DNA from: a phage
Direction: 5' to 3' (one strand)
Length of the DNA: 64,000 bases
Assembly (NCBI GenBank): GCA_025677605.1
Contig: GCA_025677605.1_4110.1
Shown: piece after piece, positions 1-64,000 of the stretch
How positions within the stretch are numbered: the first letter of the stretch is position 1
How the letters are laid out: every line of letters starts with the position of its first letter
Position numbers and translations under genes: made by a program
Notes under the pieces: generated by a model
What the model was told of the DNA's origin: nothing
The model's database searches: none
What the model saw: only the letters and a program-made list of their open reading frames with translations

Positions 1-34
1 ATTTTAACAGTACTTGCATGGTATAGAATCATCA

Positions 35-634
35 TCAATCCTCAGTGAGAATACAGTTCAGGTACGAACACAGTTCATCGTAGAAGAGTTTGTCCAGTAC
101 TGTAAGGTAACAGATACCGTTCTCTTTCATTGCAGCCTGTATCTTATCATAACCATTCACTGTGTCAAGGATTTCTTGATAAGATAATGCATCATCATTA
201 ACAGTACTACTCTGGAATGCCATTTCTTCTATGTTATCGATGGGTTCCTCATCGGAATTTAAGAAGCCTCCATTTTGATATATAATGTAATCTTCATTCC
301 ATGATTTAGTGAAACGGAGCAGGATAGGTTCATTAGCGAACATTTCGATATCACCACTTTCAATGTCGTATGAACAATATAGATTACAGTCTTCATCTAT
401 GAATTCTGCCATAAAGATTGCAGTTCGAGAACCATCATATACATAAACTCCAGTTTTGTTCATCTCAACATCAACTGCCATTCCATTTTTGAATTGCATT
501 CGAATCGTGATTTTAAGACTTTGGAGTATGTTATTTTCTGTATCTTTAACACTATACAATCCACGATATCGTAACCACAAATCTTTGATAGTACTTAAAG
601 AATTGATTAAGTCTTCATTGGGATCTTTTTTCAT
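35..634 (-). CDS. FQ-motif family protein (uncharacterized tandem paralog)
   Basis: 199 aa ORF; motif EEMAFQSSTV near C-terminus; ATGA overlap with next gene. Confidence 0.6.
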   Translation of the reverse strand: MKKDPNEDLINSLSTIKDLWLRYRGLYSVKDTENNILQSLKITIRMQFKNGMAVDVEMNKTGVYVYDGSRTAIFMAEFIDEDCNLYCSYDIESGDIEMFANEPILLRFTKSWNEDYIIYQNGGFLNSDEEPIDNIEEMAFQSSTVNDDALSYQEILDTVNGYDKIQAAMKENGICYLTVLDKLFYDELCSYLNCILTED

Positions 635-1248
635 TCAGGTATTACCATATTGTTAATTAGTGTTTCTTTCTTGATGCAATCAGGCTTGATATAAATGAAC
701 ATCTTTCGTAGACTCTTCACTTTGTACCAATCATTCAGTACTGAAACCATAAGCCATAATTCTTCTGGTGTAGTGGTAACCTCTGTGATTACACCCATCT
801 GAAACAATGCACCCTTACAATCTTCAAGTGATTTCAGATCAGTCTTATACCCAGATTCAATATCCATTAGTGTTTTAGTTTTGGCATCATATGTGATGAA
901 CGATTCTTTTAGCGTTTTTCTTCCATCATTTAAGGTTAAAAACACTGGATTACCTGGACTAAACATGCACTCTTCAAATTCAGGAAATAAATCATGTGCT
1001 TCTTCATCATCGTCTTGGGTTAATTCCAGTACTAATTCATCTGTATAGATATTACAAATCCCAACGCTATATCTATTATACAGCGTTGTATATTGTGTGG
1101 GTTTTCCCTTTTTTGATAGCTTGAGTTCACTTTTCGGACCGTACTTGTCAAATAGTGTTTGTTTAGCTCTAATTAAATCTGGTGCAATGTTTAGTAAATC
1201 ACGTAGTGCTTTCTCGTACTTAACATACTCTGTTCTAATGTTAGTCAT
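631..1248 (-). CDS. FQ-family-like protein (diverged)
   Basis: 205 aa ORF in array; weak motif KGALFQMGVI. Confidence 0.5.
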   Translation of the reverse strand: MTNIRTEYVKYEKALRDLLNIAPDLIRAKQTLFDKYGPKSELKLSKKGKPTQYTTLYNRYSVGICNIYTDELVLELTQDDDEEAHDLFPEFEECMFSPGNPVFLTLNDGRKTLKESFITYDAKTKTLMDIESGYKTDLKSLEDCKGALFQMGVITEVTTTPEELWLMVSVLNDWYKVKSLRKMFIYIKPDCIKKETLINNMVIPE

Positions 1249-1780
1249 TGTAACCCTCTAAAAAATAATCTAATGTATCAAGTACATCACTATCAAAAAA
1301 ACAATTATTAACTACAACGATACCAGTATTATGTTCTAAATCATAACATTTATCCAGTACATTGATGCATTCATTGTACTCAATGATATCATGAAGAGTA
1401 CTGTGCTGAAAGTGTTCTTCTTCAGTGTACTCACAGTAATTAATATCAACACTGAACGATTGGTCGTTTCTTTTGCACGGATATAATTTAGTAGACTTTC
1501 GTCCAGACCATGTAATTGAATAACAACCAATCGAATTCTGTGGGATTTGTGTACCAGCATGAAGCATAATGTACAGAGCTTGCGAACTGTATGATTCAAC
1601 GTACAAACGGTTCTTATCTGCATTCATAACACAACCATCAATTGACATGCTTAGTGAATGTGACATTCTACTGGCTTTCCTGATGCCACGGCAGAAATTA
1701 ACATAACGCTGACGTAAGCTGTTAACTTTCTCAGGCCATAGCTCAAATTCTTTAGTATTTGATAATGTTGCAATGTGCAT
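1241..1780 (-). CDS. FQ-motif family protein
   Basis: 179 aa; motif EEHFQHSTLH. Confidence 0.6.
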   Translation of the reverse strand: MHIATLSNTKEFELWPEKVNSLRQRYVNFCRGIRKASRMSHSLSMSIDGCVMNADKNRLYVESYSSQALYIMLHAGTQIPQNSIGCYSITWSGRKSTKLYPCKRNDQSFSVDINYCEYTEEEHFQHSTLHDIIEYNECINVLDKCYDLEHNTGIVVVNNCFFDSDVLDTLDYFLEGYND

Positions 1781-1782
1781 TA

Positions 1783-2385
1783 TTATTCCTTAATAACTGG
1801 TATAGCAGACCAAATTCGTTTCATTAGTTCATCTTCTAATACCACATCAGTACTGATCTTTTTGTAGTTCATTGATAATAGAAAATTACATTTCAGTTCT
1901 GATTTTAATTTTTCATAAAGATCAATGTTCATATACATTTCTTCATACGAAGGTAAAGAATGAATTAATGAATTTTGAAAATACCATTCTTCGCTGAAAT
2001 CTTTCACTTCAACACTTTTGATATTCTTAAATGAATCCTTATCAAAATAATATGAAACATCAGAACCATTATAATGTGAAAATGTTTTGAATAATTTTAT
2101 TTCATTTGTTCTACGAAGAATTCTTTCATAGGACAGAATTTTACTATCTTCTAATTCACCATGAAGTATCAGTGAAATATCAAAATCATTTGCAAGTCCA
2201 GCACCAAGGCGTTTGAATGCTAGTGTAATTCGTTGTTCACATGCCGAGATTTCAATCCTGTAAAAATCAGTTGCATACGTTAACATAGAGTATGGGAGAT
2301 GCAACTTTTCATTATTAGAAATACTTTTAGCTAACGTAATGACAGGGTTAAGCATTTTATTAAGAATAGGCATGTCAATGATCAT
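1783..2385 (-). CDS. FQ-motif family protein
   Basis: 200 aa; motif EEWYFQNSLIH. Confidence 0.6.
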   Translation of the reverse strand: MIIDMPILNKMLNPVITLAKSISNNEKLHLPYSMLTYATDFYRIEISACEQRITLAFKRLGAGLANDFDISLILHGELEDSKILSYERILRRTNEIKLFKTFSHYNGSDVSYYFDKDSFKNIKSVEVKDFSEEWYFQNSLIHSLPSYEEMYMNIDLYEKLKSELKCNFLLSMNYKKISTDVVLEDELMKRIWSAIPVIKE

Positions 2386-2386
2386 A

Positions 2387-2890
2387 TCATAATTCTCTTA
2401 GTTTTTTCAATACATAGTGTAGTACTTCATCTTCATTTACATACGATGTGTACATGAGAAATTTGCAACAAGTACTGTTAAGATAGCACATGTAGGTGAA
2501 CATTGCACTATAATTATTCACAGTACTGTTCTGAAATTCAACTTCATCAATTTCACCCAATGATACAGGTCGCATGTTGCAATCTACACCATCAATTTTT
2601 ACAACAGTAGTTCCTGGATGAAAGACTGCGGATTGTGAACCTATGGTGCTTGTATCGAAACTTGGTGCATCATAGATAGGACTATTGCTATCAAAGAGCA
2701 TGAAAATGTCATGGTCTAAACCTCTTTTCTGCTCAAATACAACTCGGATCATACCATCTTTTTGTATTTTAAGAATAATATCTGGAGCCAGTTCGAATCG
2801 ACCATATTGTTCATTGATATATTTTTCTTCAAGAATTTTATGCAATTCCACAAAGTCTTTAGTACTAAAGTGTTCCATCATATCCCTCAA
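2387..2890 (-). CDS. FQ-motif family protein
   Basis: 167 aa; motif EVEFQNSTVN. Confidence 0.6.
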   Translation of the reverse strand: MRDMMEHFSTKDFVELHKILEEKYINEQYGRFELAPDIILKIQKDGMIRVVFEQKRGLDHDIFMLFDSNSPIYDAPSFDTSTIGSQSAVFHPGTTVVKIDGVDCNMRPVSLGEIDEVEFQNSTVNNYSAMFTYMCYLNSTCCKFLMYTSYVNEDEVLHYVLKKLREL

Positions 2891-3323
2891 CTAATTTTGT
2901 AATTTCTGCTCTTCGTACATCAATGTCATGAGCAAATGATATGGATGTGAAACCACGTTCCGCTGCAATGGCTCTCAACTGTAGGAGAAGTAATAACGGA
3001 TATATCACTTCATCAGAATACAAAGTACTTAATTGAAATATGGTTGCTTCATCAATCTCAGTACTTAAATCTATACTTTTAATATCAATGATTAACTGTG
3101 TATTGAAATACCATACATTGTCATTGACATAATCTATAGTAGTATTATCCATTACACTATAATCAATGTATCTTTCATTTGACCATAATGTCATCATATC
3201 ATCGCCGTCCGATGGATAGCTTACGTCAAACCATGAACCTGATTTTCGAGCTTTACCATTATCCAGTTCATTGAGGCAGTACTGGATTAACTTTTTCAGT
3301 AATTCGTAATCGTCTTTATTCAT
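2865..3323 (-). CDS. FQ-motif family protein
   Basis: 152 aa; motif EATIFQLSTLY; true start may be internal. Confidence 0.55.
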   Translation of the reverse strand: MNKDDYELLKKLIQYCLNELDNGKARKSGSWFDVSYPSDGDDMMTLWSNERYIDYSVMDNTTIDYVNDNVWYFNTQLIIDIKSIDLSTEIDEATIFQLSTLYSDEVIYPLLLLLQLRAIAAERGFTSISFAHDIDVRRAEITKLVEGYDGTL

Positions 3324-3801
3324 TGCATTTCCAGAATATAGGATGTTTGTTAAGTGTTTGAAATATCATATCAAATGTAAATTTGTAATAAGAATAAACA
3401 CCGAAATTAATTGATATAGAATTTAAATTAGTTTCATGCACCATAGCACTATGTATCAGAACTGCATTTCTATGAAACTCATTATCAAGGCTCAATTCAG
3501 CCATAAAATCATCTAAAGTTCTGTCGCCGTTCTTTTTCTCGTATATGATTTCACCACTTGGTTCAATGAATACTGAACTTTCCCTTGATAGGATCATGAT
3601 TCGTTTCTCAATGACATTTTGAGATTCTTGACAGTTGAGTTCACAAAATGTCCATGAGCCACAGAACACAGCGATAATGTCGTTGTTTTTCACGAAGTTA
3701 AAGGGAATGCCATCAATCATTATCTGTACTTCGTGCACAAATTTATGAGAATACTTCTCAAGAATTTTACAAAATTTAATAACGTCTGCTGGATTTAACA
3801 T
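3316..3801 (-). CDS. hypothetical protein in FQ array (motif not evident)
   Basis: 161 aa ORF, tightly coupled in array. Confidence 0.5.
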   Translation of the reverse strand: MLNPADVIKFCKILEKYSHKFVHEVQIMIDGIPFNFVKNNDIIAVFCGSWTFCELNCQESQNVIEKRIMILSRESSVFIEPSGEIIYEKKNGDRTLDDFMAELSLDNEFHRNAVLIHSAMVHETNLNSISINFGVYSYYKFTFDMIFQTLNKHPIFWKCNE

Positions 3802-4355
3802 TGGATTGCCTTAATATGTTCAATCATTGCCTTGGAGTTAGTACTCATGTACTCAAATATATCATCATTCATGAGTTCTGTCAAGTTCAATTCAACCGTA
3901 CATCCATCTGGTAAGTTCTTCTGACAGAACGGAGCCAGTACTGCACCGTACAGTACATACGGATCATCAATAATTAAACTCTTCTGGAAGCAATCACAAT
4001 CCATATCTTCTTCATTATCGAAGTAAGTACTGATATCTATTGCAGTACTATCTTTACACATCAACTCTACATCACCTTTTTTAATTACTACACGCTTTGT
4101 CTTGGTATTGCGTAATCGGGTGTATTCTTTTATGTGTCGTTGTTGTGTATTGATTTCAATGATATCTTTGTGGTTGTACGTTATTGTGAAGTGCATATCA
4201 TTATTCAAATCACCACTCAGAAAAAAATTAAGATCTCTTAGTACAGTGTGATTGACTTTAATGTATTCACCTTCACGAATTAAACTCAGTGCAGCTACAC
4301 AATCTTCAATAAACTTCTCAAGGAACTTCCCTCTATAGTAAAGACTATATTTCAT
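3795..4355 (-). CDS. FQ-motif family protein
   Basis: 186 aa; motif DCDCFQKSLII. Confidence 0.55.
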   Translation of the reverse strand: MKYSLYYRGKFLEKFIEDCVAALSLIREGEYIKVNHTVLRDLNFFLSGDLNNDMHFTITYNHKDIIEINTQQRHIKEYTRLRNTKTKRVVIKKGDVELMCKDSTAIDISTYFDNEEDMDCDCFQKSLIIDDPYVLYGAVLAPFCQKNLPDGCTVELNLTELMNDDIFEYMSTNSKAMIEHIKAIQC

Positions 4356-4930
4356 GAGAACTCCCCAGTATTGTTGATAAGACTGTCCAGACCTTCATGA
4401 ATTCTTTTAAATTCACTACGTTTAAAACGATGAACAATTTGTTGTAATGGACAGTATTTGTCTTTCTTATCCAGTTCATGATTGACGATTGTACTGAAAA
4501 GTAATAAATCCAATTCGTTAGTACTGTACATAGTACTTAACTGGAATAGTTCTTCTTCTATAGTACTACTGTTAAGATTAATCTTTGGAATTTTTTTACC
4601 TGAAATAACAATCCCTGCAAATTCACTTGTCCCTGGAACTTCAGCATTTCCTCCAATAATATAATCGTAGTTAATGTACCCATCGTTATTGGTTAAATCT
4701 TCTTTATTGTACTTAATTATCAGAAAGACACGTAGATCATTCATCGAAACTACTGCATGATCATACATACCTTCCTGGTCTTTAGTAATCGCCAAACGCA
4801 TATATGGGAGATTAAATGTCTTTTTAGTTTTACATAAATCACTATTAAGAATAGCATTCACTTTCAAAACCATCTTAGTGTAATATTGATACTCTTCGGA
4901 CATGTAATTATAAAGATTTGAGAAAGGCAT
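4352..4930 (-). CDS. FQ-motif family protein
   Basis: 192 aa; motif EEELFQLSTMY. Confidence 0.6.
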   Translation of the reverse strand: MPFSNLYNYMSEEYQYYTKMVLKVNAILNSDLCKTKKTFNLPYMRLAITKDQEGMYDHAVVSMNDLRVFLIIKYNKEDLTNNDGYINYDYIIGGNAEVPGTSEFAGIVISGKKIPKINLNSSTIEEELFQLSTMYSTNELDLLLFSTIVNHELDKKDKYCPLQQIVHRFKRSEFKRIHEGLDSLINNTGEFS

Positions 4931-5480
4931 TTAATTCCTCCAATAATTCTTCTTGTGTTTCAGTACTTTCATTGTATAAATTATTGAAAGCGGAACACTC
5001 CCCACTACCAAGTTGCATTGATAGTTGATATACAAAATCAGCTTTAGCTATCATATCATAACCAGGAAGCAACGACAACTGGAAAAGATATGCTTCTCGC
5101 TCTTCTGGATTTTGTAGCTCAGGTGCAATATGAAGATATTCTTCATCATCATAATAATCATCGTACAAATTTCTGACGATTAATTCGTTAGTTTCTTTGA
5201 GTTTATTCACAGTAAGACTACAATCAGAAACTGAACCCAAAAATTTACTCTCTCTGCCTGATGCCACATAAGAAGCATCAACTGACCATATATTTTTGGT
5301 TTTATGTTGAATGCAGTGTTGTATTTGGATATTAGCATAACGATACAAAGTACTGCAATCAAAAACTAATCGGTACATTGGATTGTTGAAGTAATGAAAA
5401 ATATTCTCTGTTCTTTTTTGTTCATCTAACTTATGAGTAAGTTCTTCTAGTACTTTAAAAATATCAATTAGTGTTTTCAT
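4908..5480 (-). CDS. FQ-motif family protein
   Basis: 190 aa; motif EAYLFQLSLL. Confidence 0.6.
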   Translation of the reverse strand: MKTLIDIFKVLEELTHKLDEQKRTENIFHYFNNPMYRLVFDCSTLYRYANIQIQHCIQHKTKNIWSVDASYVASGRESKFLGSVSDCSLTVNKLKETNELIVRNLYDDYYDDEEYLHIAPELQNPEEREAYLFQLSLLPGYDMIAKADFVYQLSMQLGSGECSAFNNLYNESTETQEELLEELNAFLKSL

Positions 5481-6018
5481 GTTCTTTTCTCGTTTGTGCG
5501 TAGTTTTTCAAGTCCTTGAGTAATACTACTAATTGATCATCAGTGAGTAATGATGCTGTTGCACTATATGACATATAATAATTATTGAGATTGAAATCAA
5601 ATTTATAGTTACGTGCTAAAGCTTCAATCGTAAGTGCATCAGTGATTAATTTATCGTGAGTTACAGAACTCTGGAAATTTTGTTCTTCTAAATTCTCAGT
5701 ACTGAACAACGCAATAGGATCATATGATGGTTCTTTGTAATCCACTGCCTCTTTCATTCGAGGATTACGTGAAATAAAAGCCCAAGAACTGTCATATGAA
5801 AAATCAACAACACAGTCTTCCTCATCACCTTCATGTGGGTAAACGCACAGAATAGTTTTATTTTCTTCTGTGAACATCTGCTGCGTTGCAATACCCTCTC
5901 CTGTGTATTCAATTTCATAATCGAAACCGATTCTTAATTTACGTCCCTGTGAATTACACGTTTCAAGAAGTTTTCCCAGTTCGTTGTAAATTTGTAAGAT
6001 TAATAGGTAATTGTCCAT
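5464..6018 (-). CDS. FQ-motif family protein
   Basis: start moved to ATG at 6016-6018 (MDNYLL) with RBS gaggat; ORF-track extension reads through the upstream terminator; motif EEQNFQSSVTH. Confidence 0.6.
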   Translation of the reverse strand: MDNYLLILQIYNELGKLLETCNSQGRKLRIGFDYEIEYTGEGIATQQMFTEENKTILCVYPHEGDEEDCVVDFSYDSSWAFISRNPRMKEAVDYKEPSYDPIALFSTENLEEQNFQSSVTHDKLITDALTIEALARNYKFDFNLNNYYMSYSATASLLTDDQLVVLLKDLKNYAQTRKEHENTN

Positions 6019-6054
6019 ATGATATCCTCGGTTAAATAATATTAAAATAATAGC

Positions 6055-6086
6055 AAAGAAAAAAGCCAGAGTCAATACCCTGGCTT
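6055..6086 (-). terminator. rho-independent terminator after MCP-like gene
   Basis: hairpin GCCAG...CTGGC followed by T-run on minus strand, directly downstream of the 6092 stop. Confidence 0.55.
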
Positions 6087-6091
6087 TAAAA

Positions 6092-7504
6092 TTATTTCAC
6101 GTTAAAAATCGAAGTGGCTTTTTGTAAAGCATGTACTTCAGACTGTTGATTGTCTACCATCATCATTGTGTCCTTGACATGCTCCGCATTTTGCTGTACT
6201 GAACGGTCCATCATATTAACACTCTCGGTAACCTGAAGGATTGCAATGCTTTGTTGTTCAGCCATTATAGCTAAATCATCAATGAACTGCAAGAGAGAAT
6301 CAACATTTTTTACAATAGAATCAATATCACTTGCAGTTTCGTTGATTTGTTCTATTCCTTGGTTGTTGTTTTTTACAGAGTTATCAACGATTTCTTTAAT
6401 TTCTTTACTACATGCATCACATTTCATTGCTAAGTTACGAACTTCCTGTGCAACAACAGAGAATCCACGTCCATGTTCACCCGCTTTAGCAGCCTCAATA
6501 CTGGCATTTAAAGAAAGAATATTAGTCTGGAAAGCAATAGTTTCTATATTTTTGAGTATAGCAACTATAGCATTAGAATCTTCTTTAATTCTATCCATCT
6601 GCTCTTTGCAATTATTAATACTTTCAATTGCATTAGTACTGGATTCTTTTGTAGTTTTAACCATACTTTTTGCAGTATTGGAGTTATCAGATGTATTTGC
6701 AGATGTAGCACTTAATTCTTCCATAGCAGCAGCGATTTGAGTAAGTGCCTGTCCTTGTGTTTCAGTTCTGAAAGCTAAATCATTACTTTTACTTTCGAGA
6801 TGATAGGAGTTGCTTTTCATTGACTGAACTGTAATTTGTACTTGTTCAATTGCCTCACGCATAGCTGATATTGTTTTACTAAAAGTCTGTGCAAATTCTG
6901 AGTTGAAATGATTATTTTGTATTTCTAAAGTAATATTGCCGTCTTCAGAATTCACCGAATGGGCAATTCGTTGAATTTCATCTGCTTCATTTGCATCTTT
7001 CTCCATAATATACGCAACGTACATCAGAACTATTGCCTGTACTACTACATATATTGCGTGCTCTATAATGTGCCATAACGAAATATGGTGAAAAGAAAAC
7101 ACGAATAATATTGGAATTCCAGCACCCTGTAACAATCCAAATAATAAATGATGTATAGCAATCAGTACTGAACCTGCTAATACACAACGCCAGTCACGCC
7201 ATACAATCAATAAACTTAAAAAGACAAAAACTGTAAAGTGCCATTCCACCATCCCTAAGCCAAGATGTATTAGTAACGCACTCCAGCACATCACATTTAT
7301 ACTTAACAACGTTCGAGTGAACGCATTACTTTCAACAAATAGTAAAGGAGTTAGCATTACTAATAATAAAACTGCACCGATTAGTGCAATAATAAAACTA
7401 CCATGAACAACACCGGAAACTAAAGTAACAGCAAATAAAGCCCCTATACAACATAGTACTAAATTATCGGCTTTTTTGCGTATATTTTCTAAATTACTTT
7501 TCAA
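6092..7504 (-). CDS. methyl-accepting chemotaxis protein-like (N-terminal multi-helix His-rich membrane domain, C-terminal MCP signalling domain)
   Basis: 470 aa; signalling-domain signature [37 protein letters not shown]; about 6 hydrophobic helices in first 170 aa. Confidence 0.8.
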
Positions 7505-8049
7505 CGTACTTCTCCATAATTTAAATTATCATCAATATATTTTTTTAATAACAAATGCATTTTCTCTAGTTCCTCTTGGCTTTTGGTAAGTAACTTGTCC
7601 ATAATTGTAATTTCATAATGATCTTCTAATAACCTAAGTAATTTATAACCCATTTCTAGCTTATTATAAGTTAATTGATCATATGACATAGCAGCCATGA
7701 ACATTTGTTCTTTGAAAGTGTTTGAATCAATTTTAGCTACAGCTAACTTCTCGTCATCTTCATAAGAATGTTTTACCAGTATCTTAGTGTAGCGTGATAC
7801 ATTATATAGACGAATTTCACTATCTCCGCGTAGAATTTCCATCTTGTATTCTTGTCTACGTTGTGTTGCATTAATGATCTTTACGACATAACCTAAACCA
7901 CTAATGAACAATGTAATATTAGAATATACTGATGGAGATTCTTTTGGGTTGATATTTAATTCACCTAACTCAAAATTAACAGTCTTATTATCAGGACTGT
8001 TTTTAAAAATATAAATCATGCATTCAATAATATTTACAATGCTATCCAT
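7501..8049 (-). CDS. FQ-family-like protein (diverged; FM in place of FQ)
   Basis: 182 aa; [13 protein letters not shown]; first gene of promoter-to-terminator unit containing MCP. Confidence 0.5.
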
Positions 8050-8080
8050 AAAATACGCTCTCTTTTAAATAGGTTACAAT

Positions 8081-8109
8081 ATTCTAACACTCTACATTAC
8101 TAATGTCAA
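8081..8109 (-). promoter_or_regulatory. sigma70-like promoter for 7501..8049 + MCP unit
   Basis: minus strand TTGACA, 17 nt spacer, TAGAAT; about 30 nt upstream of ATG at 8049. Confidence 0.45.
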
Positions 8110-8116
8110 CCTATAA

Positions 8117-8141
8117 ACGAAAAAAGACCCATCAGGGTCTT
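8117..8141 (-). terminator. rho-independent terminator (possibly bidirectional)
   Basis: hairpin GACCC-atca-GGGTC flanked by A-run and T-run; overlaps stop of 8132..8683. Confidence 0.5.
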
Positions 8142-8683
8142 TTAAATGCTCGTAAGTCTCTCAGAATGTTTGGTAGAGTGCCTTGTTCCATTACAGAATT
8201 CAGTACATTAAGATCCATTGTAAGATAGAAACCATCAGGGATGTAATCACGCACTAACTTATCCAACTCAATGATATCCATTGTTAACTGATCATATAGA
8301 GTACTGTACTGGAAAAGCACCCCATCGTCAACATTTAAATCTATTAAGTTATCACCGTGATTGCATTGGCAAAAGTTATTAGCAAGATTTTTATGTTTAA
8401 TGCTGCTTATGTACACATATGGATAACGTGTGAGTACACGATTCTGTGCCTCCGAACAACCATCTGCAATTTCTTCATCTGATAACTCAGGGTGCAAAAG
8501 AAACAATGAACTATCACTAATGTACAAAGTACCTATAGAACCGTTTTTATTATTACTGTGTCGAATATAACATGAACCAAGATTTGATATAGGTTTTATA
8601 TCTTGTAGTACAATAGGAAAAAAGTTAATAATAACTTTAGATAGATCTTTTAGTACTGGGTTTATTGTTAATGGTAGACTCAT
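8132..8683 (-). CDS. FQ-motif family protein
   Basis: 183 aa; motif DGVLFQYSTLY. Confidence 0.6.
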   Translation of the reverse strand: MSLPLTINPVLKDLSKVIINFFPIVLQDIKPISNLGSCYIRHSNNKNGSIGTLYISDSSLFLLHPELSDEEIADGCSEAQNRVLTRYPYVYISSIKHKNLANNFCQCNHGDNLIDLNVDDGVLFQYSTLYDQLTMDIIELDKLVRDYIPDGFYLTMDLNVLNSVMEQGTLPNILRDLRAFKRP

Positions 8684-9312
8684 TTCATTATCCTTGAACC
8701 GCCTATATAGGTATCGTTAAAATAATTATCATTTTCAAACGCCATGTTATTCAAATCAGCAAGGTCATCGAAGTAACCGCCTTCAATACATATTTCTTTG
8801 AATACGTCACTGTACTTGAATAAATTTACTAAACTAAAGGTAATGTCTGCTCTTTGAACTTTAGTACATTTAAGGTGCTCATGTAGATATGGGAAAACAA
8901 TAGTATATAATAAATCATTCGGTTCATATATTAAACTATTTTGAAAGAATGATTCTTCTGAATAATCCATAACATTGAGGTTCAATCTAAGTACCTCATT
9001 ACTATCCAGTACTAATGTTTTATCTGACAAATCGAAGTTCAAGCAGTGCGTATAAAATGGTCCCAAATTACCAACTCTATTTTTATCTAAACCACTAGGA
9101 CTGAAATCAAGCCATACTTCATTCAACTCACTATCATCTGATTCTATGTACTCAAGAACATTGTTATGAAAACGCATGTCATAACATTCAAGGAACTTAT
9201 CATCCTTCAGACGTGGTAATATGTCCGTTAATGCTCGTGCATACGCAATGCAGTGCTTATACTCTAGGCGATGAAAAACGTACTTTGAAATTGGTTTTCT
9301 TTTTGTACTCAT
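8680..9312 (-). CDS. FQ-motif family protein
   Basis: 210 aa; motif EESFFQNSLIY. Confidence 0.6.
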   Translation of the reverse strand: MSTKRKPISKYVFHRLEYKHCIAYARALTDILPRLKDDKFLECYDMRFHNNVLEYIESDDSELNEVWLDFSPSGLDKNRVGNLGPFYTHCLNFDLSDKTLVLDSNEVLRLNLNVMDYSEESFFQNSLIYEPNDLLYTIVFPYLHEHLKCTKVQRADITFSLVNLFKYSDVFKEICIEGGYFDDLADLNNMAFENDNYFNDTYIGGSRIMK

Positions 9313-9316
9313 TCAA

Positions 9317-9931
9317 TTAATCTCCAATTGTACATATGTTTTCTTCAGTAATACTTTTTAATTTAAGTAATAAACCATCCCAGTCCTGTTCTTTGAATAT
9401 TTCAGGTTCTAATTTGATATACTTTGTTAATGGTAATTTAGGGGATAGATTTTTACAAAATTTAATAGCATCAATAACACAGGCGTTGTGAATTAATGAG
9501 TACTGAAACAATGTTTCGTCGAGTACATCATCATCTGGAATATCCAGAAATTCAGGTTCATGTGTTGTGACATAGTATTCTTCTTCTTCATCCATATCAA
9601 TGTAGACTTTATTAAGATAATTAAGTCCAGATGAACTAATAAAAATACCATCGCTTCTTGAGATACAAATATAAGAACTGGGCATATATATATCTAAATC
9701 TCTTTCTCTGTTGTGGTCGGTCAATTCTGTTCTTACGCAGATGATAGCTTTACAATTTTCATCCATTAAATCAAACCATTTGTCACCACGGTCAAATTTG
9801 TATGTAGAATTTTGTTCAGTACTGGTATGAAATGAAATAACACGATTTGTTAGACGCCATGCAAATTCATGAATACGAATTAGTTCTAAACTTATCTGAC
9901 TAATTTTATCTATTGTTTCGTTTGTCAGCAT
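9317..9931 (-). CDS. FQ-motif family protein
   Basis: 204 aa; motif DETLFQYSLIH. Confidence 0.6.
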   Translation of the reverse strand: MLTNETIDKISQISLELIRIHEFAWRLTNRVISFHTSTEQNSTYKFDRGDKWFDLMDENCKAIICVRTELTDHNRERDLDIYMPSSYICISRSDGIFISSSGLNYLNKVYIDMDEEEEYYVTTHEPEFLDIPDDDVLDETLFQYSLIHNACVIDAIKFCKNLSPKLPLTKYIKLEPEIFKEQDWDGLLLKLKSITEENICTIGD

Positions 9932-10412
9932 TTTTTAAAATCCTTACTTGTTTAATAAAGTGCTTCATTGAAGCAAATTCAAAACTAATTCTCTGAAACT
10001 CACTATATTTTTTAAAGTACGATAGAATAAACATAGCTTTAAGTTCAGAGTCATTGTAAATTAATGAATTTTGGAAATAATTTTCATCCGTTAAATCCGT
10101 AATGTACGGAAGTATATGATTAATAAATTGGGCTTTTCCTCTTTGGTGTGAAATATATTTTATATCAGAACCATCTGAACGAAATAGAATATAGTCTGTT
10201 TTACCTTTCTCAAACATAGAATGAGCCAGACGATCTTCAGCTTTAGTATGAAAATATATACTATGAGCACCGTGACGAATATTGAAAGACGATTCAGTAC
10301 TGTGATGGATAGCGAAATATCTATGCAAATTAACTTCATTAACGTACAAATAAGTTATTGTATCAAGACAATCCTTTGCGAACTTTATTAGTTCTGATAG
10401 TTTCCTCGACAT
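9906..10412 (-). CDS. FQ-motif family protein
   Basis: 168 aa; motif DENYFQNSLIY. Confidence 0.6.
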   Translation of the reverse strand: MSRKLSELIKFAKDCLDTITYLYVNEVNLHRYFAIHHSTESSFNIRHGAHSIYFHTKAEDRLAHSMFEKGKTDYILFRSDGSDIKYISHQRGKAQFINHILPYITDLTDENYFQNSLIYNDSELKAMFILSYFKKYSEFQRISFEFASMKHFIKQVRILKNADKRNNR

Positions 10413-10421
10413 ATAGCACCT

Positions 10422-10892
10422 TTATAAATGTTCCAAAAATGTATTAAAGAAATCCAAATCAATATAAAAGGAATTAAGTCCTTCGCTTCTTAAGTATGTT
10501 ACAATCACAGATAGTAAAAGTATATTACTTGTATATAATAATGAGTTTTGAAAGTACATCTCTTCATTACATATTTCAATATATGAAGGTAATACTTTAA
10601 AATCACTGTCATGAACACAAATTTTATCAAGGTATGAATGGTACTGAATATAATAGTAATCAAAGCTCATGAATGATTCATTATCACACACTGATTCCCC
10701 TATGTTTAAAACTTCAGTACCAGCGTAATACCATGCATTATGAGTATTTGATTTTTCAAACACTTTGTCAAATTTACCATTATTACCAGCATGATAAATC
10801 TTCATCAAAATCTTTGCAAAATCAATACACGCCGCATATGAATCGTATCGGATAACGTGACCATCCAGTACTAACTCGTCGGATTCTATCAT
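10422..10892 (-). CDS. FQ-motif family protein
   Basis: 156 aa; motif EEMYFQNSLLY. Confidence 0.6.
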   Translation of the reverse strand: MIESDELVLDGHVIRYDSYAACIDFAKILMKIYHAGNNGKFDKVFEKSNTHNAWYYAGTEVLNIGESVCDNESFMSFDYYYIQYHSYLDKICVHDSDFKVLPSYIEICNEEMYFQNSLLYTSNILLLSVIVTYLRSEGLNSFYIDLDFFNTFLEHL

Positions 10893-11371
10893 AGAGAAAG
10901 TTCCTCTGCAAGTAATTCCTCAATAAGTTCAAGATGTACTAAATCCAGATAGAAAGCACTGGCATTTACACTATTGAGATATGAATACAACATTATAGCA
11001 CGAACTGTTTCTTCTGTATAGATCAAAGATAACTGAAAGTGCGTCTCTTCAGTAGGCTTATAAGAACCTATATTATCAAGTACAATTGTCTCTTCCTCCC
11101 ATTGGAAGTAACATACAAGTGTATTCCCTGGGGTAAAGGTCATGTACAAATCCATTAGATTGTATTCTGAATCATCATAAATCGTAGCGTAGATGGCCTC
11201 TCTTTTGGATTTGAATGTAGGTAGTTTTATGACAAATGAACTTTTATCACAGCTTTTAATCTTATCGACATATGAACGCTTTTGGAACTCAGTACTTTCC
11301 ATTATAAGATGAATTTTGTAAATCTTTTTTGCAAAATCAATATCTTCCTGGAATGTCATTAATCTCTCCAT
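10889..11371 (-). CDS. FQ-motif family protein
   Basis: 160 aa; motif EETHFQLSLIY. Confidence 0.6.
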   Translation of the reverse strand: MERLMTFQEDIDFAKKIYKIHLIMESTEFQKRSYVDKIKSCDKSSFVIKLPTFKSKREAIYATIYDDSEYNLMDLYMTFTPGNTLVCYFQWEEETIVLDNIGSYKPTEETHFQLSLIYTEETVRAIMLYSYLNSVNASAFYLDLVHLELIEELLAEELSL

Positions 11372-11790
11372 TTTTTTCCTGGGAAATGCTTATCGTAGAA
11401 CTCATCATCACTAAGCATATAATCAGGAATTTCTCTTTCGATCTTTAAAAACTCTACATTAGTTGAAAAATATTCAGGGCTAGACTTAGGCACAAAGTCC
11501 ATTAAACCCTCCTGAATCTTCTTGAGAAGGTCAATATCACCACGGTAAGGACATACTAAGCTGTACTGAAATAGCTCGTCAGGTGGCATTACAGCGAGAT
11601 TCTCAATGTCATATTGTGAGTTATCTTTGTGAGAATAGATATAGAATTTATTCTCCGGTACTGGTTGTGTTACTTTAGAATAATACAATTCGTTATTATC
11701 ATCCAGCATTACACTATGAGTGCAACCATACGTTTGAAATCTTGTATTAAGTAAAGCCTTTGATTTAACTTTTATAATTTCAAAATACAT
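11359..11790 (-). CDS. FQ-motif family protein
   Basis: 143 aa; motif PDELFQYSLVC. Confidence 0.6.
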   Translation of the reverse strand: MYFEIIKVKSKALLNTRFQTYGCTHSVMLDDNNELYYSKVTQPVPENKFYIYSHKDNSQYDIENLAVMPPDELFQYSLVCPYRGDIDLLKKIQEGLMDFVPKSSPEYFSTNVEFLKIEREIPDYMLSDDEFYDKHFPGKKWRD

Positions 11791-12128
11791 TAATCCACCT
11801 CAAGTGTAAATTTGTGCATCATAAATGATTTAACCAGAAATAAATCTTTGTGTTTTAGTTTCTGAAGAGACTCCAACAAAATATTCTGTACATCTAATAA
11901 TTCGTATACATCATATTCAAATGCAGTGCTCATTTGAAATAGTTCTTCTTCACTTAAATTGTAAAGAAGTTCCAAATTCGTATCTTTATGTTTAGTAGAA
12001 ATAAAAGATACAATGGATTCATCCTCTTCTACAGAGAAGATAACCCAATGTCCAGCCTTGCATTCTTTTTGGACAATAAAAATTTCATCACCATCGTGCA
12101 TGTACTCAATATCAACTACTTTTCCCAT
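11790..12128 (-). CDS. FQ-motif family protein
   Basis: 112 aa; motif EEELFQMSTAF. Confidence 0.6.
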   Translation of the reverse strand: MGKVVDIEYMHDGDEIFIVQKECKAGHWVIFSVEEDESIVSFISTKHKDTNLELLYNLSEEELFQMSTAFEYDVYELLDVQNILLESLQKLKHKDLFLVKSFMMHKFTLEVD

Positions 12129-12615
12129 TTAGATATCCCTTGCATACTTCAAAATCATTCAAATCAAAATAGAAGTCAGTTTCAATTTCATGCTTATATC
12201 GGAGAAAACCGTAGAGTGTTATGACATTCAATACCAACATATTCATAGTAGTACTGAACTGAAAGTAATCTTCTTCAGAAATTAGTTTTACATCTTCTTC
12301 CTTGATACTACTCTTTTTATTACGACCATTTTCATCACGTAAATCTACTACAACTTCACCTTCTTTTGAGTAAGATAGGTAATTCATGCCTACACTATAT
12401 TCACTATCATCAAATGATTCACAGAAGATTTCCATCATTTCGCCTGATTTCTGTGTATATGTTAAACAACTTTTCCTATCCCTGTTAAGACTCTTTTTTC
12501 GAGAATACATTGAACCAAATGCTGTAGTATTGTTCTTGAATTCATCATAGATTTCGTAGATATCTTTTGCGTACTGTTCAATCTCATCGTAATTAAGTTT
12601 GCTAATATCAGGCAT
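12112..12615 (-). CDS. FQ-motif family protein
   Basis: 167 aa; motif EEDYFQFSTTM. Confidence 0.6.
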   Translation of the reverse strand: MPDISKLNYDEIEQYAKDIYEIYDEFKNNTTAFGSMYSRKKSLNRDRKSCLTYTQKSGEMMEIFCESFDDSEYSVGMNYLSYSKEGEVVVDLRDENGRNKKSSIKEEDVKLISEEDYFQFSTTMNMLVLNVITLYGFLRYKHEIETDFYFDLNDFEVCKGYLNGKSS

Positions 12616-13112
12616 TACAATTCTCCTACACGATTAATATGATCCAACATGATATCATAATCACTAAGGTCAAAGTAAAATTGGGCATCTGGTGGTAATT
12701 TTTTATGCAATTCAGATATTGCAGTTAATGCAAAAACCACATCTTCTGAATAGATTGTGCAGTACTGAAAGTATTCACACTCATCATTGATATCAATGAG
12801 ATCTATCTCTTCGCACTCCAAAAATTCTTTATAAAAACGAAGAGTACCTTTCGCTTTCGCATTGAATCCAAAGAATGACGAACCAAGAATTCTGACATTA
12901 TTATGTGCTTCAACTTTGCTGTATAACATATGCATACGAAATGACAGGATACTGGATACCTGTACTGTATCGGTAAACATTTCACCACTTTTGGGGTCCA
13001 CATATGTAACGTCAAAATTAGTTTCAACATCTCTTAAAAAGTTATGAATGCGAATTAAATTGTCTGCAAAAGTTATAGCATTACTGTATGAGAGTTCAGG
13101 ATTGAATTGCAT
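12615..13112 (-). CDS. FQ-motif family protein
   Basis: 165 aa; motif DECEYFQYCTIY. Confidence 0.6.
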   Translation of the reverse strand: MQFNPELSYSNAITFADNLIRIHNFLRDVETNFDVTYVDPKSGEMFTDTVQVSSILSFRMHMLYSKVEAHNNVRILGSSFFGFNAKAKGTLRFYKEFLECEEIDLIDINDECEYFQYCTIYSEDVVFALTAISELHKKLPPDAQFYFDLSDYDIMLDHINRVGEL

Positions 13113-13168
13113 GATATGATCCTTTTCGTATTAGATGAAAAAGATTATATCATGCACAGAAGGAGGTG

Positions 13169-13705
13169 TCAAGATGGATTACGAACAAAATTCCAAATTA
13201 GATCGTAAAAAGTAAGGTCAACATAAAAAGGAGGGAAGTTATTCTGTTTAAGCCAAGAGAACATGAATTGTACACCAACTATGTACGGGTCGTCAACAGT
13301 ACTCATCTGAAAGAACAGTTCTTCGGTAAGTTCTTCTTCTATAAATGGTATAACAATGTCTGCCTCTTCATAAAAGAACTTTATTCTGTCATAGTCAGGT
13401 GAATAACTTAAAAAGCCACCGCTGTATTTTGGATCATATTCAGGGTCATTAAATTTGTTGATATTGAACATATCAACACTGTACCCGTCATCATCCAGAC
13501 CTCTTGAACGAATACTGAAGTAATCATAACTTGAATCAATAAATCTGTCAGATTTTACCCAAATAGAAGTCTCTCTGTTATTACAAATGAACTCATGGAT
13601 TTGCATAAGATCTTGAGCAGTACTGCGAGCGTGTTCAAAAGTGTCAACCTTTAAATGGTGAGTACCGTCCCAATCATCTTTCTCTATTCTGTCATAATCT
13701 AACAT
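13169..13705 (-). CDS. FQ-motif family protein
   Basis: 178 aa; motif EELFFQMSTVD; preceded by RBS-like ggaggt. Confidence 0.6.
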   Translation of the reverse strand: MLDYDRIEKDDWDGTHHLKVDTFEHARSTAQDLMQIHEFICNNRETSIWVKSDRFIDSSYDYFSIRSRGLDDDGYSVDMFNINKFNDPEYDPKYSGGFLSYSPDYDRIKFFYEEADIVIPFIEEELTEELFFQMSTVDDPYIVGVQFMFSWLKQNNFPPFYVDLTFYDLIWNFVRNPS

Positions 13706-13707
13706 AA

Positions 13708-14046
13708 TTAAACCTCTTTGTATTGGACAATAAATTCCAGTTCTCTTTGTAGTTCACATGGATAGTTATTCATTATATCTTTCATTAGTTGTTGATACTT
13801 AAATAACTTTTCAATATCTACAATTCTATTATACTCCCATACTAATGATTCCTGAAATAACTCTTCTTCACTATAATCACTGTAATCAAAAATATGAAAT
13901 ACATCTCGTGCTAAATTATTAGTGATTATCTTGAACATATTCTTTTCATATGTAAGATAATAAAAATGTTCTTTCTTGTGGTTATAACCTAACTCAATCA
14001 TTACATAGTACTGATGTTTGGCTATAGTAACTTTAACTAAATCCAT
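13708..14046 (-). CDS. FQ-motif family protein
   Basis: 112 aa; motif EEELFQESLVW. Confidence 0.6.
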   Translation of the reverse strand: MDLVKVTIAKHQYYVMIELGYNHKKEHFYYLTYEKNMFKIITNNLARDVFHIFDYSDYSEEELFQESLVWEYNRIVDIEKLFKYQQLMKDIMNNYPCELQRELEFIVQYKEV

Positions 14047-14459
14047 CAGTACTCAACCTCTACATGAATAGATTCAGGAAACTTAGTCATATGATCTTCT
14101 GGATAGTTCTGCATTGCTTTGATCATCTCTACCTGTGTAGCACGGACGTATTCAATTGGTGCTCCTGGTAAATCCCAAACTGTACTTTCCTGAAAGAATT
14201 CCTCTTCTGACAGTACTGTAAGATTTACAAAATCATTACGATAATTTTTTGAATCATCATATGTGAAGATTTTAAAAGACCCATTTTCATATAGTACAAG
14301 AACAAAATGGGAGAATTTTTGTAATGCATCAAACCTTTCCACGACCGCATGATTCAGTGTACAAATGACCTCTTTTTTCCTCATACCGAATTGGATTCTA
14401 ATTTCTTTTTTCATAAAATCTCCTTCAGATGAGTACAAAATTTGTACAGTATATTGCAA
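14046..14459 (-). CDS. FQ-motif family protein
   Basis: 137 aa; motif EEEFFQESTVW. Confidence 0.6.
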   Translation of the reverse strand: MQYTVQILYSSEGDFMKKEIRIQFGMRKKEVICTLNHAVVERFDALQKFSHFVLVLYENGSFKIFTYDDSKNYRNDFVNLTVLSEEEFFQESTVWDLPGAPIEYVRATQVEMIKAMQNYPEDHMTKFPESIHVEVEY

Positions 14460-15061
14460 TCCGCAATGTACAATAACTCAAGAATTTTGGAATTCTGAAA
14501 TTCCTTACACAGAACATTAGAACTGTATACTGATGCTGAATCCACATTCATAATCAAATCCTGTTGGAATGCAACATCAGTACTTGGATTGAGATCCACA
14601 TCTTGTACTGCACCTTTATTATAAAATGAAGTACCTGTGCCTAAATTCTTACCCAATCCAATAATGAAAGAAGTACTGGAATTTAATGTAAGTTGATACA
14701 GATTGCTTCTTACATCGTAGAAGAAACGATTTAAATCACGATCAATCTTGAAATCATCATTGCATTTAATCAAATCACGCTTTGACATATATGGTTTAAT
14801 ATACATAAAGTTCACACCATTATATGAAAGCTCACATTCTTTTTGTGTTTTATTAAATGATTTAACTAAATCACGAAATGTAGAAGGTGATTGACTCAGT
14901 ACTGTATCGTAATAATATTCAGCAGTACTGATGAGTAGCTTAGCTTTCTCGTGAATATCAAATGTGGAAGTTTTGTTTAAATTGATCAATTCTTCTCTCC
15001 ATTTCATCAATACAAGTATCAATGTCTTCATAATTTGCATATACAAATACAGGAGCATCAT
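14411..15061 (-). CDS. FQ-family-like protein (diverged)
   Basis: 216 aa; TDVAFQQDLIM; start probably internal. Confidence 0.5.
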   Translation of the reverse strand: MMLLYLYMQIMKTLILVLMKWREELINLNKTSTFDIHEKAKLLISTAEYYYDTVLSQSPSTFRDLVKSFNKTQKECELSYNGVNFMYIKPYMSKRDLIKCNDDFKIDRDLNRFFYDVRSNLYQLTLNSSTSFIIGLGKNLGTGTSFYNKGAVQDVDLNPSTDVAFQQDLIMNVDSASVYSSNVLCKEFQNSKILELLYIADCNILYKFCTHLKEIL

Positions 15062-15506
15062 CCCTTAAACGAAGGATATTCCACAAAGAAATACCAAACA
15101 CTTCAATATCATTGTGCACTGTACTTAACTGAAAAACACTTTCTTCATTAATTTCAAGGTGTGGTAAATCTATGTGTTTGTCAACATCACTCAACGATGT
15201 AACATCAACTGCACTCGCTCCTGCATTAAAAGTATTCAGTACTGTCGAATCTTTTCTGTACACTAATCCATACAATTCCCCATTGTTATGGGTGCACATA
15301 GATAATTTTCCATTTGTTTCAGGAACAGAACCGAACTTAATAAGTGTTCGGCCTGAAGATCTGAAAGACATATACGTCATGTAATCGTGTTGTGAAACAT
15401 CTAGCTCACTACGGGCAAGTATACGCTCATCTTGCAGTACTACTTCCGTCAATTTGGTTAGTGTACTTAACTTATTTGCAAAAGAAATTATCTCATCATA
15501 GGTCAT
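14958..15506 (-). CDS. FQ-motif family protein
   Basis: 182 aa; motif EESVFQLSTVH. Confidence 0.6.
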   Translation of the reverse strand: MTYDEIISFANKLSTLTKLTEVVLQDERILARSELDVSQHDYMTYMSFRSSGRTLIKFGSVPETNGKLSMCTHNNGELYGLVYRKDSTVLNTFNAGASAVDVTSLSDVDKHIDLPHLEINEESVFQLSTVHNDIEVFGISLWNILRLRDDAPVFVYANYEDIDTCIDEMERRIDQFKQNFHI

Positions 15507-15732
15507 AGTGTTCGCTCATTTCATTCATATATTCATAGCACGATAGGTATATAATTTTTTTAATCATAAAAGACATATCAGATTTATCACTGTCCTCTGC
15601 AATACGAAAAATATAACGCATATTAGCAAAGATATAAAGAGGTATATCAGATGCTTCAGTACCAGAAAATATATCTATAATAAACCCATAACTGAAATCC
15701 GATGCTGGTGCTTGTTCAAAAGTATTGTCCAT
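15496..15732 (-). CDS. hypothetical small protein
   Basis: 78 aa ORF in array. Confidence 0.4.
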   Translation of the reverse strand: MDNTFEQAPASDFSYGFIIDIFSGTEASDIPLYIFANMRYIFRIAEDSDKSDMSFMIKKIIYLSCYEYMNEMSEHYDL

Positions 15733-15922
15733 TTTTCATCCTTATAATACCCAATAGGTACTTAATATACGTCTCAACTGAAGCCTCCTGGTATTGTGTC
15801 CCTATGTACATCAGTAACTGTAATTCCGACACGTCATTTTGATTGGAAGACCTGATTGCAGTGAACATTTGAGCACTGTATTGGTTAAGAATATCTTGCA
15901 TGTCTCTGTGTCTTATACCCAC
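15716..15922 (-). CDS. LGT-motif family small protein
   Basis: 68 aa; MYIGTQYQEASV. Confidence 0.5.
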   Translation of the reverse strand: MGIRHRDMQDILNQYSAQMFTAIRSSNQNDVSELQLLMYIGTQYQEASVETYIKYLLGIIRMKNGQYF

Positions 15923-16140
15923 GGTGACTCCCCCTTTCCTTGAACTTTATTCTGAATTAATTTCTGAAGGTTAAAAATGTAATCTTTCATCACAACCTCT
16001 TGATAATTAGTTCCAAGAAAATGATTCAACTTGTAATCATGATATGGTCGCCTCTTCTTCAAAAGGGGATGAAATGTATTCCATTTTGTGTAAATGTCAG
16101 AACACATCCTGTAGTACTGGTGTTTTGGAATATACTTCAT
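15913..16140 (-). CDS. LGT-motif family small protein
   Basis: 75 aa; HFLGTNYQEVVM. Confidence 0.5.
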   Translation of the reverse strand: MKYIPKHQYYRMCSDIYTKWNTFHPLLKKRRPYHDYKLNHFLGTNYQEVVMKDYIFNLQKLIQNKVQGKGESPWV

Positions 16141-16706
16141 AGTATACCATCAACGAATACATCTTCGAATTCAAATGTTGAAGTATCAATGTATAAATTA
16201 CTTCTGAAGTTCATTTGCATCTCCATATATAGACGTAGAATCATGTACATGTCATCAGTACATGACAATTGAAACATCTGCTCTTCAAATGCGTTGTAAT
16301 TGTATTTCGGGATTTCAATAGTACTACTCTTTACTGTATCCCACCAGTTCTGAATACCAAAATATAATTCAGTACTTTTTCCTGTATAAAACAAATTCAT
16401 GATTTGATTTTTTTCATTCAAGTACAAACGGTTCGTGCCGCATACGGCAATACCAATACCAATAAGTGTAAGTGCAGGAAGACCGTCACGTAATACACGA
16501 CAACGATGAAATGTACCACCCTTATAGACTGACTGTAGGTAGTATCCTTCTTTAATAATGTCTCGTGATGGAATCAAACCAGTACTGCAATCCTTAAGCA
16601 AAGGAACTATAATGTTGATTTTACGAGATAATTCCTGCATTTCCTCTGCATTGTAAGCATCAATAATCATTTCATGTGCACCTTTTGAATTAATATTACT
16701 GTGCAT
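16137..16706 (-). CDS. FQ-motif family protein
   Basis: 189 aa; motif EEQMFQLSCTD. Confidence 0.6.
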   Translation of the reverse strand: MHSNINSKGAHEMIIDAYNAEEMQELSRKINIIVPLLKDCSTGLIPSRDIIKEGYYLQSVYKGGTFHRCRVLRDGLPALTLIGIGIAVCGTNRLYLNEKNQIMNLFYTGKSTELYFGIQNWWDTVKSSTIEIPKYNYNAFEEQMFQLSCTDDMYMILRLYMEMQMNFRSNLYIDTSTFEFEDVFVDGIL

Positions 16707-16742
16707 TGTAACACAGTACAGGCTCTTGTCAATAGCATGAAC

Positions 16743-17189
16743 TCATTTTTTAGAACTAATCTTACGTAAGTACTCAAAGTAATCTAAATCAATGTATACC
16801 TGATCGTGCTTCAAGTTCATAGTACTAATAAGATAAAACAAACGTAATACATGTAGTTCTTCATGATTCAGTACTGTACTCAATTGAAAGTATCCTTCTT
16901 CATTACCTACACTTTGTATTGTCTCTCTGGTATACACTGTACGGTCATCACTACTGTCACGTACCACAATCAACTCGTCTGCAAGTGCATTATAGGAGAT
17001 GTAATTTGAATAAGAATTGAAAAATGATTGCTCTTCCGAGCACCCACCACAGAAAGTAAAATATACACACCCACCTTTCTCGTATTCAAGCTCACTACCC
17101 AATACGTTAGGATTATCATTGAAGTACTTGATTATTTGTACAATATCCTGAACCAACTTATCATTTACTTCATAATAATAAAAAAACAT
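16743..17189 (-). CDS. FQ-motif family protein
   Basis: 148 aa; motif EEGYFQLSTVL. Confidence 0.6.
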   Translation of the reverse strand: MFFYYYEVNDKLVQDIVQIIKYFNDNPNVLGSELEYEKGGCVYFTFCGGCSEEQSFFNSYSNYISYNALADELIVVRDSSDDRTVYTRETIQSVGNEEGYFQLSTVLNHEELHVLRLFYLISTMNLKHDQVYIDLDYFEYLRKISSKK

Positions 17190-17194
17190 TACAA

Positions 17195-17650
17195 TTACCT
17201 CTTATATTTCTGTGTCTCTATGTATTCATAATCCATATAGAAACATGTTGAATCTATACTTTTAAAGTACCACATAATGACCAGAGTATCGAGTTCATGT
17301 TCAGTATATACAGTACTTTGCTGAAAGTAATACTCTTCACTATCCCACGGACCATCCAGTACTGAAAACGGAATTGTCAAATCTTTAGCATAATAATCAG
17401 GGTTGTATACGGTTATATCTGACCCTGGGTAGTAATTGATAAAGTAGTACAAAGGGTTATAACCACAATTATCATGATCATAATCATCACATTGCAGTAC
17501 TAATGTATCAGAACCATCAAAATCCTCAATATTCTTCGTGCAATATTCAGTCTCTGACATTTTGAAGATACCTGGAATTTCTCCACCTTTGACCTTAATC
17601 ATGTACTCATGAATCTTCTTTGCTTCTTTTAATGCACTTTGTAACGACAT
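17195..17650 (-). CDS. FQ-motif family protein (close paralog triplet, copy 1)
   Basis: 151 aa; DGPWDSEEYYFQQSTVY; N-terminus MSLQSALKEAKKIHEY. Confidence 0.65.
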   Translation of the reverse strand: MSLQSALKEAKKIHEYMIKVKGGEIPGIFKMSETEYCTKNIEDFDGSDTLVLQCDDYDHDNCGYNPLYYFINYYPGSDITVYNPDYYAKDLTIPFSVLDGPWDSEEYYFQQSTVYTEHELDTLVIMWYFKSIDSTCFYMDYEYIETQKYKR

Positions 17651-18093
17651 TACAAATCCCCTGTACTTAAATATTCACATGCTCCCCAGTCAAGAAAGAA
17701 TGGTTCAAAATTCAATTCCTTAAAGTACCACAACACAACCAAGGAATCAAGCATTTCTTGGTTAAAAATGAGACTCTGTTGGAAGTAATACTCTTCAGTA
17801 CCCCACGGGCCATCAAGTACCCCGAAGTCAACAGGTGAATTTGATGTGTCAAAAGTAATCTTAGTACCTGGAATATATACCATAAAACTAGTATATTGAC
17901 TACATGAAGAGTACTGTATAGTATTGTCTTTATCATGACCCATAAGTAAAATATCAGCAGAGTATGTCTTTATACCTGATAGATAATACTCATTACCAAA
18001 TGCACTTACTTTATCACCATAGAACCCACTTTTTATGTTATCGTGGAAGTGATGTATTTTGTTGGCTAGTTCTAGTGCTCTTTCTAAACTCAT
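17650..18093 (-). CDS. FQ-motif family protein (close paralog triplet, copy 2)
   Basis: 147 aa; DGPWGTEEYYFQQSLIF. Confidence 0.65.
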   Translation of the reverse strand: MSLERALELANKIHHFHDNIKSGFYGDKVSAFGNEYYLSGIKTYSADILLMGHDKDNTIQYSSCSQYTSFMVYIPGTKITFDTSNSPVDFGVLDGPWGTEEYYFQQSLIFNQEMLDSLVVLWYFKELNFEPFFLDWGACEYLSTGDL

Positions 18094-18094
18094 T

Positions 18095-18577
18095 TCAACC
18101 CCTGTGAAGTTTATTAATACCGTTATCTACAGTTTTCTTTACGTATCTGTAATCGAAATAGAAGTTCTCAGAACCAATACTTTTAAAGTACCACATAATT
18201 ACAATACAATCAAGTTCTTCTTCATTGTATACAGTACTTTGTTGGAAGTAATACTCTTCACTATCCCACGGACCATCCAGTACTGCACACGGAATTATAA
18301 TGTCATCGGTATCGTGGACAGTACTGTAGATGGTAATATCTCCACCATTAACATAGACCATGTACTCATTATGCATATCAATGAAACATTCATAATCATT
18401 AGGGTCGGTATCTAGTACGCACGTTTCTGTATCTGGGAAGTCATTATCAATGAGGTTATCAGAGACATAATATTGAGTACTTGTGTCTTTGAAAATACCG
18501 TAAACTGAACCTTCTTTTGCCATATTCATGTACTCATGAATCTTCTTTGCTTCTTGTAATGCTCTTTTTAAACTCAT
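18095..18577 (-). CDS. FQ-motif family protein (close paralog triplet, copy 3)
   Basis: 160 aa; DGPWDSEEYYFQQSTVY; N-terminus MSLKRALQEAKKIHEY. Confidence 0.65.
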   Translation of the reverse strand: MSLKRALQEAKKIHEYMNMAKEGSVYGIFKDTSTQYYVSDNLIDNDFPDTETCVLDTDPNDYECFIDMHNEYMVYVNGGDITIYSTVHDTDDIIIPCAVLDGPWDSEEYYFQQSTVYNEEELDCIVIMWYFKSIGSENFYFDYRYVKKTVDNGINKLHRG

Positions 18578-18748
18578 TTCAACCCCTGTGAAGTGTCTTG
18601 ATATATTCTCTGTACGCCATGTGAATATTAGCTATATACAATTCTATACCGTACTTGTCATTTGTAATACAGTTCTTGTGTTGGATATCATTAACAAAAC
18701 GACGAATAACTGCATTCATTAATGATTCCATTTGTTCTTTTTTAAGCA

Positions 18749-19075
18749 TCAGTACTCCAGATTAATAGAATAAATGCAAGAACGAACTATTTGGTCCTTG
18801 TTATCTCTGTAGTACTTTTGTAATGCAAGGTACATAAAGAAATCGATTTCTTTATCCCATACTAATGATTCCTGAAATATAAAACTTTCATAGTTCTCCA
18901 TGTATTCACATTCGATGTAATTAGGAAGCTTATCTGTTTTGGATACGTACTCAATATTACATTCATTGAAATCACGAATAATCAATATAGGTGTTTTATT
19001 CAATGTAGTAAAAAAGCACGTATAAGTAAAACCACTTCCCATTGTACTTGAAGAAACATATATTTTAGTATTCAT
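18749..19075 (-). CDS. FQ-motif family protein
   Basis: 108 aa; motif YESFIFQESLVW. Confidence 0.55.
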   Translation of the reverse strand: MNTKIYVSSSTMGSGFTYTCFFTTLNKTPILIIRDFNECNIEYVSKTDKLPNYIECEYMENYESFIFQESLVWDKEIDFFMYLALQKYYRDNKDQIVRSCIYSINLEY

Positions 19076-19419
19076 TAGAATCTACTCTTAAGAAGTTTAT
19101 TACAGTGCTCATTGTATTCTTCCTCGGAAATAACTTGAGTACTGCTATTGTTGAAATGATTTCTATAATGACCAGTATTCAAACAGAATGATGCGTTATT
19201 GCGAGTTATAATGTATTTCACAATTTCTCCGCACCAGACTTCTCCAGTGAAAGTCTTTATTTTAATTTTAGTACCATTATGTTTTTTCTGAAGTACTACT
19301 TTTATTTCTTCGAACATTTCATTAAAGAACGAAAGACTTGTCCATCCGTGCATTAAATCTTCAATTTCATATAATGTATTCTGAAGAAGATCTATTTCAC
19401 GGTATTCATTGTATGTCAT
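19075..19419 (-). CDS. hypothetical protein (no FQ motif)
   Basis: 114 aa ORF coupled in array. Confidence 0.45.
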   Translation of the reverse strand: MTYNEYREIDLLQNTLYEIEDLMHGWTSLSFFNEMFEEIKVVLQKKHNGTKIKIKTFTGEVWCGEIVKYIITRNNASFCLNTGHYRNHFNNSSTQVISEEEYNEHCNKLLKSRF

Positions 19420-19430
19420 AGTTAAGACCC

Positions 19431-19787
19431 CTATAGATTGAAATAGTACTGAACAGTCTTGTGCTTATCTTGAGTTAATTCTATCATGCACTTCGCAGAG
19501 TATTCTTTCATGATATTCTGAATACCAATAACTTCATCTAGTGTACAAATATATTTCTTATCGAACACTAATGACTCCTGAAATAGAGTCGCCTCATCCA
19601 TTTCTGTATAGTCCAGTAGAGGTTCATTAACACCACCACCCACTCGACCGTAATCAATAAAAGAAAATCCATTTGAGGTGTACTTAATATATTGGTCCAA
19701 CGAATGATTGGTATCACCCTTAACGAGATTACAATAGAACTCAACCTTTTTGTAGAAAAAACTGTGAATAGCAAAATCATTGCTCAT
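19431..19787 (-). CDS. FQ-motif family protein
   Basis: 118 aa; motif DEATLFQESLVF. Confidence 0.6.
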   Translation of the reverse strand: MSNDFAIHSFFYKKVEFYCNLVKGDTNHSLDQYIKYTSNGFSFIDYGRVGGGVNEPLLDYTEMDEATLFQESLVFDKKYICTLDEVIGIQNIMKEYSAKCMIELTQDKHKTVQYYFNL

Positions 19788-20000
19788 AATAACCTCTACT
19801 ATAATTAATAAGGTAAACTACAATATAAGGAGCACGTTCGGCGGCGGGGTATTTTTTTGTTTAAGGAAACATGAACTGTACTCTGAAAAACACAATATAA
19901 AATTTTATATTAAACATATACCTTAACATGTTTTTCAGCGAAAATTTTTTTGACCCCCCAAAACGCCCCCAAAAACAAGCCTATATTTATCATTTTAAAA

Positions 20001-20567
20001 TTACCCCTTTTCCGCGACCTTATCAAACACGTACTGTATGTACTGATTCAATGCAATGAGATCGATATCTCTGTCAAATCTCAACGTTAACTTCTCTGTC
20101 AACTCCCCGAAGGTATCATAATAATGCTTAACAAAATAACGATATCGTATTGAATTATAATCGTGCAATGTACTGTACTGAAACACTACATCAGGACTAT
20201 ATGGCATCAAATCAATAAGCTCACTTACTTTTAATTTCTCATTTTCGCCATTATTTTTAACTGTTATATATTCATTTGAACTGAACCATGCACATGATAC
20301 ATCTGAACAAATTGATGTTGTACTGTAAAATCTATCTGTACTCACAAATAATACACTATGTGATTTGTTGGATTTTCTTTCGTAAATCGATAAATCCGAC
20401 ATAAGCGTAATGATTGGTTCGTGTCGAAATTTATTATGCTGGTACGTTTCCTGAAACGCATTCGGATTTTTGTAAATCCTATCTACAATTAAATACAACC
20501 CCTTGATGTATTCTAAATCATCTTCTATCGCTTTGCATGTACTTTCTATGTCCTGAAGGTCCAGCAT
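20001..20567 (-). CDS. FQ-motif family protein
   Basis: 188 aa; motif PDVVFQYSTLH. Confidence 0.6.
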   Translation of the reverse strand: MLDLQDIESTCKAIEDDLEYIKGLYLIVDRIYKNPNAFQETYQHNKFRHEPIITLMSDLSIYERKSNKSHSVLFVSTDRFYSTTSICSDVSCAWFSSNEYITVKNNGENEKLKVSELIDLMPYSPDVVFQYSTLHDYNSIRYRYFVKHYYDTFGELTEKLTLRFDRDIDLIALNQYIQYVFDKVAEKG

Positions 20568-21103
20568 TACTCCCCCTTAATCTCTTTGAGATCTTTTACT
20601 AACCTATCGTACCACGTTAAAGCTAAAAAGAAATTCGTTTTCACATTAGCACGTAATACATTATATACTTGCTGCACCTGTAAAACATAAGGATCTTGTA
20701 CTAAGGACTCCTGAAAATATTCTTCAGGACTCAGGATGTTAGGATTCAAGGTTGCAATATCAACGTGCTTTGTTAAACCAAAAAAGGTTTCTTCCTCTCT
20801 CTTGCTCATATCCAAATAACGAATCCAATTCACTGGAGCGAACTCTTCAGATGCTGATGTAGCCGATGTAATAGCATTGAACAAAAGACAATACTCTAAC
20901 TGCATCTTCTCACCTACAGCGTGCATTACCGTATCTCTCCTGTAATACACAATAGAGGGATACTTTTCAATATCGCTCTTAGGCTCAAGCCATCCTTCCT
21001 TGTGCTTAGGATAGATGTGGTCAAAATCCCCAGCCTCAAACGCCTGTACGATTTTTACTAAATTGTCAGCGAACTCGTACTCAAAATGTTTGTGCTGGAT
21101 CAT
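20567..21103 (-). CDS. FQ-motif family protein
   Basis: 178 aa; motif PEEYFQESLVQ. Confidence 0.6.
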   Translation of the reverse strand: MIQHKHFEYEFADNLVKIVQAFEAGDFDHIYPKHKEGWLEPKSDIEKYPSIVYYRRDTVMHAVGEKMQLEYCLLFNAITSATSASEEFAPVNWIRYLDMSKREEETFFGLTKHVDIATLNPNILSPEEYFQESLVQDPYVLQVQQVYNVLRANVKTNFFLALTWYDRLVKDLKEIKGE

Positions 21104-21130
21104 CTAAATCACTCCCGTCTTTGTTGTATT

Positions 21131-21166
21131 GTGTGTTATTGCATGTTATTGCATGTTATTGCGTAT
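21131..21166. repeat. short tandem repeat (TGTTATTGCA x3)
   Basis: tgtgttattgcatgttattgcatgttattgcg in intergenic spacer. Confidence 0.6.
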
Positions 21167-21804
21167 TATAACACAATCTCTTTTAACTTCAAAATGAAAT
21201 CTTCATATACTTTTATCTGAAAATGCGGACTCTGTGCACTGAAACTAAACCCAGGTTCAATCAATTTCTTGTACTCATTTGCATATTTGCACAACTTCAG
21301 GATTTCGGTAGGGTCCACCATATCCTTCTGTACTAAGGACATTTGAAAAAGCACTTCCTCTACACCCTCGTACTCTTGACCTGCAATGTAACATATGTCA
21401 TCGTCTAACGATAATGATATGAACGTCTTTGTACTTATTACATTACCATCTTTTGAAACACCATAATCTGCAACTGAATCCACAAAGGAATCCGGCTTAG
21501 ATGAACCTGCTATGTCGCAAATGTACTTGTCAATGTATGTGATGTTATTGTTGTTATCGAATATACCAAATGCTAATGACGTGTCAAATACTTCCCTGAA
21601 ACCAATTCTGTCACTACCGATAACTAAAACTAATTTACCACAGGATGCACTGTATCTGGATGCGGAATCAAATGGAATCTCCAATTTTGAATTCTCAGGG
21701 AAAATAGCATTGAACTTCTTTAGCATTTCAAACATATAAGGAACATGAGGCTCCATGAACTTCATCACCTCATACGGTGAAGCATTTCTGGGAAAATTAT
21801 GCAT
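21166..21804 (-). CDS. FQ-motif family protein
   Basis: 212 aa; motif EEVLFQMSLVQ. Confidence 0.6.
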   Translation of the reverse strand: MHNFPRNASPYEVMKFMEPHVPYMFEMLKKFNAIFPENSKLEIPFDSASRYSASCGKLVLVIGSDRIGFREVFDTSLAFGIFDNNNNITYIDKYICDIAGSSKPDSFVDSVADYGVSKDGNVISTKTFISLSLDDDICYIAGQEYEGVEEVLFQMSLVQKDMVDPTEILKLCKYANEYKKLIEPGFSFSAQSPHFQIKVYEDFILKLKEIVL

Positions 21805-22366
21805 ATGTACTTACCCTTAAATTTTCGAAATCCCATACATCACTGATTGTACCATTGTGCCTGTAATCATAATATTGTACTAATACATTATACAATAACT
21901 TCAACGATACAAATTCATGATTCCACGGGGCTTTATTCTCATGAACACATTTAGAGATATAAGGTATCATATATAAAGCAACCATCTCTAATGGTTCATG
22001 TACACATTGCTTTTGAAAATATTCTTCTTCTTGCATACAATGCTCAGGAATAATTAGATCACCATGTTTACCGAAGACATATGAACCTACTGTGTATTTT
22101 TTCACATCGCAAGCGAACCATATTGTACTATCCGAAACAAATGGAATGATACCATTATTGTTTGCAATGTACATCATATGGTAAGAGCTATTTGACTTGT
22201 TAAATACCTCTATACTTTTAATATTACTACAAATCGCGTATTCAATACAATCAATAATCTTATCTTTAAATACACCAATTTCATTGAATGTCATTGCTTT
22301 CTGTACTTGCGATGTTTGCGATGTTTGCATGGGGTTCTCCTTAAAAATGTTCAGGTATATTAGCAC
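21797..22366 (-). CDS. FQ-family-like protein
   Basis: 189 aa; EEEYFQKQCVH; N-terminal QTSQTSQ from 9-bp tandem repeat. Confidence 0.55.
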   Translation of the reverse strand: MLIYLNIFKENPMQTSQTSQVQKAMTFNEIGVFKDKIIDCIEYAICSNIKSIEVFNKSNSSYHMMYIANNNGIIPFVSDSTIWFACDVKKYTVGSYVFGKHGDLIIPEHCMQEEEYFQKQCVHEPLEMVALYMIPYISKCVHENKAPWNHEFVSLKLLYNVLVQYYDYRHNGTISDVWDFENLRVSTYA

Positions 22367-22410
22367 CGATTCGGTACTGTGTCAATACCAAAACGAAAAA
22401 AGCCCATATC

Positions 22411-22908
22411 TTACGATACAGGCTCGGTTGGGTAAAAGGACTCATATACATTTTTCATTTGCTGGAAATAAAAATATACATGATTCTTAAGCACACCATT
22501 CTCATAAAGCATCTTGTATATTGCGTAGAAAAAGATATCAATTTCTTCATGTATTGTACTGTACTGGAACCACAACTCCGGTGTCAAGGGTTCTGGACTG
22601 TATTTGATTTCCAACAAAGCATCATCCATTGGCTTATCACGTCCTGGATACATATACCAAAGGTCATCTCTTTCCAGACGAAGATCATCTTCATCAGGAT
22701 ATACATTGTCAGGAGCAAAATTTAAAAAACTAAAAAGCACTTTACCTGAATTTGATTCTTCTAACTGATTGTTAATATAATCATATTTGTGATTTATTGA
22801 AGCATATCCTTTTCCTTCATATGCTTTCATTATATTGTATACACCTTCAATGTACTTAACGTACTGTACAGCACTCTCTAAACTAAATTCCACTTTACAT
22901 TTTTGCAT
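22411..22908 (-). CDS. FQ-motif family protein
   Basis: 165 aa; motif PELWFQYSTIH. Confidence 0.6.
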   Translation of the reverse strand: MQKCKVEFSLESAVQYVKYIEGVYNIMKAYEGKGYASINHKYDYINNQLEESNSGKVLFSFLNFAPDNVYPDEDDLRLERDDLWYMYPGRDKPMDDALLEIKYSPEPLTPELWFQYSTIHEEIDIFFYAIYKMLYENGVLKNHVYFYFQQMKNVYESFYPTEPVS

Positions 22909-23279
22909 AATAAAATAATCTCAACTAAAGCAAGAACTGTATTGAATTCCACTATACTTGTAATTCCCTGAAGGTACATGTACTTTGCTATTACATATTT
23001 CTGTACTAAATTATCATTCTTCTTGAATTCATCAAACGCATCATTACAACGTGTCATGTATTCTGTACTCAAAAATATCTTATGCATCTCTAATGCACTC
23101 TGATAATATGCATACAACTCACGAATATCTATACTACGTAAATCACGTTGTTCGTACTTGTGATACGGAATAGCTTCAATTTCAATATTATAAAACCATT
23201 CTGTTAACTTATTAATATCAAATGTATTATTGTACTTCGAGGTCATAATATTTCCTTTCCCATTCGGATACATGGGCAT
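22878..23279 (-). CDS. hypothetical protein (no FQ motif)
   Basis: 133 aa ORF. Confidence 0.45.
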   Translation of the reverse strand: MPMYPNGKGNIMTSKYNNTFDINKLTEWFYNIEIEAIPYHKYEQRDLRSIDIRELYAYYQSALEMHKIFLSTEYMTRCNDAFDEFKKNDNLVQKYVIAKYMYLQGITSIVEFNTVLALVEIILLCKNVKWNLV

Positions 23280-23535
23280 TAAAATTCATAACAGCTTTCT
23301 GTATCTTTTTTAATAATAACACATCATATCCACCTGTGTCAATCACTAATTGCTGTTGAAACAATTCTTCGTCGGATAATGTATTGAAATCTACAAAATA
23401 ATCTGTGACTTCGTTATCATTTAAATGTGCCATGTACCAACCTGAACTACATGAATAAATCAAATTCCAACCGTCTTCATCGCCTTCTAATTCAACATAA
23501 ATCATATCTTTTGTATAAAGCATTCTATACTTCAT
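23227..23535 (-). CDS. FQ-family-like protein
   Basis: 102 aa; DEELFQQQLVI. Confidence 0.55.
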   Translation of the reverse strand: MKYRMLYTKDMIYVELEGDEDGWNLIYSCSSGWYMAHLNDNEVTDYFVDFNTLSDEELFQQQLVIDTGGYDVLLLKKIQKAVMNFNAHVSEWERKYYDLEVQ

Positions 23536-24040
23536 AACTATATCCTTGCATCAAAATATCATAAACTGCTTGAATGTCAGGAACTTTTATATAAAATTTA
23601 AAACCCTTAATTAAAGGATTCGCGTACAATGAACTGAATAACTTTAGATAATGCATTTGACGAGGACTATATAATAACGATTTCTGAAATAATTCAGCAC
23701 TACAATCTGTACTAATATCAATTAAATCAATTCGTTCTTCTACTTCATCATCTTGTTTCAAATCATAAAAGAAATAATCGTTTGTGTTTACCCACAAATA
23801 CCCTTCTTTATTTTCGTATACAACAGGAGATGTTTGTACCGGATTGGCTTGGGTAAATGCTGCAATACAAACGTTAACATTCCCTGCATTATTTGCATTG
23901 TGAAACATAAACGATAATTTACCATGCCTATCTTCTATGCGTAATTCATCTATATCAATGTACTTATGTATAGGATGATTATTTTTGAGCATAAGCATTA
24001 TTGTACTAATCTTGTGCGTTAATAATTCAATTTCATTCAT
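23525..24040 (-). CDS. FQ-motif family protein
   Basis: 171 aa; motif SAELFQKSLLY. Confidence 0.6.
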   Translation of the reverse strand: MNEIELLTHKISTIMLMLKNNHPIHKYIDIDELRIEDRHGKLSFMFHNANNAGNVNVCIAAFTQANPVQTSPVVYENKEGYLWVNTNDYFFYDLKQDDEVEERIDLIDISTDCSAELFQKSLLYSPRQMHYLKLFSSLYANPLIKGFKFYIKVPDIQAVYDILMQGYSYEV

Positions 24041-24046
24041 ATATTA

Positions 24047-24430
24047 TTACCTATAGCATTTGAGCACTGTAACCAATCCCTCTGCATTCTTGAAATGCAT
24101 TAAAGACAATGAACTATCAACGTACTGCAATGATATAATTACATCCTGTTCTGTGTGTTTGAATAAAAATTCCTGTACCGAATTCGTACCATAATACATG
24201 TACTTCGTTGCTTCAATCTGCAAATAAGGCACTTCTGTATTGTGTAAAAAGATATTGATTATTTCATTATTCTGTAATCTGCAATCAAATTTGTATGTTT
24301 CATATAACGGTACATCCGATGATGCCTGTACTGCCTGTACTGCCTGTGCTGCATGAGCGGTGTTTATAAATGATAAAAACACAAATGTTAAAATGAATAT
24401 GATTTTATTGAACATGTTTTGTTTCCTCAA
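24047..24430 (-). CDS. putative secreted protein (signal peptide)
   Basis: 127 aa; N-terminal hydrophobic signal FILTFVFLSFINTAHA then AQAVQAVQA repeat. Confidence 0.5.
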   Translation of the reverse strand: MRKQNMFNKIIFILTFVFLSFINTAHAAQAVQAVQASSDVPLYETYKFDCRLQNNEIINIFLHNTEVPYLQIEATKYMYYGTNSVQEFLFKHTEQDVIISLQYVDSSLSLMHFKNAEGLVTVLKCYR

Positions 24431-24624
24431 TAATGTTTGTACTTGTGTAAAATTCTATCCTGTACTGAAAGATGCTCAAATATAATTACACTCAAATAAT
24501 AATTGTAATCATTGATACCACCCCTCAAATGCATATTGTAATACAGCTTAATACTATCTAATAATGAATCCTGTAATGCATGTAATGCATTTAATGTCTT
24601 TGCATCTATCATCATCTTTCCCAT
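24427..24624 (-). CDS. hypothetical small protein
   Basis: 65 aa ORF, coupled. Confidence 0.4.
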   Translation of the reverse strand: MGKMMIDAKTLNALHALQDSLLDSIKLYYNMHLRGGINDYNYYLSVIIFEHLSVQDRILHKYKHY

Positions 24625-25013
24625 TTAATAGGGTATTCCGTTTCATTCACTACATACGACATAATCCATCCGTAATGGATAGGATGATATTTGTCTGAAT
24701 CAGGAATAAAATATAAAGCTGTACTGGGATTATAACTGAAGAAATCCCTCTCGTCAAATGTTAATCTGGCTAACTTAATTTTCCTTGGAATTGCATGAGG
24801 ACGAACTGCATTCTTTACACAGAATATACCATCTTTGTATTTTGGTTCGATAACACCCAATGCACTCTGGATTAACTCCTGAAAGACTAAATTGATTTGT
24901 GCAAATGAATCCTTGTTGTTATGCATTTCGTGCCATAAATCTCGTCTTGCATTTAACATCATTATTACTGGTCTAAGATCCTGTACTATTGTTAGATTCT
25001 GCATTGTATTCAT
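24612..25013 (-). CDS. hypothetical protein
   Basis: 133 aa ORF. Confidence 0.45.
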   Translation of the reverse strand: MNTMQNLTIVQDLRPVIMMLNARRDLWHEMHNNKDSFAQINLVFQELIQSALGVIEPKYKDGIFCVKNAVRPHAIPRKIKLARLTFDERDFFSYNPSTALYFIPDSDKYHPIHYGWIMSYVVNETEYPIKWER

Positions 25014-25230
25014 TTATCTCATTCTGTAACTTAACAACCAAAATTTGCGTATGAATTTTTCGCTCAAGGTGCTTGATAAATTTCTGTACCATTTCTTCTT
25101 GTACTGATGTACCAAGATAAAATAACATATTAAATTCTGATAATCGCAGAGCAAAATCTTCATCGCCCCCCTGTAAACAAAAATCCCTGTACTTCGATGC
25201 GTACAAATGATGGTTTACATTTTTGTACAT
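24973..25230 (-). CDS. LGT-motif family small protein
   Basis: 85 aa; FYLGTSVQEEMV. Confidence 0.5.
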   Translation of the reverse strand: MYKNVNHHLYASKYRDFCLQGGDEDFALRLSEFNMLFYLGTSVQEEMVQKFIKHLERKIHTQILVVKLQNEINEYNAESNNSTGS

Positions 25231-25433
25231 TTAGACTCCTTTGGTGTGCATACTATCTCTGTTCGTAAAGCCCTTATGTATGCATCAACGAATTGTGGCT
25301 GTGCTCTCGTTCCTAGATAAAATAATAAATCGAACTCTGCCATTTTAACATTAAAAGGATCTGAATCTACATTTCGAATAAACTGTCTGTACTTCAATTC
25401 ATATCCGTTAGGCATCTTCTTGTATACTATCAT
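25215..25433 (-). CDS. LGT-motif family small protein
   Basis: 72 aa; FYLGTRAQPQFV. Confidence 0.5.
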   Translation of the reverse strand: MIVYKKMPNGYELKYRQFIRNVDSDPFNVKMAEFDLLFYLGTRAQPQFVDAYIRALRTEIVCTPKESKCTKM

Positions 25434-25743
25434 ATTCTATACAATCACCTCTTTTAATCGAATCCCAAACTTCTTTCATCCTCTTCTGTAAACTGCACAT
25501 AATATCTATATCAAACATATAAGGGTCATGAATTAGACTGTACTGAAATAATTCATCTTCCTGCATAAGAGAAAGATCCTGAAGCAACTCGTACTTACCT
25601 AAACTCCTGGGACTCAAATAAGCAAAATATTCTTTACCGTCCTCAAAAACATAATGTACTTCATGATTCATGTACTTCTTGTAATTCTCATGCGTATAAG
25701 CAAATATACAACCGGAATTAATTCGGTGAATGTTGAATTTCAT
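25408..25743 (-). CDS. FQ-motif family protein
   Basis: 111 aa; motif EDELFQYSLIH. Confidence 0.6.
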   Translation of the reverse strand: MKFNIHRINSGCIFAYTHENYKKYMNHEVHYVFEDGKEYFAYLSPRSLGKYELLQDLSLMQEDELFQYSLIHDPYMFDIDIMCSLQKRMKEVWDSIKRGDCIEYDSIQEDA

Positions 25744-25752
25744 ATTAATCTC

Positions 25753-26109
25753 TTATACGTAAATTGGATGAATATTTTGAAGGAAATGCTTAGAAATATT
25801 CATACATGATATCATCTGCCTTTGTACTTCCTTCATCTCTTTGTATGTCAACCCAAAAGAATCATCGTATACTAACATGTACTGAAACTCTTCTTCTTCA
25901 GAGATATCAACTAGATTCGGTACTGCTATCGTATTTTCATATGATTTGATACCTTCTACCCAATAGAAACAATTATCAACTTTATTGTACTCAAATATCT
26001 TAACCCCAGGCCCACCCTGTACATTGGTCAACGCAATGAAACATGTATTCGCTCTTTTTATACAATTGATCTTACGCATTATCGCATTATCTCCATCTCT
26101 CTCCGTCAT
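25753..26109 (-). CDS. FQ-family-like protein
   Basis: 118 aa; EEEEFQYMLVY. Confidence 0.55.
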   Translation of the reverse strand: MTERDGDNAIMRKINCIKRANTCFIALTNVQGGPGVKIFEYNKVDNCFYWVEGIKSYENTIAVPNLVDISEEEEFQYMLVYDDSFGLTYKEMKEVQRQMISCMNISKHFLQNIHPIYV

Positions 26110-26332
26110 CGCAAGAGTACTGGTACGTTGTCGTTAGGGTAGGAATCATGTTCGTAATCGGCATATTATTCACAATAACCGTTACGGGCATCATAACCGT
26201 CTCTTTTCTACTCTGTCCTGTCTTTGTGCAATTCATCTTGTGCATTTCATCTGAATCCAGATACGCTAATACAAACGGTGCAATCCCAAGAACAATACAC
26301 AAGACGATAAGGAAATTTAAAAATTTTAACAT
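26087..26332 (-). CDS. small membrane protein
   Basis: 81 aa; N-terminal hydrophobic helix FLNFLIVLCIVLGIAPFVLAY. Confidence 0.45.
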   Translation of the reverse strand: MLKFLNFLIVLCIVLGIAPFVLAYLDSDEMHKMNCTKTGQSRKETVMMPVTVIVNNMPITNMIPTLTTTYQYSCDDGERWR

Positions 26333-26370
26333 AATCTGTACCCTATGATTAACGTTAGTGTACTATAGCA

Positions 26371-26601
26371 CTACAATAGAGTACTGTCAACTGCTTTGTT
26401 CTCTATTATACTCATTAAACCCCAAATTAGATAACGAACACTATCAGCTTGATAGTTAGTACCTACTGTGCATTTTAAAATTAACTCATCTTTCAGTACT
26501 GCACGTTCTTCTTGGGATATAGGAAGAGAATTTATTTGTTTTATTTGTGGTTGTAAAGTATTAATAAGCTTGCAGTACTCTTCGAATGATAATCTTTTCA
26601 T
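26371..26601 (-). CDS. LGT-motif family small protein
   Basis: 76 aa; KCTVGTNYQADSV. Confidence 0.5.
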   Translation of the reverse strand: MKRLSFEEYCKLINTLQPQIKQINSLPISQEERAVLKDELILKCTVGTNYQADSVRYLIWGLMSIIENKAVDSTLL

Positions 26602-26604
26602 GGT

Positions 26605-26946
26605 TCAGTACTCAATAATGTGTTCTTCATAAGCACTATTAGGCTCCTGTTTAGTTTCTTTTATTAGTACTATCATCTTATGTGCCAATGGCATAGGAAA
26701 CTCTAAATCCCATACTAATGATTCTTGAAAGTATTCTTCTTCAGATAAAGTACTTAAATCTTCAATGTCAATGTGTTCGTACATGTTATATTTGTAATCA
26801 GCAAAAGATATATAAAAACCTCTTGTAGAATCGTAAGTAATCGTGAATGGCTTACCTTTGTAGTCCATTACATCTTTACATAGACTGCATTTGATATATG
26901 TACTTGCAAATGATTTATAAACCTTAAGTTGAATATTAGTTTTCAT
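26605..26946 (-). CDS. FQ-motif family protein
   Basis: 113 aa; motif EEEYFQESLVW. Confidence 0.6.
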   Translation of the reverse strand: MKTNIQLKVYKSFASTYIKCSLCKDVMDYKGKPFTITYDSTRGFYISFADYKYNMYEHIDIEDLSTLSEEEYFQESLVWDLEFPMPLAHKMIVLIKETKQEPNSAYEEHIIEY

Positions 26947-26948
26947 TT

Positions 26949-27170
26949 TTAAACACCTATTCCATTAGCAATAGCAGTACTTAACGCTAACAAATACTTC
27001 TGTACTGCTTGCTCTTGATGATCTGTACCTAAAAGTATATACACCCATAATTCACTGTAGTGTACATCTTCTGTATAAGGGTTGTTGTAACTTTTTGATA
27101 ATATAGCATCAAATTCAGATGCATGAACCCTTGTGAACTTAAGAATATCTTGTTGTGTTATGATTCTCAT
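26949..27170 (-). CDS. LGT-motif family small protein
   Basis: 73 aa; ILLGTDHQEQAV. Confidence 0.55.
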   Translation of the reverse strand: MRIITQQDILKFTRVHASEFDAILSKSYNNPYTEDVHYSELWVYILLGTDHQEQAVQKYLLALSTAIANGIGV

Positions 27171-27382
27171 AGCTTTTCCTGTATAAGCTTCTTAAGTATT
27201 TCTATGTGTGAATTAACAGTTCTTTCTTGATGCTGTGTTCCTAAGAGTATCAGTACTATCATCTCTGAACGCAAAAGATTTTTTTCAAGTTCCCCTATAT
27301 CAGTTCTTGTATCAAGTACTAAAAATTTGTGATTATTCTTTCTGAATAGTTCTAAGTACTCTTGATTTGATATTGTCTTCAT
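27167..27382 (-). CDS. LGT-motif family small protein
   Basis: 71 aa; LILLGTQHQERTV. Confidence 0.55.
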   Translation of the reverse strand: MKTISNQEYLELFRKNNHKFLVLDTRTDIGELEKNLLRSEMIVLILLGTQHQERTVNSHIEILKKLIQEKL

Positions 27383-27609
27383 AGTTTATCCCTGATGCCA
27401 TTTAAAAGTGCTCTAATATGCTCCTGTACGAATTTGTACTGACTGTCTGTTCCTAGAGTGAGTAACAATCTTAAATCTGAACTTTTGATATGATATTCTA
27501 AATCATTATTTGATTCTTGCCTCAGTTTCTGAAAGGATGAGAAGTTTGCTGCCATTAGTTCAATGTATTCTGCTGTTCCTAGGGGTTTGTGTATGTGCTG
27601 TCTGTGCAT
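27379..27609 (-). CDS. LGT-motif family small protein
   Basis: 76 aa; LTLGTDSQYKFV. Confidence 0.55.
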   Translation of the reverse strand: MHRQHIHKPLGTAEYIELMAANFSSFQKLRQESNNDLEYHIKSSDLRLLLTLGTDSQYKFVQEHIRALLNGIRDKL

Positions 27610-27815
27610 TTTAATTGTATTACCCTTTTAAGTGTATTAATATAATCCACGATGATGTGTTCTTGATAGTTAGTTCCTATAGTAGCTAGAACATAGATTT
27701 CACTTATTAGAATATTTTTTTCATCCTGTGATAATTCTTCTGACCAGCTACGATGCAACTTTGGAATTAAACTACTTAATAGTTGGTTGTATTCAGTAGG
27801 TGAAATGATTTTCAT
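27579..27815 (-). CDS. LGT-motif family small protein
   Basis: 78 aa; LATIGTNYQEHII. Confidence 0.55.
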   Translation of the reverse strand: MKIISPTEYNQLLSSLIPKLHRSWSEELSQDEKNILISEIYVLATIGTNYQEHIIVDYINTLKRVIQLKCTDSTYTNP

Positions 27816-28027
27816 TTACATCTTCTCAGTACTGATTCTTTAAGTTCATCGATGTAGTCCTCAACAAATTGTTCTTGTAGGTTTGTTCCGAGATGTAACA
27901 GTACTCTTAAATCTGCTCTAAGTACTTCTTTGTCATCTTCATCTATATCAGACAGTGATATGTTTAAGAATTTACTTGAATTCTCTATAAGTAATATTAC
28001 TTCATCACCTTCGCTTAAAATTTTCAT
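27812..28027 (-). CDS. LGT-motif family small protein
   Basis: 71 aa; LHLGTNLQEQFV. Confidence 0.55.
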   Translation of the reverse strand: MKILSEGDEVILLIENSSKFLNISLSDIDEDDKEVLRADLRVLLHLGTNLQEQFVEDYIDELKESVLRRCK

Positions 28028-28239
28028 AATCTTTGTGTTTTCCTCGACAGTAGGTACAGGTAACGTTCAGTGCATTGTTCTTGATAGTTTGTTCCTAATA
28101 AATGAACTAATTGTTGTTCAGCTATAGAAAGCTGTTTATCTTCATAACAAGCGTATCGTTGTTTCCTATGGTATTCTTTATTGATAACATCAAGGATGAT
28201 AACACCGTATTCGTCATCTGTCAAGTGTTTCATGTGCAT
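28024..28239 (-). CDS. LGT-motif family small protein
   Basis: 71 aa; VHLLGTNYQEQC. Confidence 0.55.
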   Translation of the reverse strand: MHMKHLTDDEYGVIILDVINKEYHRKQRYACYEDKQLSIAEQQLVHLLGTNYQEQCTERYLYLLSRKTQRL

Positions 28240-28471
28240 TTCTTTTTCTTATATGTTTAGTTAAAAGGTATATTAGTTTTCTTACGTACTCGTCTTGATA
28301 GTTAGTCCCTAATAGTGCAAGAAGTTTTGCTTCAACTAAAGCTAATTGTCGTTCTTCAAATGTGTGTTCCAGAATGTACTTGGGGTTTGATTTTTTAGAA
28401 ATTGCACTATTAGTCTTCATTATAATCTTATGATATTCATTGACTGTTAAGATTTTTATATATTTGGTCAT
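28214..28471 (-). CDS. LGT-motif family small protein
   Basis: 85 aa; LALLGTNYQDEYV. Confidence 0.55.
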   Translation of the reverse strand: MTKYIKILTVNEYHKIIMKTNSAISKKSNPKYILEHTFEERQLALVEAKLLALLGTNYQDEYVRKLIYLLTKHIRKRNAHETLDR

Positions 28472-28727
28472 GTATCTTTTCCTGAATAGTCATTTTAAGA
28501 TATCTAAGAATCGATCGAACATAATACTCCTGTCTATCGGTTCCAAGAAAGTACAGGAGTTGTTGATATAATACTTCTGCACTCCTTGCAGCAGGGGTTT
28601 GATTTGGGTCTTTTGGAAGTTGATTTGTATGTTTTCTGGATTTAATTATTCTTTCTTTTATTTCATCGTCTGTTAAGTATATCATTTGCATTTTATGTTC
28701 CTCACATGAATTGTTTGGATTAAACAT
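28437..28727 (-). CDS. LGT-motif family small protein
   Basis: 96 aa; YFLGTDRQEYYV; start likely internal. Confidence 0.5.
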   Translation of the reverse strand: MFNPNNSCEEHKMQMIYLTDDEIKERIIKSRKHTNQLPKDPNQTPAARSAEVLYQQLLYFLGTDRQEYYVRSILRYLKMTIQEKIHDQIYKNLNSQ

Positions 28728-28918
28728 TCAATCCAAGATGTAACATATCTTGTTTGATATTGTGTGCCTAAGAGACTCTGCATTTTAAACTCTGCTTCAA
28801 GTTCATATCTCTTTTCTATCGTAAAGCTTAAATGACCATATTCTGCATCGTATCTTCTCAGTGATTCCCCAATTCTATCAAATCTTTCTGCTAAGTTGAT
28901 GTTATTCACAGTATTCAT
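28682..28918 (-). CDS. LGT-motif family small protein
   Basis: 78 aa; SLLGTQYQTRYV. Confidence 0.55.
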   Translation of the reverse strand: MNTVNNINLAERFDRIGESLRRYDAEYGHLSFTIEKRYELEAEFKMQSLLGTQYQTRYVTSWIECLIQTIHVRNIKCK

Positions 28919-29178
28919 CGATCAGTACACCTCAGTGGTTGGGTCATTTGATAAAAGTACAGCTTACCTCTGATTTCCATTAACAACTCGGCTATGACGC
29001 GATTTACTTCTGTCTCTTGATAGTTTGTTCCTAAGAAGACACCCATCTTTAACTCACGATGCATAATCATCTTCTTACTGTGTTGAATTTCTTGGCTGTA
29101 ATAGATTGCATTACGTTTAGGTGAGATTTTTGCTAGTCGCTCGTTATATTCATCTTGACTTAAATTAATCATTTGCAT
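28915..29178 (-). CDS. LGT-motif family small protein
   Basis: 87 aa; VFLGTNYQETEV; N-terminus MQMINLSQDEY. Confidence 0.55.
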   Translation of the reverse strand: MQMINLSQDEYNERLAKISPKRNAIYYSQEIQHSKKMIMHRELKMGVFLGTNYQETEVNRVIAELLMEIRGKLYFYQMTQPLRCTDR

Positions 29179-29393
29179 TTACTTTGGACCTCATTTTGAA
29201 GTGCATTAATGACCTTCAGTACAGCACTCGCTTGATAGTTTGTTCCTAAGACTGAAAGCATCTTGATCTCATTTACTACAATCCACTTATTTGATTGTTC
29301 AATAATGTGACTTTCATAAATGGCCTTGCGTAATGAATAAGTTTTTGCAAGACGTACATAATATTCATCTTTACTTAAATTAATCATTTGCAT
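29169..29393 (-). CDS. LGT-motif family small protein
   Basis: 74 aa; SVLGTNYQASAV; N-terminus MQMINLSKDEY. Confidence 0.55.
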   Translation of the reverse strand: MQMINLSKDEYYVRLAKTYSLRKAIYESHIIEQSNKWIVVNEIKMLSVLGTNYQASAVLKVINALQNEVQSKCK

Positions 29394-29602
29394 TTACTTT
29401 TAACCTCTTTCTGGAGTGCATCAATCCATAGGTCTATATACGTTTGTTGATAGTTTGTGCCTAAGAGTGCCTCTACATAGAGTTCAGCTACCTTTGCGTG
29501 CTTTAGGTCAACAGGGATGCTCTTATCGCTTGATAACATTCTCCTTCTGCTGGTGCATGTTTTCAGAAGCCTGATGTATTCAACACCTTGTAATTTTCTC
29601 AT
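29384..29602 (-). CDS. LGT-motif family small protein
   Basis: 72 aa; ALLGTNYQQTYI. Confidence 0.55.
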   Translation of the reverse strand: MRKLQGVEYIRLLKTCTSRRRMLSSDKSIPVDLKHAKVAELYVEALLGTNYQQTYIDLWIDALQKEVKSKCK

Positions 29603-29814
29603 TCTCTGGATATCACCTTGTTACGTAGACTTGCTAACCATGCGTCAGTATAGATGTTTTGATAGTTTGTCCCAATGAAGATAGATAGCTTCATTTCAGT
29701 TATTATAACACATTTGTCCACTTGTGCAATAGATTTGTTTAAAGAAATACTAGAAACTTTTGCTTGTATAGTTCGCAACAGCCTGTAATATTCATACCCA
29801 CTAAGGATTTTCAT
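29599..29814 (-). CDS. LGT-motif family small protein
   Basis: 71 aa; IFIGTNYQNIYT. Confidence 0.55.
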   Translation of the reverse strand: MKILSGYEYYRLLRTIQAKVSSISLNKSIAQVDKCVIITEMKLSIFIGTNYQNIYTDAWLASLRNKVISRE

Positions 29815-30061
29815 TCTCTCGTCTCCAGACTTCCGTTCTTATATGTTGTTGATATGCTTCCAGATAGTTCTCTATTGCCTTAGAGATTGTTTGTGTATCG
29901 TCGCCCGTCATCAGTACAAGCATCTCTGCTTCACAGTGTATAAGTCTGCTAATATCATTAGTGAGTTTATCAGATACCGTATCATAGTGTTTGTGGATTA
30001 GTTTCTGAAATAGTTTAACGTACATAATGTGATTTATTCTGGATCGCATTGTCTTTTCCAT
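29801..30061 (-). CDS. LGT-family-like small protein (diverged)
   Basis: 86 aa; VLMTGDDTQTIS at the family motif position. Confidence 0.45.
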   Translation of the reverse strand: MEKTMRSRINHIMYVKLFQKLIHKHYDTVSDKLTNDISRLIHCEAEMLVLMTGDDTQTISKAIENYLEAYQQHIRTEVWRRENENP

Positions 30062-30285
30062 TCTCTTTTGGCCTGTCGGGTTTTATACGCTACAAGGTTT
30101 CTTAGTGCATTGATATAACGATCAGTGAAGATATCTTGTTTATTAGTTCCAACGAATTTAAGAAGAAACACGTCACCATTAACTACATCATTCTCAGGGG
30201 AAGGATAAAGTTCATTGTTCTTGCGAAGGGTGTTTAGTAAAGAGAATAGGGCAGATTGATACTCAGTGCTTGATAATACTTTCAT
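30034..30285 (-). CDS. LGT-motif family small protein
   Basis: 83 aa; KFVGTNKQDIFT. Confidence 0.55.
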   Translation of the reverse strand: MKVLSSTEYQSALFSLLNTLRKNNELYPSPENDVVNGDVFLLKFVGTNKQDIFTDRYINALRNLVAYKTRQAKREWKRQCDPE

Positions 30286-30509
30286 TAGTTCATTCCCTTT
30301 CTTTCTATATGTTTCATAAGAACATTAAGATACTCACCCACAAACCTATTCTGATACTGCGTCCCCATGAATTCAAACAGCCATACTTCAGCAACCATTT
30401 CTTCAATTTCATTCCAAGATAAGTACATCATAGTGAAGTAAATGTGGTTCTCTTTTTGAGATGCACTCCTTGAGCGAGCCTCGTATTCAAAGTTATTAAT
30501 GCAGTTCAT
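30285..30509 (-). CDS. LGT-motif family small protein
   Basis: 74 aa; EFMGTQYQNRFV. Confidence 0.55.
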   Translation of the reverse strand: MNCINNFEYEARSRSASQKENHIYFTMMYLSWNEIEEMVAEVWLFEFMGTQYQNRFVGEYLNVLMKHIERKGMN

Positions 30510-30718
30510 AGTTTACTCCTGATGTATTTCTCAAGAGCTATTAGATACTCTTGGACATAAGATTTCTGGTGGTCAGTTCCTAAGAAGACACCCAGAAGTA
30601 ATTCTTTTTCCATAACTTTTGATAAGTATACATCATCCCTGTCTGCATATATCAGCAAGATTTCAATCTGCTTAGAATTGTAACGTTTCCTATATTGCTC
30701 TGGTGTTAATATAATCAT
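30506..30718 (-). CDS. LGT-motif family small protein
   Basis: 70 aa; VFLGTDHQKSYV. Confidence 0.55.
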   Translation of the reverse strand: MIILTPEQYRKRYNSKQIEILLIYADRDDVYLSKVMEKELLLGVFLGTDHQKSYVQEYLIALEKYIRSKL

Positions 30719-30924
30719 AGTTTACTCTTTATATCTTCAATTAAAAATCCAATACAATCATTGACATACTCTTCCTGAAAGTTAGTCCCCAGTACAGCCA
30801 ACATGCGATACTCTGCTGACCTTATCGCTCTTTCAGTTTTTGGTAAGTTACGTGGTATAGTTACCATCAATTCAAGATACTCCACCATACGACTCAATGC
30901 TTGTCTTTGTGTTATAGTTTTCAT
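30715..30924 (-). CDS. LGT-motif family small protein
   Basis: 69 aa; AVLGTNFQEEYV. Confidence 0.55.
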   Translation of the reverse strand: MKTITQRQALSRMVEYLELMVTIPRNLPKTERAIRSAEYRMLAVLGTNFQEEYVNDCIGFLIEDIKSKL

Positions 30925-31121
30925 AATTTACACCTCGCTCGTATGTCAGCTTTCAAAGATTCCAAATAGTGCGTTACCCACACTTCCTGATAGTTGGTTC
31001 CCATCGTAATCAACAGGTACAACTCAACTCTTTCTAAGTGCACATTGCTTTGGTAAATCCTTGCCGTGTTTTTACGTAGTATATGATGATATTCATCTTG
31101 GGTTAATGTACGCATTTTCAT
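30921..31121 (-). CDS. LGT-motif family small protein
   Basis: 66 aa; ITMGTNYQEVWV. Confidence 0.55.
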   Translation of the reverse strand: MKMRTLTQDEYHHILRKNTARIYQSNVHLERVELYLLITMGTNYQEVWVTHYLESLKADIRARCKL

Positions 31122-31315
31122 AGTTTACCATTTATCTCTAAACATAACTCTTTTACATATAGTTTAACATATTCATTTTGTAAGTTAGTTCCTAAGAATA
31201 GTTCCATAACTAATTCACGTTTATAGGCATTACCACGTTTATGAGACTTATACATTATCATAGCCATGTTATTGATAAGTCTTTCGTGATGCTCTTCTTG
31301 TGTTAAAATACGCAT
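31118..31315 (-). CDS. LGT-motif family small protein (first gene of array)
   Basis: 65 aa; LFLGTNLQNEYV. Confidence 0.55.
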   Translation of the reverse strand: MRILTQEEHHERLINNMAMIMYKSHKRGNAYKRELVMELFLGTNLQNEYVKLYVKELCLEINGKL

Positions 31316-31349
31316 AGGGCAAATTCCATAGGTTCATATATGAAAAAAC

Positions 31350-31378
31350 ATCATACCCCATATGAGGCATGATGTCAA
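31350..31378 (-). promoter_or_regulatory. sigma70-like promoter driving the LGT array
   Basis: minus strand TTGACA, 17 nt spacer, TATGAT; about 30 nt upstream of ATG at 31315. Confidence 0.5.
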
Positions 31379-31381
31379 GTG

Positions 31382-32203
31382 TTAAAGCTTACCCATGTAA
31401 GTAAGTTCTTCCATAATAAATTTTAGTCCAGCTTCGTCGGTGAGTTCAGTACAGCCATCTTTGATTTTAACATGTTGCATATGATTAATTAAATTAGTAT
31501 ACTTCAACATATCCTCAAGGTCAGCAGCTTCAACTGAGTTTTCAAACAGTACAGCTATGATTTCTTCAGAATCGAACCTATTGTTATATTTGAATAGTTC
31601 ACGACGATTTGTTAAATTATGAGTAACTCCGTATTTGTAAACAACTTCACTATTGTGGATGAACTTATTGACATAGAAATAAGCTTCATGCGAACCATTG
31701 AATGTCTTACGCTTATAACAATCTGGGCAGTTTGTTATATTACCATTTTCAACTATATGACACATTTTTCGTTCAAAAATACAACCACATTTACATTCAA
31801 GATTGCATGTGTAATTACCATATACTCCATGTCTATTTGATTTACCTGACGGAATATACCCATTACATCTTATATCATTTCCCTGAAATTCTAGAATGCA
31901 ATTAGCAACGTAAACTATATCTTTATCAGTATATCGTATACGAGAAATATTATTAGCTTTCATCAAATAATTAGCTGACCTTGTAAGTAAAACACCATTA
32001 TATTCATAAAGGATTGGTGTTTTATTTCCTATATATTCCGATGATTTTTTGATAGCATATCCTAAGATTTTTATCGATGTGTGTTTATTTGAAATTTCAT
32101 TTGTATAAAATTTCGGTGTTTTAATATTATGAGTGTTGTAAATTACATTTATATTTTCAGCCAACATATAATTGAATGTACGACCGCCGCGTATAATTTG
32201 CAT
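31382..32203 (-). CDS. possible GIY-YIG-like nuclease with Cys-cluster (zinc-binding) region
   Basis: 273 aa; AYFYVNKF...VVYKYGVTHNLTNRRELF resembles GIY...YIG...R pattern; CNLECKCGC...CPDC cluster; assignment tentative. Confidence 0.5.
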   Translation of the reverse strand: MQIIRGGRTFNYMLAENINVIYNTHNIKTPKFYTNEISNKHTSIKILGYAIKKSSEYIGNKTPILYEYNGVLLTRSANYLMKANNISRIRYTDKDIVYVANCILEFQGNDIRCNGYIPSGKSNRHGVYGNYTCNLECKCGCIFERKMCHIVENGNITNCPDCYKRKTFNGSHEAYFYVNKFIHNSEVVYKYGVTHNLTNRRELFKYNNRFDSEEIIAVLFENSVEAADLEDMLKYTNLINHMQHVKIKDGCTELTDEAGLKFIMEELTYMGKL

Positions 32204-32437
32204 ATTAAGTCTCCCTGATAATTGTAATTATTATATCACACATATATTTTTTATCCCATCTATGAACACATTCACACGCGACTAAGCATTAATAGCCTTT
32301 ACTTTGATAATAATATAATAACAGTCCGAAACTATTTCATACGTTATAGTGTACTGGTTAAAATAAAAAACGATGCATTTTTAAAATGCACCGATTATTT
32401 TCTGACTAATAGTTTTAGTACTGAATCATTTAATTCA

Positions 32438-32647
32438 TTAATCATTACTTACTGCAATGATAATCTGCGTATCCGCGTAGTCCTGCCAGACTTCACCGCC
32501 AGCCTTTGCCCTGGTTAGTCGTGCTGTCATCTGCTTAACAGTCTTAGGCTTTAGTGGAACCTGTTGCAGTACTGTACGCATAGCATCATCGATGTTATCG
32601 TGTACGCCTGCAATAGTACCTAGAACGCTGTATACTGTATAGATCAT
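32438..32647 (-). CDS. hypothetical small protein
   Basis: 69 aa ORF. Confidence 0.4.
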   Translation of the reverse strand: MIYTVYSVLGTIAGVHDNIDDAMRTVLQQVPLKPKTVKQMTARLTRAKAGGEVWQDYADTQIIIAVSND

Positions 32648-32715
32648 GTGTATGTACTCCTGATATAGTTAAGGCCGCTACAAGGCGGCCTATGATGTTT
32701 GGTGATGTGTAATGC

Positions 32716-33117
32716 TTACAGTCCTAAGATTGTGCGTGCTTCGTTACGCTCCTTAGTCTGCTGCATGATGTAAGCGAGCAAGTCCTTACTAATGTATCCC
32801 GTGTCCATAGCTTCACGGATGGATACATCATAAGCACCGAACCCCGTGCGAACGATACGCACATCATTCAGGTTAGTGTTATAGATACCGCCGAGATCAA
32901 CGGCTTCAAATACTGCATCAACAGTATATTCATTGTTACCATCATTGAAGTTTTCCAGTTCAATCGTATTGTTAGTTGCCCAACGTTTACAGCTTCCAAT
33001 GATGCGGCAATATTCAGGGTGCATGTGACCATTGTTTACAGCATACTCCATGCCAGCTTTACCAAAAGTCCGAGCCAGTACTAAAACGTCAGCGTAGGAA
33101 GTGATTGAGAAAGTCAT
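32716..33117 (-). CDS. hypothetical protein
   Basis: start moved to ATG at 33115-33117 (MTFSITSY) behind RBS aaggag; ORF-track extension reads into the 5' hairpin. Confidence 0.55.
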   Translation of the reverse strand: MTFSITSYADVLVLARTFGKAGMEYAVNNGHMHPEYCRIIGSCKRWATNNTIELENFNDGNNEYTVDAVFEAVDLGGIYNTNLNDVRIVRTGFGAYDVSIREAMDTGYISKDLLAYIMQQTKERNEARTILGL

Positions 33118-33136
33118 GGTAGTACTCCTTAAGTTA

Positions 33137-33160
33137 GGAGGGAGAACCATTTCCCCCCTC
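33137..33160 (-). other. GC-rich 5'-UTR stem-loop (PeSL-like)
   Basis: ggagggagaaccatttcccccctc between promoter and RBS. Confidence 0.5.
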
Positions 33161-33172
33161 TCTATGTAAAAC

Positions 33173-33200
33173 ATTATACACTTTACTAAGTACTATGCAA
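33173..33200 (-). promoter_or_regulatory. sigma70-like early promoter
   Basis: minus strand TTGCAT, 16 nt spacer, TATAAT. Confidence 0.55.
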
Positions 33201-33207
33201 GTACTTT

Positions 33208-33540
33208 TTACATTTTAATACCTGGATTCAGGTAGCGGTGAGATCCATATTCTGGATCGGTTTCGGTCCAGTACTGTAAATCGATAGTACCTTTAGCGTT
33301 AATCTTGTCTACCAGCTTATTCATCTTAGCGTATACTACGTCCGCATCGATGCGTTTAAAGCCAGTAGCTTTAGTGTAGTAGTAGTGATTTGCTTCACTA
33401 TCATTGAGGATATACCGAGCACCGTTTGCAGTTTGTGCGATAATGATTGAGTATTCTACTTCCCGATCCAGCCCGTCAATGAATACAGATGAAACATTGG
33501 TACGGATGAAAGCGTTTACGATAGCGATTGAAGTACTCAT
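33208..33540 (-). CDS. hypothetical protein
   Basis: 110 aa; ATG at 33538-33540 preceded by RBS aggag. Confidence 0.55.
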   Translation of the reverse strand: MSTSIAIVNAFIRTNVSSVFIDGLDREVEYSIIIAQTANGARYILNDSEANHYYYTKATGFKRIDADVVYAKMNKLVDKINAKGTIDLQYWTETDPEYGSHRYLNPGIKM

Positions 33541-33689
33541 TTTGAATCTCCTAACTTTGTGGACCGTCGCACCATTGCCGCCCTACGAGATACATTATTG
33601 CAGTACTGCTATACTTTGTCAATAGTTTTTTATTAATAGTTTTCACTCCACCAGCAGATAGTTACTCACCGTTATTAACTATATATTTT

Positions 33690-33730
33690 AGATACACCTA
33701 TGCACCCGGTGGGCTAGTTTTTGTCTATGC
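33690..33730 (-). repeat. conserved noncoding element (CCCACCGGGTGC core), copy 1
   Basis: atgcacccggtgggctag; follows a promoter-in-terminator on the minus strand. Confidence 0.5.
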
Positions 33731-33742
33731 GTATATAATAGC

Positions 33743-33774
33743 AAAGGGACTGACCGGAGTCAATCCCTTTTTTT
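33743..33774 (-). terminator. terminator hairpin with embedded -35/-10
   Basis: aaagggactgaccggagtcaatcccttttttt; stem contains TTGACT and is followed by TATTAT on the minus strand. Confidence 0.45.
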
Positions 33775-33785
33775 ATTCTTTTTTG

Positions 33786-33986
33786 TTAGATGATCTTCCA
33801 ATCTTCCACGATCATTGTAAGATACCGAACCATCGATTCGAGTGATTCGAATTCACGATAATCTGTCGCCCCACCAGCGGTACAAGTACAGCCGATTAAG
33901 CCGGATTGTAGTTCCTGGATCTTTACGTCGATCAGGTTAGCTTTAGCATCTTTCAGTACTTCAACCAGGGCGATAGCGATAGACAT
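33786..33986 (-). CDS. hypothetical small protein
   Basis: 66 aa; ATG at 33984-33986 with RBS ggag. Confidence 0.5.
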   Translation of the reverse strand: MSIAIALVEVLKDAKANLIDVKIQELQSGLIGCTCTAGGATDYREFESLESMVRYLTMIVEDWKII

Positions 33987-34075
33987 AATGTTTTACTCCA
34001 AACTATTGGCGGGAGAACTATTCCCCCGCTCTATGTAAAACATTATACACTATATGATAGTACTGTCAAATAGTT

Positions 34076-34333
34076 TTATGAGATATCCTCGATATAGTCG
34101 GCCCATTTCATTTTTTCAGTACTGTCAAGTGCAATCGGATTGTTAGGATCAAACCATTCACCATTACCGCAATACATCCCCACGGCAACGGTTTTATATC
34201 CATCCTGGGCCGTATTCCATGCAAGGCCACGATAGATACGGCCTTTAACTGGTTGCAGTACTGGTAACGTTTTATGGTCTTCTACGTAGGCCATAGCTTG
34301 AGGATTTACCCGATATTGTGTGAATTGTTCCAT
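34076..34333 (-). CDS. hypothetical protein (paralog of 34416..34682)
   Basis: start moved to MEQFTQ (ATG 34331-34333); shares LPxxxPxxG...Y...W...G-G-W-DP-PI with neighbour. Confidence 0.55.
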   Translation of the reverse strand: MEQFTQYRVNPQAMAYVEDHKTLPVLQPVKGRIYRGLAWNTAQDGYKTVAVGMYCGNGEWFDPNNPIALDSTEKMKWADYIEDIS

Positions 34334-34415
34334 GATGTTTCCCCTTTTAATATTGGGGGAGGATATCTCCCCTATGCAAAACATTATACACTATCAGTTA
34401 GTACTGTCAATACTA

Positions 34416-34682
34416 TCAATTAAATTTAGGATGTATTTCAATGTAGTCACAATAAGGAAAATATTCAATATAACGCGTAGTGATTGGATGTAACGGATCG
34501 GACCATACACCGTCACCCTCATAGCGTGCTATTGGGCCTTTTAAGTACTTTTGTTGTTTCCTTGACCAGTATATGGATTGATAGACTACACCAACGGCAG
34601 GAACAACGAGCGGGAGCATAGAGTGATCTAATACAACGGATTGATAATTTTTATTATAGCGATATGTTGTTTTCTTTTTCAT
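34416..34682 (-). CDS. hypothetical protein (paralog of 34076..34333)
   Basis: 88 aa; GDGVWSDPLHPI matches GNGEWFDPNNPI in neighbour. Confidence 0.55.
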   Translation of the reverse strand: MKKKTTYRYNKNYQSVVLDHSMLPLVVPAVGVVYQSIYWSRKQQKYLKGPIARYEGDGVWSDPLHPITTRYIEYFPYCDYIEIHPKFN

Positions 34683-34734
34683 TGTTAACCTATTATAGAA
34701 ATTATTAAGGGGATATTATCATCCCCTTTTATTG

Positions 34735-34959
34735 TTATACTAGATTATTTAATCCTCTTATGGTTGATGCTTTTTCTTCTTTCTCCCATTGGCGGTAATA
34801 CTTCCATGCTTCGTGATAGGTGGCGATCAGTTTATCTTTCTCTTCCTGGGGGCTATTCAGGAATGTATCCCGATAATCAGTACTATAGATTACATCGAAT
34901 GGTTTTTTCTCAAAGGCCAGGTCTGCAACTACTGATTCAAGTACTTCGTATGTGGTCAT
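34735..34959 (-). CDS. hypothetical small protein
   Basis: 74 aa; RBS aaaggtg before ATG at 34957-34959; PeSL-like hairpin upstream. Confidence 0.5.
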   Translation of the reverse strand: MTTYEVLESVVADLAFEKKPFDVIYSTDYRDTFLNSPQEEKDKLIATYHEAWKYYRQWEKEEKASTIRGLNNLV

Positions 34960-35026
34960 GATATTACACCTTTTAGTGGGGGAGGATATCTCCCCCTATG
35001 CAAAACATTATACTTTGTTTTACTTA

Positions 35027-35290
35027 CTATGCAAGTACTTTTTTCATATAAAGGTTATATTCTACACCGCCGTAACCTTCTACGATGATATGTTTTGCGT
35101 TATCACGTTTGCACATAGTGAAACCGTTGTTGATGTGTTCTGCATTTTCCAGGGATACATCACCGATAGCGGCACATACAGCACTTATAACAGTATTCCG
35201 CAAAGTACTGGTATCGTTAGCGGTCATAGTAGTTTGCAGTACTACGTTGTCGTATACGTGTGCATTGATAGTGATTTCGATAGTGTTCAT
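35027..35290 (-). CDS. hypothetical protein
   Basis: 87 aa; RBS aggag before ATG 35288-35290. Confidence 0.55.
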   Translation of the reverse strand: MNTIEITINAHVYDNVVLQTTMTANDTSTLRNTVISAVCAAIGDVSLENAEHINNGFTMCKRDNAKHIIVEGYGGVEYNLYMKKVLA

Positions 35291-35376
35291 GGTGTATCTC
35301 CTGGACTTGAGGGGAAACCATTTCCCCTCTCGATATAAAACATTATACGTTAATCTAACTACAATGCAAGTACTTT

Positions 35377-35568
35377 TTAAATTTTATTTCCGATATAGTC
35401 CGGCCTATTCTTTTCAGTCATACGCTTTGCTAATGTTTGTATATGGCTTATCGCGTTTAAGGTGTCTTCCTCCAGGGATGAATCAACATAATCAGGATCA
35501 TTCTTAACCTTGCAATGATTATGATAGCGTAGTACTGCAAGTACTTTTTTAACTTCTTCAACTGTCAT
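35377..35568 (-). CDS. hypothetical small protein
   Basis: 63 aa; coupled to 35565..35837. Confidence 0.45.
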   Translation of the reverse strand: MTVEEVKKVLAVLRYHNHCKVKNDPDYVDSSLEEDTLNAISHIQTLAKRMTEKNRPDYIGNKI

Positions 35569-35837
35569 AATAAGTATTCCACTTCGTTAGCTTTCAGGTT
35601 AGTATCAATCATTAGTGGATTTTTGTAGTCCACAAAACGTTTAGTTTTCTCGATAGCGAAGCCCATATAATCCATCTTGCTTACAGTGCATTCATTCTTA
35701 AAAACTTCTTTCGCTGCATTGATGGCTGATTCCATTGATAACCGACCATCTAAGTTAATATTTCCAAATGATCCACCAGCAGAAGTAGGATTACCGTTCA
35801 TATCTTTAATGATCATAGTAGCGGAGTAGCTAGACAT
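35565..35837 (-). CDS. hypothetical protein
   Basis: 90 aa; ATG 35835-35837, RBS aaaggaaa. Confidence 0.55.
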   Translation of the reverse strand: MSSYSATMIIKDMNGNPTSAGGSFGNINLDGRLSMESAINAAKEVFKNECTVSKMDYMGFAIEKTKRFVDYKNPLMIDTNLKANEVEYLL

Positions 35838-35859
35838 AATTTTGTTTCCTTTTATTGGT

Positions 35860-35878
35860 GGGGAGAACTATTCTCCCC
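35860..35878 (-). other. GC-rich 5'-UTR stem-loop (PeSL-like)
   Basis: GGGGAGA-actat-TCTCCCC perfect 7-bp stem. Confidence 0.6.
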
Positions 35879-35890
35879 TTGATGTAAACT

Positions 35891-35918
35891 ATTATACAGT
35901 ACTGATATACTTTGTCAA
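35891..35918 (-). promoter_or_regulatory. sigma70-like early promoter
   Basis: minus strand TTGACA, 16 nt spacer, TATAAT. Confidence 0.6.
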
Positions 35919-35924
35919 GTACTT

Positions 35925-36329
35925 TTATTCGCCCATATAGATTAGATTATCATCGCCCACATAGGGATCGCAAACGTTGATTTCTTCGCAGTACTTAGTG
36001 AATACATCGTCATAGTGACCGATATCACGATCCCAAAAGCCAGTACCGTGACCTTCGCGAGTAAGAAAGAGATCATGACCTGCATGATTATAAGTATAAT
36101 CAGGATTATGGTGTTTTTGTACTGCTTCCATTTCATTACTAAACTTTTCAAGGAAACGAGAACATGCAATCACCGCCGCTTGATGGGCTTGCTCTGATAA
36201 TTCGTAATCTTCCAGGTAGTCGCCGTTCTCATTGTGTACAGTACTGAATTGCATAGCTTCAATGTAACCAGCGACCATAGCAGCATGATTTTTATCGTTG
36301 GCGATGTTCCGGGCTTGATTAGTAGTCAT
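35925..36329 (-). CDS. hypothetical protein
   Basis: 134 aa; ATG 36327-36329; PeSL upstream. Confidence 0.55.
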   Translation of the reverse strand: MTTNQARNIANDKNHAAMVAGYIEAMQFSTVHNENGDYLEDYELSEQAHQAAVIACSRFLEKFSNEMEAVQKHHNPDYTYNHAGHDLFLTREGHGTGFWDRDIGHYDDVFTKYCEEINVCDPYVGDDNLIYMGE

Positions 36330-36410
36330 GATTTTATTCCTTTGTGCTGGGGAGAACTATTCTCCCCTTGATGAAAACTATTATACAGTACTAAGATACT
36401 TTGTCAATAC

Positions 36411-36632
36411 TTAATTACGTTTAAAATGATATGTGCCTTTATCATCCTGTACGCCCCATACTGATTTACCATCAACACCAGTGAAGCCGGATTGTAATTC
36501 AATATGGAAACCATTATTATCAACTACAAAAACTTTTTTATTTTCATCCCGATAACATTGATATTCTGAATCAACATTAAAGGCCGCATCATTCAGAAGA
36601 TTGGAAGCGTAAATGCAAGTCATTGTAGTCAT
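36411..36632 (-). CDS. hypothetical small protein
   Basis: start moved to MTTMTC (ATG 36630-36632) after RBS aagga. Confidence 0.5.
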   Translation of the reverse strand: MTTMTCIYASNLLNDAAFNVDSEYQCYRDENKKVFVVDNNGFHIELQSGFTGVDGKSVWGVQDDKGTYHFKRN

Positions 36633-36684
36633 GATTTTATTCCTTATTACCAGGGAGAACCGTTCCCCCCTCTCGATATAAAAC

Positions 36685-36712
36685 ATTATACTTGATTCTA
36701 AGTACAATGCAA
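36685..36712 (-). promoter_or_regulatory. sigma70-like early promoter
   Basis: minus strand TTGCAT, 16 nt spacer, TATAAT, followed by GC-rich hairpin 36651-36672. Confidence 0.55.
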
Positions 36713-36757
36713 GTACTTTTTAAAAATAGTTTTCAGTACTGACAATACTTATATTAT

Positions 36758-36800
36758 AGATACACTTATGCACCCTATGGGTCAGTGAGTTATCTCTCAA
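36758..36800 (-). repeat. conserved noncoding element, copy 2
   Basis: atgcaccctatgggtcag then terminator-like hairpin 36816-36846. Confidence 0.45.
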
Positions 36801-36854
36801 TGACTATATAATAGCAAAGGGACTGACTGGAGTCAATCCCTTTTTTAATCTTTT

Positions 36855-37439
36855 TTATCGTGTTATAGTTACGGCTTTTACGTCGCGTTGTTTATAGTAC
36901 TGATTCCAGATATTGCGGGTTAAACCGTAATCAAGTACTTTAATCAGGCCATTGCGATCTTGGCCTATGTTCTGCTTTCTGATATCTCTTATCGTTAGTG
37001 TTGATAAGGTATCATCAACGTGTTGTAGTGCATCAGCGAAATGGTGTTGGCGTTCAATAGTGTTACGTTTGACATTGTACTTTAATTCATTGCAAGCGTT
37101 AACGTGCTTTACACTGCCTTTGCTTGCAGTACTCAAACGATCCATAACAATAAACATATTATCAGGATCGCTTAAATGCATATGCACCTTAGCAAAGTAC
37201 TGTTTAAGGTGAGGGCGGTCATAATCTAAAAAATTCCATACCTTACATTCTGTTTCATTTTGTTCTACGCCAGCGTCACAATTAGCGACCTTAATCACTA
37301 ACCGATCATTTAAAGCGAATACGATACGGGATGATCCGGCCCCGATGATCTCCAGACCAGCCAACCGACAAGCTGTAAGGATCTCTTTGTTAGTTTCCAT
37401 TTCTGCCAGTGTACGGATGAATTTAGTATAATTACGCAT
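36855..37439 (-). CDS. minimal protein kinase-like protein (ePK-like fold, tentative)
   Basis: 194 aa; IGAGSSRIVF (Gly loop), VIKV (Lys), DIRKQNIG (catalytic-loop-like), KVLDYG (DFG-like). Confidence 0.45.
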   Translation of the reverse strand: MRNYTKFIRTLAEMETNKEILTACRLAGLEIIGAGSSRIVFALNDRLVIKVANCDAGVEQNETECKVWNFLDYDRPHLKQYFAKVHMHLSDPDNMFIVMDRLSTASKGSVKHVNACNELKYNVKRNTIERQHHFADALQHVDDTLSTLTIRDIRKQNIGQDRNGLIKVLDYGLTRNIWNQYYKQRDVKAVTITR

Positions 37440-37508
37440 TGCATTTACTCTTTAAGATAGCAGGGAGGTATTCCCTGCCTTGATGTGACTATTATATGTT
37501 AGTACTAA

Positions 37509-37736
37509 TTAGATTGCAACAGTTTTATTTGCAATTACAGAATGAATTGCGGTTTTACCTGATTTAGTACTGAATACATTAGCACGACCATTTTCAATAG
37601 TGATGCGGTATTCACCTTTACTATCAATGAGGTTGATAAATTCAGGAGTACTAAACCGAGTTACTTTAAAAGTCAGTACATTGAGTAGGTCCACCAGCGT
37701 AGTAGTTTCTTTGATGCGTTCTAAGATATTAATCAT
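37509..37736 (-). CDS. hypothetical small protein
   Basis: 75 aa; ATG 37734-37736; upstream 60-bp unit repeated before next gene. Confidence 0.5.
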   Translation of the reverse strand: MINILERIKETTTLVDLLNVLTFKVTRFSTPEFINLIDSKGEYRITIENGRANVFSTKSGKTAIHSVIANKTVAI

Positions 37737-37794
37737 TTTGTTTCTCCCCGTGTTGGTATAGATACATAGTACTAAAACAATTGAGTACTGTCAA

Positions 37795-38013
37795 TTAGAT
37801 AATTGCATATTTCTTTAAAGATAATGCGTCTTGTGTTGGCTGATACTCGATACCGTTACCGTTATCTACTTTAACTAATAAACCTTTGTCAATTAGTTTT
37901 TTAATAGTCCGTTGGCCTTGTTGAAAATTGGTAAAATGTGAATCATTACGAAAGGTATAACCGTGCTTAACTGCTTCATCAATAGTTTTCTTTTCGATTT
38001 TAGATAATTTCAT
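37795..38013 (-). CDS. hypothetical small protein
   Basis: start moved to MKLSKIEKK (ATG 38011-38013); same upstream unit as 37509..37736. Confidence 0.5.
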   Translation of the reverse strand: MKLSKIEKKTIDEAVKHGYTFRNDSHFTNFQQGQRTIKKLIDKGLLVKVDNGNGIEYQPTQDALSLKKYAII

Positions 38014-38066
38014 TTTGTTTCTCCCGTGTTGGTATAGATACATAGTACTAAAACAATTGAGTACTG

Positions 38067-38321
38067 TCAACGTGATATTAGTTTTATTTTCTTATTATAT
38101 TGTTGGTGTTCATATAGGTTTATCTTTCCTGTATTCTCGATTACTATTCTGTTGTTGGTGTCCACGTCGATTACACGCAGTTTGCCGTTGCTTAACTTCC
38201 TGGGCAATAGATTACCATTAATAAACTCATTAGCAAGCTGTACGGCCTTTGTGATGATTCTCTGTGGTGCTTTATAGTGTACCCGCAAGATATTATCTTT
38301 TGATAGTTGAACCTTAATCAT
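38067..38321 (-). CDS. hypothetical small protein
   Basis: 84 aa; ATG 38319-38321. Confidence 0.5.
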   Translation of the reverse strand: MIKVQLSKDNILRVHYKAPQRIITKAVQLANEFINGNLLPRKLSNGKLRVIDVDTNNRIVIENTGKINLYEHQQYNKKIKLISR

Positions 38322-38383
38322 TTTAGTTTATCCTATAAAAAAGGCGGGAACTGATCCCGCCGTGTTGTTAGTACTGCAAGTTA

Positions 38384-38779
38384 TTAGATAACCTGGCGGC
38401 GTTTACTGTATACGGTAACACGGTTTCCCTTACGGTCATGACGGATCTCTCGTTTGTTGCGAATCAGTTCACTTGGACGCTTCAGGTTTACCAGGTGATC
38501 CGCGTGAGTCCATGCATTCGAATTTACCTGTACTTTAATATCAGAACCAGCGATAAATTCATCTTGAGCGTTAAGTACTGCTGACAGTTCATCAGCTTTC
38601 TTCTGTTCTGCTGCTGTCAGTACTGGCTCCGGTGAATTCACAATATCAGAGATTTCTTTGAACTGTACGGCCCAGCGTTGACCTTTCGGTGCGGTCGTGC
38701 CCATGTCTTTAAATGCTGCTCCTTCCTCGCGTGCAACAATACGGGCAGCTTCACGGGTAGCGTAGAATTTAGTAATCAT
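38384..38779 (-). CDS. hypothetical protein (paralog of 50198..50464)
   Basis: FATRExAR...FKDMG...RWAV and C-terminal RHDRKGNRVTVYS shared with 50198 gene; start at MITKFY. Confidence 0.55.
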   Translation of the reverse strand: MITKFYATREAARIVAREEGAAFKDMGTTAPKGQRWAVQFKEISDIVNSPEPVLTAAEQKKADELSAVLNAQDEFIAGSDIKVQVNSNAWTHADHLVNLKRPSELIRNKREIRHDRKGNRVTVYSKRRQVI

Positions 38780-38874
38780 GGTATACATCCTATTAGTTAA
38801 GTTAGTACTACAAGTTAGAGTCTATTATAAAGTACTATCTGGGCAATGTCAAATAGTACTTTAAATGGATTCTA

Positions 38875-39198
38875 TTACATATCTTTCTTACGTTTTACAT
38901 CGTTGTAGCGAACTGTGATTTCTTTGTTGATCTCTTTCTCAATGTGGTGAATAACTTTTTCTTTCGGGTTGAAACCTATAACCGTTTCTTTAATGATCTC
39001 CAAGCCCGTGTATTCGCCTTGTGTACCGTAACCGTAAGTAAAGGTTTCATGTCCCAGGTCTTCCCAGCGGTCGCCAATCAACGCAGACACGTAGCAAGAG
39101 TGGTAAGTATTGCCGTGTGAATCAGTCCACCGATTAACTTTAATGTCAAAGGATGTTACAATTTTCAGTTCTACTTTCTGGGTAAGGATCATAGCCAT
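38875..39198 (-). CDS. hypothetical protein (paralog of 44672..45016)
   Basis: 107 aa; GNTY...YGYG...DVKRKKD shared. Confidence 0.55.
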   Translation of the reverse strand: MAMILTQKVELKIVTSFDIKVNRWTDSHGNTYHSCYVSALIGDRWEDLGHETFTYGYGTQGEYTGLEIIKETVIGFNPKEKVIHHIEKEINKEITVRYNDVKRKKDM

Positions 39199-39286
39199 TT
39201 TTATTTCTCTCTTTTAGTTAGGAGGGGAACCGTTTCCCCTCACTCGATGTAAACTATTATACAGTACTAAGATACTTTGTCAATAC

Positions 39287-39469
39287 TTATTTTTTGGAAA
39301 GTTTACGCATTAATTCTACGCTTTCTTGTGAACGTTTTGCTACCTGGCAATCTGCATGGGCAGTAAACATTTTTGTATAGTCTGACGCTTTGCCACCGAA
39401 CCGAGCGGCACGTTCACGGGCACTTGGAACTAATACAATTTCTTTCTTACAGATAGTGCACTTAGCCAT
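39287..39469 (-). CDS. small Cys-rich protein (possible zinc ribbon)
   Basis: 60 aa; MAKCTICKK...HADCQ; paralog of 45392..45535. Confidence 0.5.
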   Translation of the reverse strand: MAKCTICKKEIVLVPSARERAARFGGKASDYTKMFTAHADCQVAKRSQESVELMRKLSKK

Positions 39470-39556
39470 TTTTATTTCTCTCTTTTAGTTAGGAGGGGAA
39501 CCATTCCCCTCACTTGATGTAAACTATTATACAGTACTAAGATACTTTGTCAATAC

Positions 39557-39832
39557 TTAAGTATTGTAAATGTCGTGAATAGTGATAAAGTTTTTACGAC
39601 CGTAAACCTGTAAATCAGTATCAATGTAGTGCTTATCAAGTACATCCTCGACGCTTAACGCGGTGTCGTGAATATCTTCATAGAATTGAGGATCTACAAT
39701 CTTGCTTAAGTCATCCGGCGTTAACTTATCGTTAAGCCATTGAACCGCCTGGATATCTGCTTCACGTTTCCAGTCTTGCAGGTTAGTAGTCAGTACTTGC
39801 TCGATTTCGTTAGCTGTCAGTAGAATCCGCAT
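39557..39832 (-). CDS. hypothetical protein
   Basis: 91 aa; ATG 39830-39832. Confidence 0.5.
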   Translation of the reverse strand: MRILLTANEIEQVLTTNLQDWKREADIQAVQWLNDKLTPDDLSKIVDPQFYEDIHDTALSVEDVLDKHYIDTDLQVYGRKNFITIHDIYNT

Positions 39833-39864
39833 TTTATGTTTCCTTATCAGTAGTTGATGTAAGT

Positions 39865-39892
39865 ATTATACTCGTTTACTTTCTATTGTCAA
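39865..39892 (-). promoter_or_regulatory. sigma70-like promoter (proximal, P2)
   Basis: minus strand TTGACA, 16 nt spacer, TATAAT. Confidence 0.5.
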
Positions 39893-39900
39893 ACTATTTT

Positions 39901-39972
39901 ATCAGGGGAGTTTTTCGTATGTCTTACTCCTGGACTACTTAACGGGGTTACTTGTTTCATTCCCCGTCCTGA
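39901..39972 (-). other. conserved three-stem structured RNA element (leader or small RNA), copy A
   Basis: outer stem ATCAGG/CCTGAT enclosing hairpins GGAGT/ACTCC and ACGGGG/CCCCGT; near-identical copy at 49947-50021. Confidence 0.5.
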
Positions 39973-39980
39973 TGTAAAAC

Positions 39981-40008
39981 ATTATACTTGATTCTAAGTA
40001 CAATGCAA
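39981..40008 (-). promoter_or_regulatory. sigma70-like promoter (distal, P1) reading into structured element
   Basis: minus strand TTGCAT, 16 nt spacer, TATAAT. Confidence 0.5.
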
Positions 40009-40054
40009 GTACTTTTTTAAAAATAGTTTTCAGTACTAGCCACCAGCAAACAAT

Positions 40055-40095
40055 AGATACATTTATGCACCCGGTGGGCTAGTTTTTGTCTATGC
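40055..40095 (-). repeat. conserved noncoding element, copy 3
   Basis: atgcacccggtgggctag; hairpin 40107-40136. Confidence 0.45.
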
Positions 40096-40147
40096 ATATA
40101 TAATAGCAAAGGGACTGACCGGAGTCAATCCCTTTTTTCAATTTATT

Positions 40148-40297
40148 TTATGCCTCGCGAGGGTTGCGATATGTGATAGCGTTCGGGTACATTTGTTTTA
40201 AGTTATTCCACGCCTGGTTAACACTGTATCCGCTGGACCGTATCAGTTGATGCATACCTTTACCCAAAAACGTAACTTCGAAAATGTATTCTTTCAT
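40148..40297 (-). CDS. hypothetical small protein (below ORF-track cutoff)
   Basis: 49 aa MKEYIFEVTFLGKGMHQ...; ATGA overlap with upstream ORF. Confidence 0.35.
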   Translation of the reverse strand: MKEYIFEVTFLGKGMHQLIRSSGYSVNQAWNNLKQMYPNAITYRNPREA

Positions 40298-40467
40298 GCT
40301 ACGGCCCCCTTGTCGGCTTTACCTTTACGCCAGGACGTTACTAATTGTTCGCGTTGCCATAAGTCGAGTGATACAAAAAGTTTTGCGGTATCACCCTTCG
40401 GATATTCGCCAGTAGTACCCATCCGATAAAACAAATCTTTCAGTACTGACAATTCTACATGGATCAT
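40294..40467 (-). CDS. hypothetical small protein (below ORF-track cutoff)
   Basis: 57 aa MIHVELSVLKDLFYR...; RBS aggag 9 nt upstream. Confidence 0.4.
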   Translation of the reverse strand: MIHVELSVLKDLFYRMGTTGEYPKGDTAKLFVSLDLWQREQLVTSWRKGKADKGAVA

Positions 40468-40468
40468 T

Positions 40469-40558
40469 TTAGATAACTCCTGCTTTGCTTAAGTAAACTA
40501 ATACGGCCTGTACTGCCATAATGATTGCAATTACTACTATGAACGGATTCATGTGCAT
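40469..40558 (-). CDS. possible hydrophobic mini-peptide
   Basis: 29 aa MHMNPFIVVIAIIMAVQAVLVYL...; single predicted helix. Confidence 0.25.
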   Translation of the reverse strand: MHMNPFIVVIAIIMAVQAVLVYLSKAGVI

Positions 40559-40645
40559 AACTGTTACCCTTATATGGTGGGGAGAAAACTTCTCCCCTTG
40601 ATGTAATTAATTATACAGTACTGTGATACTTTGTCAAATACTTTT

Positions 40646-40858
40646 TTAATCTTTCAGCCAATGATCTTGGATGAATTTTTCACCGAAGCCTTGCTGCATG
40701 GATTGTAACAGGCGTTCACGGTGTGCGGCGGCAAACTGCTCAGTACTATGCGTTACACCTGGTTGATATCTGGATTCACCATTGGGGGCGATGTATTGTA
40801 CATCCCACGGTTTAGCGTTAGTATCAGACCATTTACGAACGATTAGTTGACCTTGCAT
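40646..40858 (-). CDS. hypothetical small protein
   Basis: start moved to MQGQLIVRKW (ATG 40856-40858); ORF-track extension is the reverse of the 5' hairpin. Confidence 0.5.
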   Translation of the reverse strand: MQGQLIVRKWSDTNAKPWDVQYIAPNGESRYQPGVTHSTEQFAAAHRERLLQSMQQGFGEKFIQDHWLKD

Positions 40859-40944
40859 TTTTCTTTCCTCAGTACTGGGGAGAATCATTTCTCCCCTTCA
40901 TGTAACTTATTATACAGTACTATAATCTATTGTCTAGTACTTTT

Positions 40945-41139
40945 TTAAAGTTTATGTATCAGTTCTTTATCTAAGCGATAGCGTACATTATTAATAGTAA
41001 CGGCATTGTTTTTAATGCTACGCTGTACAGGTCCACCAGCAATAACAAACGTTGCCTTATTACCCCGAACAATGATAGCACTTCCTGGATTGCCGTATTC
41101 ATCTTGTACTAAAATACTTGATAAGTTTTCCATTTTCAT
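40945..41139 (-). CDS. hypothetical small protein
   Basis: 64 aa; RBS aagaggaa. Confidence 0.5.
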   Translation of the reverse strand: MKMENLSSILVQDEYGNPGSAIIVRGNKATFVIAGGPVQRSIKNNAVTINNVRYRLDKELIHKL

Positions 41140-41293
41140 TTCCTCTTAGTAGGGGAAGATGTTTCCCCTTCATGTAAAACATTATACACTATCTTTCAGT
41201 ACTGTCAATTACTTTTTAGTACTTATTTAAACGCTCTCAATCGCATTCTAACGAGCTAATCTATTTTGTAGTACTATCGGATAGGTATATACT

Positions 41294-41323
41294 AAAAAGC
41301 CCACCAGCGTTAACCAGTGGGCT
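41294..41323 (-). terminator. rho-independent terminator
   Basis: AGCCCAC...GTGGGCT hairpin followed by T-run on minus strand. Confidence 0.5.
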
Positions 41324-41329
41324 ATAATC

Positions 41330-41473
41330 TTACATCTTGCGGATAATCTTAACAGTATCTTTCACCGATTTACCGTCTTGCTGGCATTGTTCGATCATTG
41401 CGTATTGTTCTGCGGTCAGATCTTCGCCAGTTTTTGCCAGTACTGCTTCGATGAATGAATCCAGTGCGATCAT
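41330..41473 (-). CDS. hypothetical small protein (below ORF-track cutoff)
   Basis: 47 aa MIALDSFIEAVLAKTGEDL... Confidence 0.35.
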   Translation of the reverse strand: MIALDSFIEAVLAKTGEDLTAEQYAMIEQCQQDGKSVKDTVKIIRKM

Positions 41474-41572
41474 TTTGTTTCTCTCTTAGGTTAAGTTAAC
41501 TACTGTTTATAAAACTTATTATACAGTACTATCAAACTATGTCAATATCTTTAATAGTACTGGTAATATATT

Positions 41573-41752
41573 TTAGCGGTAGTCGTCGTATGCTTTATTC
41601 ACCTGGCGAATGTAACTTTCAAAGGCTTCGTCTACCGTTTCATACTCCCGAACATAATCACCATAGGAAACTACATACATCCCTTTTTGATCTTCAAACG
41701 TCATGATGATAGAATCCAGGCCGATGATTTCAGTTTTTGCGATGATAGCCAT
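41573..41752 (-). CDS. hypothetical small protein (MAII family)
   Basis: start moved to MAIIAKTEII with RBS aaggaa; paralog of 45097..45309 with the same promoter sequence upstream. Confidence 0.5.
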   Translation of the reverse strand: MAIIAKTEIIGLDSIIMTFEDQKGMYVVSYGDYVREYETVDEAFESYIRQVNKAYDDYR

Positions 41753-41834
41753 TTTTAATTCCTTAGTAGTGTAGTTGATAAAATCTATTATGCCAGTACT
41801 ATCAATCTTTGTCAATAGTACTGTGATAATATTT

Positions 41835-42047
41835 TTAATCGATAATGGTTAATGTAAAGTTATAATCACCGCATCGATATAGCACGTTATTCCCAAATGT
41901 TCCAACCAATCGCACATCACACAAAACGCCAGTTTTTTCTTTTACTTCCTTGATACTTGTAACTCCTGTAATATCTTTATTAAAGTATTCATGGTCTGAA
42001 AATAAAACTTGTTTTGCATTTTTCAATTTCGACCGGATATTAGCCAT
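41835..42047 (-). CDS. hypothetical small protein
   Basis: 70 aa; ATG 42045-42047. Confidence 0.5.
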   Translation of the reverse strand: MANIRSKLKNAKQVLFSDHEYFNKDITGVTSIKEVKEKTGVLCDVRLVGTFGNNVLYRCGDYNFTLTIID

Positions 42048-42142
42048 TTTGTTTTCTCTCTCTGTTAGTGGGGAGAACTATTCTCCCCTTGATGTAAACT
42101 ATTATACAGTACTATAATCTATTGTCAAACTATTTTTTAATA

Positions 42143-42484
42143 TTATTCGAAATCTTCTGGACCGGACTGATAATCATCTTCACCGTATGCACTTTCTAAC
42201 TTCTCGCCAGTGCAATCATCAGTTAGTGAGTCATCCTCATAGTTCACGTCTACGCCCGTGATGTAAAACTGGCTATCGTATGGATCATTGAAATTAATTT
42301 TCTGAATGTTTACAATAACTGTATTGATGCCCAGGACACCGCCATCAGCCGTTACAAAGTACTGATAGTTTTCACATCCACCACTATTGAAACCGTAATT
42401 GATTTCGGCCCGACCATCATTTAAACGCAGTGCCTGAGCGATGAATTCGTTTTCAAAGTTAGATTGAGCAATTGCAATAGTCAT
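42143..42484 (-). CDS. hypothetical acidic protein
   Basis: 113 aa; ATG 42482-42484. Confidence 0.5.
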   Translation of the reverse strand: MTIAIAQSNFENEFIAQALRLNDGRAEINYGFNSGGCENYQYFVTADGGVLGINTVIVNIQKINFNDPYDSQFYITGVDVNYEDDSLTDDCTGEKLESAYGEDDYQSGPEDFE

Positions 42485-42583
42485 GATTCGTTTCCTTATT
42501 ACCAGGGGAAACGGTTTCCCCTTGCTATGTAAAACATTATACTTGATTCTAAGTACAATGCAAGTACTTTTTGCAAAATACTT

Positions 42584-42766
42584 TTAATCCCTTTGATACT
42601 CACATAACGCCATATCATACGCAATTGACGCTGATTTGAAATCATCGTGTCGCTCAATCTCTTTCATGTCAACATAGATGATCCATAGGTTTACGTCTTC
42701 CTGGCGTATGATAACGGCAGGTTTACCGATGATATGTGATGCCGCTAGTTCGATTGGATTAAACAT
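42584..42766 (-). CDS. hypothetical small protein
   Basis: 60 aa; RBS aaggag. Confidence 0.5.
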   Translation of the reverse strand: MFNPIELAASHIIGKPAVIIRQEDVNLWIIYVDMKEIERHDDFKSASIAYDMALCEYQRD

Positions 42767-42799
42767 TGTAGTACTCCTTATTAGATTGATATATTTTAT

Positions 42800-42840
42800 T
42801 TACACTTCCGCACCCTGTGGGCTAGTGAGCTATCTCTCAA
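42800..42840 (-). repeat. conserved noncoding element, copy 4
   Basis: ccgcaccctgtgggctag; hairpin 42859-42886. Confidence 0.45.
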
Positions 42841-43108
42841 TGAATATATAATAGCAAAATGGCTGACCGAAGTCAACCACTTTTTTCATTTATTTTTAGC
42901 TTTTAGAATCGCCGCTTTTCGCGTCATGCCTTGCTTGATGTACTCCTTTACTTTCGCTTTACGTGCTTTCGCTTTATCTGCTTTCGTTTTAGGAGTACTG
43001 TAAATTAAACCGTTAGGATTCATTTAAATCACCATAAAGAATAGATAGGTTACTAACAATGCCGCGATCAATGCACCGATCACCGCCGAACTGTAATAAG
43101 CCAATGAT

Positions 43109-43261
43109 TTCATTTTTTAGCCTGGAAGTAATGTTTAATTTGTGCGGCGGTCAATGCACAATTACGCAGGAAGTTTTCTGTATAACTGCGACGAGTACTG
43201 AAAGAAAATTGACCTTTGCCGTTGCCGATAGTAACATCAAACCGAGCATTATATTGTTTCA
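43109..43261 (-). CDS. hypothetical small protein (below ORF-track cutoff)
   Basis: 50 aa MKQYNARFDVTIGNGKGQF...; followed by two further mini-ORFs 43023..43112 and 42885..43022. Confidence 0.3.
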
Positions 43262-43575
43262 TTTTGATTCTCCTAGTATCAGGGGAGAACCATTTCCCCC
43301 CCCTCTATGTAAAACATTATACAGTACTAAAAACTAATTGCAAGTACTATTTTTTAGATTTACGCAAACTTTCTACCATCTCAGGAGTAAGGCCCGGCGG
43401 GTAGGAAACCACTTCATCAACGAAACGTAAAGGGAATACCCCAGCGAAAGGTGAACATGCTTTCTTAGTATTACTCTTTTTTGATGCTTTCATTTCATAT
43501 TCCTTAATTAGTGGGAAGTACTATTTCTCCCCTTCATGTAAAACATTATACAGTACTAAAAACTAATTGCAAGTA

Positions 43576-43818
43576 TTATTTTAAACTTTGTGCGACTAAT
43601 TTCGCACGGTCAATCATATACTGCCATTTTTTGATCTCTTCTGGTAGAAAACGATATTCACCAATAACAATAGTGATACACTTTTCAGCCTGGTCAATGT
43701 ATGTAGTGTCAATCTCGACTTGAACGGGTACACGTTCGCCGTAATCAGTGCCAGGGATAATACAATCATTATCATAAGTAACAGTAGTAGCAGTGTCTTT
43801 GATTAAAATTGTTTCCAT
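43576..43818 (-). CDS. hypothetical small protein
   Basis: 80 aa; ATG 43816-43818. Confidence 0.5.
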   Translation of the reverse strand: METILIKDTATTVTYDNDCIIPGTDYGERVPVQVEIDTTYIDQAEKCITIVIGEYRFLPEEIKKWQYMIDRAKLVAQSLK

Positions 43819-43888
43819 TATACTTTCCTCGTTAGGTGTAAGGGGAAAAAGTTTCCCCTCTATGTAAACAATTATACAGTACTGAAAA

Positions 43889-44098
43889 CTAATTGCAAGT
43901 ATTATTTTCTAAAAAATGATTGTATGCTGCATCAACCACTCTTTCGATAACATACGCCAACGGCACGTATCCAACTACATGACTACAATAGAAAGGACTA
44001 CGATTAGAATCATCGTATGCAAATACTTTACCAGGTACGGCATCAATCACATACATATTAACCTTTAAGATGTCGATCTTATCCTGTACAGTAAGCAT
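43889..44098 (-). CDS. hypothetical small protein
   Basis: start moved to MLTVQDK (ATG 44096-44098). Confidence 0.45.
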   Translation of the reverse strand: MLTVQDKIDILKVNMYVIDAVPGKVFAYDDSNRSPFYCSHVVGYVPLAYVIERVVDAAYNHFLENNTCN

Positions 44099-44099
44099 A

Positions 44100-44270
44100 T
44101 TACGCCGCCTTATCAGTACTAGCAACCGGACGGATACGGGCCATCGCCTGGGCTTGTTCTACGCTGTATTGTTCGTATAGTCTGCATTCTTCCGGTGTAG
44201 GAATAGCATCAATACGTTTCATTGGTTTAATGATGCTTTCAACTTCATTCAGTACTTGATTAACGTTCAT
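44100..44270 (-). CDS. hypothetical small protein (below ORF-track cutoff)
   Basis: 56 aa MNVNQVLNEVESIIKP... Confidence 0.35.
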   Translation of the reverse strand: MNVNQVLNEVESIIKPMKRIDAIPTPEECRLYEQYSVEQAQAMARIRPVASTDKAA

Positions 44271-44321
44271 GGTATTATCCTCAATATTAGCGGCCTAAAT
44301 CAACCGCTAACGATGTTTTGA

Positions 44322-44591
44322 TTAATAGGTGTATGGTTGACGCTCAAACAATGAATAGACGTTATACGCCCCGCTAATGGGCTTCGCTGGCAAATCAATT
44401 TTATATTGTTCACGCTTAAAGATAATAAAACGGCAATTGTTTTTTACATCAAAATTGATTGAACGTTCCAGGAGTTTTCCATCGTGTACAAATACAAGAT
44501 AACCGCTTGGTACTTGTTTTGTAGTACTGGTTGCAACCATAGACCGACGAACATGCGTACCTGCATCGATTAAAGTACTGATATTTTTCAT
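44322..44591 (-). CDS. hypothetical protein
   Basis: 89 aa; ATG 44589-44591. Confidence 0.5.
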   Translation of the reverse strand: MKNISTLIDAGTHVRRSMVATSTTKQVPSGYLVFVHDGKLLERSINFDVKNNCRFIIFKREQYKIDLPAKPISGAYNVYSLFERQPYTY

Positions 44592-44671
44592 TATACTATC
44601 CTCTTAAGTTAATTTAATTTCTTTCCCCTATGCAGACACTATATCAAAGTATCTGCATAAAGTAAAGCTAA

Positions 44672-45016
44672 TTAAAGATCTTTTTTGCGTTTAACATCAG
44701 TTACCGAACTGTAAACAGTGATATTATTGTCACGGCAAAAACGGGAAAGATAAGAACCGCGTAAAAACTCTTTACCTTCCATATCAATAACCTTGCTAAA
44801 TTCATCCATTGCTACGGTGTCAAAGTGATCCCCGTATCCATATTGGAACGGCACGTTTACTACTTCAATAAAATTACCATCAATTTCTACGTCTACACTT
44901 AAAGAGAAATAAGTGTTACCATATGAAGCCTGGAACCAACGCCGAGCGGCAATATGTACAACTTCAACAGAAGACAGGTTGATATTTTGTGCTGTGATAG
45001 TGTTGATGTTAGCCAT
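44672..45016 (-). CDS. hypothetical protein (paralog of 38875..39198)
   Basis: 114 aa; ...YGYG...DVKRKKDL. Confidence 0.55.
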   Translation of the reverse strand: MANINTITAQNINLSSVEVVHIAARRWFQASYGNTYFSLSVDVEIDGNFIEVVNVPFQYGYGDHFDTVAMDEFSKVIDMEGKEFLRGSYLSRFCRDNNITVYSSVTDVKRKKDL

Positions 45017-45096
45017 TTTTAGTTTCCTCAGTTGTTTTGATAAAATCTATTATGCCAGTACTATCAATCTATGTCAATAGTACTGTGATAATAATT

Positions 45097-45309
45097 TTAC
45101 TTACTTTCTTTCGATGCTTTATGTTGTGCAACTGCCATTACTACATCAGCACGAACAAAGTTTTTAACCGTGTCAGTGTAATAATTGATTGCATCGTCTA
45201 TATCTGCGAACGTCCGATACATACCGCACCAAGATACTTTATAACCTGCTTTCACTTGTTCCAGCTTAACCAGTGATTTGTTTACTTTGATTTTAGTAAT
45301 GATAGCCAT
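45097..45309 (-). CDS. hypothetical small protein (MAII family)
   Basis: 70 aa MAIITKIKV... Confidence 0.5.
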   Translation of the reverse strand: MAIITKIKVNKSLVKLEQVKAGYKVSWCGMYRTFADIDDAINYYTDTVKNFVRADVVMAVAQHKASKESK

Positions 45310-45391
45310 TTTTTGTTTCCTCTTAGTTGTCTTGATAAAATCTATTATGCCAGTACTATCAAACTATGTCAATAGTACTGTGATAATATTT

Positions 45392-45535
45392 TTACTTACT
45401 TTTTGCTTTCTTTGCTGCTTCCACCTGGTCGGCCCACTCTTTACCCCATACTTGAGCATTATAGTGATACTGACAAAGAGCAACGCCCCGCTTCAAACCA
45501 GTAATAGATTTTTTACCACATTGACAAGTTTTCAT
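45392..45535 (-). CDS. small Cys-rich protein (possible zinc ribbon; below ORF-track cutoff)
   Basis: 47 aa MKTCQCGKKSITGLKRGVALCQYH...; paralog of 39287..39469. Confidence 0.4.
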   Translation of the reverse strand: MKTCQCGKKSITGLKRGVALCQYHYNAQVWGKEWADQVEAAKKAKSK

Positions 45536-45622
45536 TTTAGTTTCCTCTTAGTGGGGAGAACCATTTTCTCCCCTTGATGTAATGTATTATACTTTATCTG
45601 ATTTACTTTGCAAGTACTTTTT

Positions 45623-45850
45623 TTAATTTAATTCATCCAGGCAAAGGATACGCTCAACGCCCAAATCAGTTAAACTAATAGACGGCACTTGATAGGTTTC
45701 AACGTATTCTACACTCGCCCACTGACCGAACTCATTCACCGCCCAGGTATTCATTGCAAAATGTAATTCCGCACCTTTCTTATTAGTAATTACAGCAACA
45801 GTAGAAGAATTGCCAGTAGTACCAGATACGCGAGTGATTACGATAGCCAT
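45623..45850 (-). CDS. hypothetical small protein
   Basis: 75 aa; ATG 45848-45850. Confidence 0.5.
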   Translation of the reverse strand: MAIVITRVSGTTGNSSTVAVITNKKGAELHFAMNTWAVNEFGQWASVEYVETYQVPSISLTDLGVERILCLDELN

Positions 45851-45920
45851 TGTTTTGATTCCTATTCAGTAGTTGATGTATGTATTATCGCAGTACTTAA
45901 AACTATTGTCAAACTATTTT

Positions 45921-46073
45921 TTAAAGTTTATCAATGATTGATGCCGTTTCATTGATAGTCTTGCCGTGTTTTGCACACGCGATAACTGCTTTAAATTCCT
46001 TTGATGACCAATCTTTTTTACTGCATACTGACATTACTTGTAAAGTGAAACAATCCAGTTCATAAGTATTCAT
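45921..46073 (-). CDS. hypothetical small protein (below ORF-track cutoff)
   Basis: 50 aa MNTYELDCFTLQVMSVCSKK... Confidence 0.3.
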   Translation of the reverse strand: MNTYELDCFTLQVMSVCSKKDWSSKEFKAVIACAKHGKTINETASIIDKL

Positions 46074-46253
46074 CTTTATATCCTCAGTTAGTTAAGGTGT
46101 CTCGCCTTGATGAAATTAATTATACGCTAATCTCTTAATCGTGCAAGTACTTTTTATTAGTTTTTGCAAAATACTTTAAACGCCCGCAATCGCATTCTAA
46201 CGACCTTAACGCCACCAGCTAGGGCGATGCATCAGATAATCAGTTTAATGCGT

Positions 46254-46267
46254 TAGAATCGATTCTA
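46254..46267. promoter_or_regulatory. perfect 14-bp palindrome TAGAATCGATTCTA (candidate operator)
   Basis: seen directly; half-site ATCGCATTCTAACG recurs at about 41236 and 51443. Confidence 0.4.
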
Positions 46268-46299
46268 GGCGGTGCTGGGGGCATGGTAAACGATAAACA

Positions 46300-46327
46300 C
46301 AAAAAAGCCCACTGTTTAAGGTGGGCT
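46300..46327 (-). terminator. rho-independent terminator
   Basis: AGCCCAC-tgtttaag-GTGGGCT with T-run on minus strand, just downstream of the 46349 stop. Confidence 0.55.
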
Positions 46328-46348
46328 AGTGATTCAGTACTTTAATTG

Positions 46349-46831
46349 TTATGCTTCAACTTTGCGATGAGCTTCGATCCATTCCTCGCGAGTCAATCCG
46401 CTTTCTTTGATAGCATCCAGTACTACGGCAATGCAGTTACCGCGTACTGGTACAGTGTATTCCTCGCCATTATCCAGAACTACCGGCACGCGTTCCTGAA
46501 TCCATTTTTTAGCTTTTACTTCTGGCTTGTCTTCCCCGTATTTCGCTGCCAGGGCTTTACGTGCCATTTCGGTTACTACTTCCAGATCAAGCCCAGCGAC
46601 GGCGGCGTTAATATCTTCAATCGTTTTCTGCAATTCAGCTTCGCGTGCTGCCTTCTCAGCTTCAAGTGCCGCCGCTTTATTAGCTTGTAGTTCTTTCGCT
46701 TCGCTGTACGCAATGTTAAAATTGTTGCGTACTGCTTTCATGGTATCGCTATCCAGTTCAGCCAGGATCTCAGCCGCTACGTTAGTTTCATTTGCTACCA
46801 GTGCTTTGATGAATGATTTTACATTAGCCAT
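46349..46831 (-). CDS. hypothetical Ala/Glu-rich protein (locally higher GC)
   Basis: start at MANVKSF (ATG 46829-46831) behind RBS gaggaa; coiled-coil-like AAALEAEKAAREAELQK. Confidence 0.55.
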   Translation of the reverse strand: MANVKSFIKALVANETNVAAEILAELDSDTMKAVRNNFNIAYSEAKELQANKAAALEAEKAAREAELQKTIEDINAAVAGLDLEVVTEMARKALAAKYGEDKPEVKAKKWIQERVPVVLDNGEEYTVPVRGNCIAVVLDAIKESGLTREEWIEAHRKVEA

Positions 46832-46884
46832 TATATAATTCCTCAATTAAAGTTTAGTTTACGTTTATTAGTGTATCAAAGTTT

Positions 46885-46948
46885 TCTTGACGTGTCCAGT
46901 TTTTCGTTCGACTTACTGGCGGTCTACTTAGTGTTCCCCGTCTTGATG
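46885..46948 (-). other. structured RNA element, diverged copy C
   Basis: CCAGT/ACTGG hairpin and CCCCGTCTTGATG tail; promoter TTGACA, 16 nt spacer, TAGAAT at 46955-46982. Confidence 0.35.
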
Positions 46949-47030
46949 TAATACATTCTACGCTTTTCTTCGGTAATGTCAACTACTTTTTTAAAACTAT
47001 TTTCAAAGTATCTCAGTACTACACCACTAC

Positions 47031-47058
47031 AAAAAAAGCCCACTGTTTAAGGTGGGCT
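47031..47058 (-). terminator. rho-independent terminator
   Basis: same AGCCCAC...GTGGGCT hairpin as 46300-46327. Confidence 0.55.
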
Positions 47059-47075
47059 ATTGATTCAGTACTAGA

Positions 47076-47375
47076 TTATAAACAGTTAATTACTCCTGTG
47101 TGCGTTACTTTCTCAGTATCCATAACCGTGACCGAACCGCGTTTTTTCTTCGCATCATAATAAATTGTTGTGCTACCTTTCGCATCTTCTTCATGGAACG
47201 GGCCATTTTTAAATGCTTCTGGCTGTAATTCCAGATCCTTTAAAACAATCTCGCCAGTACTTTCATCGGTCATTGCTACGGTGCACTGAATGAATTTATC
47301 ACCAGGTACATCTAACGACGCATTAACAGCGAAAGAGGAAACAGATAAAGCCAGGGCGATGATTGCTACTTTCAT
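47076..47375 (-). CDS. putative secreted/periplasmic small protein
   Basis: 99 aa; signal peptide MKVAIIALALSVSSFAVNAS. Confidence 0.55.
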   Translation of the reverse strand: MKVAIIALALSVSSFAVNASLDVPGDKFIQCTVAMTDESTGEIVLKDLELQPEAFKNGPFHEEDAKGSTTIYYDAKKKRGSVTVMDTEKVTHTGVINCL

Positions 47376-47460
47376 TTGATTATCCTTAGTTACCAGGGGA
47401 ACCGTTCCCCCCCTTGCTATGTAAAATATTATACAGTACTAAAAACTAATTGCAAGTACT

Positions 47461-47697
47461 TTATGATTTTTTATAAAACATTTCGGCAGTGATATTTTTA
47501 CCCGTTGGTTGTACTTTATCCAGGATTTTTTGATGCCCGGACCGTCCAAATGAATATGATCCGTAAACCGTAAACCAGTAGTTACCCTCAGTGTTTACAT
47601 GTACAGCACAATAGGGAACGCCCCGCGATTCATCACTAGTAAAGTGTGCTACCGTTCCCGTTACATTCGAAGACGTTGATTTGATTTGTTCGACCAT
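47461..47697 (-). CDS. hypothetical small protein
   Basis: 78 aa; ATG 47695-47697. Confidence 0.5.
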   Translation of the reverse strand: MVEQIKSTSSNVTGTVAHFTSDESRGVPYCAVHVNTEGNYWFTVYGSYSFGRSGHQKILDKVQPTGKNITAEMFYKKS

Positions 47698-47805
47698 TTT
47701 CTTATTCCTTAGTTACCAGGGGAACCGCTCCCCCTATGCAAAACATTATACGCGTTTAAAAACTATTAGCAAGTATTTTAATAAAAAGTATTTGAAAAAT
47801 AGTTC

Positions 47806-47834
47806 TTGACAACTGCATCCAATACTGGCATAAT
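47806..47834 (+). promoter_or_regulatory. plus-strand sigma70-like promoter
   Basis: TTGACA, 17 nt spacer, CATAAT on plus strand in an otherwise minus-strand region. Confidence 0.45.
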
Positions 47835-47840
47835 TACTAC

Positions 47841-47947
47841 ATAAAGACAAAACAGTCTCTAACCCACCGGGTGCATAGATCCGTCTATTAAATGATTCAG
47901 TACTGAAAAAAGAAAGGGGATCAATTGATCCCCTCGTTGTTATTTTG
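47841..47947 (+). ncRNA. candidate small RNA containing the conserved CCCACCGGGTGC element
   Basis: promoter upstream; palindromic hairpin GGGGATCAATTGATCCCC at 47916-47933 followed by T-rich tract; no ORF. Confidence 0.25.
47906..47933 (-). terminator. rho-independent terminator (bidirectional)
   Basis: GGGGATCAATTGATCCCC with T-run on minus strand after the 47940 stop. Confidence 0.5.
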
Positions 47948-48161
47948 TAAGGTATAAACAGAAGTCACCTTTATTTGCTACGCCGCCAGTGTAACGCGAT
48001 GAATAGTTAGAAACGTCCTGGACTTCTGCTATTACCAGTGTATCATCATTCAATTCGTCGCAGAAGCAAACGGCTGGATCTTTTACGCCGATATTGTCGG
48101 CATGTTCCCGCATAGATTTAACCAGTGCTTCAAGTTGGGAAAGGGTAGTAATGTTAGCCAT
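47940..48161 (-). CDS. hypothetical small protein
   Basis: start moved to MANITTLSQ (ATG 48159-48161). Confidence 0.5.
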   Translation of the reverse strand: MANITTLSQLEALVKSMREHADNIGVKDPAVCFCDELNDDTLVIAEVQDVSNYSSRYTGGVANKGDFCLYLTK

Positions 48162-48246
48162 TTTATTTTCCTCATTACCAGGGAGAACCATTTCTCCCCT
48201 CTATGTAAACCATTATACAGTACTAAAAACTAATTGCAAGTACTTT

Positions 48247-48450
48247 TTAATTTAATTGCTTAAAAACATACTCAAAGACACGACGCACATCATTGATCAT
48301 CGCCTGGCGGTTAGCAGGTAACGCATCAGGATCGCCACTATCCCAGGCATTGATAAAACTCCCCAAATCATGATAGATTTTATTCTGTAAGCCGATTAAC
48401 TGCAATTCTTTTTCTTCAAGCTCTTTGATACGTTCAATTAAATCACTCAT
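48247..48450 (-). CDS. hypothetical small protein
   Basis: start moved to MSDLIERIKELEE with RBS aagga. Confidence 0.45.
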   Translation of the reverse strand: MSDLIERIKELEEKELQLIGLQNKIYHDLGSFINAWDSGDPDALPANRQAMINDVRRVFEYVFKQLN

Positions 48451-48467
48451 TATATAATCCTTAGTAC

Positions 48468-48752
48468 TTAACTGTAAGATCCGCAACGGTCGCAGTAGTG
48501 CCCGTCCTCGTCATCGTCAACGAATTGACCGACGAAATGATCTACTTTCGCTTTCAGGTTATTATAATCGTTTTCTACTTCCTTTAAACGCTTCTGGTAG
48601 TATTCCAGTGCTTTAAGATATGCCGCATCAGCAGTTTTCTCCTGCATAGCTAAATTCATGCCACGCGTTTCATCGTACAGCCAAAAACCATCGGTGCACT
48701 GGCTAATAGATAATGACTTGCTTAGTACTGTATAGTTAATTACTTTGCTCAT
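48468..48752 (-). CDS. hypothetical protein
   Basis: 94 aa; C-terminal HYCDRCGSYS. Confidence 0.5.
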   Translation of the reverse strand: MSKVINYTVLSKSLSISQCTDGFWLYDETRGMNLAMQEKTADAAYLKALEYYQKRLKEVENDYNNLKAKVDHFVGQFVDDDEDGHYCDRCGSYS

Positions 48753-48837
48753 TAGATAATCCTCAGTAAAGGCGGGAACTATTCCCCGCCTCGATATAAA
48801 GTATTATACGTTAATCTAACTACAATGCAAGTACTTT

Positions 48838-49110
48838 TTAGTTTTTTAATTCTTTTACTGCATCAGGTGCGACAGAACCATCAATGTATTGAACATCGTT
48901 TTCAACTTCACGGGCGGCATCATTCAGCAGATCAAAATTAAATTCCATTTCTTCCAGATCATCAAAATCAGGCTCATAACCATTAATTGTTGAATAAGTC
49001 CAAGTACCTTTTTCATAAGTCACGACACTTACATCAGGGAAGAAATCTTGCACATGATCCATTGCATCCCGAACCAGTTGATGTGCAGTTGTGATATTTA
49101 AAGTTTTCAT
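48838..49110 (-). CDS. hypothetical protein
   Basis: 90 aa; ATG 49108-49110. Confidence 0.5.
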   Translation of the reverse strand: MKTLNITTAHQLVRDAMDHVQDFFPDVSVVTYEKGTWTYSTINGYEPDFDDLEEMEFNFDLLNDAAREVENDVQYIDGSVAPDAVKELKN

Positions 49111-49203
49111 TTTGTTACCCTTTTAGTGTGAGCGGGGAACCACTCCCCGCCTCGATATAAAGTATTATACGCTTTTAAACTTAGTATGCAAGTACTTTTT
49201 AAA

Positions 49204-49878
49204 TTAATATTCGATTGATTCTACTACGCCATCAATAACATTGAATTGATATTCGTTACCCTCAATCAGTGCCGTAATGTTTTCAGTAGTGAATTGATCC
49301 TCATATGCATTCTCTAAATCACGGTACAACTTGCGGGATAATTCACGAATAGTTTCAGTGAGTAGTTCCTCAAGCTCATTAACTAACGCTTCTTGTTTTG
49401 CGGTTAAATCAGTGTAAGCCGATTCAATGTACCCGCTTACAGTGTTTTCATGCGAGTAGTTGGAGTGAGAACGCTTTACACTCATTGCCAAATCATCTTC
49501 ATTCAGCAGGTGACGGATTGAGCGATACTTAGTTAATGCTCTAACCTTGCGTAAAAACTTCTCAGCGTCAACGTGGTCAGTACTAATTGATGCACCGTCA
49601 CCCTGCGACCAAAAACCACTGAATTGTATTTCAGCGTCATTAATGCCATATTCCGGTAGTACTGTTTCTTTATAGTATTCAATTTCACTTTCAGAAAAAT
49701 AATCGTCGTTTAAGTTTTTTTCACGTTCCCGAACCAGTTCGATAGCTGACGTTTGTTGTTCTGCGTTCAATTCAGAAAAATCCATAACGAAAGTAGTATT
49801 AGTGACAGTTTTCGCTTTGCAACCCTCATTCAATTCAGAAAAATCCATAACGAAAGTAGTAGTAGTGATAGTTTTCAT
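49204..49878 (-). CDS. hypothetical protein with N-terminal tandem duplication
   Basis: 224 aa; 21-aa unit TTFVMDFSELN repeated twice from a 63-bp direct DNA repeat near 49743-49870. Confidence 0.55.
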   Translation of the reverse strand: MKTITTTTFVMDFSELNEGCKAKTVTNTTFVMDFSELNAEQQTSAIELVREREKNLNDDYFSESEIEYYKETVLPEYGINDAEIQFSGFWSQGDGASISTDHVDAEKFLRKVRALTKYRSIRHLLNEDDLAMSVKRSHSNYSHENTVSGYIESAYTDLTAKQEALVNELEELLTETIRELSRKLYRDLENAYEDQFTTENITALIEGNEYQFNVIDGVVESIEY

Positions 49879-49946
49879 TTTGTAACTCTCATTCAGTAGT
49901 TGATGTAAGTATTATACGCTTTTAAAAACAATTGTCAAACTATTTT

Positions 49947-50021
49947 ATCAGGGGAGTTTTTCGTGTGCCTTACTCCTGGGCTACTTAACGGGGAGTTACT
50001 TATTTCGTTCCCCGTCCTGAT
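49947..50021 (-). other. conserved three-stem structured RNA element, copy B
   Basis: near-identical to 39901-39972; flanked by P1 (TTGCAA, 16 nt spacer, TATAAT) and P2 (TTGACA, 16 nt spacer, TATAAT). Confidence 0.5.
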
Positions 50022-50109
50022 GTAAAACATTATACGCCTTTAAACATAGTTTGCAAGTACTTTTTATCAAATAGTTTTCAGTACTGGCATTGTACTTAAT
50101 CACTTTACT

Positions 50110-50145
50110 ATAGATACACTTCCGCACCCTATGGGCTATCGCCTT
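50110..50145 (-). repeat. conserved noncoding element, copy 5
   Basis: ccgcaccctatgggctat. Confidence 0.45.
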
Positions 50146-50197
50146 GTGTCCGGCTTGTAAGTATTATCTCACTAAGCCGGATAATGGTCAAGTACTT

Positions 50198-50464
50198 TTA
50201 TTCAAGTACTGCAATCTTTTTAGTACTGTACACGGTAACACGGTTTCCCTTGCGGTCGTGCTTTATTTCTACCACTCGACGCGATACACTATCAGGACTT
50301 TTTAACGCCGCTAACCAGTACTGAATTGATCGGGCTGTACTTTGCTTTACTACGGCCCAACGTTTACCCCTGGCTGATTGTACGCCCATATCTTTAAACG
50401 TTGCACCGTCAACCTTTGCCGCTTGCCGAGCTTGTTCACGCGTCGCAAAGTATATAATATTCAT
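50198..50464 (-). CDS. hypothetical protein (paralog of 38384..38779)
   Basis: start moved to MNIIYFATRE; 3' end about 33 nt near-identical to 38407-38440. Confidence 0.55.
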   Translation of the reverse strand: MNIIYFATREQARQAAKVDGATFKDMGVQSARGKRWAVVKQSTARSIQYWLAALKSPDSVSRRVVEIKHDRKGNRVTVYSTKKIAVLE

Positions 50465-50546
50465 GCTGTTACCCCTATCGTTGTTGTATAAAAGAAATCT
50501 ATTATAAAGTACTATCACCGTGCAATAGTACTTTTAATCTATTCTC

Positions 50547-50786
50547 TTACATGCCAACCATTGCAGCACGGATCGCAGTAGTGCTATACTTGAATCCGTC
50601 CGGTGTTTTATCTTGTCCAGTCTGTTCTAAAAATAGCATCATATGACGGGCCGCATCATTTCGATTAGTGTTAGCGGCAATAAAGTCCAGGGCCAACCGG
50701 TATAATGATTCATCGTTATTAATCCAAAGGCTTACATTCCATTGAGTTTTGTTTTTGTGACCTAAGAACATTTTTGATTTAGCCAT
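50547..50786 (-). CDS. hypothetical small protein
   Basis: 79 aa; ATG 50784-50786. Confidence 0.5.
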   Translation of the reverse strand: MAKSKMFLGHKNKTQWNVSLWINNDESLYRLALDFIAANTNRNDAARHMMLFLEQTGQDKTPDGFKYSTTAIRAAMVGM

Positions 50787-50879
50787 TTTTAAATCCTCTT
50801 AATTATAGTGGGGAACTATTCCCCACCGGATAGAAAGTATTATACATTAATCTAATTACTTTGCAAGTACTTTTTTAAC

Positions 50880-51242
50880 TTATTCGTAAATCTTGCCACT
50901 GTCAGCCCATACCAGGAAACGAGGCATATTATCCCATGCATCTTGTTTTAAGTTTAAGCCGTGCAATACTTCGGTACTTTCCATCCCAGGCACTGGTTTA
51001 CTATACACCGCAAATAGTTCGCCCATGTACTGATAAGCCATCGTTAAATCACTGGCAATCATCTTGTGGATCATCGCATCAAGCATCACAGTAGCGGCGT
51101 ATTGTTCACGCTTAAGCGGCAACATTGCAATCAATTCCCGATAAGCTGATATATGAATCTTTACAGTCTCAGCCGGAAGATCTTTCATCTCTTCGCGAAA
51201 GTTAACCAGGTTAGCAATGATTTTAGTGATTTGAGTCGCCAT
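50880..51242 (-). CDS. hypothetical protein
   Basis: 120 aa; ATG 51240-51242. Confidence 0.5.
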   Translation of the reverse strand: MATQITKIIANLVNFREEMKDLPAETVKIHISAYRELIAMLPLKREQYAATVMLDAMIHKMIASDLTMAYQYMGELFAVYSKPVPGMESTEVLHGLNLKQDAWDNMPRFLVWADSGKIYE

Positions 51243-51534
51243 CGTTTTAATTCCTATTAAAGTGAGTTAGGAGCGTTTCCCCCGTCTCGATGTAAAACAT
51301 TATACGCCCTTAAACATAGTATGCAAGTACTTTCTACAAATACTTTTAAAATAGTTTTCTTTCTATATAGGAGTACTATCATTCAGTACTGAATCAATCC
51401 AGTGGTACAATTATTCAGTACTATACCCTTAAAACGGCCTCAATCGCGTTCTAACGCATTAATACACCTAAGCTATACATTTGCACCACTCCCAACAATC
51501 CAGGGCTTTACGGGCCGTTTAAACACCAGTACTG

Positions 51535-52044
51535 TTAAGAGTACTTTTTAAAATATTTTATTATTGTTTCCTTTGTAACTCCAAATTTTCTACCCAATGC
51601 AGTAGCACCATAAACGCGATCCCCTGGCTTATAATGTGTTATAATGTATTGTGTATCGTCGGCGGTCAAACGTGCCTTATCGTTATCATATCCCGTTAAA
51701 CGTGGTTTAACTAATCCAGAATCAAACGCATGTTTAACATTTTCGCTATTGGTTGCCCATTCCAACGCGGTGTAATGATTGTTCGCCTTTCCCTTTAAAT
51801 GATTAACTTGAACTATCTTATAGTGAGTTTTTGCAGCCCATGCGATTTGTTCCGCAGTAGGCGGTGATAGATAGTTATTAGCAACCAATCTATGAACAAA
51901 ATGATCCCCATCGTTTAACGATACTCTTTGATAACCTTTTTCGGTTATACGTGGTTTAAGATTGGTTGTAGTGCCAATCTTTCTAACATCCCCATACTCG
52001 CTAACTTCATATAAATTATTTTCTTTTAGTACCTTCCATTGCAT
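51535..52044 (-). CDS. HNH homing endonuclease
   Basis: 169 aa; LYEVSEYGDVRK...KGYQRVSL...HFVHRLVANNY typical of phage HNH endonucleases. Confidence 0.75.
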   Translation of the reverse strand: MQWKVLKENNLYEVSEYGDVRKIGTTTNLKPRITEKGYQRVSLNDGDHFVHRLVANNYLSPPTAEQIAWAAKTHYKIVQVNHLKGKANNHYTALEWATNSENVKHAFDSGLVKPRLTGYDNDKARLTADDTQYIITHYKPGDRVYGATALGRKFGVTKETIIKYFKKYS

Positions 52045-52118
52045 ACACGATCCCCTGATGTAACATTTATTTGATACTATTATATCATAAAAATATGTTC
52101 CATCTCATAAAATAGTAC

Positions 52119-52146
52119 TTGCATTCTGTACGGCATAGCGTATAAT
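52119..52146 (+). promoter_or_regulatory. plus-strand sigma70-like promoter
   Basis: TTGCAT, 16 nt spacer, TATAAT, then TACTACATAAG...CTAACCCACAGGGTGC element. Confidence 0.45.
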
Positions 52147-52200
52147 TACTACATAAGCCGGAAACAAGGCACTAACCCACAGGGTGCCGAGATCCGCCCA
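52147..52200 (+). repeat. conserved noncoding element, copy 7 (plus orientation)
   Basis: tactacataagccggaaacaaggcactaacccacagggtgccgagatccgcc. Confidence 0.45.
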
Positions 52201-52334
52201 AAATTCATATAATTTAAAAAGGATACACTCCCGCACCCTAGCAGGTCAAAGCACTTTCTCAGTACTGAATCATAGTACCATAGTACGCCCCAGGATGGCA
52301 AGCAAATTAATTAAAACTTTTTACACTTAGGCTA

Positions 52335-52363
52335 TTGCTTTTATAATTCAGTACTGCTATAAT
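52335..52363 (+). promoter_or_regulatory. plus-strand sigma70-like promoter
   Basis: TTGCTT, 17 nt spacer, TATAAT. Confidence 0.4.
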
Positions 52364-52374
52364 TATTTCATCAA

Positions 52375-52415
52375 GTCGAGAAAGACTCTAGCCCACCGGG
52401 TGCATAGTTACGCCC
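52375..52415 (+). repeat. conserved noncoding element, copy 8 (plus orientation)
   Basis: ctctagcccaccgggtgcatagttacgcc. Confidence 0.45.
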
Positions 52416-52587
52416 AAAATTCAGTACTAGATTATTTTTAAAAATATTCATCCAGGCGGTTGACATACCCCGCTAAAACTGGGATAATGTTTCCAGATTC
52501 AGAAAAATCTAACTCCAGATACTGCGGGGAAACCATCCCCACGCGGTAGGGGAACTATTGGAAAAAACAAAATAAAAATTTTGATTT

Positions 52588-52765
52588 AGCCGTCTATACA
52601 TCCAGACGTGTAACCATCTAGCCATCTAGCCGTCCAAACGTCTAGCAGTACAGCCATCTAGAAATCTAGCCATCTAGAAATCTAGCCATCCAGCCGTCTA
52701 GAGGGATAGCCATCTTTACTTCCAGACTTCTGGAGGGCTAGACATCTCTACGTCCAAAATCCACC
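52588..52765. repeat. CTAG-rich short direct repeat array
   Basis: about a dozen CTAG-containing 8-12 bp units (ccatctagcc, cgtctag, gaaatctagcc) within about 180 bp; no ORF. Confidence 0.6.
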
Positions 52766-53341
52766 CAGGGTTACTACGCCCAAAATCCGTCAGTACTATA
52801 CCATAGATCTATCTTTAAGAAGGGAGTATTCAGTACTGCCATCATAGTCCTCACTATGTTACCCTAGGAGGATGAAGACTATCATGTAGTACTGAATACT
52901 TTTAAGGGGAATATCATCACATTGCGTGATGCATTATATATTAGATTAATATCAGTACTGCTACCATTCTGTTAATAACAGTACTGTTTATATTACGAAA
53001 AAAGAGGTTGTCAAAGATGAACCACTGCATAGGAGGATTCAATCTCTTCTGTACTGTCTCACGACAGGAGGGTTAAGGCTCTGAATTGTTTGCGGCAATT
53101 CATCACTCTATGTAGAACATTATACAGTACTGAATCATAATGTCAATAGATTTCTTCCATTATTCAGTACTGAAAACATATCTTCTGTATCTCTTCAAAA
53201 CTCATTATATCCCACTAATCCTATATGTCCCAATGTAAATTTCAACTTTCGAAGATCCAACTTTTATTTCATAGGTACTCCAAAATTTTTACGATCCAGA
53301 TTTACGATGGAGTACTAACCAACTTTTTGCTGGAGCCTCAA

Positions 53342-53400
53342 GGGGTATTCGGAATTTTCCCCAATGGGTATTCGGGATTTTTGACGAAGGGTAAATTGAA
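53342..53400. repeat. tandem direct repeat GGGTATTCGGAATTTT
   Basis: two adjacent near-identical 18-20 bp units. Confidence 0.5.
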
Positions 53401-53590
53401 CTTTTTTGAATAGGTGATTGGGAGTTTTCAGTACTGGTCATTCCGTGATTACTTTTGATTGGAAATGATTTGTTTTGCAATTGTTCAGTACTGTAAAATT
53501 ATGTAAATTTTGGGCGACTTCATTTGCCTACTTAGTGGGATATCAGTACTGAATCATTCCTGCACTCTAGTACTCAATACTCTTCACTAC

Positions 53591-53653
53591 AATGATTATA
53601 AATGATTACTTAAATGTTTATATATGATTACTTATGACTACCTATGATTACGG
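53591..53653. repeat. ATGATTAC iteron-like repeats
   Basis: 5 copies of ATGATTA(C/T) in 63 bp. Confidence 0.55.
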
Positions 53654-53776
53654 GGTTTAGCCTGGGGAGAATCCTAGTGATCGCATTTGTCCAGGCTGAA
53701 TTTTAACATATGCAACATATGTTAAAGCCTGTATAATGCTTGCACTACGGAGCTTCCCCTAGCTATATGTGTTTAA

Positions 53777-53974
53777 TTACTTCCTATATATAAGCATTAA
53801 GATATAGTAGTACTGATTGTACTGTACATTCTCTAGAACAGGAGAAGGGTCTATTGCTATATTAGTACATTTATTAAATTCATATCGAGTCATTGGTAGA
53901 GGGATTAGAGCGTTAATCCATACTTGTTCATTCTCTTTGAGTTTACTTATATAGAATTCTTTATGGTCATTCAT
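53777..53974 (-). CDS. YKEFY-family small protein
   Basis: start moved to MNDHKEFYISKL; C-terminal LMLIYRK. Confidence 0.5.
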   Translation of the reverse strand: MNDHKEFYISKLKENEQVWINALIPLPMTRYEFNKCTNIAIDPSPVLENVQYNQYYYILMLIYRK

Positions 53975-53975
53975 A

Positions 53976-54167
53976 TTAGTGTCTGTATATAAGTAATAGT
54001 AAGAATACGTACTGCACCTGTTCATCTTTAGTATTGAGTACTGTACGTATTGCGTCCTTAAACAAGAATATAGAACTTGGGTCATGGGAATTTAAAGGGA
54101 TTACGGGGACGGCATCTTTGTAGTTCTCTTTAACAAATTGTTTATAGTATTCTTTATAATTATCCAT
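53976..54167 (-). CDS. YKEFY-family small protein
   Basis: 63 aa MDNYKEYYKQF...LLLLIYRH. Confidence 0.55.
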   Translation of the reverse strand: MDNYKEYYKQFVKENYKDAVPVIPLNSHDPSSIFLFKDAIRTVLNTKDEQVQYVFLLLLIYRH

Positions 54168-54360
54168 AGATATATACTAGCAACATTAGGTTAGAGTATA
54201 GTGCTTTAGTGTCATCTTGTTCTAGAGCTTCAATTGAGTTCGTTGTAGCTTTCCTAAAGCCCATTTTTGCGTATGCACTTTTTGGATTAACGGGGGCGGC
54301 GGCTTCGCACCAGATTCTTTCGGTGCTTGATAGTTTACTCATATAGAATTCTTTATACAT
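54160..54360 (-). CDS. YKEFY-family small protein
   Basis: 66 aa MYKEFYMSKL... Confidence 0.55.
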   Translation of the reverse strand: MYKEFYMSKLSSTERIWCEAAAPVNPKSAYAKMGFRKATTNSIEALEQDDTKALYSNLMLLVYIYG

Positions 54361-54361
54361 A

Positions 54362-54544
54362 TTAGTACCTGAATATTAGCATTGTTATGTAGTACAGCAT
54401 ATATGGATTGTCATCGTATATTAGGGTGTACTTAGTACATTGTTGGAACATTATCTTTGCGTGATCTTTTATTCCTATTGGTTCTGTTGGTACAAGGTGT
54501 TGGAGATGCATTGGGAGATGATCTTTATAAAATTCTTTATACAT
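54362..54544 (-). CDS. YKEFY-family small protein
   Basis: 60 aa MYKEFYKDHLP...MLIFRY. Confidence 0.55.
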   Translation of the reverse strand: MYKEFYKDHLPMHLQHLVPTEPIGIKDHAKIMFQQCTKYTLIYDDNPYMLYYITMLIFRY

Positions 54545-54552
54545 ATTAGTCC

Positions 54553-54741
54553 TTAGTACTGGAACGCGAGATACAGAGTGTGGTACAGTTGCACTTGAGA
54601 ATTGTTTTCATTAAGTACTTGTTCAGTACATGTGCGGAAGTAATCAGCTTCGTATATACAGTTAATATCGCGAGGTTCATCTTCTAATAGATTGCCTTGT
54701 AGAAACTTTGGTAGTTCTTTTATGTAGTATTCTTTATGCAT
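54553..54741 (-). CDS. YKEFY-family small protein
   Basis: 62 aa MHKEYYIKELP...YLAFQY. Confidence 0.55.
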   Translation of the reverse strand: MHKEYYIKELPKFLQGNLLEDEPRDINCIYEADYFRTCTEQVLNENNSQVQLYHTLYLAFQY

Positions 54742-54750
54742 ATGATTTCC

Positions 54751-54939
54751 TTAGTACACGAATGCGAGGTACAGGGTGTGGTACAGTACTCGATGATAGC
54801 TATCATAATCTTGTATACATGCTTTAGTGCACATAGTAAAGTACTTTTTATCGTTTTGTGCATTGATACCGCGAGGTTTATCTAATAGATTAGTTATGAG
54901 GTACATTGGGAAATATTTTGTGTAGTATTCTTTGTGCAT
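54751..54939 (-). CDS. YKEFY-family small protein
   Basis: 62 aa MHKEYYTKYFP...YLAFVY. Confidence 0.55.
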   Translation of the reverse strand: MHKEYYTKYFPMYLITNLLDKPRGINAQNDKKYFTMCTKACIQDYDSYHRVLYHTLYLAFVY

Positions 54940-54940
54940 A

Positions 54941-55123
54941 TTAGTACCTGTATATAAGTGTTAGTACATTGTACAAGTTATAGATATCATCTTCATTTAT
55001 TGCAGATTCTGTTTGATATCGGTAGAATATAGTTTGGCTTTTATCTTTGAAATCTACAGGTTTTTGGGGAATAAGTTTTTGGAGATCTATTGTAAGTTTA
55101 CTTACGTAGTATTCTTTATACAT
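54941..55123 (-). CDS. YKEFY-family small protein
   Basis: start moved to MYKEYYVSKL (ATG 55121-55123). Confidence 0.5.
   Translation of the reverse strand: MYKEYYVSKLTIDLQKLIPQKPVDFKDKSQTIFYRYQTESAINEDDIYNLYNVLTLIYRY

Positions 55124-64000: not shown

What the first reader, a model, noticed from the sequence alone, without database searches (positions are those of the whole stretch)
31382..32203. Putative nuclease with C-terminal GIY-YIG-like motifs and a Cys cluster
AYFYVNKF...VVYKYGVTHNLTNRRELF looks like GIY and YIG motifs plus the conserved Arg, but it lies in the C-terminal third, the reverse of classical Seg/I-TevI architecture. A Cys cluster (CNLECKCGC...CPDCYKRK) precedes it. This could be an atypical homing or defence nuclease.
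Basis: inference. Interest (0 to 1): 0.4.

Follow-up and report, generated by a model that had tools for sequence, protein, structure and literature searches.

The report
T5orf172-type phage endonuclease gene cassette
This 273-residue ORF in a jumbo coliphage is an unannotated member of a known phage nuclease class (zinc-finger DNA-binding front, GIY-YIG/T5orf172 nuclease at the C-terminus), and it sits in a present-or-absent gene cassette as homing endonuclease genes usually do, so it is real but fairly ordinary.

Summary
The ORF (window 31382-32203, minus strand, 273 aa) and both motif strings are real. Direct Pfam, NCBIfam, PADLOC and PDB sequence searches find nothing significant. PHROG 681 'endonuclease' matches at 4e-14. 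A profile search of 1.8 billion proteins gives 87 relatives. Of these, 52 carry DUF4379 and 46 carry CapR zinc fingers. 27 match MUG113 and 25 match T5orf172, the GIY-YIG-related families. Across 57 domain sequences Y177, K190, G192, R200, E230, G250 and E253 are invariant. A bona fide T5orf172 family shows the same Y/K/G/R/E/E pattern. The AlphaFold model of residues 166-273 (pLDDT 92.5) has beta-beta-alpha-beta-alpha topology. It matches phage CapR/T5orf172/GIY-YIG proteins significantly (TM 0.7-0.84) and solved GIY-YIG nucleases only weakly (TM up to 0.57, not significant). A C-terminal nuclease domain is the normal architecture of the T5orf172 homing-endonuclease class described in vibriophage ICP1, so it is not atypical. 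The gene is a low-GC cassette with terminator-like hairpins on both sides. Among about 39 related Asteriusvirus records only phage A4 shares it. About 30 have an empty slot and three have an unrelated ORF. Alleles are mosaic but intact and under purifying selection. Verdict: a new member of a known kind, most likely a free-standing homing-type endonuclease. Activity is untested.

The parts
31382..32203 (-). Complete CDS, 273 aa plus stop. This is the T5orf172-class endonuclease gene.
   Evidence: ORF list. 100% identical to a protein annotated 'hypothetical' on a 351,638-bp contig. PHROG 681 'endonuclease' E=4e-14 over aa 26-268.
31829..32203 (-). N-terminal domain, aa 1-125. It has no zinc-ligand cysteine pattern (only C102 and C113) and no Pfam name. 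It is the presumed DNA-binding or target-recognition part.
   Evidence: Shared with a subset of phage zinc-finger/T5orf172 proteins (P0007, P0040, P0043, P0056) and duplicated in tandem in P0008. AF2 pLDDT mostly 71-92. dN/dS between alleles 0.14-0.67, mostly 0.14-0.39.
31703..31828 (-). CapR/DUF4379-type zinc finger, aa 126-167. Cys ligand candidates are C137/C139/C141 and C159/C162.
   Evidence: C137 and C159 are at least 90% conserved in 87 relatives. In P0040 the aligned stretch is a DUF4379 hit of 28.9 bits against a cut-off of 24.5. 52 of 87 relatives hit DUF4379 and 46 hit CapR. The family profile matches DUF4379 modules in PDB chains. It is the fastest-evolving part, with dN/dS 0.4-1.1.
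31385..31702 (-). T5orf172 / GIY-YIG-like catalytic domain, aa 168-273. Invariant residues are Y177, K190, G192, R200, E230, G250 and E253.
   Evidence: Alignment A4. AF2 pLDDT 92.5, pTM 0.85, beta-beta-alpha-beta-alpha topology. BFVD Foldseek gives 81 hits at E<=1e-3 with TM 0.7-0.84 among the best hits, including proteins named T5orf172 and GIY-YIG. PDB Foldseek top hits include Slx1, BH0048 and HIGLE, but not significantly. The T5orf172/MUG113 Pfam hits of relative P0006 fall in the aligned region.
32210..32215 (-). Shine-Dalgarno GGGAGA, 6 nt upstream of the ATG.
   Evidence: Read directly from the sequence.
32371..32393 (-). Terminator-like hairpin plus T-run ending the upstream transcription unit. 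It marks the 5' edge of the cassette.
   Evidence: Consensus scan. Homology to the empty-site phage 121Q and to PBECO4 resumes just beyond it, around 32400.
31347..31378 (-). 13-bp hairpin plus T-run directly after the stop codon. It overlaps a strong sigma-70-like promoter (TTGACA-17-TATGAT, 11 of 12) facing the downstream paralog array.
   Evidence: Consensus scan. Conserved in A4 and PBECO4 but absent from the 121Q empty site.
31583..32414 (-). Divergent patch relative to phage A4. The patch is only 40-68% identical in DNA. The flanks are 97-100% identical.
   Evidence: Sliding identity over the allele alignment. Three-way DNA alignment.

Best explanation
The gene encodes a site-specific DNA endonuclease of the T5orf172 branch of the GIY-YIG superfamily. 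The N-terminal domain and a CapR/DUF4379-type zinc finger would bind a DNA target. They tether the C-terminal single-active-site catalytic domain, which cuts nearby. Proposed catalytic residues are Tyr177 on strand 1, Lys190-x-Gly192 on strand 2, Arg200 in helix 1, Glu230 in the helix after strand 3, and the family motif D-G-x-T-Glu253. The gene is a self-contained cassette with its own ribosome site and a terminator-like hairpin on each side. It most likely behaves as a free-standing homing endonuclease gene: in mixed infections it would cut relatives that lack the cassette, and recombinational repair would copy the cassette and adjacent markers. Shown here: homology, conserved residues, predicted fold, cassette polymorphism and mosaicism. 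Inferred: nuclease activity, the target site and homing.
For: Family placement: PHROG 681 'endonuclease' matches at 4e-14. Of 87 relatives from the exhaustive profile search, 52 hit DUF4379, 46 CapR, 27 MUG113, 25 T5orf172 and 2 GIY-YIG. The closest distant relative, P0006, matches profile positions 29-265 at E=2e-17. It passes the Pfam thresholds for T5orf172 (21.7 bits, cut-off 20) and MUG113 (29.5 bits, cut-off 22.3) in the region aligned to our YFYV/KYG/R motifs. Residues: seven invariant residues in 57 domains. The same Y/K/G/R/E/E order with similar spacing is invariant in a bona fide T5orf172 family, and hhalign between the two families gives P=1.6e-4. Fold: pLDDT 92.5 with GIY-YIG topology. 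Significant structural matches include phage proteins named CapR-homology, T5orf172 and GIY-YIG. Slx1, BH0048 and HIGLE are 7 of the top 17 PDB hits. BH0048 is also the top PDB sequence-profile hit, aligning Y, R and E230. Precedent: a T5orf172 protein, ICP1 Odn, cleaves DNA in vitro and is inactivated by a single Glu-to-Ala change (PMC8263062). CapR zinc-finger cysteines are required for DNA binding (PMC8096241). Mobility signature: 39 phage records share the flanks but only A4 has the gene. About 30 records have an empty slot and 3 have an unrelated 121-aa ORF. GC falls to 27-31% in the cassette against 33-44% in the flanks. An 830-bp patch differs 32-60% from A4 while the surrounding DNA is 97-100% identical. 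The L009 allele is a chimera of a Klebsiella-phage-like N-terminus and an Asteriusvirus-like C-terminus. [quoted passage not shown]
Against: No Pfam, NCBIfam or PDB sequence hit on the protein itself reaches significance. Matches to solved GIY-YIG structures are not significant (E>=0.4). Profile-profile probability against T5orf172 is only about 50%. The canonical second Tyr, the helix-1 His/Tyr and the Asn of classical GIY-YIG enzymes are not identifiable. All six alleles are intact with dN/dS well below 1. The Klebsiella-phage copy is as diverged as its neighbouring gene (43% against 42% identity). Both points fit a long-resident, selected gene better than a purely selfish invade-and-decay cycle. 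The neighbours are small genes of unknown function, not the essential genes that such endonuclease genes usually flank. No cleavage site, homing event or activity has been demonstrated.
Confidence: 0.6

Rival explanations
1. Same biochemistry, different biology. The nuclease is a domesticated, selection-maintained phage weapon like ICP1 Odn. It would cut co-infecting competitor phages, satellites or host DNA to the benefit of the carrier, rather than spread itself by homing.
For: All six alleles are intact and under purifying selection (dN/dS 0.06-0.39 outside the zinc finger). The zinc-finger/specificity region evolves fast (dN/dS 0.4-1.1). Retention at the same locus in two phage genera, with divergence equal to the neighbouring gene. 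Precedent for neofunctionalised T5orf172 nucleases in ICP1 and coliphages (PMC8263062; PMC10448857).
Against: The N-terminal domain shows no similarity to satellite or host replication proteins; its only relatives are other phage zinc-finger/T5orf172 proteins. Most Asteriusvirus isolates do without the gene. No PADLOC match. The cassette polymorphism and mosaic flanks are just as well explained by homing.
Confidence: 0.25
2. It is a catalytically inactive DNA-binding protein that acts as a transcriptional regulator. T5orf172 was originally predicted to be a DNA-binding domain, and CapR is a repressor. It might control the downstream array of small paralogs.
For: The gene sits directly upstream of the 24-member array and its strong promoter. 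CapR-type zinc fingers bind DNA and repress transcription in the PLE satellite (PMC8096241). Classical GIY-YIG residues (second Tyr, helix-1 His/Tyr, Asn) are missing.
Against: The Y/K/G/R/E/E constellation is invariant across 57 diverse homologues, which points to a catalytic site. CapR itself lacks the T5orf172 domain. A T5orf172 protein has proven Glu-dependent nuclease activity (PMC8263062). About 30 related phages keep the array without this gene.
Confidence: 0.07
3. The motif resemblance is coincidental and the domain is not a GIY-YIG fold.
For: No direct Pfam GIY-YIG or T5orf172 hit. Foldseek E-values against PDB GIY-YIG nucleases are 0.6-3.
Against: Transitive profile links pass Pfam thresholds. 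A confident model has the right topology. TM is 0.51-0.57 to Slx1 and HIGLE, and GIY-YIG enzymes are enriched among the top hits. There are significant structural matches to proteins named GIY-YIG and T5orf172. The invariant residue constellation is shared with a bona fide T5orf172 family.
Confidence: 0.04

Closest known systems
ICP1-type T5orf172 homing endonucleases with CapR-like zinc fingers (e.g. ICP1 gp174, gp165; Netter et al. 2021 PMC8096241; Barth, Dunham & Seed 2023 PMC10448857)
   Same: N-terminal zinc-finger DNA-binding region plus C-terminal T5orf172 domain. Variable presence among near-identical phages. Allele mosaicism and domain shuffling. Location at a boundary of genetic exchange.
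   Different: Host phage is a jumbo coliphage (Asteriusvirus-like), a lineage not mentioned in those papers. There is only one zinc finger, with a C-x-C-x-C first knuckle instead of CxxC. It has an extra N-terminal domain without zinc-ligand cysteines. It is too diverged for the Pfam models. No frameshifted or decayed copies were seen. It is not next to an essential gene.
Odn (ICP1 gp88), origin-directed T5orf172 nuclease (PMC8263062)
   Same: C-terminal T5orf172 domain with conserved Arg and Glu. It lacks the helix-1 His/Tyr of classical GIY-YIG enzymes. It is a phage-encoded site-directed nuclease.
   Different: Odn's DNA-binding part is a RepA_N domain captured from the satellite it attacks. 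Here the N-terminus resembles only other phage endonucleases, and no satellite target is evident.
Phage 121Q gp604 'endonuclease' and orthologues, annotated 'DUF4379 domain-containing protein'
   Same: A paralog within the same phage genus: 29% identity over aa 140-265, E=1e-12. It has DUF4379 and DUF723 zinc fingers plus a weak T5orf172 C-terminal domain.
   Different: It is 365 aa with several zinc-finger modules. It sits directly after the major capsid gene, a classical homing-endonuclease position. It lacks the N-terminal domain found here.
I-TevI and Seg endonucleases of phage T4 (classical GIY-YIG homing endonucleases)
   Same: Catalytic domain tethered to a DNA-binding region that includes a small zinc finger. 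Free-standing or intron-borne mobile genes. The Gly-to-Arg spacing of 8 residues (G192 to R200) equals I-TevI G19 to R27 (I-TevI numbering from my own knowledge).
   Different: Domain order is reversed, with the catalytic domain N-terminal in I-TevI and Seg. Here the 'YIG' Tyr is Lys, and no equivalent of the helix-1 His or Asn90 was identified. Sequence similarity is undetectable.
CapR of the Vibrio cholerae PLE satellite (PMC8096241)
   Same: Related zinc-finger DNA-binding module. 46 of 87 relatives hit the Pfam CapR model.
   Different: CapR is a repressor that has lost the nuclease domain. This protein keeps an apparently intact one.

Membership tests
GIY-YIG nuclease superfamily | 'GIY' strand 1 with conserved Tyr | tested here: met
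   Y177 in 'YFYV' is invariant in 57 of 57 domain homologues and in 87 of 87 full-length relatives. It lies on predicted strand 1.
GIY-YIG nuclease superfamily | 'YIG' strand 2 with conserved Tyr and Gly | tested here: not met
   Gly192 is invariant, but the Tyr position is an invariant Lys190 (K-Y-G). The same substitution is invariant in a bona fide T5orf172 family (K18-I-G20), so it marks the subfamily rather than excluding the superfamily.
GIY-YIG nuclease superfamily | Conserved Arg in helix 1, about 8-10 residues after the Gly | tested here: met
   R200 is invariant, 8 residues after G192, at the start of predicted helix 1.
GIY-YIG nuclease superfamily | Metal-binding Glu in the helix following strand 3 (I-TevI E75) | tested here: met
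   E230 is invariant in the helix after strand 3. It aligns to the conserved Glu of the GIY-YIG protein BH0048 (1zg2) in the PDB profile search. Catalytic role not tested.
GIY-YIG nuclease superfamily | Conserved Asn (I-TevI N90) and helix-1 His/Tyr | tested here: inconclusive
   No invariant Asn, His or Tyr at these positions. An invariant G250-x-x-E253 motif occupies the region instead. Odn likewise lacks the helix-1 His/Tyr (PMC8263062).
GIY-YIG nuclease superfamily | Three-stranded sheet with beta-beta-alpha-beta-alpha fold superposable on solved members | tested here: inconclusive
Pfam T5orf172 (PF10544) / MUG113 (PF13455) | Protein scores above the Pfam gathering threshold | tested here: not met
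   No hit even at E<=10.
Pfam T5orf172 (PF10544) / MUG113 (PF13455) | Significant homologues pass the thresholds in the aligned region (transitive membership) | tested here: met
   P0006 scores T5orf172 21.7 against 20 and MUG113 29.5 against 22.3 at aa 167-231, aligned to our aa ~173-237. 25 and 27 of 87 relatives hit at E<=0.01. BFVD structural hits include proteins named 'T5 Orf172 DNA-binding domain-containing' (E=1.8e-5) and 'GIY-YIG domain-containing' (E=9.5e-5).
Pfam T5orf172 (PF10544) / MUG113 (PF13455) | Profile-profile match to an independent bona fide T5orf172 family | tested here: inconclusive
   hhalign of A4 against the 121Q gp606 family (A7) gives P=1.6e-4, probability 50%, 47 columns covering KxG, R and E. 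The same six invariant residues occur in the same order.
T5orf172 homing endonucleases with CapR/DUF723/DUF4379 zinc fingers (PMC10448857) | DNA-binding zinc finger(s) at the N-terminus, T5orf172 at the C-terminus | tested here: met
   Zinc finger at aa 126-167, nuclease domain at aa 168-273. The aligned stretch in relative P0040 is a DUF4379 hit above threshold. 52 of 87 relatives hit DUF4379 and 46 hit CapR. The protein itself has no significant zinc-finger Pfam hit.
T5orf172 homing endonucleases with CapR/DUF723/DUF4379 zinc fingers (PMC10448857) | Variable presence among closely related phage genomes | tested here: met
   Of 39 records sharing the flanks, only A4 shares the gene. The slot is empty in about 30 records and holds an unrelated ORF in 3.
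T5orf172 homing endonucleases with CapR/DUF723/DUF4379 zinc fingers (PMC10448857) | Gene instability (frameshifts, deletions) and location near essential genes | tested here: not met
   Six of six alleles are intact with dN/dS<1. The neighbours are small genes of unknown function.
T5orf172 homing endonucleases with CapR/DUF723/DUF4379 zinc fingers (PMC10448857) | Site-specific cleavage and super-Mendelian inheritance (homing) | not testable with these tools
   Needs biochemistry and phage crosses. Homing is also unverified for the ICP1 genes (PMC10448857).
Classical I-TevI/Seg GIY-YIG homing endonucleases | N-terminal catalytic domain, C-terminal DNA-binding domain | tested here: not met
   The order is reversed here.

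The most novel reading that the evidence does not exclude
The cassette is not merely selfish. It would be a long-maintained, selected specificity-swapping nuclease that polices genetic exchange at the head of the 24-gene paralog array. Its target-recognition front (N-terminal domain, zinc finger and first half of the catalytic domain) would be exchanged between phage genera by recombination within the ultra-conserved C-terminal 60 codons. That would give jumbo phages a modular inter-phage competition or exclusion system.
Probability: 0.15. Interest if true: 0.5.

Novelty: new member of a known kind. Interest (0 to 1): 0.27.

Why it matters
The finding gives a function to a protein annotated 'hypothetical' in GenBank (phage A4 gp316 and the identical TPA entry) that standard Pfam and NCBIfam annotation misses. 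It extends the recently described T5orf172 endonuclease class to the Asteriusvirus and Alcyoneusvirus jumbo phages. The locus offers a clean natural test system, because very closely related phages carry an empty slot, an alternative ORF or one of several diverged nuclease alleles. That would allow direct tests of homing, which has not yet been shown experimentally for any T5orf172 gene, and of how such nucleases create recombination boundaries. It does not reveal a new mechanism.

Tried and rejected
Direct searches with the protein gave nothing significant:
- Pfam: best hit zf_VAL1_N, E=0.1.
- NCBIfam: no hit.
- PADLOC defence models: no hit.
- PDB by phmmer: E about 0.1.

Structure searches that led nowhere:
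- Foldseek of the full-length model (pTM 0.52) against PDB gave no significant match; Slx1 appeared at rank 11 only.

Ideas tested and dropped:
- The N-terminal domain as a degenerate copy of the zinc-finger module: hhalign probability 1.6%, rejected.
- The PBECO4 121-aa ORF in the same slot as a remnant of the nuclease: no similarity and no PHROG.
- An intron or other structured RNA associated with the cassette: nothing in Rfam, best E=0.5 for a snoRNA model.
- Terminal repeats of the cassette: none.
- Other copies of the family in the 64-kb window: none.

Full report
**The observation**

Window 31382-32203 holds a single ATG-to-stop ORF of 273 aa on the minus strand. A GGGAGA ribosome site lies 6 nt upstream of the ATG. 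'AYFYVNKF...VVYKYGVTHNLTNRRELF' is aa 174-204. The cysteine cluster 'CNLECKCGC...CPDCYKRK' is aa 133-166, with Cys at 133, 137, 139, 141, 148, 159 and 162. The window itself comes from a jumbo coliphage of the PBECO4/121Q group (Asteriusvirus). Its closest sequenced relative is Escherichia phage A4. The identical protein exists in public data as a 'hypothetical protein' on a 351,638-bp contig.

**Direct database tests**

The protein itself gives no significant hit in any of these:
- Pfam: best hit zf_VAL1_N, E=0.1.
- NCBIfam: no hit.
- PADLOC: no hit.
- PDB sequences: E about 0.1.

Only PHROG 681, annotated 'endonuclease', matches. The E-value is 4e-14, with aa 26-268 aligned to positions 277-535 of a 576-position profile. 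The protein is therefore a short member of a family of longer phage endonucleases.

**Reaching the family**

Five close homologues (50-100% identity) were aligned. The profile was then searched exhaustively against 1.84 billion representative proteins, which returned 87 proteins at E<=1e-3. Scanning all 87 against Pfam gave these counts:

| Pfam family | Relatives matching (of 87) |
|---|---|
| DUF4379 (treble-clef zinc finger) | 52 |
| CapR homology domain | 46 |
| MUG113 | 27 |
| T5orf172 | 25 |
| DUF723 | 12 |
| GIY-YIG | 2 |

The closest distant relative is P0006 (266 aa), which matches profile positions 29-265 at E=2e-17. It passes the Pfam gathering thresholds for T5orf172 (21.7 bits, cut-off 20) and MUG113 (29.5 bits, cut-off 22.3) at aa 167-231. 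That stretch aligns with our YFYV/KYG/R motifs. Relative P0040 has an above-threshold DUF4379 hit on the stretch aligned with our cysteine cluster. The family profile also matches DUF4379 modules in solved trypanosomal mitoribosome proteins. [quoted passage not shown]

**Conserved residues**

I trimmed 57 homologous C-terminal domains and aligned them. Seven residues are invariant: Y177, K190, G192, R200, E230, G250 and E253. So the 'GIY' tyrosine, the 'YIG' glycine, the arginine 8 residues later and a glutamate in the helix after strand 3 are all present. The 'YIG' tyrosine is replaced by lysine.

An independent, bona fide T5orf172 family is available for comparison: 121Q gp606 (Pfam E=5.6e-13) and its homologues, all carrying PF10544. 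Its invariant residues are Y6, K18, G20, R30, E58 and E77. This is the same six-residue pattern in the same order with similar spacing. hhalign between the two family alignments gives P=1.6e-4 but only 50% probability.

**Fold**

The full-length AlphaFold model is moderate (pLDDT 80, pTM 0.52). The domain model for aa 166-273, built with the 57-sequence alignment, is confident (pLDDT 92.5, pTM 0.85). It has the order beta-beta-alpha-beta-alpha, then a long loop and a final alpha helix.
- Against PDB, Foldseek finds nothing significant. However, GIY-YIG nucleases make up 7 of the top 17 hits: Slx1 (4xm5, TMq 0.57; 7cq4, 0.55), At-HIGLE (0.51) and BH0048 (1zg2).
- BH0048 is also the top hit of the sequence profile against PDB (E=0.45), with Y, R and E230 aligned to its conserved residues.
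- Against predicted viral structures there are 81 hits at E<=1e-3, and the best hits have TM 0.7-0.84. They include phage proteins named 'CapR homology domain-containing', 'Bacteriophage T5 Orf172 DNA-binding domain-containing' and 'GIY-YIG domain-containing'.

I conclude that the domain belongs to the T5orf172 branch of the GIY-YIG superfamily. The link to solved GIY-YIG structures rests on topology, residue pattern and sub-significant matches, not on a significant superposition.

**Architecture**

| Region | Residues | Features |
|---|---|---|
| N-terminal domain | 1-125 | No zinc-ligand cysteine pattern, no Pfam name. Shared with a subset of phage endonucleases and duplicated in P0008. Not a detectable repeat of the zinc finger. 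|
| Zinc finger | 126-167 | One CapR/DUF4379-type finger. |
| Nuclease domain | 168-273 | T5orf172 / GIY-YIG-like. |

This is the architecture reported for ICP1 'T5orf172 HEGs'. Those proteins have CapR-like zinc fingers (CxxC...CxC) at the N-terminus and T5orf172 at the C-terminus. In CapR itself, mutating the four zinc-finger cysteines abolishes DNA binding (PMC8096241). Barth et al. found that 41.5% of 229 such genes carry CapR domains, and that most of the rest carry the related zinc-finger domains DUF723 or DUF4379 (written DUF4397 in places in that paper) (PMC10448857). One T5orf172 protein, Odn, cuts DNA in vitro and is inactivated by E180A (PMC8263062). It is the norm for this known class.

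**Genomic context**

On the minus strand the features lie in this order:
- A terminator-like hairpin at 32393-32371, which ends the upstream unit.
- A weak promoter-like site at 32340-32312.
- The gene.
- Directly after the stop codon, a 13-bp hairpin plus T-run at 31376-31347. It overlaps an 11-of-12 sigma-70-like promoter facing downstream.

Downstream lies a near-contiguous array of about 70-aa paralogs (PHROG 4148, function unknown). At least 24 copies lie in the window. GC falls to 27-31% across the cassette, against 33-44% in the flanks. No Rfam family or terminal repeat is associated with it.

**Distribution**

39 phage records share the flanks. By tblastn, only A4 among them has a full-length homologue. 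Two entries for Klebsiella jumbo phages (KP13-7, phiKp_21) have one at 43% identity. The slot shows three states:
- Empty (about 250 bp in 121Q) in about 30 Asteriusvirus records that match only the intergenic edge of the PBECO4 cassette.
- An unrelated 121-aa ORF in PBECO4 (two records) and BF17.
- The nuclease cassette, in the window and A4.

Metagenomic contigs add three more alleles (L006/L007, L008, L009), all at the same position ahead of the array. In KP13-7 the gene is also syntenic, with the same upstream gene and LGTNYQ-type small genes downstream. It is as diverged as its neighbour: 43% against 42% identity.

**Mosaicism and selection**

Against A4, DNA identity is 97-100% on both sides. 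It falls to 40-68% from about 211 nt upstream of the ATG to about nt 620 of the gene (window about 31583-32414), then returns to 88-100%.

The L009 allele has an N-terminal 125 aa that is 69% identical to the Klebsiella-phage allele but only 34-43% identical to the Asteriusvirus alleles. Its C-terminal 63 aa are 68-81% identical to the Asteriusvirus alleles (79% to the window allele) and 63.5% to KP13-7. It is therefore a chimera.

All six alleles are intact. dS is saturated between most pairs. dN/dS by region:

| Region | dN/dS |
|---|---|
| N-terminal domain | 0.14-0.67 (mostly 0.14-0.39) |
| Zinc finger | 0.4-1.1 |
| GIY part (aa 168-210) | 0.11-0.36 |
| C-terminal 63 aa | 0.06-0.28 |

The last 20-25 residues (ELTDExGLKFIxEELTYM) are almost unchanged even in the Klebsiella phage.

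**Interpretation**

The homology and conserved residues make a site-directed GIY-YIG/T5orf172 DNA endonuclease very likely. I put this at about 0.85-0.9. Four features are the usual signature of a free-standing homing endonuclease gene: the presence/absence polymorphism, the low GC, the autonomous cassette structure and the recombination patch. They also fit the published observation that such nuclease genes sit at boundaries of genetic exchange (PMC10448857).

Two features argue against a purely selfish element: no decayed copy was seen, and the gene is retained syntenically across two genera. An Odn-like beneficial weapon role therefore remains a real rival, at about 0.25. A non-catalytic regulator role is unlikely, at about 0.07. 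Nothing about activity, target site or homing has been shown.

**Verdict**

The nuclease interpretation is supported, but 'atypical' is not. This is a new, previously unannotated and Pfam-invisible member of a known class in a phage lineage where the class had not been described. Interest is modest. The main value is better annotation and a convenient natural system (empty slot, alternative ORF, multiple alleles) for testing homing by T5orf172 genes.

Noticed in passing
window 24976-31333 (minus strand), plus 15719-16149: At least 24 tandem paralogous ORFs of about 65-87 aa share an 'LGTNYQ'-type motif (PHROG 4148, function unknown). Many have overlapping stop and start codons. They lie directly downstream of the nuclease cassette. 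The array is also present in A4, 121Q and metagenomic relatives, and in short form in Klebsiella phage KP13-7.
   Followed up: partly
window 31347-31378: A 13-bp hairpin plus T-run (terminator-like) overlaps an 11-of-12 sigma-70-like promoter (TTGACA-17-TATGAT) pointing into the paralog array. It is conserved in A4 and PBECO4 but absent from the 121Q empty slot, so it travels with the cassettes.
   Followed up: partly
window 31385-31570 (aa 211-273); L001, L006, L008, L009, L005: The C-terminal ~60 codons are far more conserved than the rest of the gene in all alleles. The final 'ELTDExGLKFIxEELTYM' is nearly unchanged even in the 43%-identical Klebsiella-phage copy, although this helix is not conserved in the wider family. 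The recombination breakpoints of two alleles (A4, L009) fall just upstream of it, at about nt 620-680.
   Followed up: partly
L009 (Logan SRR23924980 contig) 317-1132: This allele is chimeric. Its N-terminal 125 aa are 69% identical to the allele of Klebsiella phage KP13-7 (Alcyoneusvirus), while its C-terminus and flanks resemble the Asteriusvirus alleles. This implies exchange of nuclease modules between phage genera.
   Followed up: partly
L002 2400-2765 (PBECO4; also BF17): An unrelated 121-aa ORF with no Pfam or PHROG match occupies exactly the same slot in PBECO4 and BF17. This is a third state of the locus.
   Followed up: partly
L003 1787-2884 and 3298-3606 (phage 121Q gp604, gp606): Between the major capsid gene and the tail fibre gene, 121Q carries a 365-aa zinc-finger/T5orf172 endonuclease paralog (gp604). 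Two genes further on is a stand-alone 102-aa T5orf172 protein (gp606). This is a typical homing-endonuclease position next to essential genes.
   Followed up: partly
window 32716-33174: The mechanical ORF is 152 aa, but homologues (PHROG 10173, KP13-7 gene, A4 annotation of 144 aa) align from residue about 21. The true start is probably an internal ATG.
   Followed up: no

Follow-up and report, generated by a model that had tools for sequence, protein, structure and literature searches.

The 64,000-nucleotide stretch of DNA analysed here (the window) derives from an Asteriusvirus (121Q/RaK2-like jumbo phage), a giant phage of E. coli, and holds an array of about 28 small genes, each with its own copy of a promoter-hairpin-ribosome site module. 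We consider it reasonably probable that these modules are homologous early-gene expression cassettes in the Asteriusvirus terminal repeat, with the hairpin acting as an RNA leader structure and the cassettes acting as recombination joints.

The cassettes and their genomic setting

A repeated module between 33.1 and 51.3 kb had been noticed in a sequence-only reading. Our scans confirmed it on the minus strand, the coding strand for every gene between 28 and 56 kb. The strict scan (TTG[ACT][ACT][ATC], N16-17, [TCG]AT[AT]AT, then a hairpin of 6 bp or more, including 4 or more G-C pairs, that begins within 22 nt) retrieved 25 minus-strand cassettes, all between 33.2 and 50.9 kb, against a chance expectation of 0.04 in dinucleotide shuffles of the window and 0.01 in shuffles of the region. 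Looser rules yielded 28 clear hairpins and one degenerate copy at 51326.

The module runs in the order A-rich upstream stretch, -35 box, 16-nt spacer, TATAAT, leader (GTTTTACAT..), G-rich hairpin, free Shine-Dalgarno and ATG. The A-rich element, the -35 box, the 16-nt spacer, an invariant TATAAT and the leader are kept in the cassette alignment. The copies form repeats of roughly 85-95 bp, with spacers and leaders common within sub-families, and by sequence comparison they are clearly homologous to each other. The -35 box reads TTGACA, TTGCAT or, in addition to these two variants named earlier, TTGCAA, while the spacer described as 16-17 nt is 16 nt long with a single exception. An independent scan found 13 perfect 12/12 sigma-70 matches in the region, of which 12 have the 16-nt spacing. 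Counted downstream from the -10 box, the stem begins at 12.2 ± 1.8 nt, and not at about 7 nt as first described, and the ATG follows 19.3 ± 2.6 nt after the stem. Folded leaders had hairpin free energies of -8.6 to -16.7 kcal/mol and an unpaired Shine-Dalgarno site.

The array fills a region that a close relative annotates as a 21.5-kb direct terminal repeat. Mapping to the relative vB_Ec-M-J (record position 84 = window 53,460; record position 21,397 = window 32,414) suggests that the array region is likewise a direct terminal repeat. Just beyond the mapped repeat, this layout gives way to overlapping ORFs that lack cassettes.

Table 1. Cassettes and other features of the array, in window coordinates
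Feature	Coordinates	Strand	Promoter	Hairpin	ATG	Remarks
Direct terminal repeat, inferred extent	32300..53545	.				mapped from annotated 21,525-bp repeat of vB_Ec-M-J
c51326, degenerate	51240..51338	-	TTGCAT-16-TATAAT, -10 at 51304..51299	imperfect, G-rich	51242	leader GTTTTACATCGAG
c50866	50784..50878	-	TTGCAA-16-TATAAT	50826..50808 GTGGGGAAtagTTCCCCAC	50786	
c50056	49988..50068	-	TTGCAA-16-TATAAT	50015..49988 ACGGGGAA-n12-CTCCCCGT		long loop
c49191	49108..49203	-	TTGCAT-16-TATAAT	49150..49132 GCGGGGAgtggtTCCCCGC	49110	
c48830	48750..48842	-		48791..48770 AGGCGGGGAatagTTCCCGCCT	48752	
c48239	48159..48251	-		48198..48181 GGGAGAAatggTTCTCCC	48161	
c47772	47695..47784	-	TTGCTA-16-TATAAT	47735..47718 AGGGGGAgcggTTCCCCT	47697	
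c47455	47373..47467	-		47410..47396 GGGGAAcggTTCCCC	47375	
c45613	45533..45625	-		45573..45553 GGGGAGAAaatggTTCTCCCC	45535	47-aa gene
c43898	43816..43910	-		43859..43841 AGGGGAAActtTTTCCCCT	43818	
c43572	43491..43584	-		43532..43513 GGGGAGaaatagtaCTTCCC	43493	
c43343	43260..43355	-		43301..43282 GGGGGGAAatggTTCTCCCC	43262	internal G.U pair
c42563	42482..42575	-		42522..42504 AGGGGAAAccgTTTCCCCT	42484	
c42128	42045..42140	-	TTGACA-16-TATAAT (12/12)	42088..42070 GGGGAGAAtagTTCTCCCC	42047	
c41208	41131..41220	-	12/12	41169..41151 AGGGGAAacatcTTCCCCT	41133	
c40936	40856..40948	-	TAGACA-16-TATAAT	40896..40877 GGGGAGAAatgaTTCTCCCC	40858	
c40637	40556..40649	-	12/12	40597..40579 GGGGAGAAgttTTCTCCCC	40558	
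c40008	39942..40020	-		39967..39942 ACGGGGA-n12-ACCCCGT		long loop
c39553	39467..39565	-	12/12	39511..39493 GAGGGGAAtggTTCCCCTC	39469	
c39283	39196..39295	-	12/12	39241..39222 GAGGGGAAacggTTCCCCTC	39198	
c37519	37437..37531	-	TTGCAA-17-TATAAT	37478..37460 GCAGGGAataccTCCCTGC	37439	194-aa kinase-like protein
c36712	36630..36724	-		36669..36653 GGGGGAAcggTTCTCCC	36632	G.U pair
c36407	36327..36419	-	12/12	36367..36349 GGGGAGAAtagTTCTCCCC	36329	
c35918	35835..35930	-	12/12	35878..35860 GGGGAGAAtagTTCTCCCC	35837	
c35369	35288..35381	-		35329..35309 GAGGGGAAAtggTTTCCCCTC	35290	
c35034	34957..35046	-		34996..34978 GGGGGAGatatcCTCCCCC	34959	
c34410	34331..34422	-	12/12	34374..34354 (TA)GGGGAGatatcCTCCCC(CA)	34333	
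c34069	33984..34081	-	12/12	34029..34009 GCGGGGGAAtagTTCTCCCGC	33986	
c33200, last of array	33115..33212	-		33159..33136 (A)GAGGGGGGAaatggTTCTCCCTC	33117	
Hairpin-less promoter class	41750..45387 (span of all three)	-	TTGACA-17-(TGn)CATAAT at 45372, 45077, 41815			leader AGATTTTATCAA
Canonical terminators (hairpin + T-run), ~10	33743..47935	-				stems 47935-47914, 47058-47037, 46327-46306, 42883-42856, 41323-41298, 40135-40108, 38361-38343, 36843-36816, 34728-34707, 33770-33743

The hairpin in the mRNA leader

Their start, 12 ± 2 nt downstream of the -10 box, places the hairpins within the predicted transcript. They had been called nearly identical, a description that does not hold: 21-22 distinct stems occur among 28, the commonest (GGGGAGAA..TTCTCCCC) in 6 copies, and the stems differ by compensatory changes. 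Arm positions pair in 97% of cases, against 83% with shuffled partners. When 27 hairpins from five phage groups were aligned without gaps, 7 of 8 pairs proved to have changed on both sides, with 38 cells of two-sided change (7.5 ± 2.3 in shuffles) and a covariation score of 0.639 against 0.246. Other genera have wholly changed stems (e.g. GGGAATGAA, GACAGGAGA) at the kept position, and different stems occupy the same position in RaK2, a 357-kb genome and a metagenome contig. Hairpins follow 27 of 58 promoters in the window, against a background of 4.8%, as well as 54 of 134 in relatives and 10 of 42 in RaK2.

Folded as sense RNA, 26 of 28 hairpins are more stable than as antisense RNA; part of this energy gap is only ~0.3 kcal/mol and may reflect the energy model. 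Internal G.U pairs number 7, against 1-3 A.C mismatches. The purine-rich arm is always the 5' arm, which could be due to shared ancestry or to an unrecognised sequence-specific role. Meanwhile, substitutions between orthologous hairpins comprised six from Watson-Crick to G.U, four one-sided pair-breaking changes and three double changes, and one further two-sided change also breaks pairing. Hairpin swaps may account for the double changes, and the substitutions, too few in number, gave no significant sign of purifying selection. From the comparisons across cassettes and phages, we infer that the stem-loop is selected as a sense-RNA structure with constant spacing from the promoter.

The claim that the hairpin belongs to the predicted 5' UTR without being a canonical terminator was upheld. 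Within the 10 nt after each stem the longest T-run is 0-3, mostly 1, so that the U-runs of pure terminators are absent, and a terminator scan of the region called no cassette hairpin terminator-like while detecting ~10 real terminators with T-runs. Collectively, the position, energies, covariation, missing U-runs and coexisting terminators point to 5'-UTR RNA structures rather than plain terminators.

The closest related concept is that of the PeSL cassettes (PMC2839356), to which the sequence-only reading had likened the modules. The likeness extends to the G4/C4 stems, but the phage is not T4-type, and the hairpin is placed differently. Published PeSL hairpins of RB49 lie inside the promoter, where they occupy the spacer or overlap the -10 box, and have been described as terminating upstream transcription, whereas those of the array always lie downstream of the predicted start. 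Judged by this layout, the cassettes are a variant of the PeSL kind with the hairpin built into the mRNA leader, and not a PeSL member.

The hairpins might nevertheless work as proposed for PeSLs, as attenuators or terminators that stop or thin upstream read-through so that each gene's own promoter dominates. The phi1 PeSL211/210 stem-loop lowered lacZ expression to the same degree as did rrnB T1 (PMC2839356), and most array genes have no other structure between them. We consider this role unlikely, as canonical T-run terminators are used in the same array and efficient termination at +30 would cut short the transcript of the cassette itself, a problem that the in-promoter hairpins of RB49 avoid.

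Placement just downstream of the start suits an operator or nut-like site, and this position is fixed in every copy, together with a conserved GGGG/CCCC core. The hairpin could accordingly be a regulator site: a nut/boxB-like antitermination site, the target of a translational repressor or an endoribonuclease, or, at the DNA level, an operator spanning +6 to +27 that shuts off early promoters. This seems quite improbable given that the loops vary in sequence and length (tag, atgg, cgg, atatc, up to 12 nt), that stems change completely across genera, that variable arm spacing and G.U pairs fit a dimeric DNA-binding protein poorly, and that no Rfam family matches the hairpins.

In the leader-structure explanation that we prefer, each small gene would be driven by a near-consensus sigma-70 promoter of its own, equipped with an A-rich upstream element, which host RNA polymerase would use once the DNA enters the cell, as the sequence and the terminal-repeat position suggest. 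Transcription would start in a conserved ACAT, 6-8 nt past the -10 box, giving a 45-50-nt leader in which a few unpaired bases precede a G-rich stem-loop of 8-9 bp (about +6 to +27), followed by a free Shine-Dalgarno and an ATG 19 ± 3 nt after the stem. The most likely job of the stem-loop would be to give the mRNA a defined, nuclease-resistant 5' end, arising from its own promoter or from a read-through transcript cut just upstream, within the AU-rich sequence of the promoter. The stem-loop would also hold the ribosome site clear of upstream pairing and may slow 3' exonucleases on the upstream message. Our best guess for its role is 5'-end protection or insulation of the mRNA, and the mRNA stabilisation suggested earlier would be plausible. 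Against this, full ompA-type 5' protection is given by an unpaired leader of 0-4 nt, whereas the predicted one is longer (~5-7 nt). The papers searched contained no mapped transcription starts, RNA ends or half-lives for this phage group, so that both the start site and the hairpin role are predictions.

Recombination between cassettes

Gene-order comparison with relatives shows that, from one Asteriusvirus genome to another, recombination between cassettes has removed, added and reordered single gene-plus-cassette units. At least seven single-unit indels and one gene swap separate the window from phages A4, UE-S1 and 121Q, with junctions inside cassettes and double alignments of 57-108 bp. 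It is this double-alignment signature, and not the location of the junctions, that supports repeat-mediated recombination, because indel ends must be intergenic and intergenic DNA is almost all cassette. The c49191 cassette and its gene are missing from A4, while c39553 and c36407, each with its gene, are missing from UE-S1 and 121Q. The c43898 gene has exchanged order with its neighbour in A4 and is missing from the other two. The A4 orthologue of c35369 bears a c34069-type hairpin, a whole hairpin having been exchanged between cassettes.

The comparisons also show that unrelated rV5-like phages share these genes, and a number of the cassettes, in a scrambled arrangement. At least 10 gene-sized segments with 68-88% identity are common to the window and the rV5-like (Vequintavirinae) phage A7_1, accompanied by some near-identical cassettes, c45613 and its gene among them. 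Parts of one 7.9-kb stretch are shared by 301 phage records. Of the "active gene-shuffling" first suggested, the shuffling of units is therefore borne out and the "active" system is not, since ordinary homologous recombination between repeats fits, with the ~85-95-bp cassettes probably serving as DNA homology patches.

Alternatively, the inverted repeat could act as a DNA cruciform or hairpin, targeted by a structure-specific nuclease or recombinase that mobilises units as mini-circles in an integron-like manner. For PeSLs, mini-circles have been detected in RB49 and phi1 and a recombination protein that binds GGGG..CCCC has been suggested (PMC2839356); the unit-sized indels, the gene and hairpin swaps, and the modules common to different phage families would agree with this. 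It is highly improbable in our view: the homology at the junctions is that of ordinary homologous recombination, with no fixed crossover point, hairpin-less promoter repeats also act as indel joints (45107|45299), the G.U asymmetry favours sense RNA, and no recombinase was identified near the array, where Pfam gave weak hits only. We give least credence to a hairpin without function of its own, carried as a passenger of a promoter cassette spread by duplication, which the homology of the cassettes and the ortholog comparisons would allow, but pairing is kept despite the two-sided changes and across genera with unrelated stems, and hairpins follow promoters 4-10 times above background in four phage groups.

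Hairpin-less promoters and terminators

The region contains ~10 more promoters without a hairpin. A separate repeated promoter module has five minus-strand copies, four of them with a terminator/promoter composite, and the three promoters of the hairpin-less class (Table 1) stand before paralogous small genes. Two cassettes form tandem pairs with a second, hairpin-less promoter: c50056 is followed by one at 49938, and c40008 by one at 39892, the latter pair being a paralogue of the former. The canonical terminators split the array into blocks.

Anatomy and genomic setting of the cassette array

Most of the 80-100 nt gaps between the small genes share one order of parts when read on the minus strand. 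A stop codon is followed by an A-rich stretch (AAAAAGTAC), a -35 box (TTGACA, TTGCAA or TTGCAT), a 16-nt spacer and TATAAT, and then by a leader of the form (G/A)nTTTACAT(C/A)(A/G)AG, a G-rich hairpin, a GA-rich Shine-Dalgarno site and ATG. A strict scan for a promoter-like pattern plus a hairpin (≥6 bp, ≥4 G-C pairs, starting within 22 nt) returned 25 copies on the minus strand and one on the plus strand. Dinucleotide shuffles gave an expectation of 0.04 copies for the window and 0.01 for the region. The repeated cassettes described in the sequence-only reading are thus confirmed on the minus strand, and the extent that it gave them, 33,100-51,300, was accurate. Looser rules added c40936 (a cassette whose -35 box is TAGACA), the long-loop cassettes c50056 and c40008 and the degenerate c51326; under these rules, 28 hairpins are clear. 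An independent consensus scan of the minus strand found 13 sites that match sigma-70 perfectly (12/12), the spacer being 16 nt in 12 of these. In our alignment of the cassettes (A1), TATAAT is invariant and the leader positions are conserved. An extended -10 box was considered for TAGTACTGTATAAT and rejected, the TG being off by one position.

Two details of the earlier description had to be revised. The hairpin, which had been placed about 7 nt after TATAAT, starts 12.2 ± 1.8 nt downstream of the -10 box, and the stems, which had been called near-identical, comprise 21-22 distinct sequences; the 28 hairpins carry a GGGG/CCCC core. The distance from the end of the stem to ATG is 19.3 ± 2.6 nt, and the cassette measures about 80 nt from the -35 box to ATG. 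In folded leaders, the hairpins range from -8.6 to -16.7 kcal/mol, and the Shine-Dalgarno site is unpaired in nearly all. Transcription usually starts 6-8 nt past a -10 box. The start is predicted to fall inside the conserved ACAT, which would place the stem at about +6 to +27 of a 45-50-nt leader.

A megablast search with 33.1-41 kb matched 60 phage records. The top matches, Escherichia phages A4 (94% identity), 121Q, CRJP21, UE-S1 and G17, all belong to the genus Asteriusvirus, with genomes of 320-386 kb, indicating that the window comes from a 121Q/RaK2-like jumbo myophage. The phage is therefore not of the T4 type and lies outside the Straboviridae. The minus strand carries every gene from about 28 to 56 kb, so the cassettes must be read on that strand. 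The record of the relative vB_Ec-M-J has an annotated direct terminal repeat of 21,525 bp (1-21,525). Its position 84 aligns to window position 53,460 and its position 21,397 to 32,414, suggesting that the cassette array fills the equivalent repeat here. The window appears to span a collapsed direct terminal repeat, running from ~53.5 kb down to ~32.3 kb, in which case right-end unique sequence would occupy 53.5-64 kb. A terminal redundancy of ~20 kb has been reported for G17 (PMC6563267).

The genes of the array are annotated as hypothetical in the relatives. Pfam searches of the 10 largest proteins gave only sub-threshold matches (kinase-like and papain-fold toxin-like), with no recombinase or RNA-binding protein among these 10, and no tRNA genes were found. 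One 194-aa protein had a sub-threshold Pfam protein-kinase match (E = 0.001), and in phages Turkey3 and Turkey5 a serine/threonine kinase is annotated inside the region matched by this stretch; the protein is possibly an early host-modifying kinase. Directly outside the putative repeat, below 32.3 kb, lies a run of ORFs in sharp contrast to the array, with overlapping stop and start codons (ATGA) and without cassettes.

Coordinates of the cassette array, its putative terminal repeat and neighbouring features
Feature	Position in the window	Strand	Remark
Cassettes	33,115-51,338	minus	
Putative terminal repeat	~32,300 to ~53,545		from alignment to vB_Ec-M-J
Overlapping ORFs	27,800-31,320	minus	~15 ORFs of 65-87 aa (~70 aa)
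Kinase-like protein	36855-37439	minus	
Canonical terminators with T-runs	47935, 47058, 46327, 42883, 41323, 40135, 38361, 36843, 34728, 33770	minus	terminator scan
Modules with a -35 box inside a terminator hairpin	33770, 36843, 40135, 42883		
Indel junctions	35924/36327, 39300/39463		UE-S1 and 121Q
Indel junction	43585/43854		UE-S1
Indel junction	43356/43855		121Q
Indel junctions	48840/49135, 50876/50796		A4
Indel junction	45107/45299		UE-S1; between hairpin-less promoter repeats
Genes in reversed order	43493..43347, 43818..43576		A4
Second repeated module, cores	50135, 42821, 40078, 36781, 33713	minus	
Second repeated module, cores	47863, 52176, 52392	plus	
Hairpin-less promoters	45372, 45077, 41815	minus	
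Tandem-promoter units	50056/49938, 40008/39892	minus	
Iteron-like tandem array	52588-52756		
Promoter in terminal non-coding region	53146	minus	

Structure and possible role of the hairpin

The cassette hairpins resemble intrinsic (Rho-independent) terminators in their G+C-rich stems of 7-10 bp and short loops, but they lack a U-tract and sit after a promoter and ahead of a ribosome site. The 28 hairpins had a longest T-run of 0-3 (mostly 1) within 10 nt past the stem, and a terminator scan reported none of them, bearing out the earlier view that the hairpin is not simply a terminator. Meanwhile, the same scan located about ten canonical terminators inside the array, spaced about every 1-3.5 kb, which suggests that the phage terminates by ordinary terminators where needed and that the cassette hairpins are something else. 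The cassette stems could still serve as attenuators of read-through from upstream promoters, in the manner reported for promoter-early stem-loop (PeSL) cassettes; we consider this improbable, as efficient termination at +30 would cut short the transcript of the cassette itself. The lack of U-rich tails makes a terminator role unlikely, and the sequence argues against effective termination at these sites.

Pairing of the stems appears to be maintained by selection. Arm positions were paired in 97% of cases within the window, against 83% with 3' arms shuffled (maximum 92% in 2,000 shuffles). We further built an ungapped 25-nt alignment of 27 different loop-3 hairpins from the window, A4, UE-S1, 121Q, RaK2, a 357-kb genome and the rV5-like phage A7_1. 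Both-sided changes occurred at seven of the eight stem pairs, and the number of cells with such changes was 38, compared with 7.5 ± 2.3 in shuffles, none of 500 reaching the observed count. The covariation score was 0.639, compared with 0.246 in shuffles and at most 0.23 in slid registers. Selection by the hairpin finder inflates the percentage paired in this alignment, but not the double changes. RNAalifold run on a whole-cassette MAFFT alignment yielded a weak structure in the wrong register, the stems being displaced by indels, and was replaced by loop-anchored counts and the ungapped alignment. Between orthologous hairpins of the window and A4, UE-S1 and 121Q, substitution events were too few to separate selection from drift.

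In other genera, the position of the hairpin is kept and the stems are unrelated, namely GGGAATGAA/TTCATTCCC and GGGGATACA/TGTATCCCT in RaK2, and GACAGGAGA/TCTCTTGTC and GGGTAAGC/GCTTACCC in the 357-kb genome. Promoter-like sites were followed by a hairpin far more often than random positions in four groups: the window (27/58; background 4.8%), A4, UE-S1 and 121Q together (54/134; 5.9%), RaK2 (10/42; 6.3%) and a 108-kb metagenome contig (10/33; 8.7%). The exception was RB49, a T4-type PeSL phage (0/7; 8.8%).

The sense RNA folds more stably than the antisense in 26 of the 28 cases (mean -13.0 vs -11.6 kcal/mol), mainly because of internal G.U pairs (7, against 1-3 A.C mismatches), a bias that points to a transcribed RNA rather than a symmetric DNA palindrome. 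The loops differ in both sequence and length, which argues against a protein site of the boxB type; a nut/boxB-type antitermination site is accordingly unlikely, with no conserved loop and no Rfam match. A dimeric DNA operator was rejected on the variable arm spacing and covarying stems, and an RNase III site on stems that are far too short. Rfam returned nothing relevant for the whole window at gathering thresholds, or for 33-53.5 kb at E ≤ 1.

Judged from sequence, strong host-type promoters stand one to each small gene, with a hairpin at a fixed downstream position and a free ribosome site. The same reading finds stems that covary and lack terminator features, and cassettes that form recombination junctions and are shared across families. 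We propose that the array would be transcribed very early by the host sigma-70 holoenzyme, which is in keeping with its near-consensus host promoters and their location in a putative terminal repeat. The hairpin would protect the 5' end or serve as an insulator, and might also be a 3' stabiliser for the upstream message. The proposal is weakest in its start site, which is predicted, and in the ~5-7 unpaired nt predicted ahead of the stem.

The ompA 5' UTR hairpin and the T7 phi10 leader (GGGAGACCACAACGGUUUCCC) are 5'-terminal stabilising stem-loops of bacterial and phage mRNAs, and begin at or ~0-4 nt from the 5' end. The cassettes resemble both in having a G-rich stem-loop near the mRNA 5' end followed by an unstructured ribosome site, and the T7 phi10 leader also in placing the purine-rich arm first. 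They differ in the unpaired nucleotides predicted ahead of the stem (3 in some folds), counted from the predicted start site. Another parallel is offered by the pre-early (first-step-transfer) genes of T5, which lie in its terminal repeats. Both systems would combine small host-takeover genes, strong host-type promoters and a long direct terminal repeat thought to enter first, and the location of the array hints at a block of host-takeover genes that are expressed first, as in T5. The two are unrelated in sequence, and neither a per-gene promoter-hairpin module in T5 nor a two-step DNA entry in Asteriusvirus is known.

Relation to PeSLs, recombination and spread across phage families

PeSLs have been described in RB49/phi1, T4/PST and KVP40/nt-1 (Arbiol et al. 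2010, PMC2839356; Comeau et al. 2014, PMC4122927). A PeSL combines AT-rich sequence and a sigma-70 early promoter with a polyG/polyC stem-loop, and ends in a Shine-Dalgarno site and ATG. In hyperplastic regions, PeSLs border small genes of unknown function and mediate indels, and their stem-loop is reported to terminate upstream transcription (PMC2839356, PMC4122927). The stem-loop sits in the promoter or upstream of it (in the spacer, over the -35 or -10 box, or just ahead of the start site), where it acts on transcription arriving from upstream, and mini-circles of gene plus cassette are reported to form during infection (PMC2839356). The cassettes studied here are likewise repeated intergenic modules of ~100 bp, with a consensus early promoter below AT-rich sequence (TTGACA/TTGCAA/TTGCAT-N16-TATAAT), an adjacent stable polyG..polyC stem-loop, and a Shine-Dalgarno site and start codon at the end. 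They too border small genes, of unknown function, within a hypervariable region, and have module junctions at indels and replacements between close relatives. The resemblance to PeSLs noted in the sequence-only reading thus stands for the concept and the evolutionary behaviour, and fails for the placement of the stem-loop and for a T4-type phage as host genome. In all copies here the stem-loop lies 12 ± 2 nt past the -10 box, meaning that it is transcribed from its own promoter, whereas in the RB49 region compared (ORFs 185-211) the stems precede the start site and either occupy the -35/-10 spacer (TTGACAGGGGGTCACCGATCCCCTATAAT) or cover the -10 box. Unlike PeSLs, the array also sits in a direct terminal repeat, as judged from a relative, and shares no sequence homology with them beyond the promoter consensus. 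Four other modules in the window, in which a 12-bp terminator hairpin encloses a -35 box (TTGACT) and is followed by TATTAT, match the classical PeSL layout better than the hairpin-leader cassettes do. Neither module is described for RaK2-like or rV5-like phages in the papers on CBB, PA5oct, RaK2, rV5 and G17 or in a jumbo-phage review.

The gene shuffling suspected earlier was seen when gene order was compared with relatives. In blastn chains against A4, UE-S1 and 121Q, the differences were mostly whole gene-plus-cassette units, amounting to at least seven unit-sized indels and one gene swap, the latter against A4. At these junctions, the shorter genome has one cassette, which aligns to both of the cassettes flanking the unit in the longer genome; the overlap is 57-108 bp. 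Such double alignments are characteristic of recombination between dispersed repeats, a process proposed for PeSLs too, and the observed rearrangements would not require a dedicated recombinase. One A4 cassette bears the whole hairpin of another, indicating exchange between cassettes.

Cassettes also occur beyond the genus. A 98-nt cassette query matched 73 phage records, comprising Asteriusvirus (10-23 places per genome), other RaK2-like genera (RaK2, K64-1, Muenster, fENko-Kae01, Salmonella 7t3, and Erwinia and Yersinia phages), and Vequintavirinae and phi92/phAPEC8-like phages of 135-150 kb. Near-identical cassettes lie in intergenic regions of A7_1, a member of the Vequintavirinae, one of which (..TTGCAAagtaaaacgaataaagTATAATacattacatcagGGGGAGAAatgaTTCTCCCC..) precedes a 47-aa gene and matches the window cassette c45613. 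Ten gene-sized segments of A7_1 are 68-88% identical to window genes in scrambled order, corresponding, in the order of A7_1, to window positions 50.7, 48.6, 45.6, 41.9, 45.2, 50.7, 42.3, 44.8, 47.6 and 32.9 kb. A 7.9-kb stretch of the array had partial matches in 301 phage records. These cross-family matches show that small early genes, sometimes with their cassettes, form a pool common to unrelated large coliphages. In IMG/VR, a specific pattern retrieved only RaK2/121Q-type genomes and a few metagenome contigs; the generic TTGACA-N16/17-TATAAT-N11-14-GGGGAG gave mostly single, chance-level matches and was dropped.

A more speculative reading holds that the cassettes are joints of an actively mobilised, integron-like gene pool common to Asteriusvirus jumbo phages, rV5- and phi92-like phages and perhaps RB49-like ones, in which the hairpin, as ssDNA or cruciform, is cut by a structure-specific nuclease or recombinase and gene-plus-cassette circles move between co-infecting phages. 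It would explain why the same small early genes appear in scrambled order across phage families. We regard this as very unlikely. On present sequence evidence, the cassettes are a PeSL-like system that occurs in a phage lineage new for such systems, has its hairpin placed differently, is located in a probable terminal repeat and shows evidence of cross-family exchange.

These findings extend the PeSL idea past T4-type phages, to regulatory cassettes that double as recombination linkers; these are seen in RaK2/121Q-like jumbo phages and, more sparsely, in rV5-like ones. With a stem-loop inside every early mRNA leader, its role as terminator, stabiliser or recombination target is open to direct experiment. 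The trading of small early genes between unrelated coliphage families bears on the spread of anti-host functions, and is relevant to the annotation of jumbo phages proposed for therapy. Moreover, the ~85-bp modules, with a consensus promoter, a putatively insulating hairpin and a ribosome site, represent ready-made expression parts.

Other repeated elements of the region

A second repeated module was found in eight copies. It has a sigma-70-like promoter, a small covarying hairpin (AGAC-aaaaca-GTCT, GCC-ggaaacaa-GGC, GAG-agataN-CTC and others) and an invariant CCCA(C/T)(A/C)GGGTGC 25-28 nt past the -10 box, followed by GTATCTAT; some copies have a canonical terminator ~50 nt further on. Klebsiella phage RaK2 has at least five distinct copies, and Rfam gave no match to the module. 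The module resembles either a small-RNA family, with members of 60-100 nt, or a DNA site at +25.

Across the whole window there are 269 occurrences of the palindrome AGTACT, against 21.5 expected from base composition, and 58 of CAGTACTG, against 0.7 expected. AGTACT is found, for example, at 52.1-53.4 kb and inside promoters (AAAAAGTACTTGCA; TAGTACTGTATAAT). It is enriched in non-coding DNA, occurs in all three reading frames, and is absent from two bins, 20-24 kb and 28-32 kb. All RaK2-like loci (A4, UE-S1, 121Q and RaK2) contain it at a density of 4-8 per kb, and the RB49 locus has none. A literature search for CAGTACTG returned primer noise only. AGTACT could be a protein-binding or modification site.

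Near the inferred physical genome end (~53.5 kb), a non-coding stretch of ~1.3 kb holds an iteron-like tandem array of CCATCTAG, repeated ~11 times with nested 16-, 32- and 40-nt periods, which could be an origin, packaging or terminus element. The terminal non-coding region also has a perfect promoter with the same leader (GTTCTACATAGAG) and an AT-rich hairpin (GAATTGccgcaaaCAATTC); no ORF was found near it, and it may drive a non-coding transcript.

A hairpin-less class of promoters has TTGACA, 17 nt, a true extended -10 box (TGnCATAAT) and a conserved leader (AGATTTTATCAA). It precedes paralogous small genes (MAIITK../MAIIAK..) and is also present in RaK2 and A7_1. Finally, two paralogous tandem-promoter units measure ~190 nt. 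In each, a long-loop hairpin (ACGGGGAA-n12-CCCCGT) and then a short non-coding stretch come after the first promoter, and the second promoter is perfect and has no hairpin. A7_1 carries ~89% identical copies of a ~87-nt part of this unit.

What the first reader, a model, noticed from the sequence alone, without database searches (positions are those of the whole stretch)
33690..52415. Conserved about 45-bp element with CCCACCGGGTGC core, at least 8 copies in both orientations
ATAGACAAAAACTAGCCCACCGGGTGCATA-like sequence recurs at about 33702, 36770, 40067, 42810 and 50124 (minus orientation) and 47873, 52172 and 52389 (plus orientation). Each copy lies a few nucleotides downstream of a sigma70-like -10. 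In the minus-orientation copies the -35 and -10 (TTGACT...TATTAT) are embedded in the preceding terminator hairpin. It is too conserved for a simple leader: it could be a phage-specific promoter or activator site, a small RNA family, or a recombination site.
Basis: seen in the sequence. Interest (0 to 1): 0.65.

Follow-up and report, generated by a model that had tools for sequence, protein, structure and literature searches.

The report
Promoter-coupled structured RNA of jumbo phages
The repeated CCCACCGGGTGC sequence is the invariant core of a roughly 50-nucleotide folded RNA, apparently undescribed, that giant Rak2-like phages of enterobacteria place at the start of 8-13 dedicated early transcripts in their terminal repeat; what it does is still unknown.

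Summary
The window is an Asteriusvirus (121Q/TH47-like) jumbo coliphage. It holds eight strong copies at the stated places and a ninth diverged copy at 52213-52269(-).

Each copy starts about 7 nt after the -10 of a good sigma70 promoter. Its anatomy is:
- a 2-4 nt 5' overhang;
- hairpin P1, with at least 15 different stem sequences and a purine-rich loop ending in AA;
- a YUAR linker;
- a mini-hairpin P2 (RCCC-AYM-GGGU);
- a tail, YRYYY, that can instead pair with GGGUG (P3).

P1 shows heavy compensatory covariation. P2 shows three C-G to U-A double changes.

I found 96 distinct copies in Escherichia, Klebsiella, Cronobacter, Pectobacterium, Erwinia and Yersinia phages. BLAST also finds the element in Salmonella and Serratia relatives. 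In a complete 352-kb genome all 10 copies lie within 16 kb, inside the ~21-kb direct terminal repeat. There is no match in Rfam, E. coli genomes, plasmids or the PA5oct terminal repeat.

About 70% of copies are sense to the early genes. The antisense copies end at a terminator about 20 nt later, or face another copy tail-to-tail.

Best reading: a new promoter-coupled structured RNA family. It most likely works as an abundant early protein-binding RNA. A put/nut-like action on RNA polymerase is the main rival. The function is inferred, not shown.

The parts
33682..33770 (-). Copy 1. Terminator-like hairpin 33770-33743 containing the -35; promoter TTGACT-17-TATTAT 33763-33735; element 33725-33682 (short P1 UAG/CUA; core 33713-33702). 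A standard early promoter follows at 33622-33594.
36750..36843 (-). Copy 2. Hairpin 36843-36816; promoter 36836-36808; element 36804-36750 (P1 UGAG/CUCA, core CCCAUAGGGUGC). It lies directly after the kinase-like ORF and is followed by a standard early promoter.
40047..40135 (-). Copy 3. Hairpin 40135-40108; promoter 40128-40100; element 40096-40047. It is 93% identical to copy 1 over 96 nt, but the flanking genes differ.
   Evidence: (D10)
42790..42883 (-). Copy 4. Hairpin 42883-42856; promoter 42876-42848; element 42844-42790. Here it is directly the 5' UTR of ORF 42766-42584 (SD AAGGAG).
50104..50191 (-). Copy 5. Promoter TTGACC-17-GATAAT 50191-50163 (no terminator hairpin); element 50159-50104 (P1 GCC/GGC, loop GGACACAA).
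47806..47934 (+). Copy 6, antisense to the early genes. Promoter TTGACA-17-CATAAT 47806-47834; element 47840-47894; bidirectional terminator 47915-47934. Together these predict a small RNA of about 100 nt.
52119..52207 (+). Copy 7. Promoter TTGCAT-16-TATAAT 52119-52146; element 52152-52207 (P1 GCC/GGC, loop GGAAACAA). It points towards the inferred genome end.
52213..52301 (-). Copy 9, diverged. Promoter TTGCCA-18-TACTAT 52301-52272; element 52269-52213 (P1 AGUAC/GUGCU; core CCUGCUAGGGUGC with a compensated CCU/AGG; the P3 hairpin 52239-52220 is followed by UUUUU). It lies tail-to-tail with copy 7, 5 nt between the two models.
52335..52423 (+). Copy 8. Promoter TTGCTT-17-TATAAT 52335-52363; +1 at about 52370; P1 52374-52387 (AGUC/GACU); core 52392-52403; P3 is GGGUG 52398-52402 paired with CGCCC 52411-52415.

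Best explanation
SHOWN. The element is a transcribed, structured RNA module, not a DNA site. A consensus host sigma70 promoter (UP-like A tract, -35, TGn-extended -10) fires at a conserved CA. The first ~50 nt of the transcript fold into: a 5'-proximal hairpin P1, where any stem sequence will do and the loop is purine-rich and ends in AA; a YUAR linker; and an invariant CCC-AYM-GGGUGC segment. That segment forms a 4-bp triloop hairpin (P2). Its GGGUG half can instead pair with the downstream YRYYY tail (P3). P2 and P3 exclude each other, so a conformational switch or a partner-stabilised fold is implied. The module is repeated 8-13 times, only in the early-gene direct terminal repeat of Rak2-like jumbo phages.

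INFERRED (my estimate about 0.35-0.4). The short RNA itself is the product. Many strong promoters firing as soon as the DNA enters would flood the cell with copies of one invariant RNA epitope. That epitope would bind a conserved protein partner, either a host factor shared by Enterobacterales or a conserved phage early protein. It would act as a decoy or sponge, or as a 5' handle on the mRNAs it heads. P1 would serve mainly as a generic 5'-terminal protective hairpin.
For: RNA-level structure:
- In P1, each of the 4 pairs has 24-32 double-sided changes among 70 distinct copies, 92% of cells pair, 0 of 500 shuffles reach this, and the signal collapses when the partner is slid.
- RNAalifold recovers P1 and P2 on the model-fitted alignment A3.
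- P2 pairs in 98.9% of cells. It has C-G to U-A double changes in CBB and Yen9-04 and in the window's ninth copy. Its loop is 3 or 4 nt.
- The P3 tail varies only by transitions that keep pairing with GGGUG (95% pairable). It is rich in G-U pairs, so it works only on the sense RNA.
- The distance from the -10 to the core varies from 21 to 29 nt with P1 length. That argues against a DNA spacing constraint.

Dedicated promoters.

Distribution:
- All 10 copies in the 352-kb TH47 genome lie within 16 kb.
- The copies are inside the terminal repeat.
- BLAST with two element variants finds it in 44 and 66 phage records of Rak2-like phages, nearly all 310-390 kb.
- All 14 hits of a specific pattern in IMG/VR are in such genomes or fragments of them.

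The RNA as product:
- Antisense copies make up 15 of 49. They are followed by a bidirectional terminator 15-20 nt after the element, or they face another copy tail-to-tail with a fixed 5-nt gap.
- About 10 of 96 copies have a U-run within 8 nt after P3; in three it follows directly and looks like a terminator.
- Conservation stops at about +50.
- Single-sequence folding energies are weak, z about -1 to -1.9. This fits a fold that needs a partner.
Against: - I found no expression data for any phage of this group, so the transcripts and their 3' ends are inferred from consensus promoters and terminators.
- No binding partner was identified. Pfam found nothing RNA-related among 40 ORFs in and next to the early region, and no N-like arginine-rich peptide stands out.
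- Most sense copies have no terminator and would read into a downstream promoter or gene. A purely trans-acting small RNA is therefore not the whole story.
- P3 rests on compatibility only, because its 5' strand is invariant; the shuffle control is uninformative.
- The alignments were fitted to the model. That favours the modelled helices P1 and P2; P3 was not in the model.
Confidence: 0.4

Rival explanations
1. It is a cis-acting nascent-RNA element that modifies the RNA polymerase transcribing it. This would be processive antitermination or anti-pausing, either put-like (RNA alone) or nut-like (P1 as a boxB-like hairpin recruiting a phage protein). Transcripts from these promoters would then read through the many terminators of the early region.
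For: - The element sits at the very 5' end of transcripts from early sigma70 promoters, as HK022 putL does (it starts at +3; PMC9378689).
- It has two stem-loops.
- The P1 loop is purine-rich and recalls boxB (my own recollection of boxB, not tested here).
- The early region is dense in terminators.
- A -10-like TANNNT lies at a fixed position just after P3 in 30 of 70 copies. It could give a sigma-dependent pause, as proposed for putL.
- Four sense copies restart transcription immediately after a terminator.
Against: - Antisense copies are placed right in front of terminators, or face another copy head-on. That is pointless or harmful for an antiterminator.
- Nearly every early gene has its own promoter, so read-through is not needed.
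- The helices are much shorter than in put (4-5 bp against long bulged stems in a 73-nt RNA).
- No boxA or ops motif lies near any copy.
- No N-, Q- or NusG-like protein was found in the window.
Confidence: 0.2
2. It is a 5'-terminal stability or processing module. P1, 2-4 nt from the 5' end, would block RppH and RNase E entry. The conserved core would be a recognition site for a nuclease or regulator that times the decay or translation of a subset of early mRNAs.
For: - The 5' overhang is only 2-4 nt in all copies.
- The ~30 standard early promoters in the same region also carry a 5' hairpin close to +1 (D1/D2).
- Copy 4 is directly the 5' UTR of an ORF.
- That 5'-terminal stem-loops with few unpaired nucleotides stabilise E. 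coli mRNAs is established knowledge (ompA-type), cited from memory.
Against: - It does not explain the invariant 12-mer and tail conserved across genera.
- It does not explain stand-alone antisense copies that head no mRNA, or the tail-to-tail pairs.
- In four window copies a second promoter lies between the element and the gene. Most of that gene's mRNA would then lack the element.
Confidence: 0.17
3. It is a PeSL-like mobile regulatory cassette. On this reading the repeat is conserved mainly as a terminator-plus-early-promoter unit that serves as a recombination substrate for shuffling ORFan genes, and the transcribed part has no function of its own.
For: - The composite of an A3G3...C3T3-type stem-loop and an early sigma70 promoter matches the description of T4-type PeSLs (PMC4122927; PMC2839356).
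- The region is full of small ORFan genes.
- Copy number and positions differ between close relatives: 10 in TH47 against 9 here.
Against: - Homology-driven recombination predicts conserved sequence, not a hairpin whose stem sequence is replaced while pairing is kept.
- The most conserved part is downstream of the promoter and is invariant across genera whose flanks are unalignable.
- Copies without any terminator hairpin exist (copies 5-8).
- G-U pairs make the structure strand-specific.
Confidence: 0.08
4. It is a double-stranded DNA site: an operator for a repressor or activator, or a terminase or replication site.
For: - The 12-mer is invariant.
- In Klebsiella phage Muenster a core-like 12-mer lies 17 nt from the PhageTerm-predicted genome end.
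- Copies 7-9 lie near an iteron-like array and the inferred end of the terminal repeat.
Against: - The core is not an inverted repeat.
- P1 covariation and G-U pairs have no meaning in duplex DNA.
- The distance to the promoter is variable.
- No core lies within 700 nt of the genome start of G17, fENko-Kae01, vB_Ec-M-J or CBB.
Confidence: 0.05

Closest known systems
HK022 put RNAs (putL, putR)
   Same: Both are structured RNAs encoded right after an early sigma70 promoter of a phage. putL begins at +3 (PMC9378689). Both have two stem-loops and occur more than once per genome. A -10-like hexamer lies within or just after the element.
   Different: put is about 73 nt, with long bulged stems and a triple helix. 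This element is about 50 nt, with 4-5 bp helices, an invariant 12-mer and an alternative pairing. It occurs 8-13 times per repeat, about a third of them antisense or in tail-to-tail pairs. I saw no sequence relation, and antitermination is untested.
Lambda-type nut sites (boxA + boxB)
   Same: Both have a small hairpin with a purine-rich loop next to a conserved linear motif in the leader of early transcripts.
   Different: There is no boxA consensus near any copy. The P1 stem differs between copies within one genome. P1 loops are 6-8 nt, not a GNRA-like pentaloop. No N-like protein was found.
PeSL (promoter-early stem-loop) cassettes of T4-type phages
   Same: Both are composites of a terminator stem-loop and a near-consensus early sigma70 promoter, repeated many times in ORFan-rich early regions (PMC2839356, PMC4122927).
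   Different: As far as I read, PeSLs are defined by the stem-loop and promoter only. Here the -35 lies inside the hairpin. The strongest conservation is in a structured transcribed segment that also occurs without the hairpin and in antisense orientation.
Phage and bacterial small RNAs with a Rho-independent terminator, and sponge RNAs such as CsrB
   Same: The antisense copies have a promoter, about 100 nt and a terminator. One short motif is presented many times at high dosage.
   Different: The repeats are spread over many separate transcripts rather than sitting within one RNA. No target or partner is known. The GGA motif is not universal. Most copies lack their own terminator.

Membership tests
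Any Rfam 15 family | Score at or above the family's gathering threshold | tested here: not met
   The whole window gave 0 hits at gathering thresholds. Permissive scans around copies 6-8 gave only chance-level hits to unrelated families, none covering the core.
tRNA / tmRNA-like | Cloverleaf detectable by ARAGORN | tested here: not met
   0 genes found in the window.
HK022 put | RNA element immediately downstream of an early sigma70 promoter | tested here: met
   The element starts 2-4 nt from the predicted +1 in all copies.
HK022 put | About 70 nt with two long bulged stem-loops, stem I carrying a triple helix | tested here: not met
   The conserved region is about 50 nt with helices of 4-5 bp. 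The put description comes from PMC9378689.
HK022 put | Factor-independent suppression of terminators through the beta' zinc-binding domain | not testable with these tools
   This needs in vitro transcription or genetics.
Lambda nut | boxA consensus (CGCTCTTA / TGCTCTTTAACAA) adjacent to the hairpin | tested here: not met
   No match with at most 1 mismatch lies next to any copy.
RfaH ops | GGCGGTAGnnTG in the leader | tested here: not met
   No exact match in the window. The only 1-mismatch match is inside an ORF at 40306.
T4-type PeSL | Terminator-like stem-loop directly coupled to an early sigma70 promoter, repeated in an ORFan-rich region | tested here: met
   Four of the nine copies have it.
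T4-type PeSL | Role as a recombination point (indel junctions at the element) | not tested
   Only differences in copy number between TH47 and the window were noted. Junctions were not mapped.
Intrinsic terminator | GC-rich hairpin followed by a U tract | tested here: not met
   About 10 of 96 copies have a U-run within 8 nt after P3. The usual continuation is A-rich.

The most novel reading that the evidence does not exclude
The element would be a new class of phage regulatory RNA: a 50-nt switchable fold (P2 or P3), mass-produced from up to about 26 promoters per genome (two terminal repeats) in the first minutes of infection. It would either load onto host RNA polymerase in a way unlike put, or neutralise a conserved host factor or defence as an RNA decoy. 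Either way it would be a host-takeover mechanism based on RNA rather than on early proteins.
Probability: 0.3. Interest if true: 0.85.

Novelty: new variant of a known kind. Interest (0 to 1): 0.62.

Why it matters
Rak2-like jumbo phages are being developed for therapy against E. coli, Klebsiella and Salmonella, yet most of their early genes, and how they are controlled, are uncharacterised. I found no transcriptome study for this group in the paper searches I ran.

This element is the most conserved non-coding feature of their terminal repeat. It is invariant across genera whose surrounding DNA cannot be aligned, and it is tied to consensus sigma70 promoters with UP-like A tracts. That makes it a concrete, small and testable handle on host takeover: a 50-nt RNA with clear mutational predictions for P1, P2 and P3.

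If it binds RNA polymerase or a host factor, it would add a second example, after put, of a phage using a short RNA to reprogram the host. If it is only a stabiliser or a cassette, it still gives a defined promoter-plus-leader part and a marker for the early region and terminal repeat of this clade.

Tried and rejected
- An exact 15-mer scan of IMG/VR returned 80 loci. At least 77 look like chance hits in unrelated contigs; only L035 and L060 (both CBB) were confirmed as relatives, and I did not inspect the three other large-contig hits (L039, L056, L078).
- A first specific pattern used the wrong spacer (8 N) and found nothing. With 7 N it found only Rak2-like genomes.
- MAFFT plus RNAalifold on the 8 raw copies misaligned P1 and showed only P2. 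I replaced this with a hand-registered seed and a covariance model.
- Host mimicry: no BLAST match in 5,426 complete E. coli genomes or in 72,556 plasmids.
- A more distant relative with RNA-seq data (PA5oct): no copy in the first 30 kb of its terminal repeat, including its two abundant ncRNAs.
- Terminase or genome-end site: the core-like 12-mer at the Muenster terminus is not repeated at the ends of G17, fENko-Kae01, vB_Ec-M-J or CBB.
- A pseudoknot between the P1 loop and the tail (AGAUA with UAUCU): UAUCU is the majority tail whatever the loop, so by inspection (no formal test) there is no correlation.
- P3 as a triple-helix strand: rejected on geometry and base identity (my reasoning only).
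- Extension of P3 by pairs 55-62 and 56-61: only 62-73% pairable and no covariation.
- CRISPR-repeat mimicry: rejected from memory of I-E, I-F and IV-A repeats. The core arms are not an inverted repeat of the right kind. Not formally tested.
- A cognate factor: Pfam on 40 ORFs in and next to the early region gave only a kinase-like protein, a ParE-like toxin, NUMOD4 and domains of unknown function. No N-like arginine-rich N-terminus was found.
- Literature: five searches and five papers read, with no mention of the element.

Full report
**What the window is.** A megablast of 33-41 kb finds 88-94% identity to Escherichia jumbo phages A4, 121Q, G17 and relatives, all about 350 kb and in the genus Asteriusvirus. 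The start of the direct terminal repeat (DTR) of phage vB_Ec-M-J (record positions 84-700) aligns to window 53460-52820. The DTRs of this genus are 21.0-21.5 kb (fEgEco12 paper PMC13070987). The DTR therefore corresponds to roughly window 32.0-53.5 kb. It is transcribed mainly on the minus strand, inward from the genome end. This placement is an inference by homology.

**The observation.** Six copies have at most 1 mismatch, where 0.01 is expected by chance. I built a covariance model from 12 copies placed in register by hand. Run over all 64 kb with filters off, it returns exactly these eight at 39-62 bits and nothing else above noise. The one exception is a weak hit at 52213-52269(-). On inspection that hit is a true but diverged ninth copy:
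- It has its own promoter (52301-52272).
- It has an intact hairpin P1 (AGUAC/GUGCU, loop UGAGAAA).
- Its core is CCUGCUAGGGUGC, and its tail fits the family.

**Anatomy.** Every copy lies behind a sigma70-type promoter in fixed register. Averaged over 70 distinct copies, the upstream profile shows an A-rich UP-like tract, TTGAC, and TTTG-TATTAT, which is an extended -10. A conserved CA lies 6-7 nt after the -10 (A in 67 of 70 copies). I take it as the start site. The transcript then reads as follows.
- A 2-4 nt overhang comes first.
- Hairpin P1 has 3-5 bp. It shows at least 15 unrelated stem sequences, such as UGAG/CUCA, AGAC/GUCU, GCC/GGC, AGUC/GACU, UGGC/GCCG, AGCA/UGCU and UCCUG/CAGGA. 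Its loop is 6-8 nt, purine-rich, and ends in AA.
- A linker YUAR follows.
- The invariant CCC-A-Y-M-GGG-U-G-C comes next, then a 7-nt stretch with conserved A and U, then Y-R-Y-Y-Y-A.
- Conservation ends at about +50.

**Evidence that this is RNA structure.** On the 70 distinct copies of alignment A3, each of the four P1 pairs has 24-32 sequences changed on both sides with pairing kept. Overall 92% of cells pair, no shuffle out of 500 reaches the observed covariation, and sliding the partner by 1-3 columns collapses the signal. RNAalifold recovers P1 and P2 on the same alignment, which was fitted to the model.

P2 (RCCC/GGGU) pairs in 98.9% of cells. When the first G of GGG is A, the third C of CCC is U. 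This is seen in Pectobacterium phage CBB and in Yersinia phage fHe-Yen9-04, which carry different P1 sequences. The window's ninth copy shows the same change. The P2 loop is 3 or 4 nt.

A second helix, P3, is possible. GGGUG can pair with the tail 8 nt downstream. The tail varies only by transitions (UAUCU, UAUCC, CGCCC, CACCC, CGUCU, CAUUU and so on), all of which keep G-C/G-U or U-A/U-G pairs; 95% of cells are pairable. One copy with GGA in place of GGG breaks P2 but gains an A-U pair in P3. Because the 5' strand of P3 is invariant, this is compatibility and not covariation, and the shuffle control says nothing.

P2 and P3 share the GGG, so they are alternatives. The many G-U pairs would be A-C mismatches on the other strand, so the structure is specific to the sense RNA. 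Single-sequence folding energies are only slightly better than shuffles, z about -1 to -1.9. The fold probably needs a partner.

**Distribution.**
- BLAST with two variants of the element finds it in 44 and 66 phage records. Nearly all are 310-390 kb and all are Rak2-like. The hosts are Escherichia, Salmonella, Klebsiella, Cronobacter, Pectobacterium, Erwinia, Serratia and Yersinia.
- The model finds 9-13 copies in the early region or DTR of GAP32, Hallingskeid, Muenster and Yen9-04, and more in CBB, RaK2, 121Q and uncultivated relatives. In all there are 96 distinct copies.
- In the complete 352-kb genome of TH47, the closest relative, all 10 copies lie between 88.9 and 104.9 kb.
- A specific pattern scanned over 2.9 million IMG/VR contigs hits only genomes of this size class or fragments of them.
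- There is no match in complete E. coli genomes, in plasmids, in Rfam, or in the first 30 kb of the DTR of the distant relative PA5oct.
- None of the papers I could search mentions the element.

**Context.** Three recurrent arrangements are seen.
- Sense copies are 34 of 49 across five genomes. They often follow a gene's terminator so closely that the -35 lies inside the hairpin (AAAGGGATTGACTCCGGTCAGTCCCTTT-GCTATTAT). This is true of four copies here. Within 20-75 nt they are followed by one of the ~30 standard early promoters, or directly by a Shine-Dalgarno sequence and an ORF (copy at 42810).
- Antisense copies are followed 15-20 nt after the element by a bidirectional terminator. That predicts an RNA of about 100 nt. 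Examples are window 47806-47934 and equivalent cases in Klebsiella, Erwinia, Yersinia and Pectobacterium phages.
- Tail-to-tail pairs have exactly 5 nt between the two 55-nt models. Examples are GAP32 (three pairs), TH47, one Yen9-04 pair, and window 52152-52207(+) with 52213-52269(-).

**How it most likely works.** Shown: it is a dedicated-promoter, 5'-terminal, structured RNA with one invariant epitope. It is multi-copy and confined to what is presumably the earliest-expressed DNA.

Inferred: because antisense copies are kept short by terminators or by a facing copy, and because conservation ends at +50, I think the short RNA (or 5' leader) is itself the active product. I think it works by binding a conserved protein. 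P1 would act as a generic protective 5' hairpin, much as the different 5' hairpin on the standard early transcripts may do. I put this at about 0.4.

**Rivals.**
- The main rival is a put- or nut-like action on RNA polymerase, at about 0.2. In its favour are the promoter-proximal position, the two hairpins, the terminator-dense region, and a -10-like TANNNT just after P3 in 30 of 70 copies. Against it are the antisense and face-to-face copies, a promoter in front of almost every gene, the absence of boxA or ops motifs, and the absence of a recognisable antiterminator protein.
- A 5' stability or processing role (about 0.17) explains P1 but not the invariant core or the stand-alone copies.
- A PeSL-like recombination cassette (about 0.08) explains the terminator-promoter composite (PMC4122927) but not the compensatory changes.
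- A duplex-DNA site (about 0.05) is contradicted by the covariation, the G-U pairs and the variable spacing. The core-like 12-mer at the Muenster genome end is not a general feature.

**Comparison and novelty.** The element works most like known promoter-proximal phage RNA elements (put, nut) or abundant small RNAs. Its terminator-promoter part is PeSL-like. It fails the tested defining features of put (size and helix architecture), nut (boxA), ops, tRNA-like RNAs, intrinsic terminators and every Rfam family. I therefore file it as a new variant of a known kind: a promoter-coupled structured phage RNA, forming a new RNA family with no assigned function. I give about 0.3 to the chance that it represents a new mechanism.

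**Caveats.**
- There are no expression data for this phage group.
- Alignments A3 and A4 were fitted to a model containing P1 and P2.
- Copies within a genome, and between related genomes, are not independent. This is mitigated by the at least 15 unrelated P1 stems and by spread across genera.
- E-values from the briefly calibrated model are rough. The bit scores of true copies (19-68) are separated from noise in the window (at most 12.4).

Noticed in passing
window 33100-53200, minus strand: About 30 near-consensus early promoters (AAAAAGTACTTGCA/TTGACA-16/17-TATAAT) are each followed, a few nt after the start site, by a GC-rich leader hairpin (GGGGAGAA-nnnn-TTCTCCCC type), then a Shine-Dalgarno sequence and a small ORF. 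This is a second, more numerous class of 5' leader in the same region.
   Followed up: partly
whole window: The palindrome AGTACT occurs 269 times against about 21 expected from base composition (87, 128 and 54 in the three segments). It lies in promoter spacers (CAGTACTGnTATAAT), next to -35 boxes, after the elements and inside coding regions. This is unexplained.
   Followed up: partly
window 39868-39972(-), 49914-50020(-), partial 46845-46946(-): A second repeated non-coding leader of about 90 nt lies between a standard early promoter and another promoter, with no ORF. It has two hairpins and a conserved CUAAGUAG...AGUAAG...ACGAAAAACU block, with two compensatory pairs in the second hairpin. 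Two of the three copies sit just downstream of element copies 3 and 5.
   Followed up: partly
window 52588-52756: An iteron-like tandem array of the 8-mer CCATCTAG (about 11 units, with nested 16-, 32- and 40-nt periods) lies in a 1.1-kb non-coding stretch. It is about 0.8 kb from the inferred physical end of the genome (about 53.54 kb). It may be a packaging or replication site.
   Followed up: no
window 53339-53393: A 23-nt tandem repeat (CAAAGGGTATTCGGAATTTTCCA, 2.4 copies) lies close to the inferred DTR end.
   Followed up: no
window 57647-63564, plus strand: Six paralogous units spaced about 0.9-1.3 kb apart share a promoter, an RBS and the first codons (TATAGTATAATGAATAAAGGAGGAA-ATGTTACCTTTTGTTAGAATG, family D6).
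   Followed up: no
window 36858-37439(-), 38070-38321(-), 51538-52044(-), 50550-50786(-): These are the few early ORFs with Pfam signals: a weak protein-kinase match, a ParE-like toxin domain (E 6e-11), NUMOD4 (a homing-endonuclease module) and DUF7249.
   Followed up: partly
window 38384-38788(-) and 50198-50518(-): Two paralogous small basic proteins share FYATRE.AR...GA.FKDMG....G.RWAV and a C-terminal HDRKGNRVTVYS motif. The second is encoded directly upstream of element copy 5.
   Followed up: no
window 47058-47037, 46327-46306, 41323-41298 (minus strand): Three terminators have stems that start with AGCCCAC (AGCCCACC...GTGGGCT). The same 7-mer begins the element core in several copies (tAGCCCACcggg). 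This may be coincidence or a shared origin.
   Followed up: no
L083 31975-31986 (Klebsiella phage Muenster, record positions 18-29): A core-like CCCACTGGGTGC without a P1 lies 17 nt from the PhageTerm-predicted left genome end and points outward. It was not found at the ends of four other phages.
   Followed up: yes

Follow-up and report, generated by a model that had tools for sequence, protein, structure and literature searches.

Our analysis indicates that the minus-strand gene at positions 36855-37439 of the window (the whole 64-kb stretch of DNA analysed) encodes a minimal kinase-like protein of 194 amino acids. The gene is real and under strong purifying selection, its product is predicted with near certainty to adopt a protein-kinase-like fold, and the residues expected to carry out catalysis are conserved throughout its family, PHROG 4301. 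On balance, we lean towards the view that it is a catalytically active phosphotransferase, expressed early, which probably acts as a protein kinase and would modify host proteins during take-over or counter-defence. The original prediction had placed a 194-aa product at these positions, and this matches an ORF exactly; its strand, which had been left unstated, is the minus one.

Megablast and tblastn searches against phage genomes assigned the window to the Asteriusvirus group, E. coli jumbo phages with genomes of ~350 kb, with DNA identities of 89-93% to A4, 121Q, PBECO4, G17, Sharanji and vB_Ec-M-J. The kinase-like gene was present in 54 phage records, and its named orthologues are Sharanji gp063 (WNN14351.1), G17_00012, Munch_046 and RaK2_00356. 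The orthologous proteins were 92-96% identical in most phages of the Asteriusvirus group, 73% identical in CMSTMSU and 36-39% identical in the related jumbo phages RaK2, K64-1, Muenster, Munch, SE_PL, EJP2, XbC2 and Kaldavass. An identical protein is deposited at NCBI as "hypothetical protein [Escherichia coli]" on a 359 kb contig, and a search of IMG/VR for related loci with an alignment of close homologues gave phage 121Q as the one match. Pairwise comparisons of the gene with three orthologues gave dN/dS values of 0.04-0.08, which together with its occurrence in 54 phage records demonstrate that it is a real gene subjected to strong purifying selection. No paralogue of it was found within the 64-kb window. 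The gene and its surrounding signals are arranged as follows:

36855-37439, minus strand: CDS of 194 aa (ATG-to-stop ORF) for a putative minimal protein-kinase-like enzyme of PHROG 4301

37491-37519, minus strand: sigma-70-like promoter TTGCAA-17 nt-TATAAT directly 5' of the kinase-like gene (promoter scan, 10/12 matches)

37461-37479, minus strand: 7-bp hairpin GCAGGGA-ATACC-TCCCTGC between the promoter and the ribosome-binding site (read from the sequence)

37448-37453, minus strand: Shine-Dalgarno-like AAAGAG, 8 nt 5' of the ATG (read from the sequence)

36816-36843, minus strand: terminator-like hairpin directly 3' of the stop codon (terminator scan)

The 7-bp hairpin may fold at the 5' end of the mRNA. 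The terminator-like hairpin overlaps the -35 element of the promoter predicted for the next gene (36836-36808), and in phage G17 the orthologous site carries a terminator annotation. Near the kinase-like gene, this terminator/promoter intergenic module recurs at least 18 times. Regarding the neighbouring genes, the upstream one codes for a 75-aa protein whose position is conserved in EJP2 and Munch, and a ParE-like gene lies near the orthologue in RaK2 and in one metagenomic relative; this arrangement may be plain synteny.

The evidence for a kinase was marginal when the single sequence was considered. The Pfam models Pkinase (PF00069) and PK_Tyr_Ser-Thr each matched with E=0.001 and 18.9 bits, both under their gathering scores (31.7 bits for Pkinase), and an NCBIfam search with the 194-aa protein returned nothing useful. 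Using phmmer against the PDB, the best match had E=0.012 and protein kinases made up 59 of the 60 listed matches. In these alignments, K50 fell in the beta3 Lys region of PKC-theta, RDIRKQN took the place of RDLKLDN and DYG that of DFG; the longer stretch RDIRKQNIG aligned with RDLKLDNIL of PKC-theta and with RDIKPSNIL of MKK4. The PHROGs search assigned residues 3-187 to phrog_4301, a family of "unknown function", with E=2.2e-41.

A family profile provided the decisive sequence evidence for kinase likeness. A word-indexed search retrieved 13 relatives, and a profile search run exhaustively through 1.84 billion cluster representatives, each standing for one 50%-identity cluster, then yielded 2085 matches at E<=1e-3, of which 249 reached E<=1e-10. 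PHROG 4301 was likewise the family to which distant and tandem relatives were assigned. When a profile made from 51 diverse members of the PHROG 4301 family was compared with the PDB, MKK4 came first (E=5e-6), followed by MST1/2, BTK and MKK6, with the catalytic loop and the DFG in register; 905 PDB sequences matched at E<=10, and the best 60 of these 905 were all protein kinases. The profile search against kinase families thus gave the similarity that had been anticipated, at the level of the family profile, while the single sequence stayed sub-threshold. A Pfam scan of the same 51 members detected Pkinase in 11 (all sub-threshold, best E=5.7e-6), ABC1 in six and PK_Tyr_Ser-Thr in three. The APH, choline-kinase, RIO, Kdo and OspG families had no match in the 51 members (E<=0.1), and the APH, choline-kinase, Kdo, RIO and OspG_kinase models had none in the 194-aa protein at E<=10. 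An assignment as a defence-system kinase was also considered and rejected, PADLOC having given weak generic kinase matches to PD-T4-6.

The structure of the protein was modelled with AlphaFold using an alignment of the 51 diverse members as input, and the model reached a pLDDT of 95.1 and a pTM of 0.91. It begins with a helical hairpin (residues 4-26, helices 4-12 and 17-26). It continues with strands 30-34, 38-42 and 47-52 (with Lys50), a long helix 55-73 (with Glu64) and strand 96-100, followed by helices 107-120 and 130-145, the catalytic loop, strands 158-160 and 166-168, the DYG and a short helix 175-182. The modelled architecture is that of a bilobal PKL fold, with a five-stranded N-lobe plus alphaC and a C-lobe that holds the catalytic loop and the metal-binding Asp, the C-lobe being cut to two helices, this loop and the metal-binding DYG. 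Foldseek against the PDB retrieved OSR1, MEK1, the Lpg2603 kinase and APH(2''), each with probability 1.00. Among the predicted viral structures of BFVD, the best matches were the protein's own orthologues and two paralogues from Pectobacterium phage CBB, followed by a long tail of small phage proteins that included annotated T7-type kinases at TMq 0.53-0.58. From this model, the fold is almost certainly protein-kinase-like, as originally proposed for a stripped-down kinase, and structure prediction did not return the non-kinase fold that would have spoken against the proposal. A chance resemblance of motifs on a non-kinase fold could be argued from the sub-threshold score of the single sequence and from an earlier AlphaFold model, built on a shallow alignment of 11 close homologues, whose pLDDT was 48. 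The E value of the family profile, the high pLDDT of the later model, the recovery of kinase-like folds as sole matches and the conservation of the motifs go against that explanation, which we consider effectively refuted.

The four motifs on which the original prediction relied (IGAGSSRIVF, VIKV, DIRKQNIG and DYG) were all present in the order found in kinases. Together with the segments recognised in the family alignment and in the model, the putative active-site features, all encoded on the minus strand, are:

37317-37346, minus strand: Gly-rich loop IGAGSSRIVF, residues 32-41, with the family signature G-x-G-S-S-R

37287-37298, minus strand: strand beta3 VIKV, residues 48-51, with the putative ATP-anchoring Lys50 (VAIK equivalent, from the alignment)

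37248-37262, minus strand: alphaC segment QNETE, residues 60-64, in the model helix 55-73, with Glu64 as the probable alphaC Glu equivalent

36963-36989, minus strand: catalytic loop RDIRKQNIG, residues 151-159, with Asp152 and Asn157 (aligned with solved kinases)

36924-36932, minus strand: DYG, residues 170-172, the putative DFG-equivalent metal-binding motif (aligned with solved kinases)

36894-36920, minus strand: short C-terminal helix TRNIWNQYY, residues 174-182, predicted to close the domain (model helix 175-182)

Conservation was determined over 180 rows, composed of 179 full-length domains from 150 proteins plus the query. K50, D170 and G172 were conserved in 100% of these domains, R38, Q60, E64 and G159 in 99%, G57 and N61 in 98%, D152 in 96% (with Glu in a further 3%), G35 in 96% and S36 in 89%. 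According to the sequence alignments, from which the register against solved kinases was taken, the residues singled out originally correspond to the VAIK Lys, the Asp and Asn of the HRD loop and the DFG Asp, and the quartet of beta3 Lys, alphaC Glu, catalytic-loop Asp and DFG Asp is conserved and in register. Conservation was high for the Lys and Asp residues (96-100%) and low for the metal-binding Asn157, which was Asn in only 32% of the 180 domains, the position being occupied by H, N, S or Q overall. Asn157 is present in the query and its close relatives; in many distant members, a different polar or acidic residue stands at this position or next to it. R38 sits at the third-Gly position of GxGxxG, and the family has two signatures of its own, G-x-G-S-S-R in the loop and G-x-x-Q-N-x-x-E where alphaC begins. 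Gln60 and Asn61 precede Glu64 by one helical turn and should therefore face the nucleotide/substrate cleft together with Arg38.

Two alternatives concern these residues directly. The first is that the protein works as a pseudokinase or ATP-binding scaffold that sequesters a host factor and transfers no phosphate, which would suit the extremely reduced C-lobe and the variation of the Mg-binding Asn across the family. Pseudokinases characteristically lose at least one of the catalytic residues, whereas here Lys50, Glu64, Asp170 and Gly172 hardly vary over 180 diverged domains, Asp152 is kept in them at the frequency given above, and the query retains Asn157; we regard this alternative as unlikely. 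The second is that the kinase fold serves a different nucleotide-dependent reaction (AMPylation, glutamylation or nucleotidyl transfer, for example), of the kind known from SelO and SidJ. The unusual invariants (R38 in place of the third loop Gly, and Q60 and N61 on alphaC) and the weak ABC1/UbiB-type matches in six of the 51 members fit with it, but the Pfam, PDB-profile and fold searches revealed no specific similarity to SelO, SidJ or like families, and the order and spacing of the motifs are those of ordinary phosphotransferases, making this explanation very improbable. An active phosphotransferase remains the interpretation that we prefer.

The domain is unusually short. Both the model and the family alignment lack the activation segment, the APE motif and helices alphaF-alphaI. 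The query ends 24 residues past the DFG Asp (170 of 194), that is, 22 residues after DYG, and the family domain ends at Tyr182, 12 residues past the DFG Asp; Y182 is 77% conserved and the family alignment is gapped beyond 183. In the multi-copy proteins of the family, the next domain copy begins soon after the equivalent of Tyr182. Since the whole family, including the internal copies of tandem proteins, stops at the same point, the missing activation segment and alphaF-alphaI are a property of the family and do not reflect a truncation of this particular gene. We also rejected a frameshift-truncated kinase whose C-lobe would be found in the next ORF, in view of the terminator-like hairpin directly behind the stop codon and of the downstream ORF, which codes for an unrelated 73-aa protein.

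This reduced architecture bears on the nature of the substrate. In the structural comparisons, small-molecule kinases and SAICAR synthetase scored at Z values the same as or above those of protein kinases, and the model singled out no known family as clearly closest; the fold consequently leaves the choice between a protein and a non-protein substrate unsettled. The main competitor of the reading that we favour keeps the fold and the phosphotransferase activity but has the enzyme modify a small molecule (antibiotic-like, sugar, nucleotide or immune signal) or RNA/tRNA. Precedents for such substrates are the aminoglycoside, Kdo and choline kinases and the archaeal tRNA 2'-kinase ArkI. Several APH(2'') structures were among the top Foldseek matches, and TkArkI, a kinase-fold tRNA 2'-kinase, was among the matches as well. 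The query has none of the peptide-substrate-binding elements of canonical kinases, the activation segment and the peptide-docking C-lobe being absent, and this speaks against a protein kinase. In addition, the invariants R38, Q60 and N61, which have no equivalent in canonical protein kinases, would cluster near the phosphate/substrate entry. In one relative, the domain is joined to 2H-phosphoesterase and CCA-adding (tRNA nucleotidyltransferase) domains, which points to a context of RNA-end processing, but this fusion is evidence from one protein. On the other side, the profiles favour true protein kinases (MKK4, MST, BTK and PKC), the APH, choline-kinase, Kdo and RIO families of Pfam gave no match, the query keeps the R-D and the D-x4-N spacing of Ser/Thr kinases, and OspG/NleH, which are minimal and lack an activation loop, count as protein kinases in the literature. 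Altogether, a non-protein substrate is possible but rather doubtful, and a protein kinase remains our preferred interpretation.

Comparison with known kinases delimited the position of the family further. The Ser/Thr protein kinases (PF00069; MKK4/MKK7, PKC-theta and PknB) are the best sequence-profile matches of PHROG 4301 and have in common with it the order and spacing of the Gly-rich loop, the beta3 Lys, the alphaC Glu, the (R)D-x4-N and the D-[FY]-G. They differ from the 194-aa protein, which does not reach the gathering score and has no activation segment, APE or alphaF-alphaI, in which R38 replaces the third loop Gly and to whose domain the N-terminal helical hairpin belongs. APH(2'') and SAICAR synthetase resemble the query at the fold level and show no sequence-profile similarity to it; they are larger (237-301 residues), their extra part includes substrate-binding regions, and the catalytic motifs of the query fit protein kinases better. 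RIO kinases, Bud32 and TkArkI are likewise small kinase-like enzymes that lack the classical activation loop, and structurally they are no nearer to the query than ordinary kinases. RIO1 of Pfam matched neither the query nor any of the 51 members, and Bud32 was not seen among the listed matches. Membership of the query in the RIO, APH or ABC1 families was ruled out by the Pfam scans.

The OspG/NleH family (PF22303, model length 152) is similar in being formed by kinases of about 150-200 residues without an activation loop, and NleH itself is carried by an E. coli prophage. NleH1 of E. coli O157 Sakai matched PF22303 at 1.3e-10, whereas neither the query (E<=10) nor the 51 members (E<=0.1) matched this model, and we rejected membership in the family. 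In the hhalign comparison with NleH1, the N-lobe aligned alone and the probability was 1.3%. E. coli is not known to have a ubiquitin system. The activation of OspG, as one account of it states, requires E2~ubiquitin (PMC11078946).

The original prediction had likened the protein to T7 gp0.7 (T7K). This comparison stands at the level of the superfamily: T7K and JSS1_004 are also phage kinase-like enzymes that have a host-type promoter and lie at the leading genome end, and the T7-type kinases showed whole-domain structural likeness in BFVD at the TMq values given above. A closer kinship did not hold. The T7 gp0.7 family is PHROG 2828 and the query belongs to PHROG 4301; hhalign against T7K brought the G-loop, the Lys and the D-x4-N into register with a probability of 11%; and the query has DYG where the T7K family has DPV and lacks the C-terminal shut-off/DNA-binding domain. 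Membership in the T7K family was rejected on the basis of the PHROG assignment, the hhalign probability and the DYG. Moreover, Asteriusviruses encode a separate genuine T7K homologue, in Sharanji the 224-aa gp144 (WNN14432.1; E=4e-8), in which ...ITDPLS replaces the DFG, and a homologue of the gp144 type was absent from the 64-kb window. Diverged T7K homologues with a DP(V) motif were reported in 2026 in the jumbophages G17 and Munch (PMC13645617); their motif and the similarity of gp144 to T7K suggest that they are of the gp144 type and not of the PHROG 4301 type. Because these phages encode a true T7K homologue, the "T7-like" role may be already filled. Both the T7 kinase and JSS1_004 belong to the early kinases of phages and disarm defences (PMC13645617; PMC12345140), and their promiscuous early phosphorylation could serve as a functional model for the PHROG 4301 protein.

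Several observations are consistent with expression early in infection. In phage vB_Ec-M-J, the orthologue is located at 16690-17274, within an annotated direct terminal repeat of 21,525 bp, and local BLAST mapped this repeat to positions ~32.3-54 kb of the window in reverse orientation. By homology, the kinase-like gene falls in the counterpart of this ~21 kb direct terminal repeat. Klebsiella phage Muenster shows the same, its orthologue overlapping the terminal repeat predicted there. In the related phage CBB, regions of short ORFs with RpoD promoters, terminal repeat included, were inferred to be early host-take-over genes (PMC5259590). The original prediction had placed the gene among early cassettes, and the sigma-70-like promoter, the terminator and the repeated intergenic module agree with this placement; the early timing itself we infer from the promoter type and the position.

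In the mechanism that we propose, the host RNA polymerase would transcribe the gene from its own sigma-70-type promoter. As the gene is within the direct terminal repeat, each end of the virion DNA should carry a copy, which would place it among the genes that enter the cell and are expressed first. In the protein, the Lys50-Glu64 pair and Asp170 would bind Mg-ATP and Asp152 would act as the catalytic base, the gamma-phosphate being transferred to a hydroxyl group. There is no activation loop, and the enzyme should therefore be constitutively active. By analogy with T7 gp0.7, the likeliest targets would be Ser/Thr residues of host proteins, with host take-over or counter-defence as the presumed outcome.

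The kinase assignment is correct but not new, since automated annotation and one paper precede it, and both phage kinases and minimal kinases are already known kinds. UniProt labels the PBECO4 orthologue "Protein kinase domain-containing protein" and that of fEgEco12 "Serine/threonine-protein kinase PRP4", GenBank lists a (putative) protein kinase in Munch, SE_PL, K64-1, Muenster, Turkey3, Turkey5 and ph0011, and the Sharanji paper already names the orthologue gp063 (WNN14351.1) a kinase. Our literature searches retrieved no description of PHROG 4301 as a large family distinct from T7K and OspG, of a domain that ends right after the DFG and has its own active-site signature, or of the tandem and PhageMin_Tail-embedded forms of the domain. 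Regarding these forms, tandem arrays of 2-4 intact copies per polypeptide occur in the family; the tandem protein P0022 has four domain copies, with the catalytic residues kept in all four, and a 3248-aa PhageMin_Tail (tape-measure-type) protein has two copies embedded. Tape-measure-type proteins can be ejected into the cell together with the DNA, and the embedded domain is for this reason consistent with delivery into the cell.

We tentatively put forward that PHROG 4301 may represent a distinct and widespread class of ultra-minimal phage kinases of ~155-180 residues, which lack alphaF-alphaI, are closed by the N-terminal hairpin and bear the signature G-x-G-S-S-R ... K ... G-x-x-Q-N-x-x-E ... 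D ... G ... D-Y-G. Such a class might serve as a first-strike module in three forms, namely stand-alone in the terminal repeats of jumbo phages, as tandems of 2-4 copies and embedded in tape-measure proteins, and it could act on a substrate, or by a chemistry, unlike those of all phage kinases characterised so far (with RNA, a nucleotide or a specific defence protein as possible substrates).

Recent work has shown that the early phage kinases T7K and JSS1_004 act broadly as weapons of counter-defence (PMC13645617; PMC12345140). PHROG 4301 is a second, unrelated and uncharacterised kinase-like family in jumbo phages, beside the true T7K homologue encoded elsewhere in the genome. If the protein were merely another promiscuous protein kinase, the result would be incremental. 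If it is active, jumbo phages would use two different kinases, and the domain would be among the smallest kinase-like domains described, making it useful for the question of the minimal catalytic core. It would also open up a family of 249 representatives (E<=1e-10), with tandem and tape-measure-embedded forms included.

Next to the predicted kinase gene, on its upstream side, the window carries a small hairpin and two short genes:

37461-37479, minus strand: 7-bp GC-rich hairpin (GCAGGGA/TCCCTGC) between the -10 element of the kinase promoter and the ribosome-binding site
37509-37736, minus strand: 75-aa ORF adjoining the kinase
38067-38321, minus strand: 84-aa ORF whose product carries a ParE-like toxin domain (Pfam PF24732; 42.6 bits, cutoff 24.4)

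Given its position between the -10 element and the ribosome-binding site, the hairpin would fall at the mRNA's 5′ end, and because no T-run follows it, it is not a typical terminator. In two distant jumbo phages the 75-aa neighbour was kept at the same position, with 44% identity in EJP2 and 37% in Munch; it was not detected when looked for in RaK2, XbC2 and Kaldavass. The gene may encode a partner of the kinase, or its retention may simply reflect conserved synteny. The ParE-like gene is located two genes upstream of the kinase, the same position that a 67% identical homologue occupies in RaK2. On the metagenomic contig L016 a ParE-like gene lies 4 nt upstream of a kinase homologue (51% identical), which itself shares 4 nt with the gene that follows.

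On the downstream side, the kinase gene is followed by a composite intergenic module:

36625-36856: terminator hairpin, then the next gene's promoter with the 5′ leader

At least 18 repeats of this module, all in the same orientation, were found between about 33.1 and 51.3 kb of the window. The copies share 72-88% identity and occur only in the part of the window equivalent to the terminal repeat. Specifically, the region from ~32.3 to 54 kb is the counterpart, reversed, of the 21.5 kb direct terminal repeat annotated in the Asteriusvirus vB_Ec-M-J, with the inner boundary near 32.3 kb. It follows that the window covers the whole terminal-repeat equivalent together with sequence past the physical end, in the form seen when an assembly is concatenated or circular. 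The identical kinase protein is present in NCBI on a 359 kb contig, under the name 'hypothetical protein [Escherichia coli]', indicating that a complete jumbo-phage genome is present in bacterial assemblies, as has likewise been remarked for G17 and Munch (PMC13645617).

Among relatives from the profile search of cluster representatives, the minimal kinase domain also appeared within larger proteins:

L003:204-2975: tandem kinase-domain ORF
L008:8001-14393: P0110, 2130-aa protein with the kinase domain twice at its N-terminus
L009:2318-12064: P0121, 3248-aa PhageMin_Tail (tape-measure-type) protein with an embedded kinase domain

Five metagenomic proteins (P0021, P0022, P0028, P0030 and P0033) contained two to four tandem copies in a single ORF of 450-970 aa, and in P0022 the Lys, the Glu and both Asp residues were kept in all four copies. 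Several intact minimal kinases in tandem within one phage-type polypeptide seem unusual. Further domains in P0110 are of the GNAT, 2H-phosphoesterase and CCA-adding/poly(A)-polymerase types. P0110 and P0121 are both genuine ORFs on phage-like contigs.

Outside the window, a second small kinase was found in the Asteriusvirus Sharanji:

OR545507.1 66182-66856 (L005:30183-30857, minus strand): gp144, 224-aa small kinase

This protein is a true homologue of T7 gp0.7 (E=4e-8), in which a DP motif replaces DFG. Since Asteriusviruses carry gp144 besides the PHROG 4301 kinase, they encode two unrelated minimal kinases.
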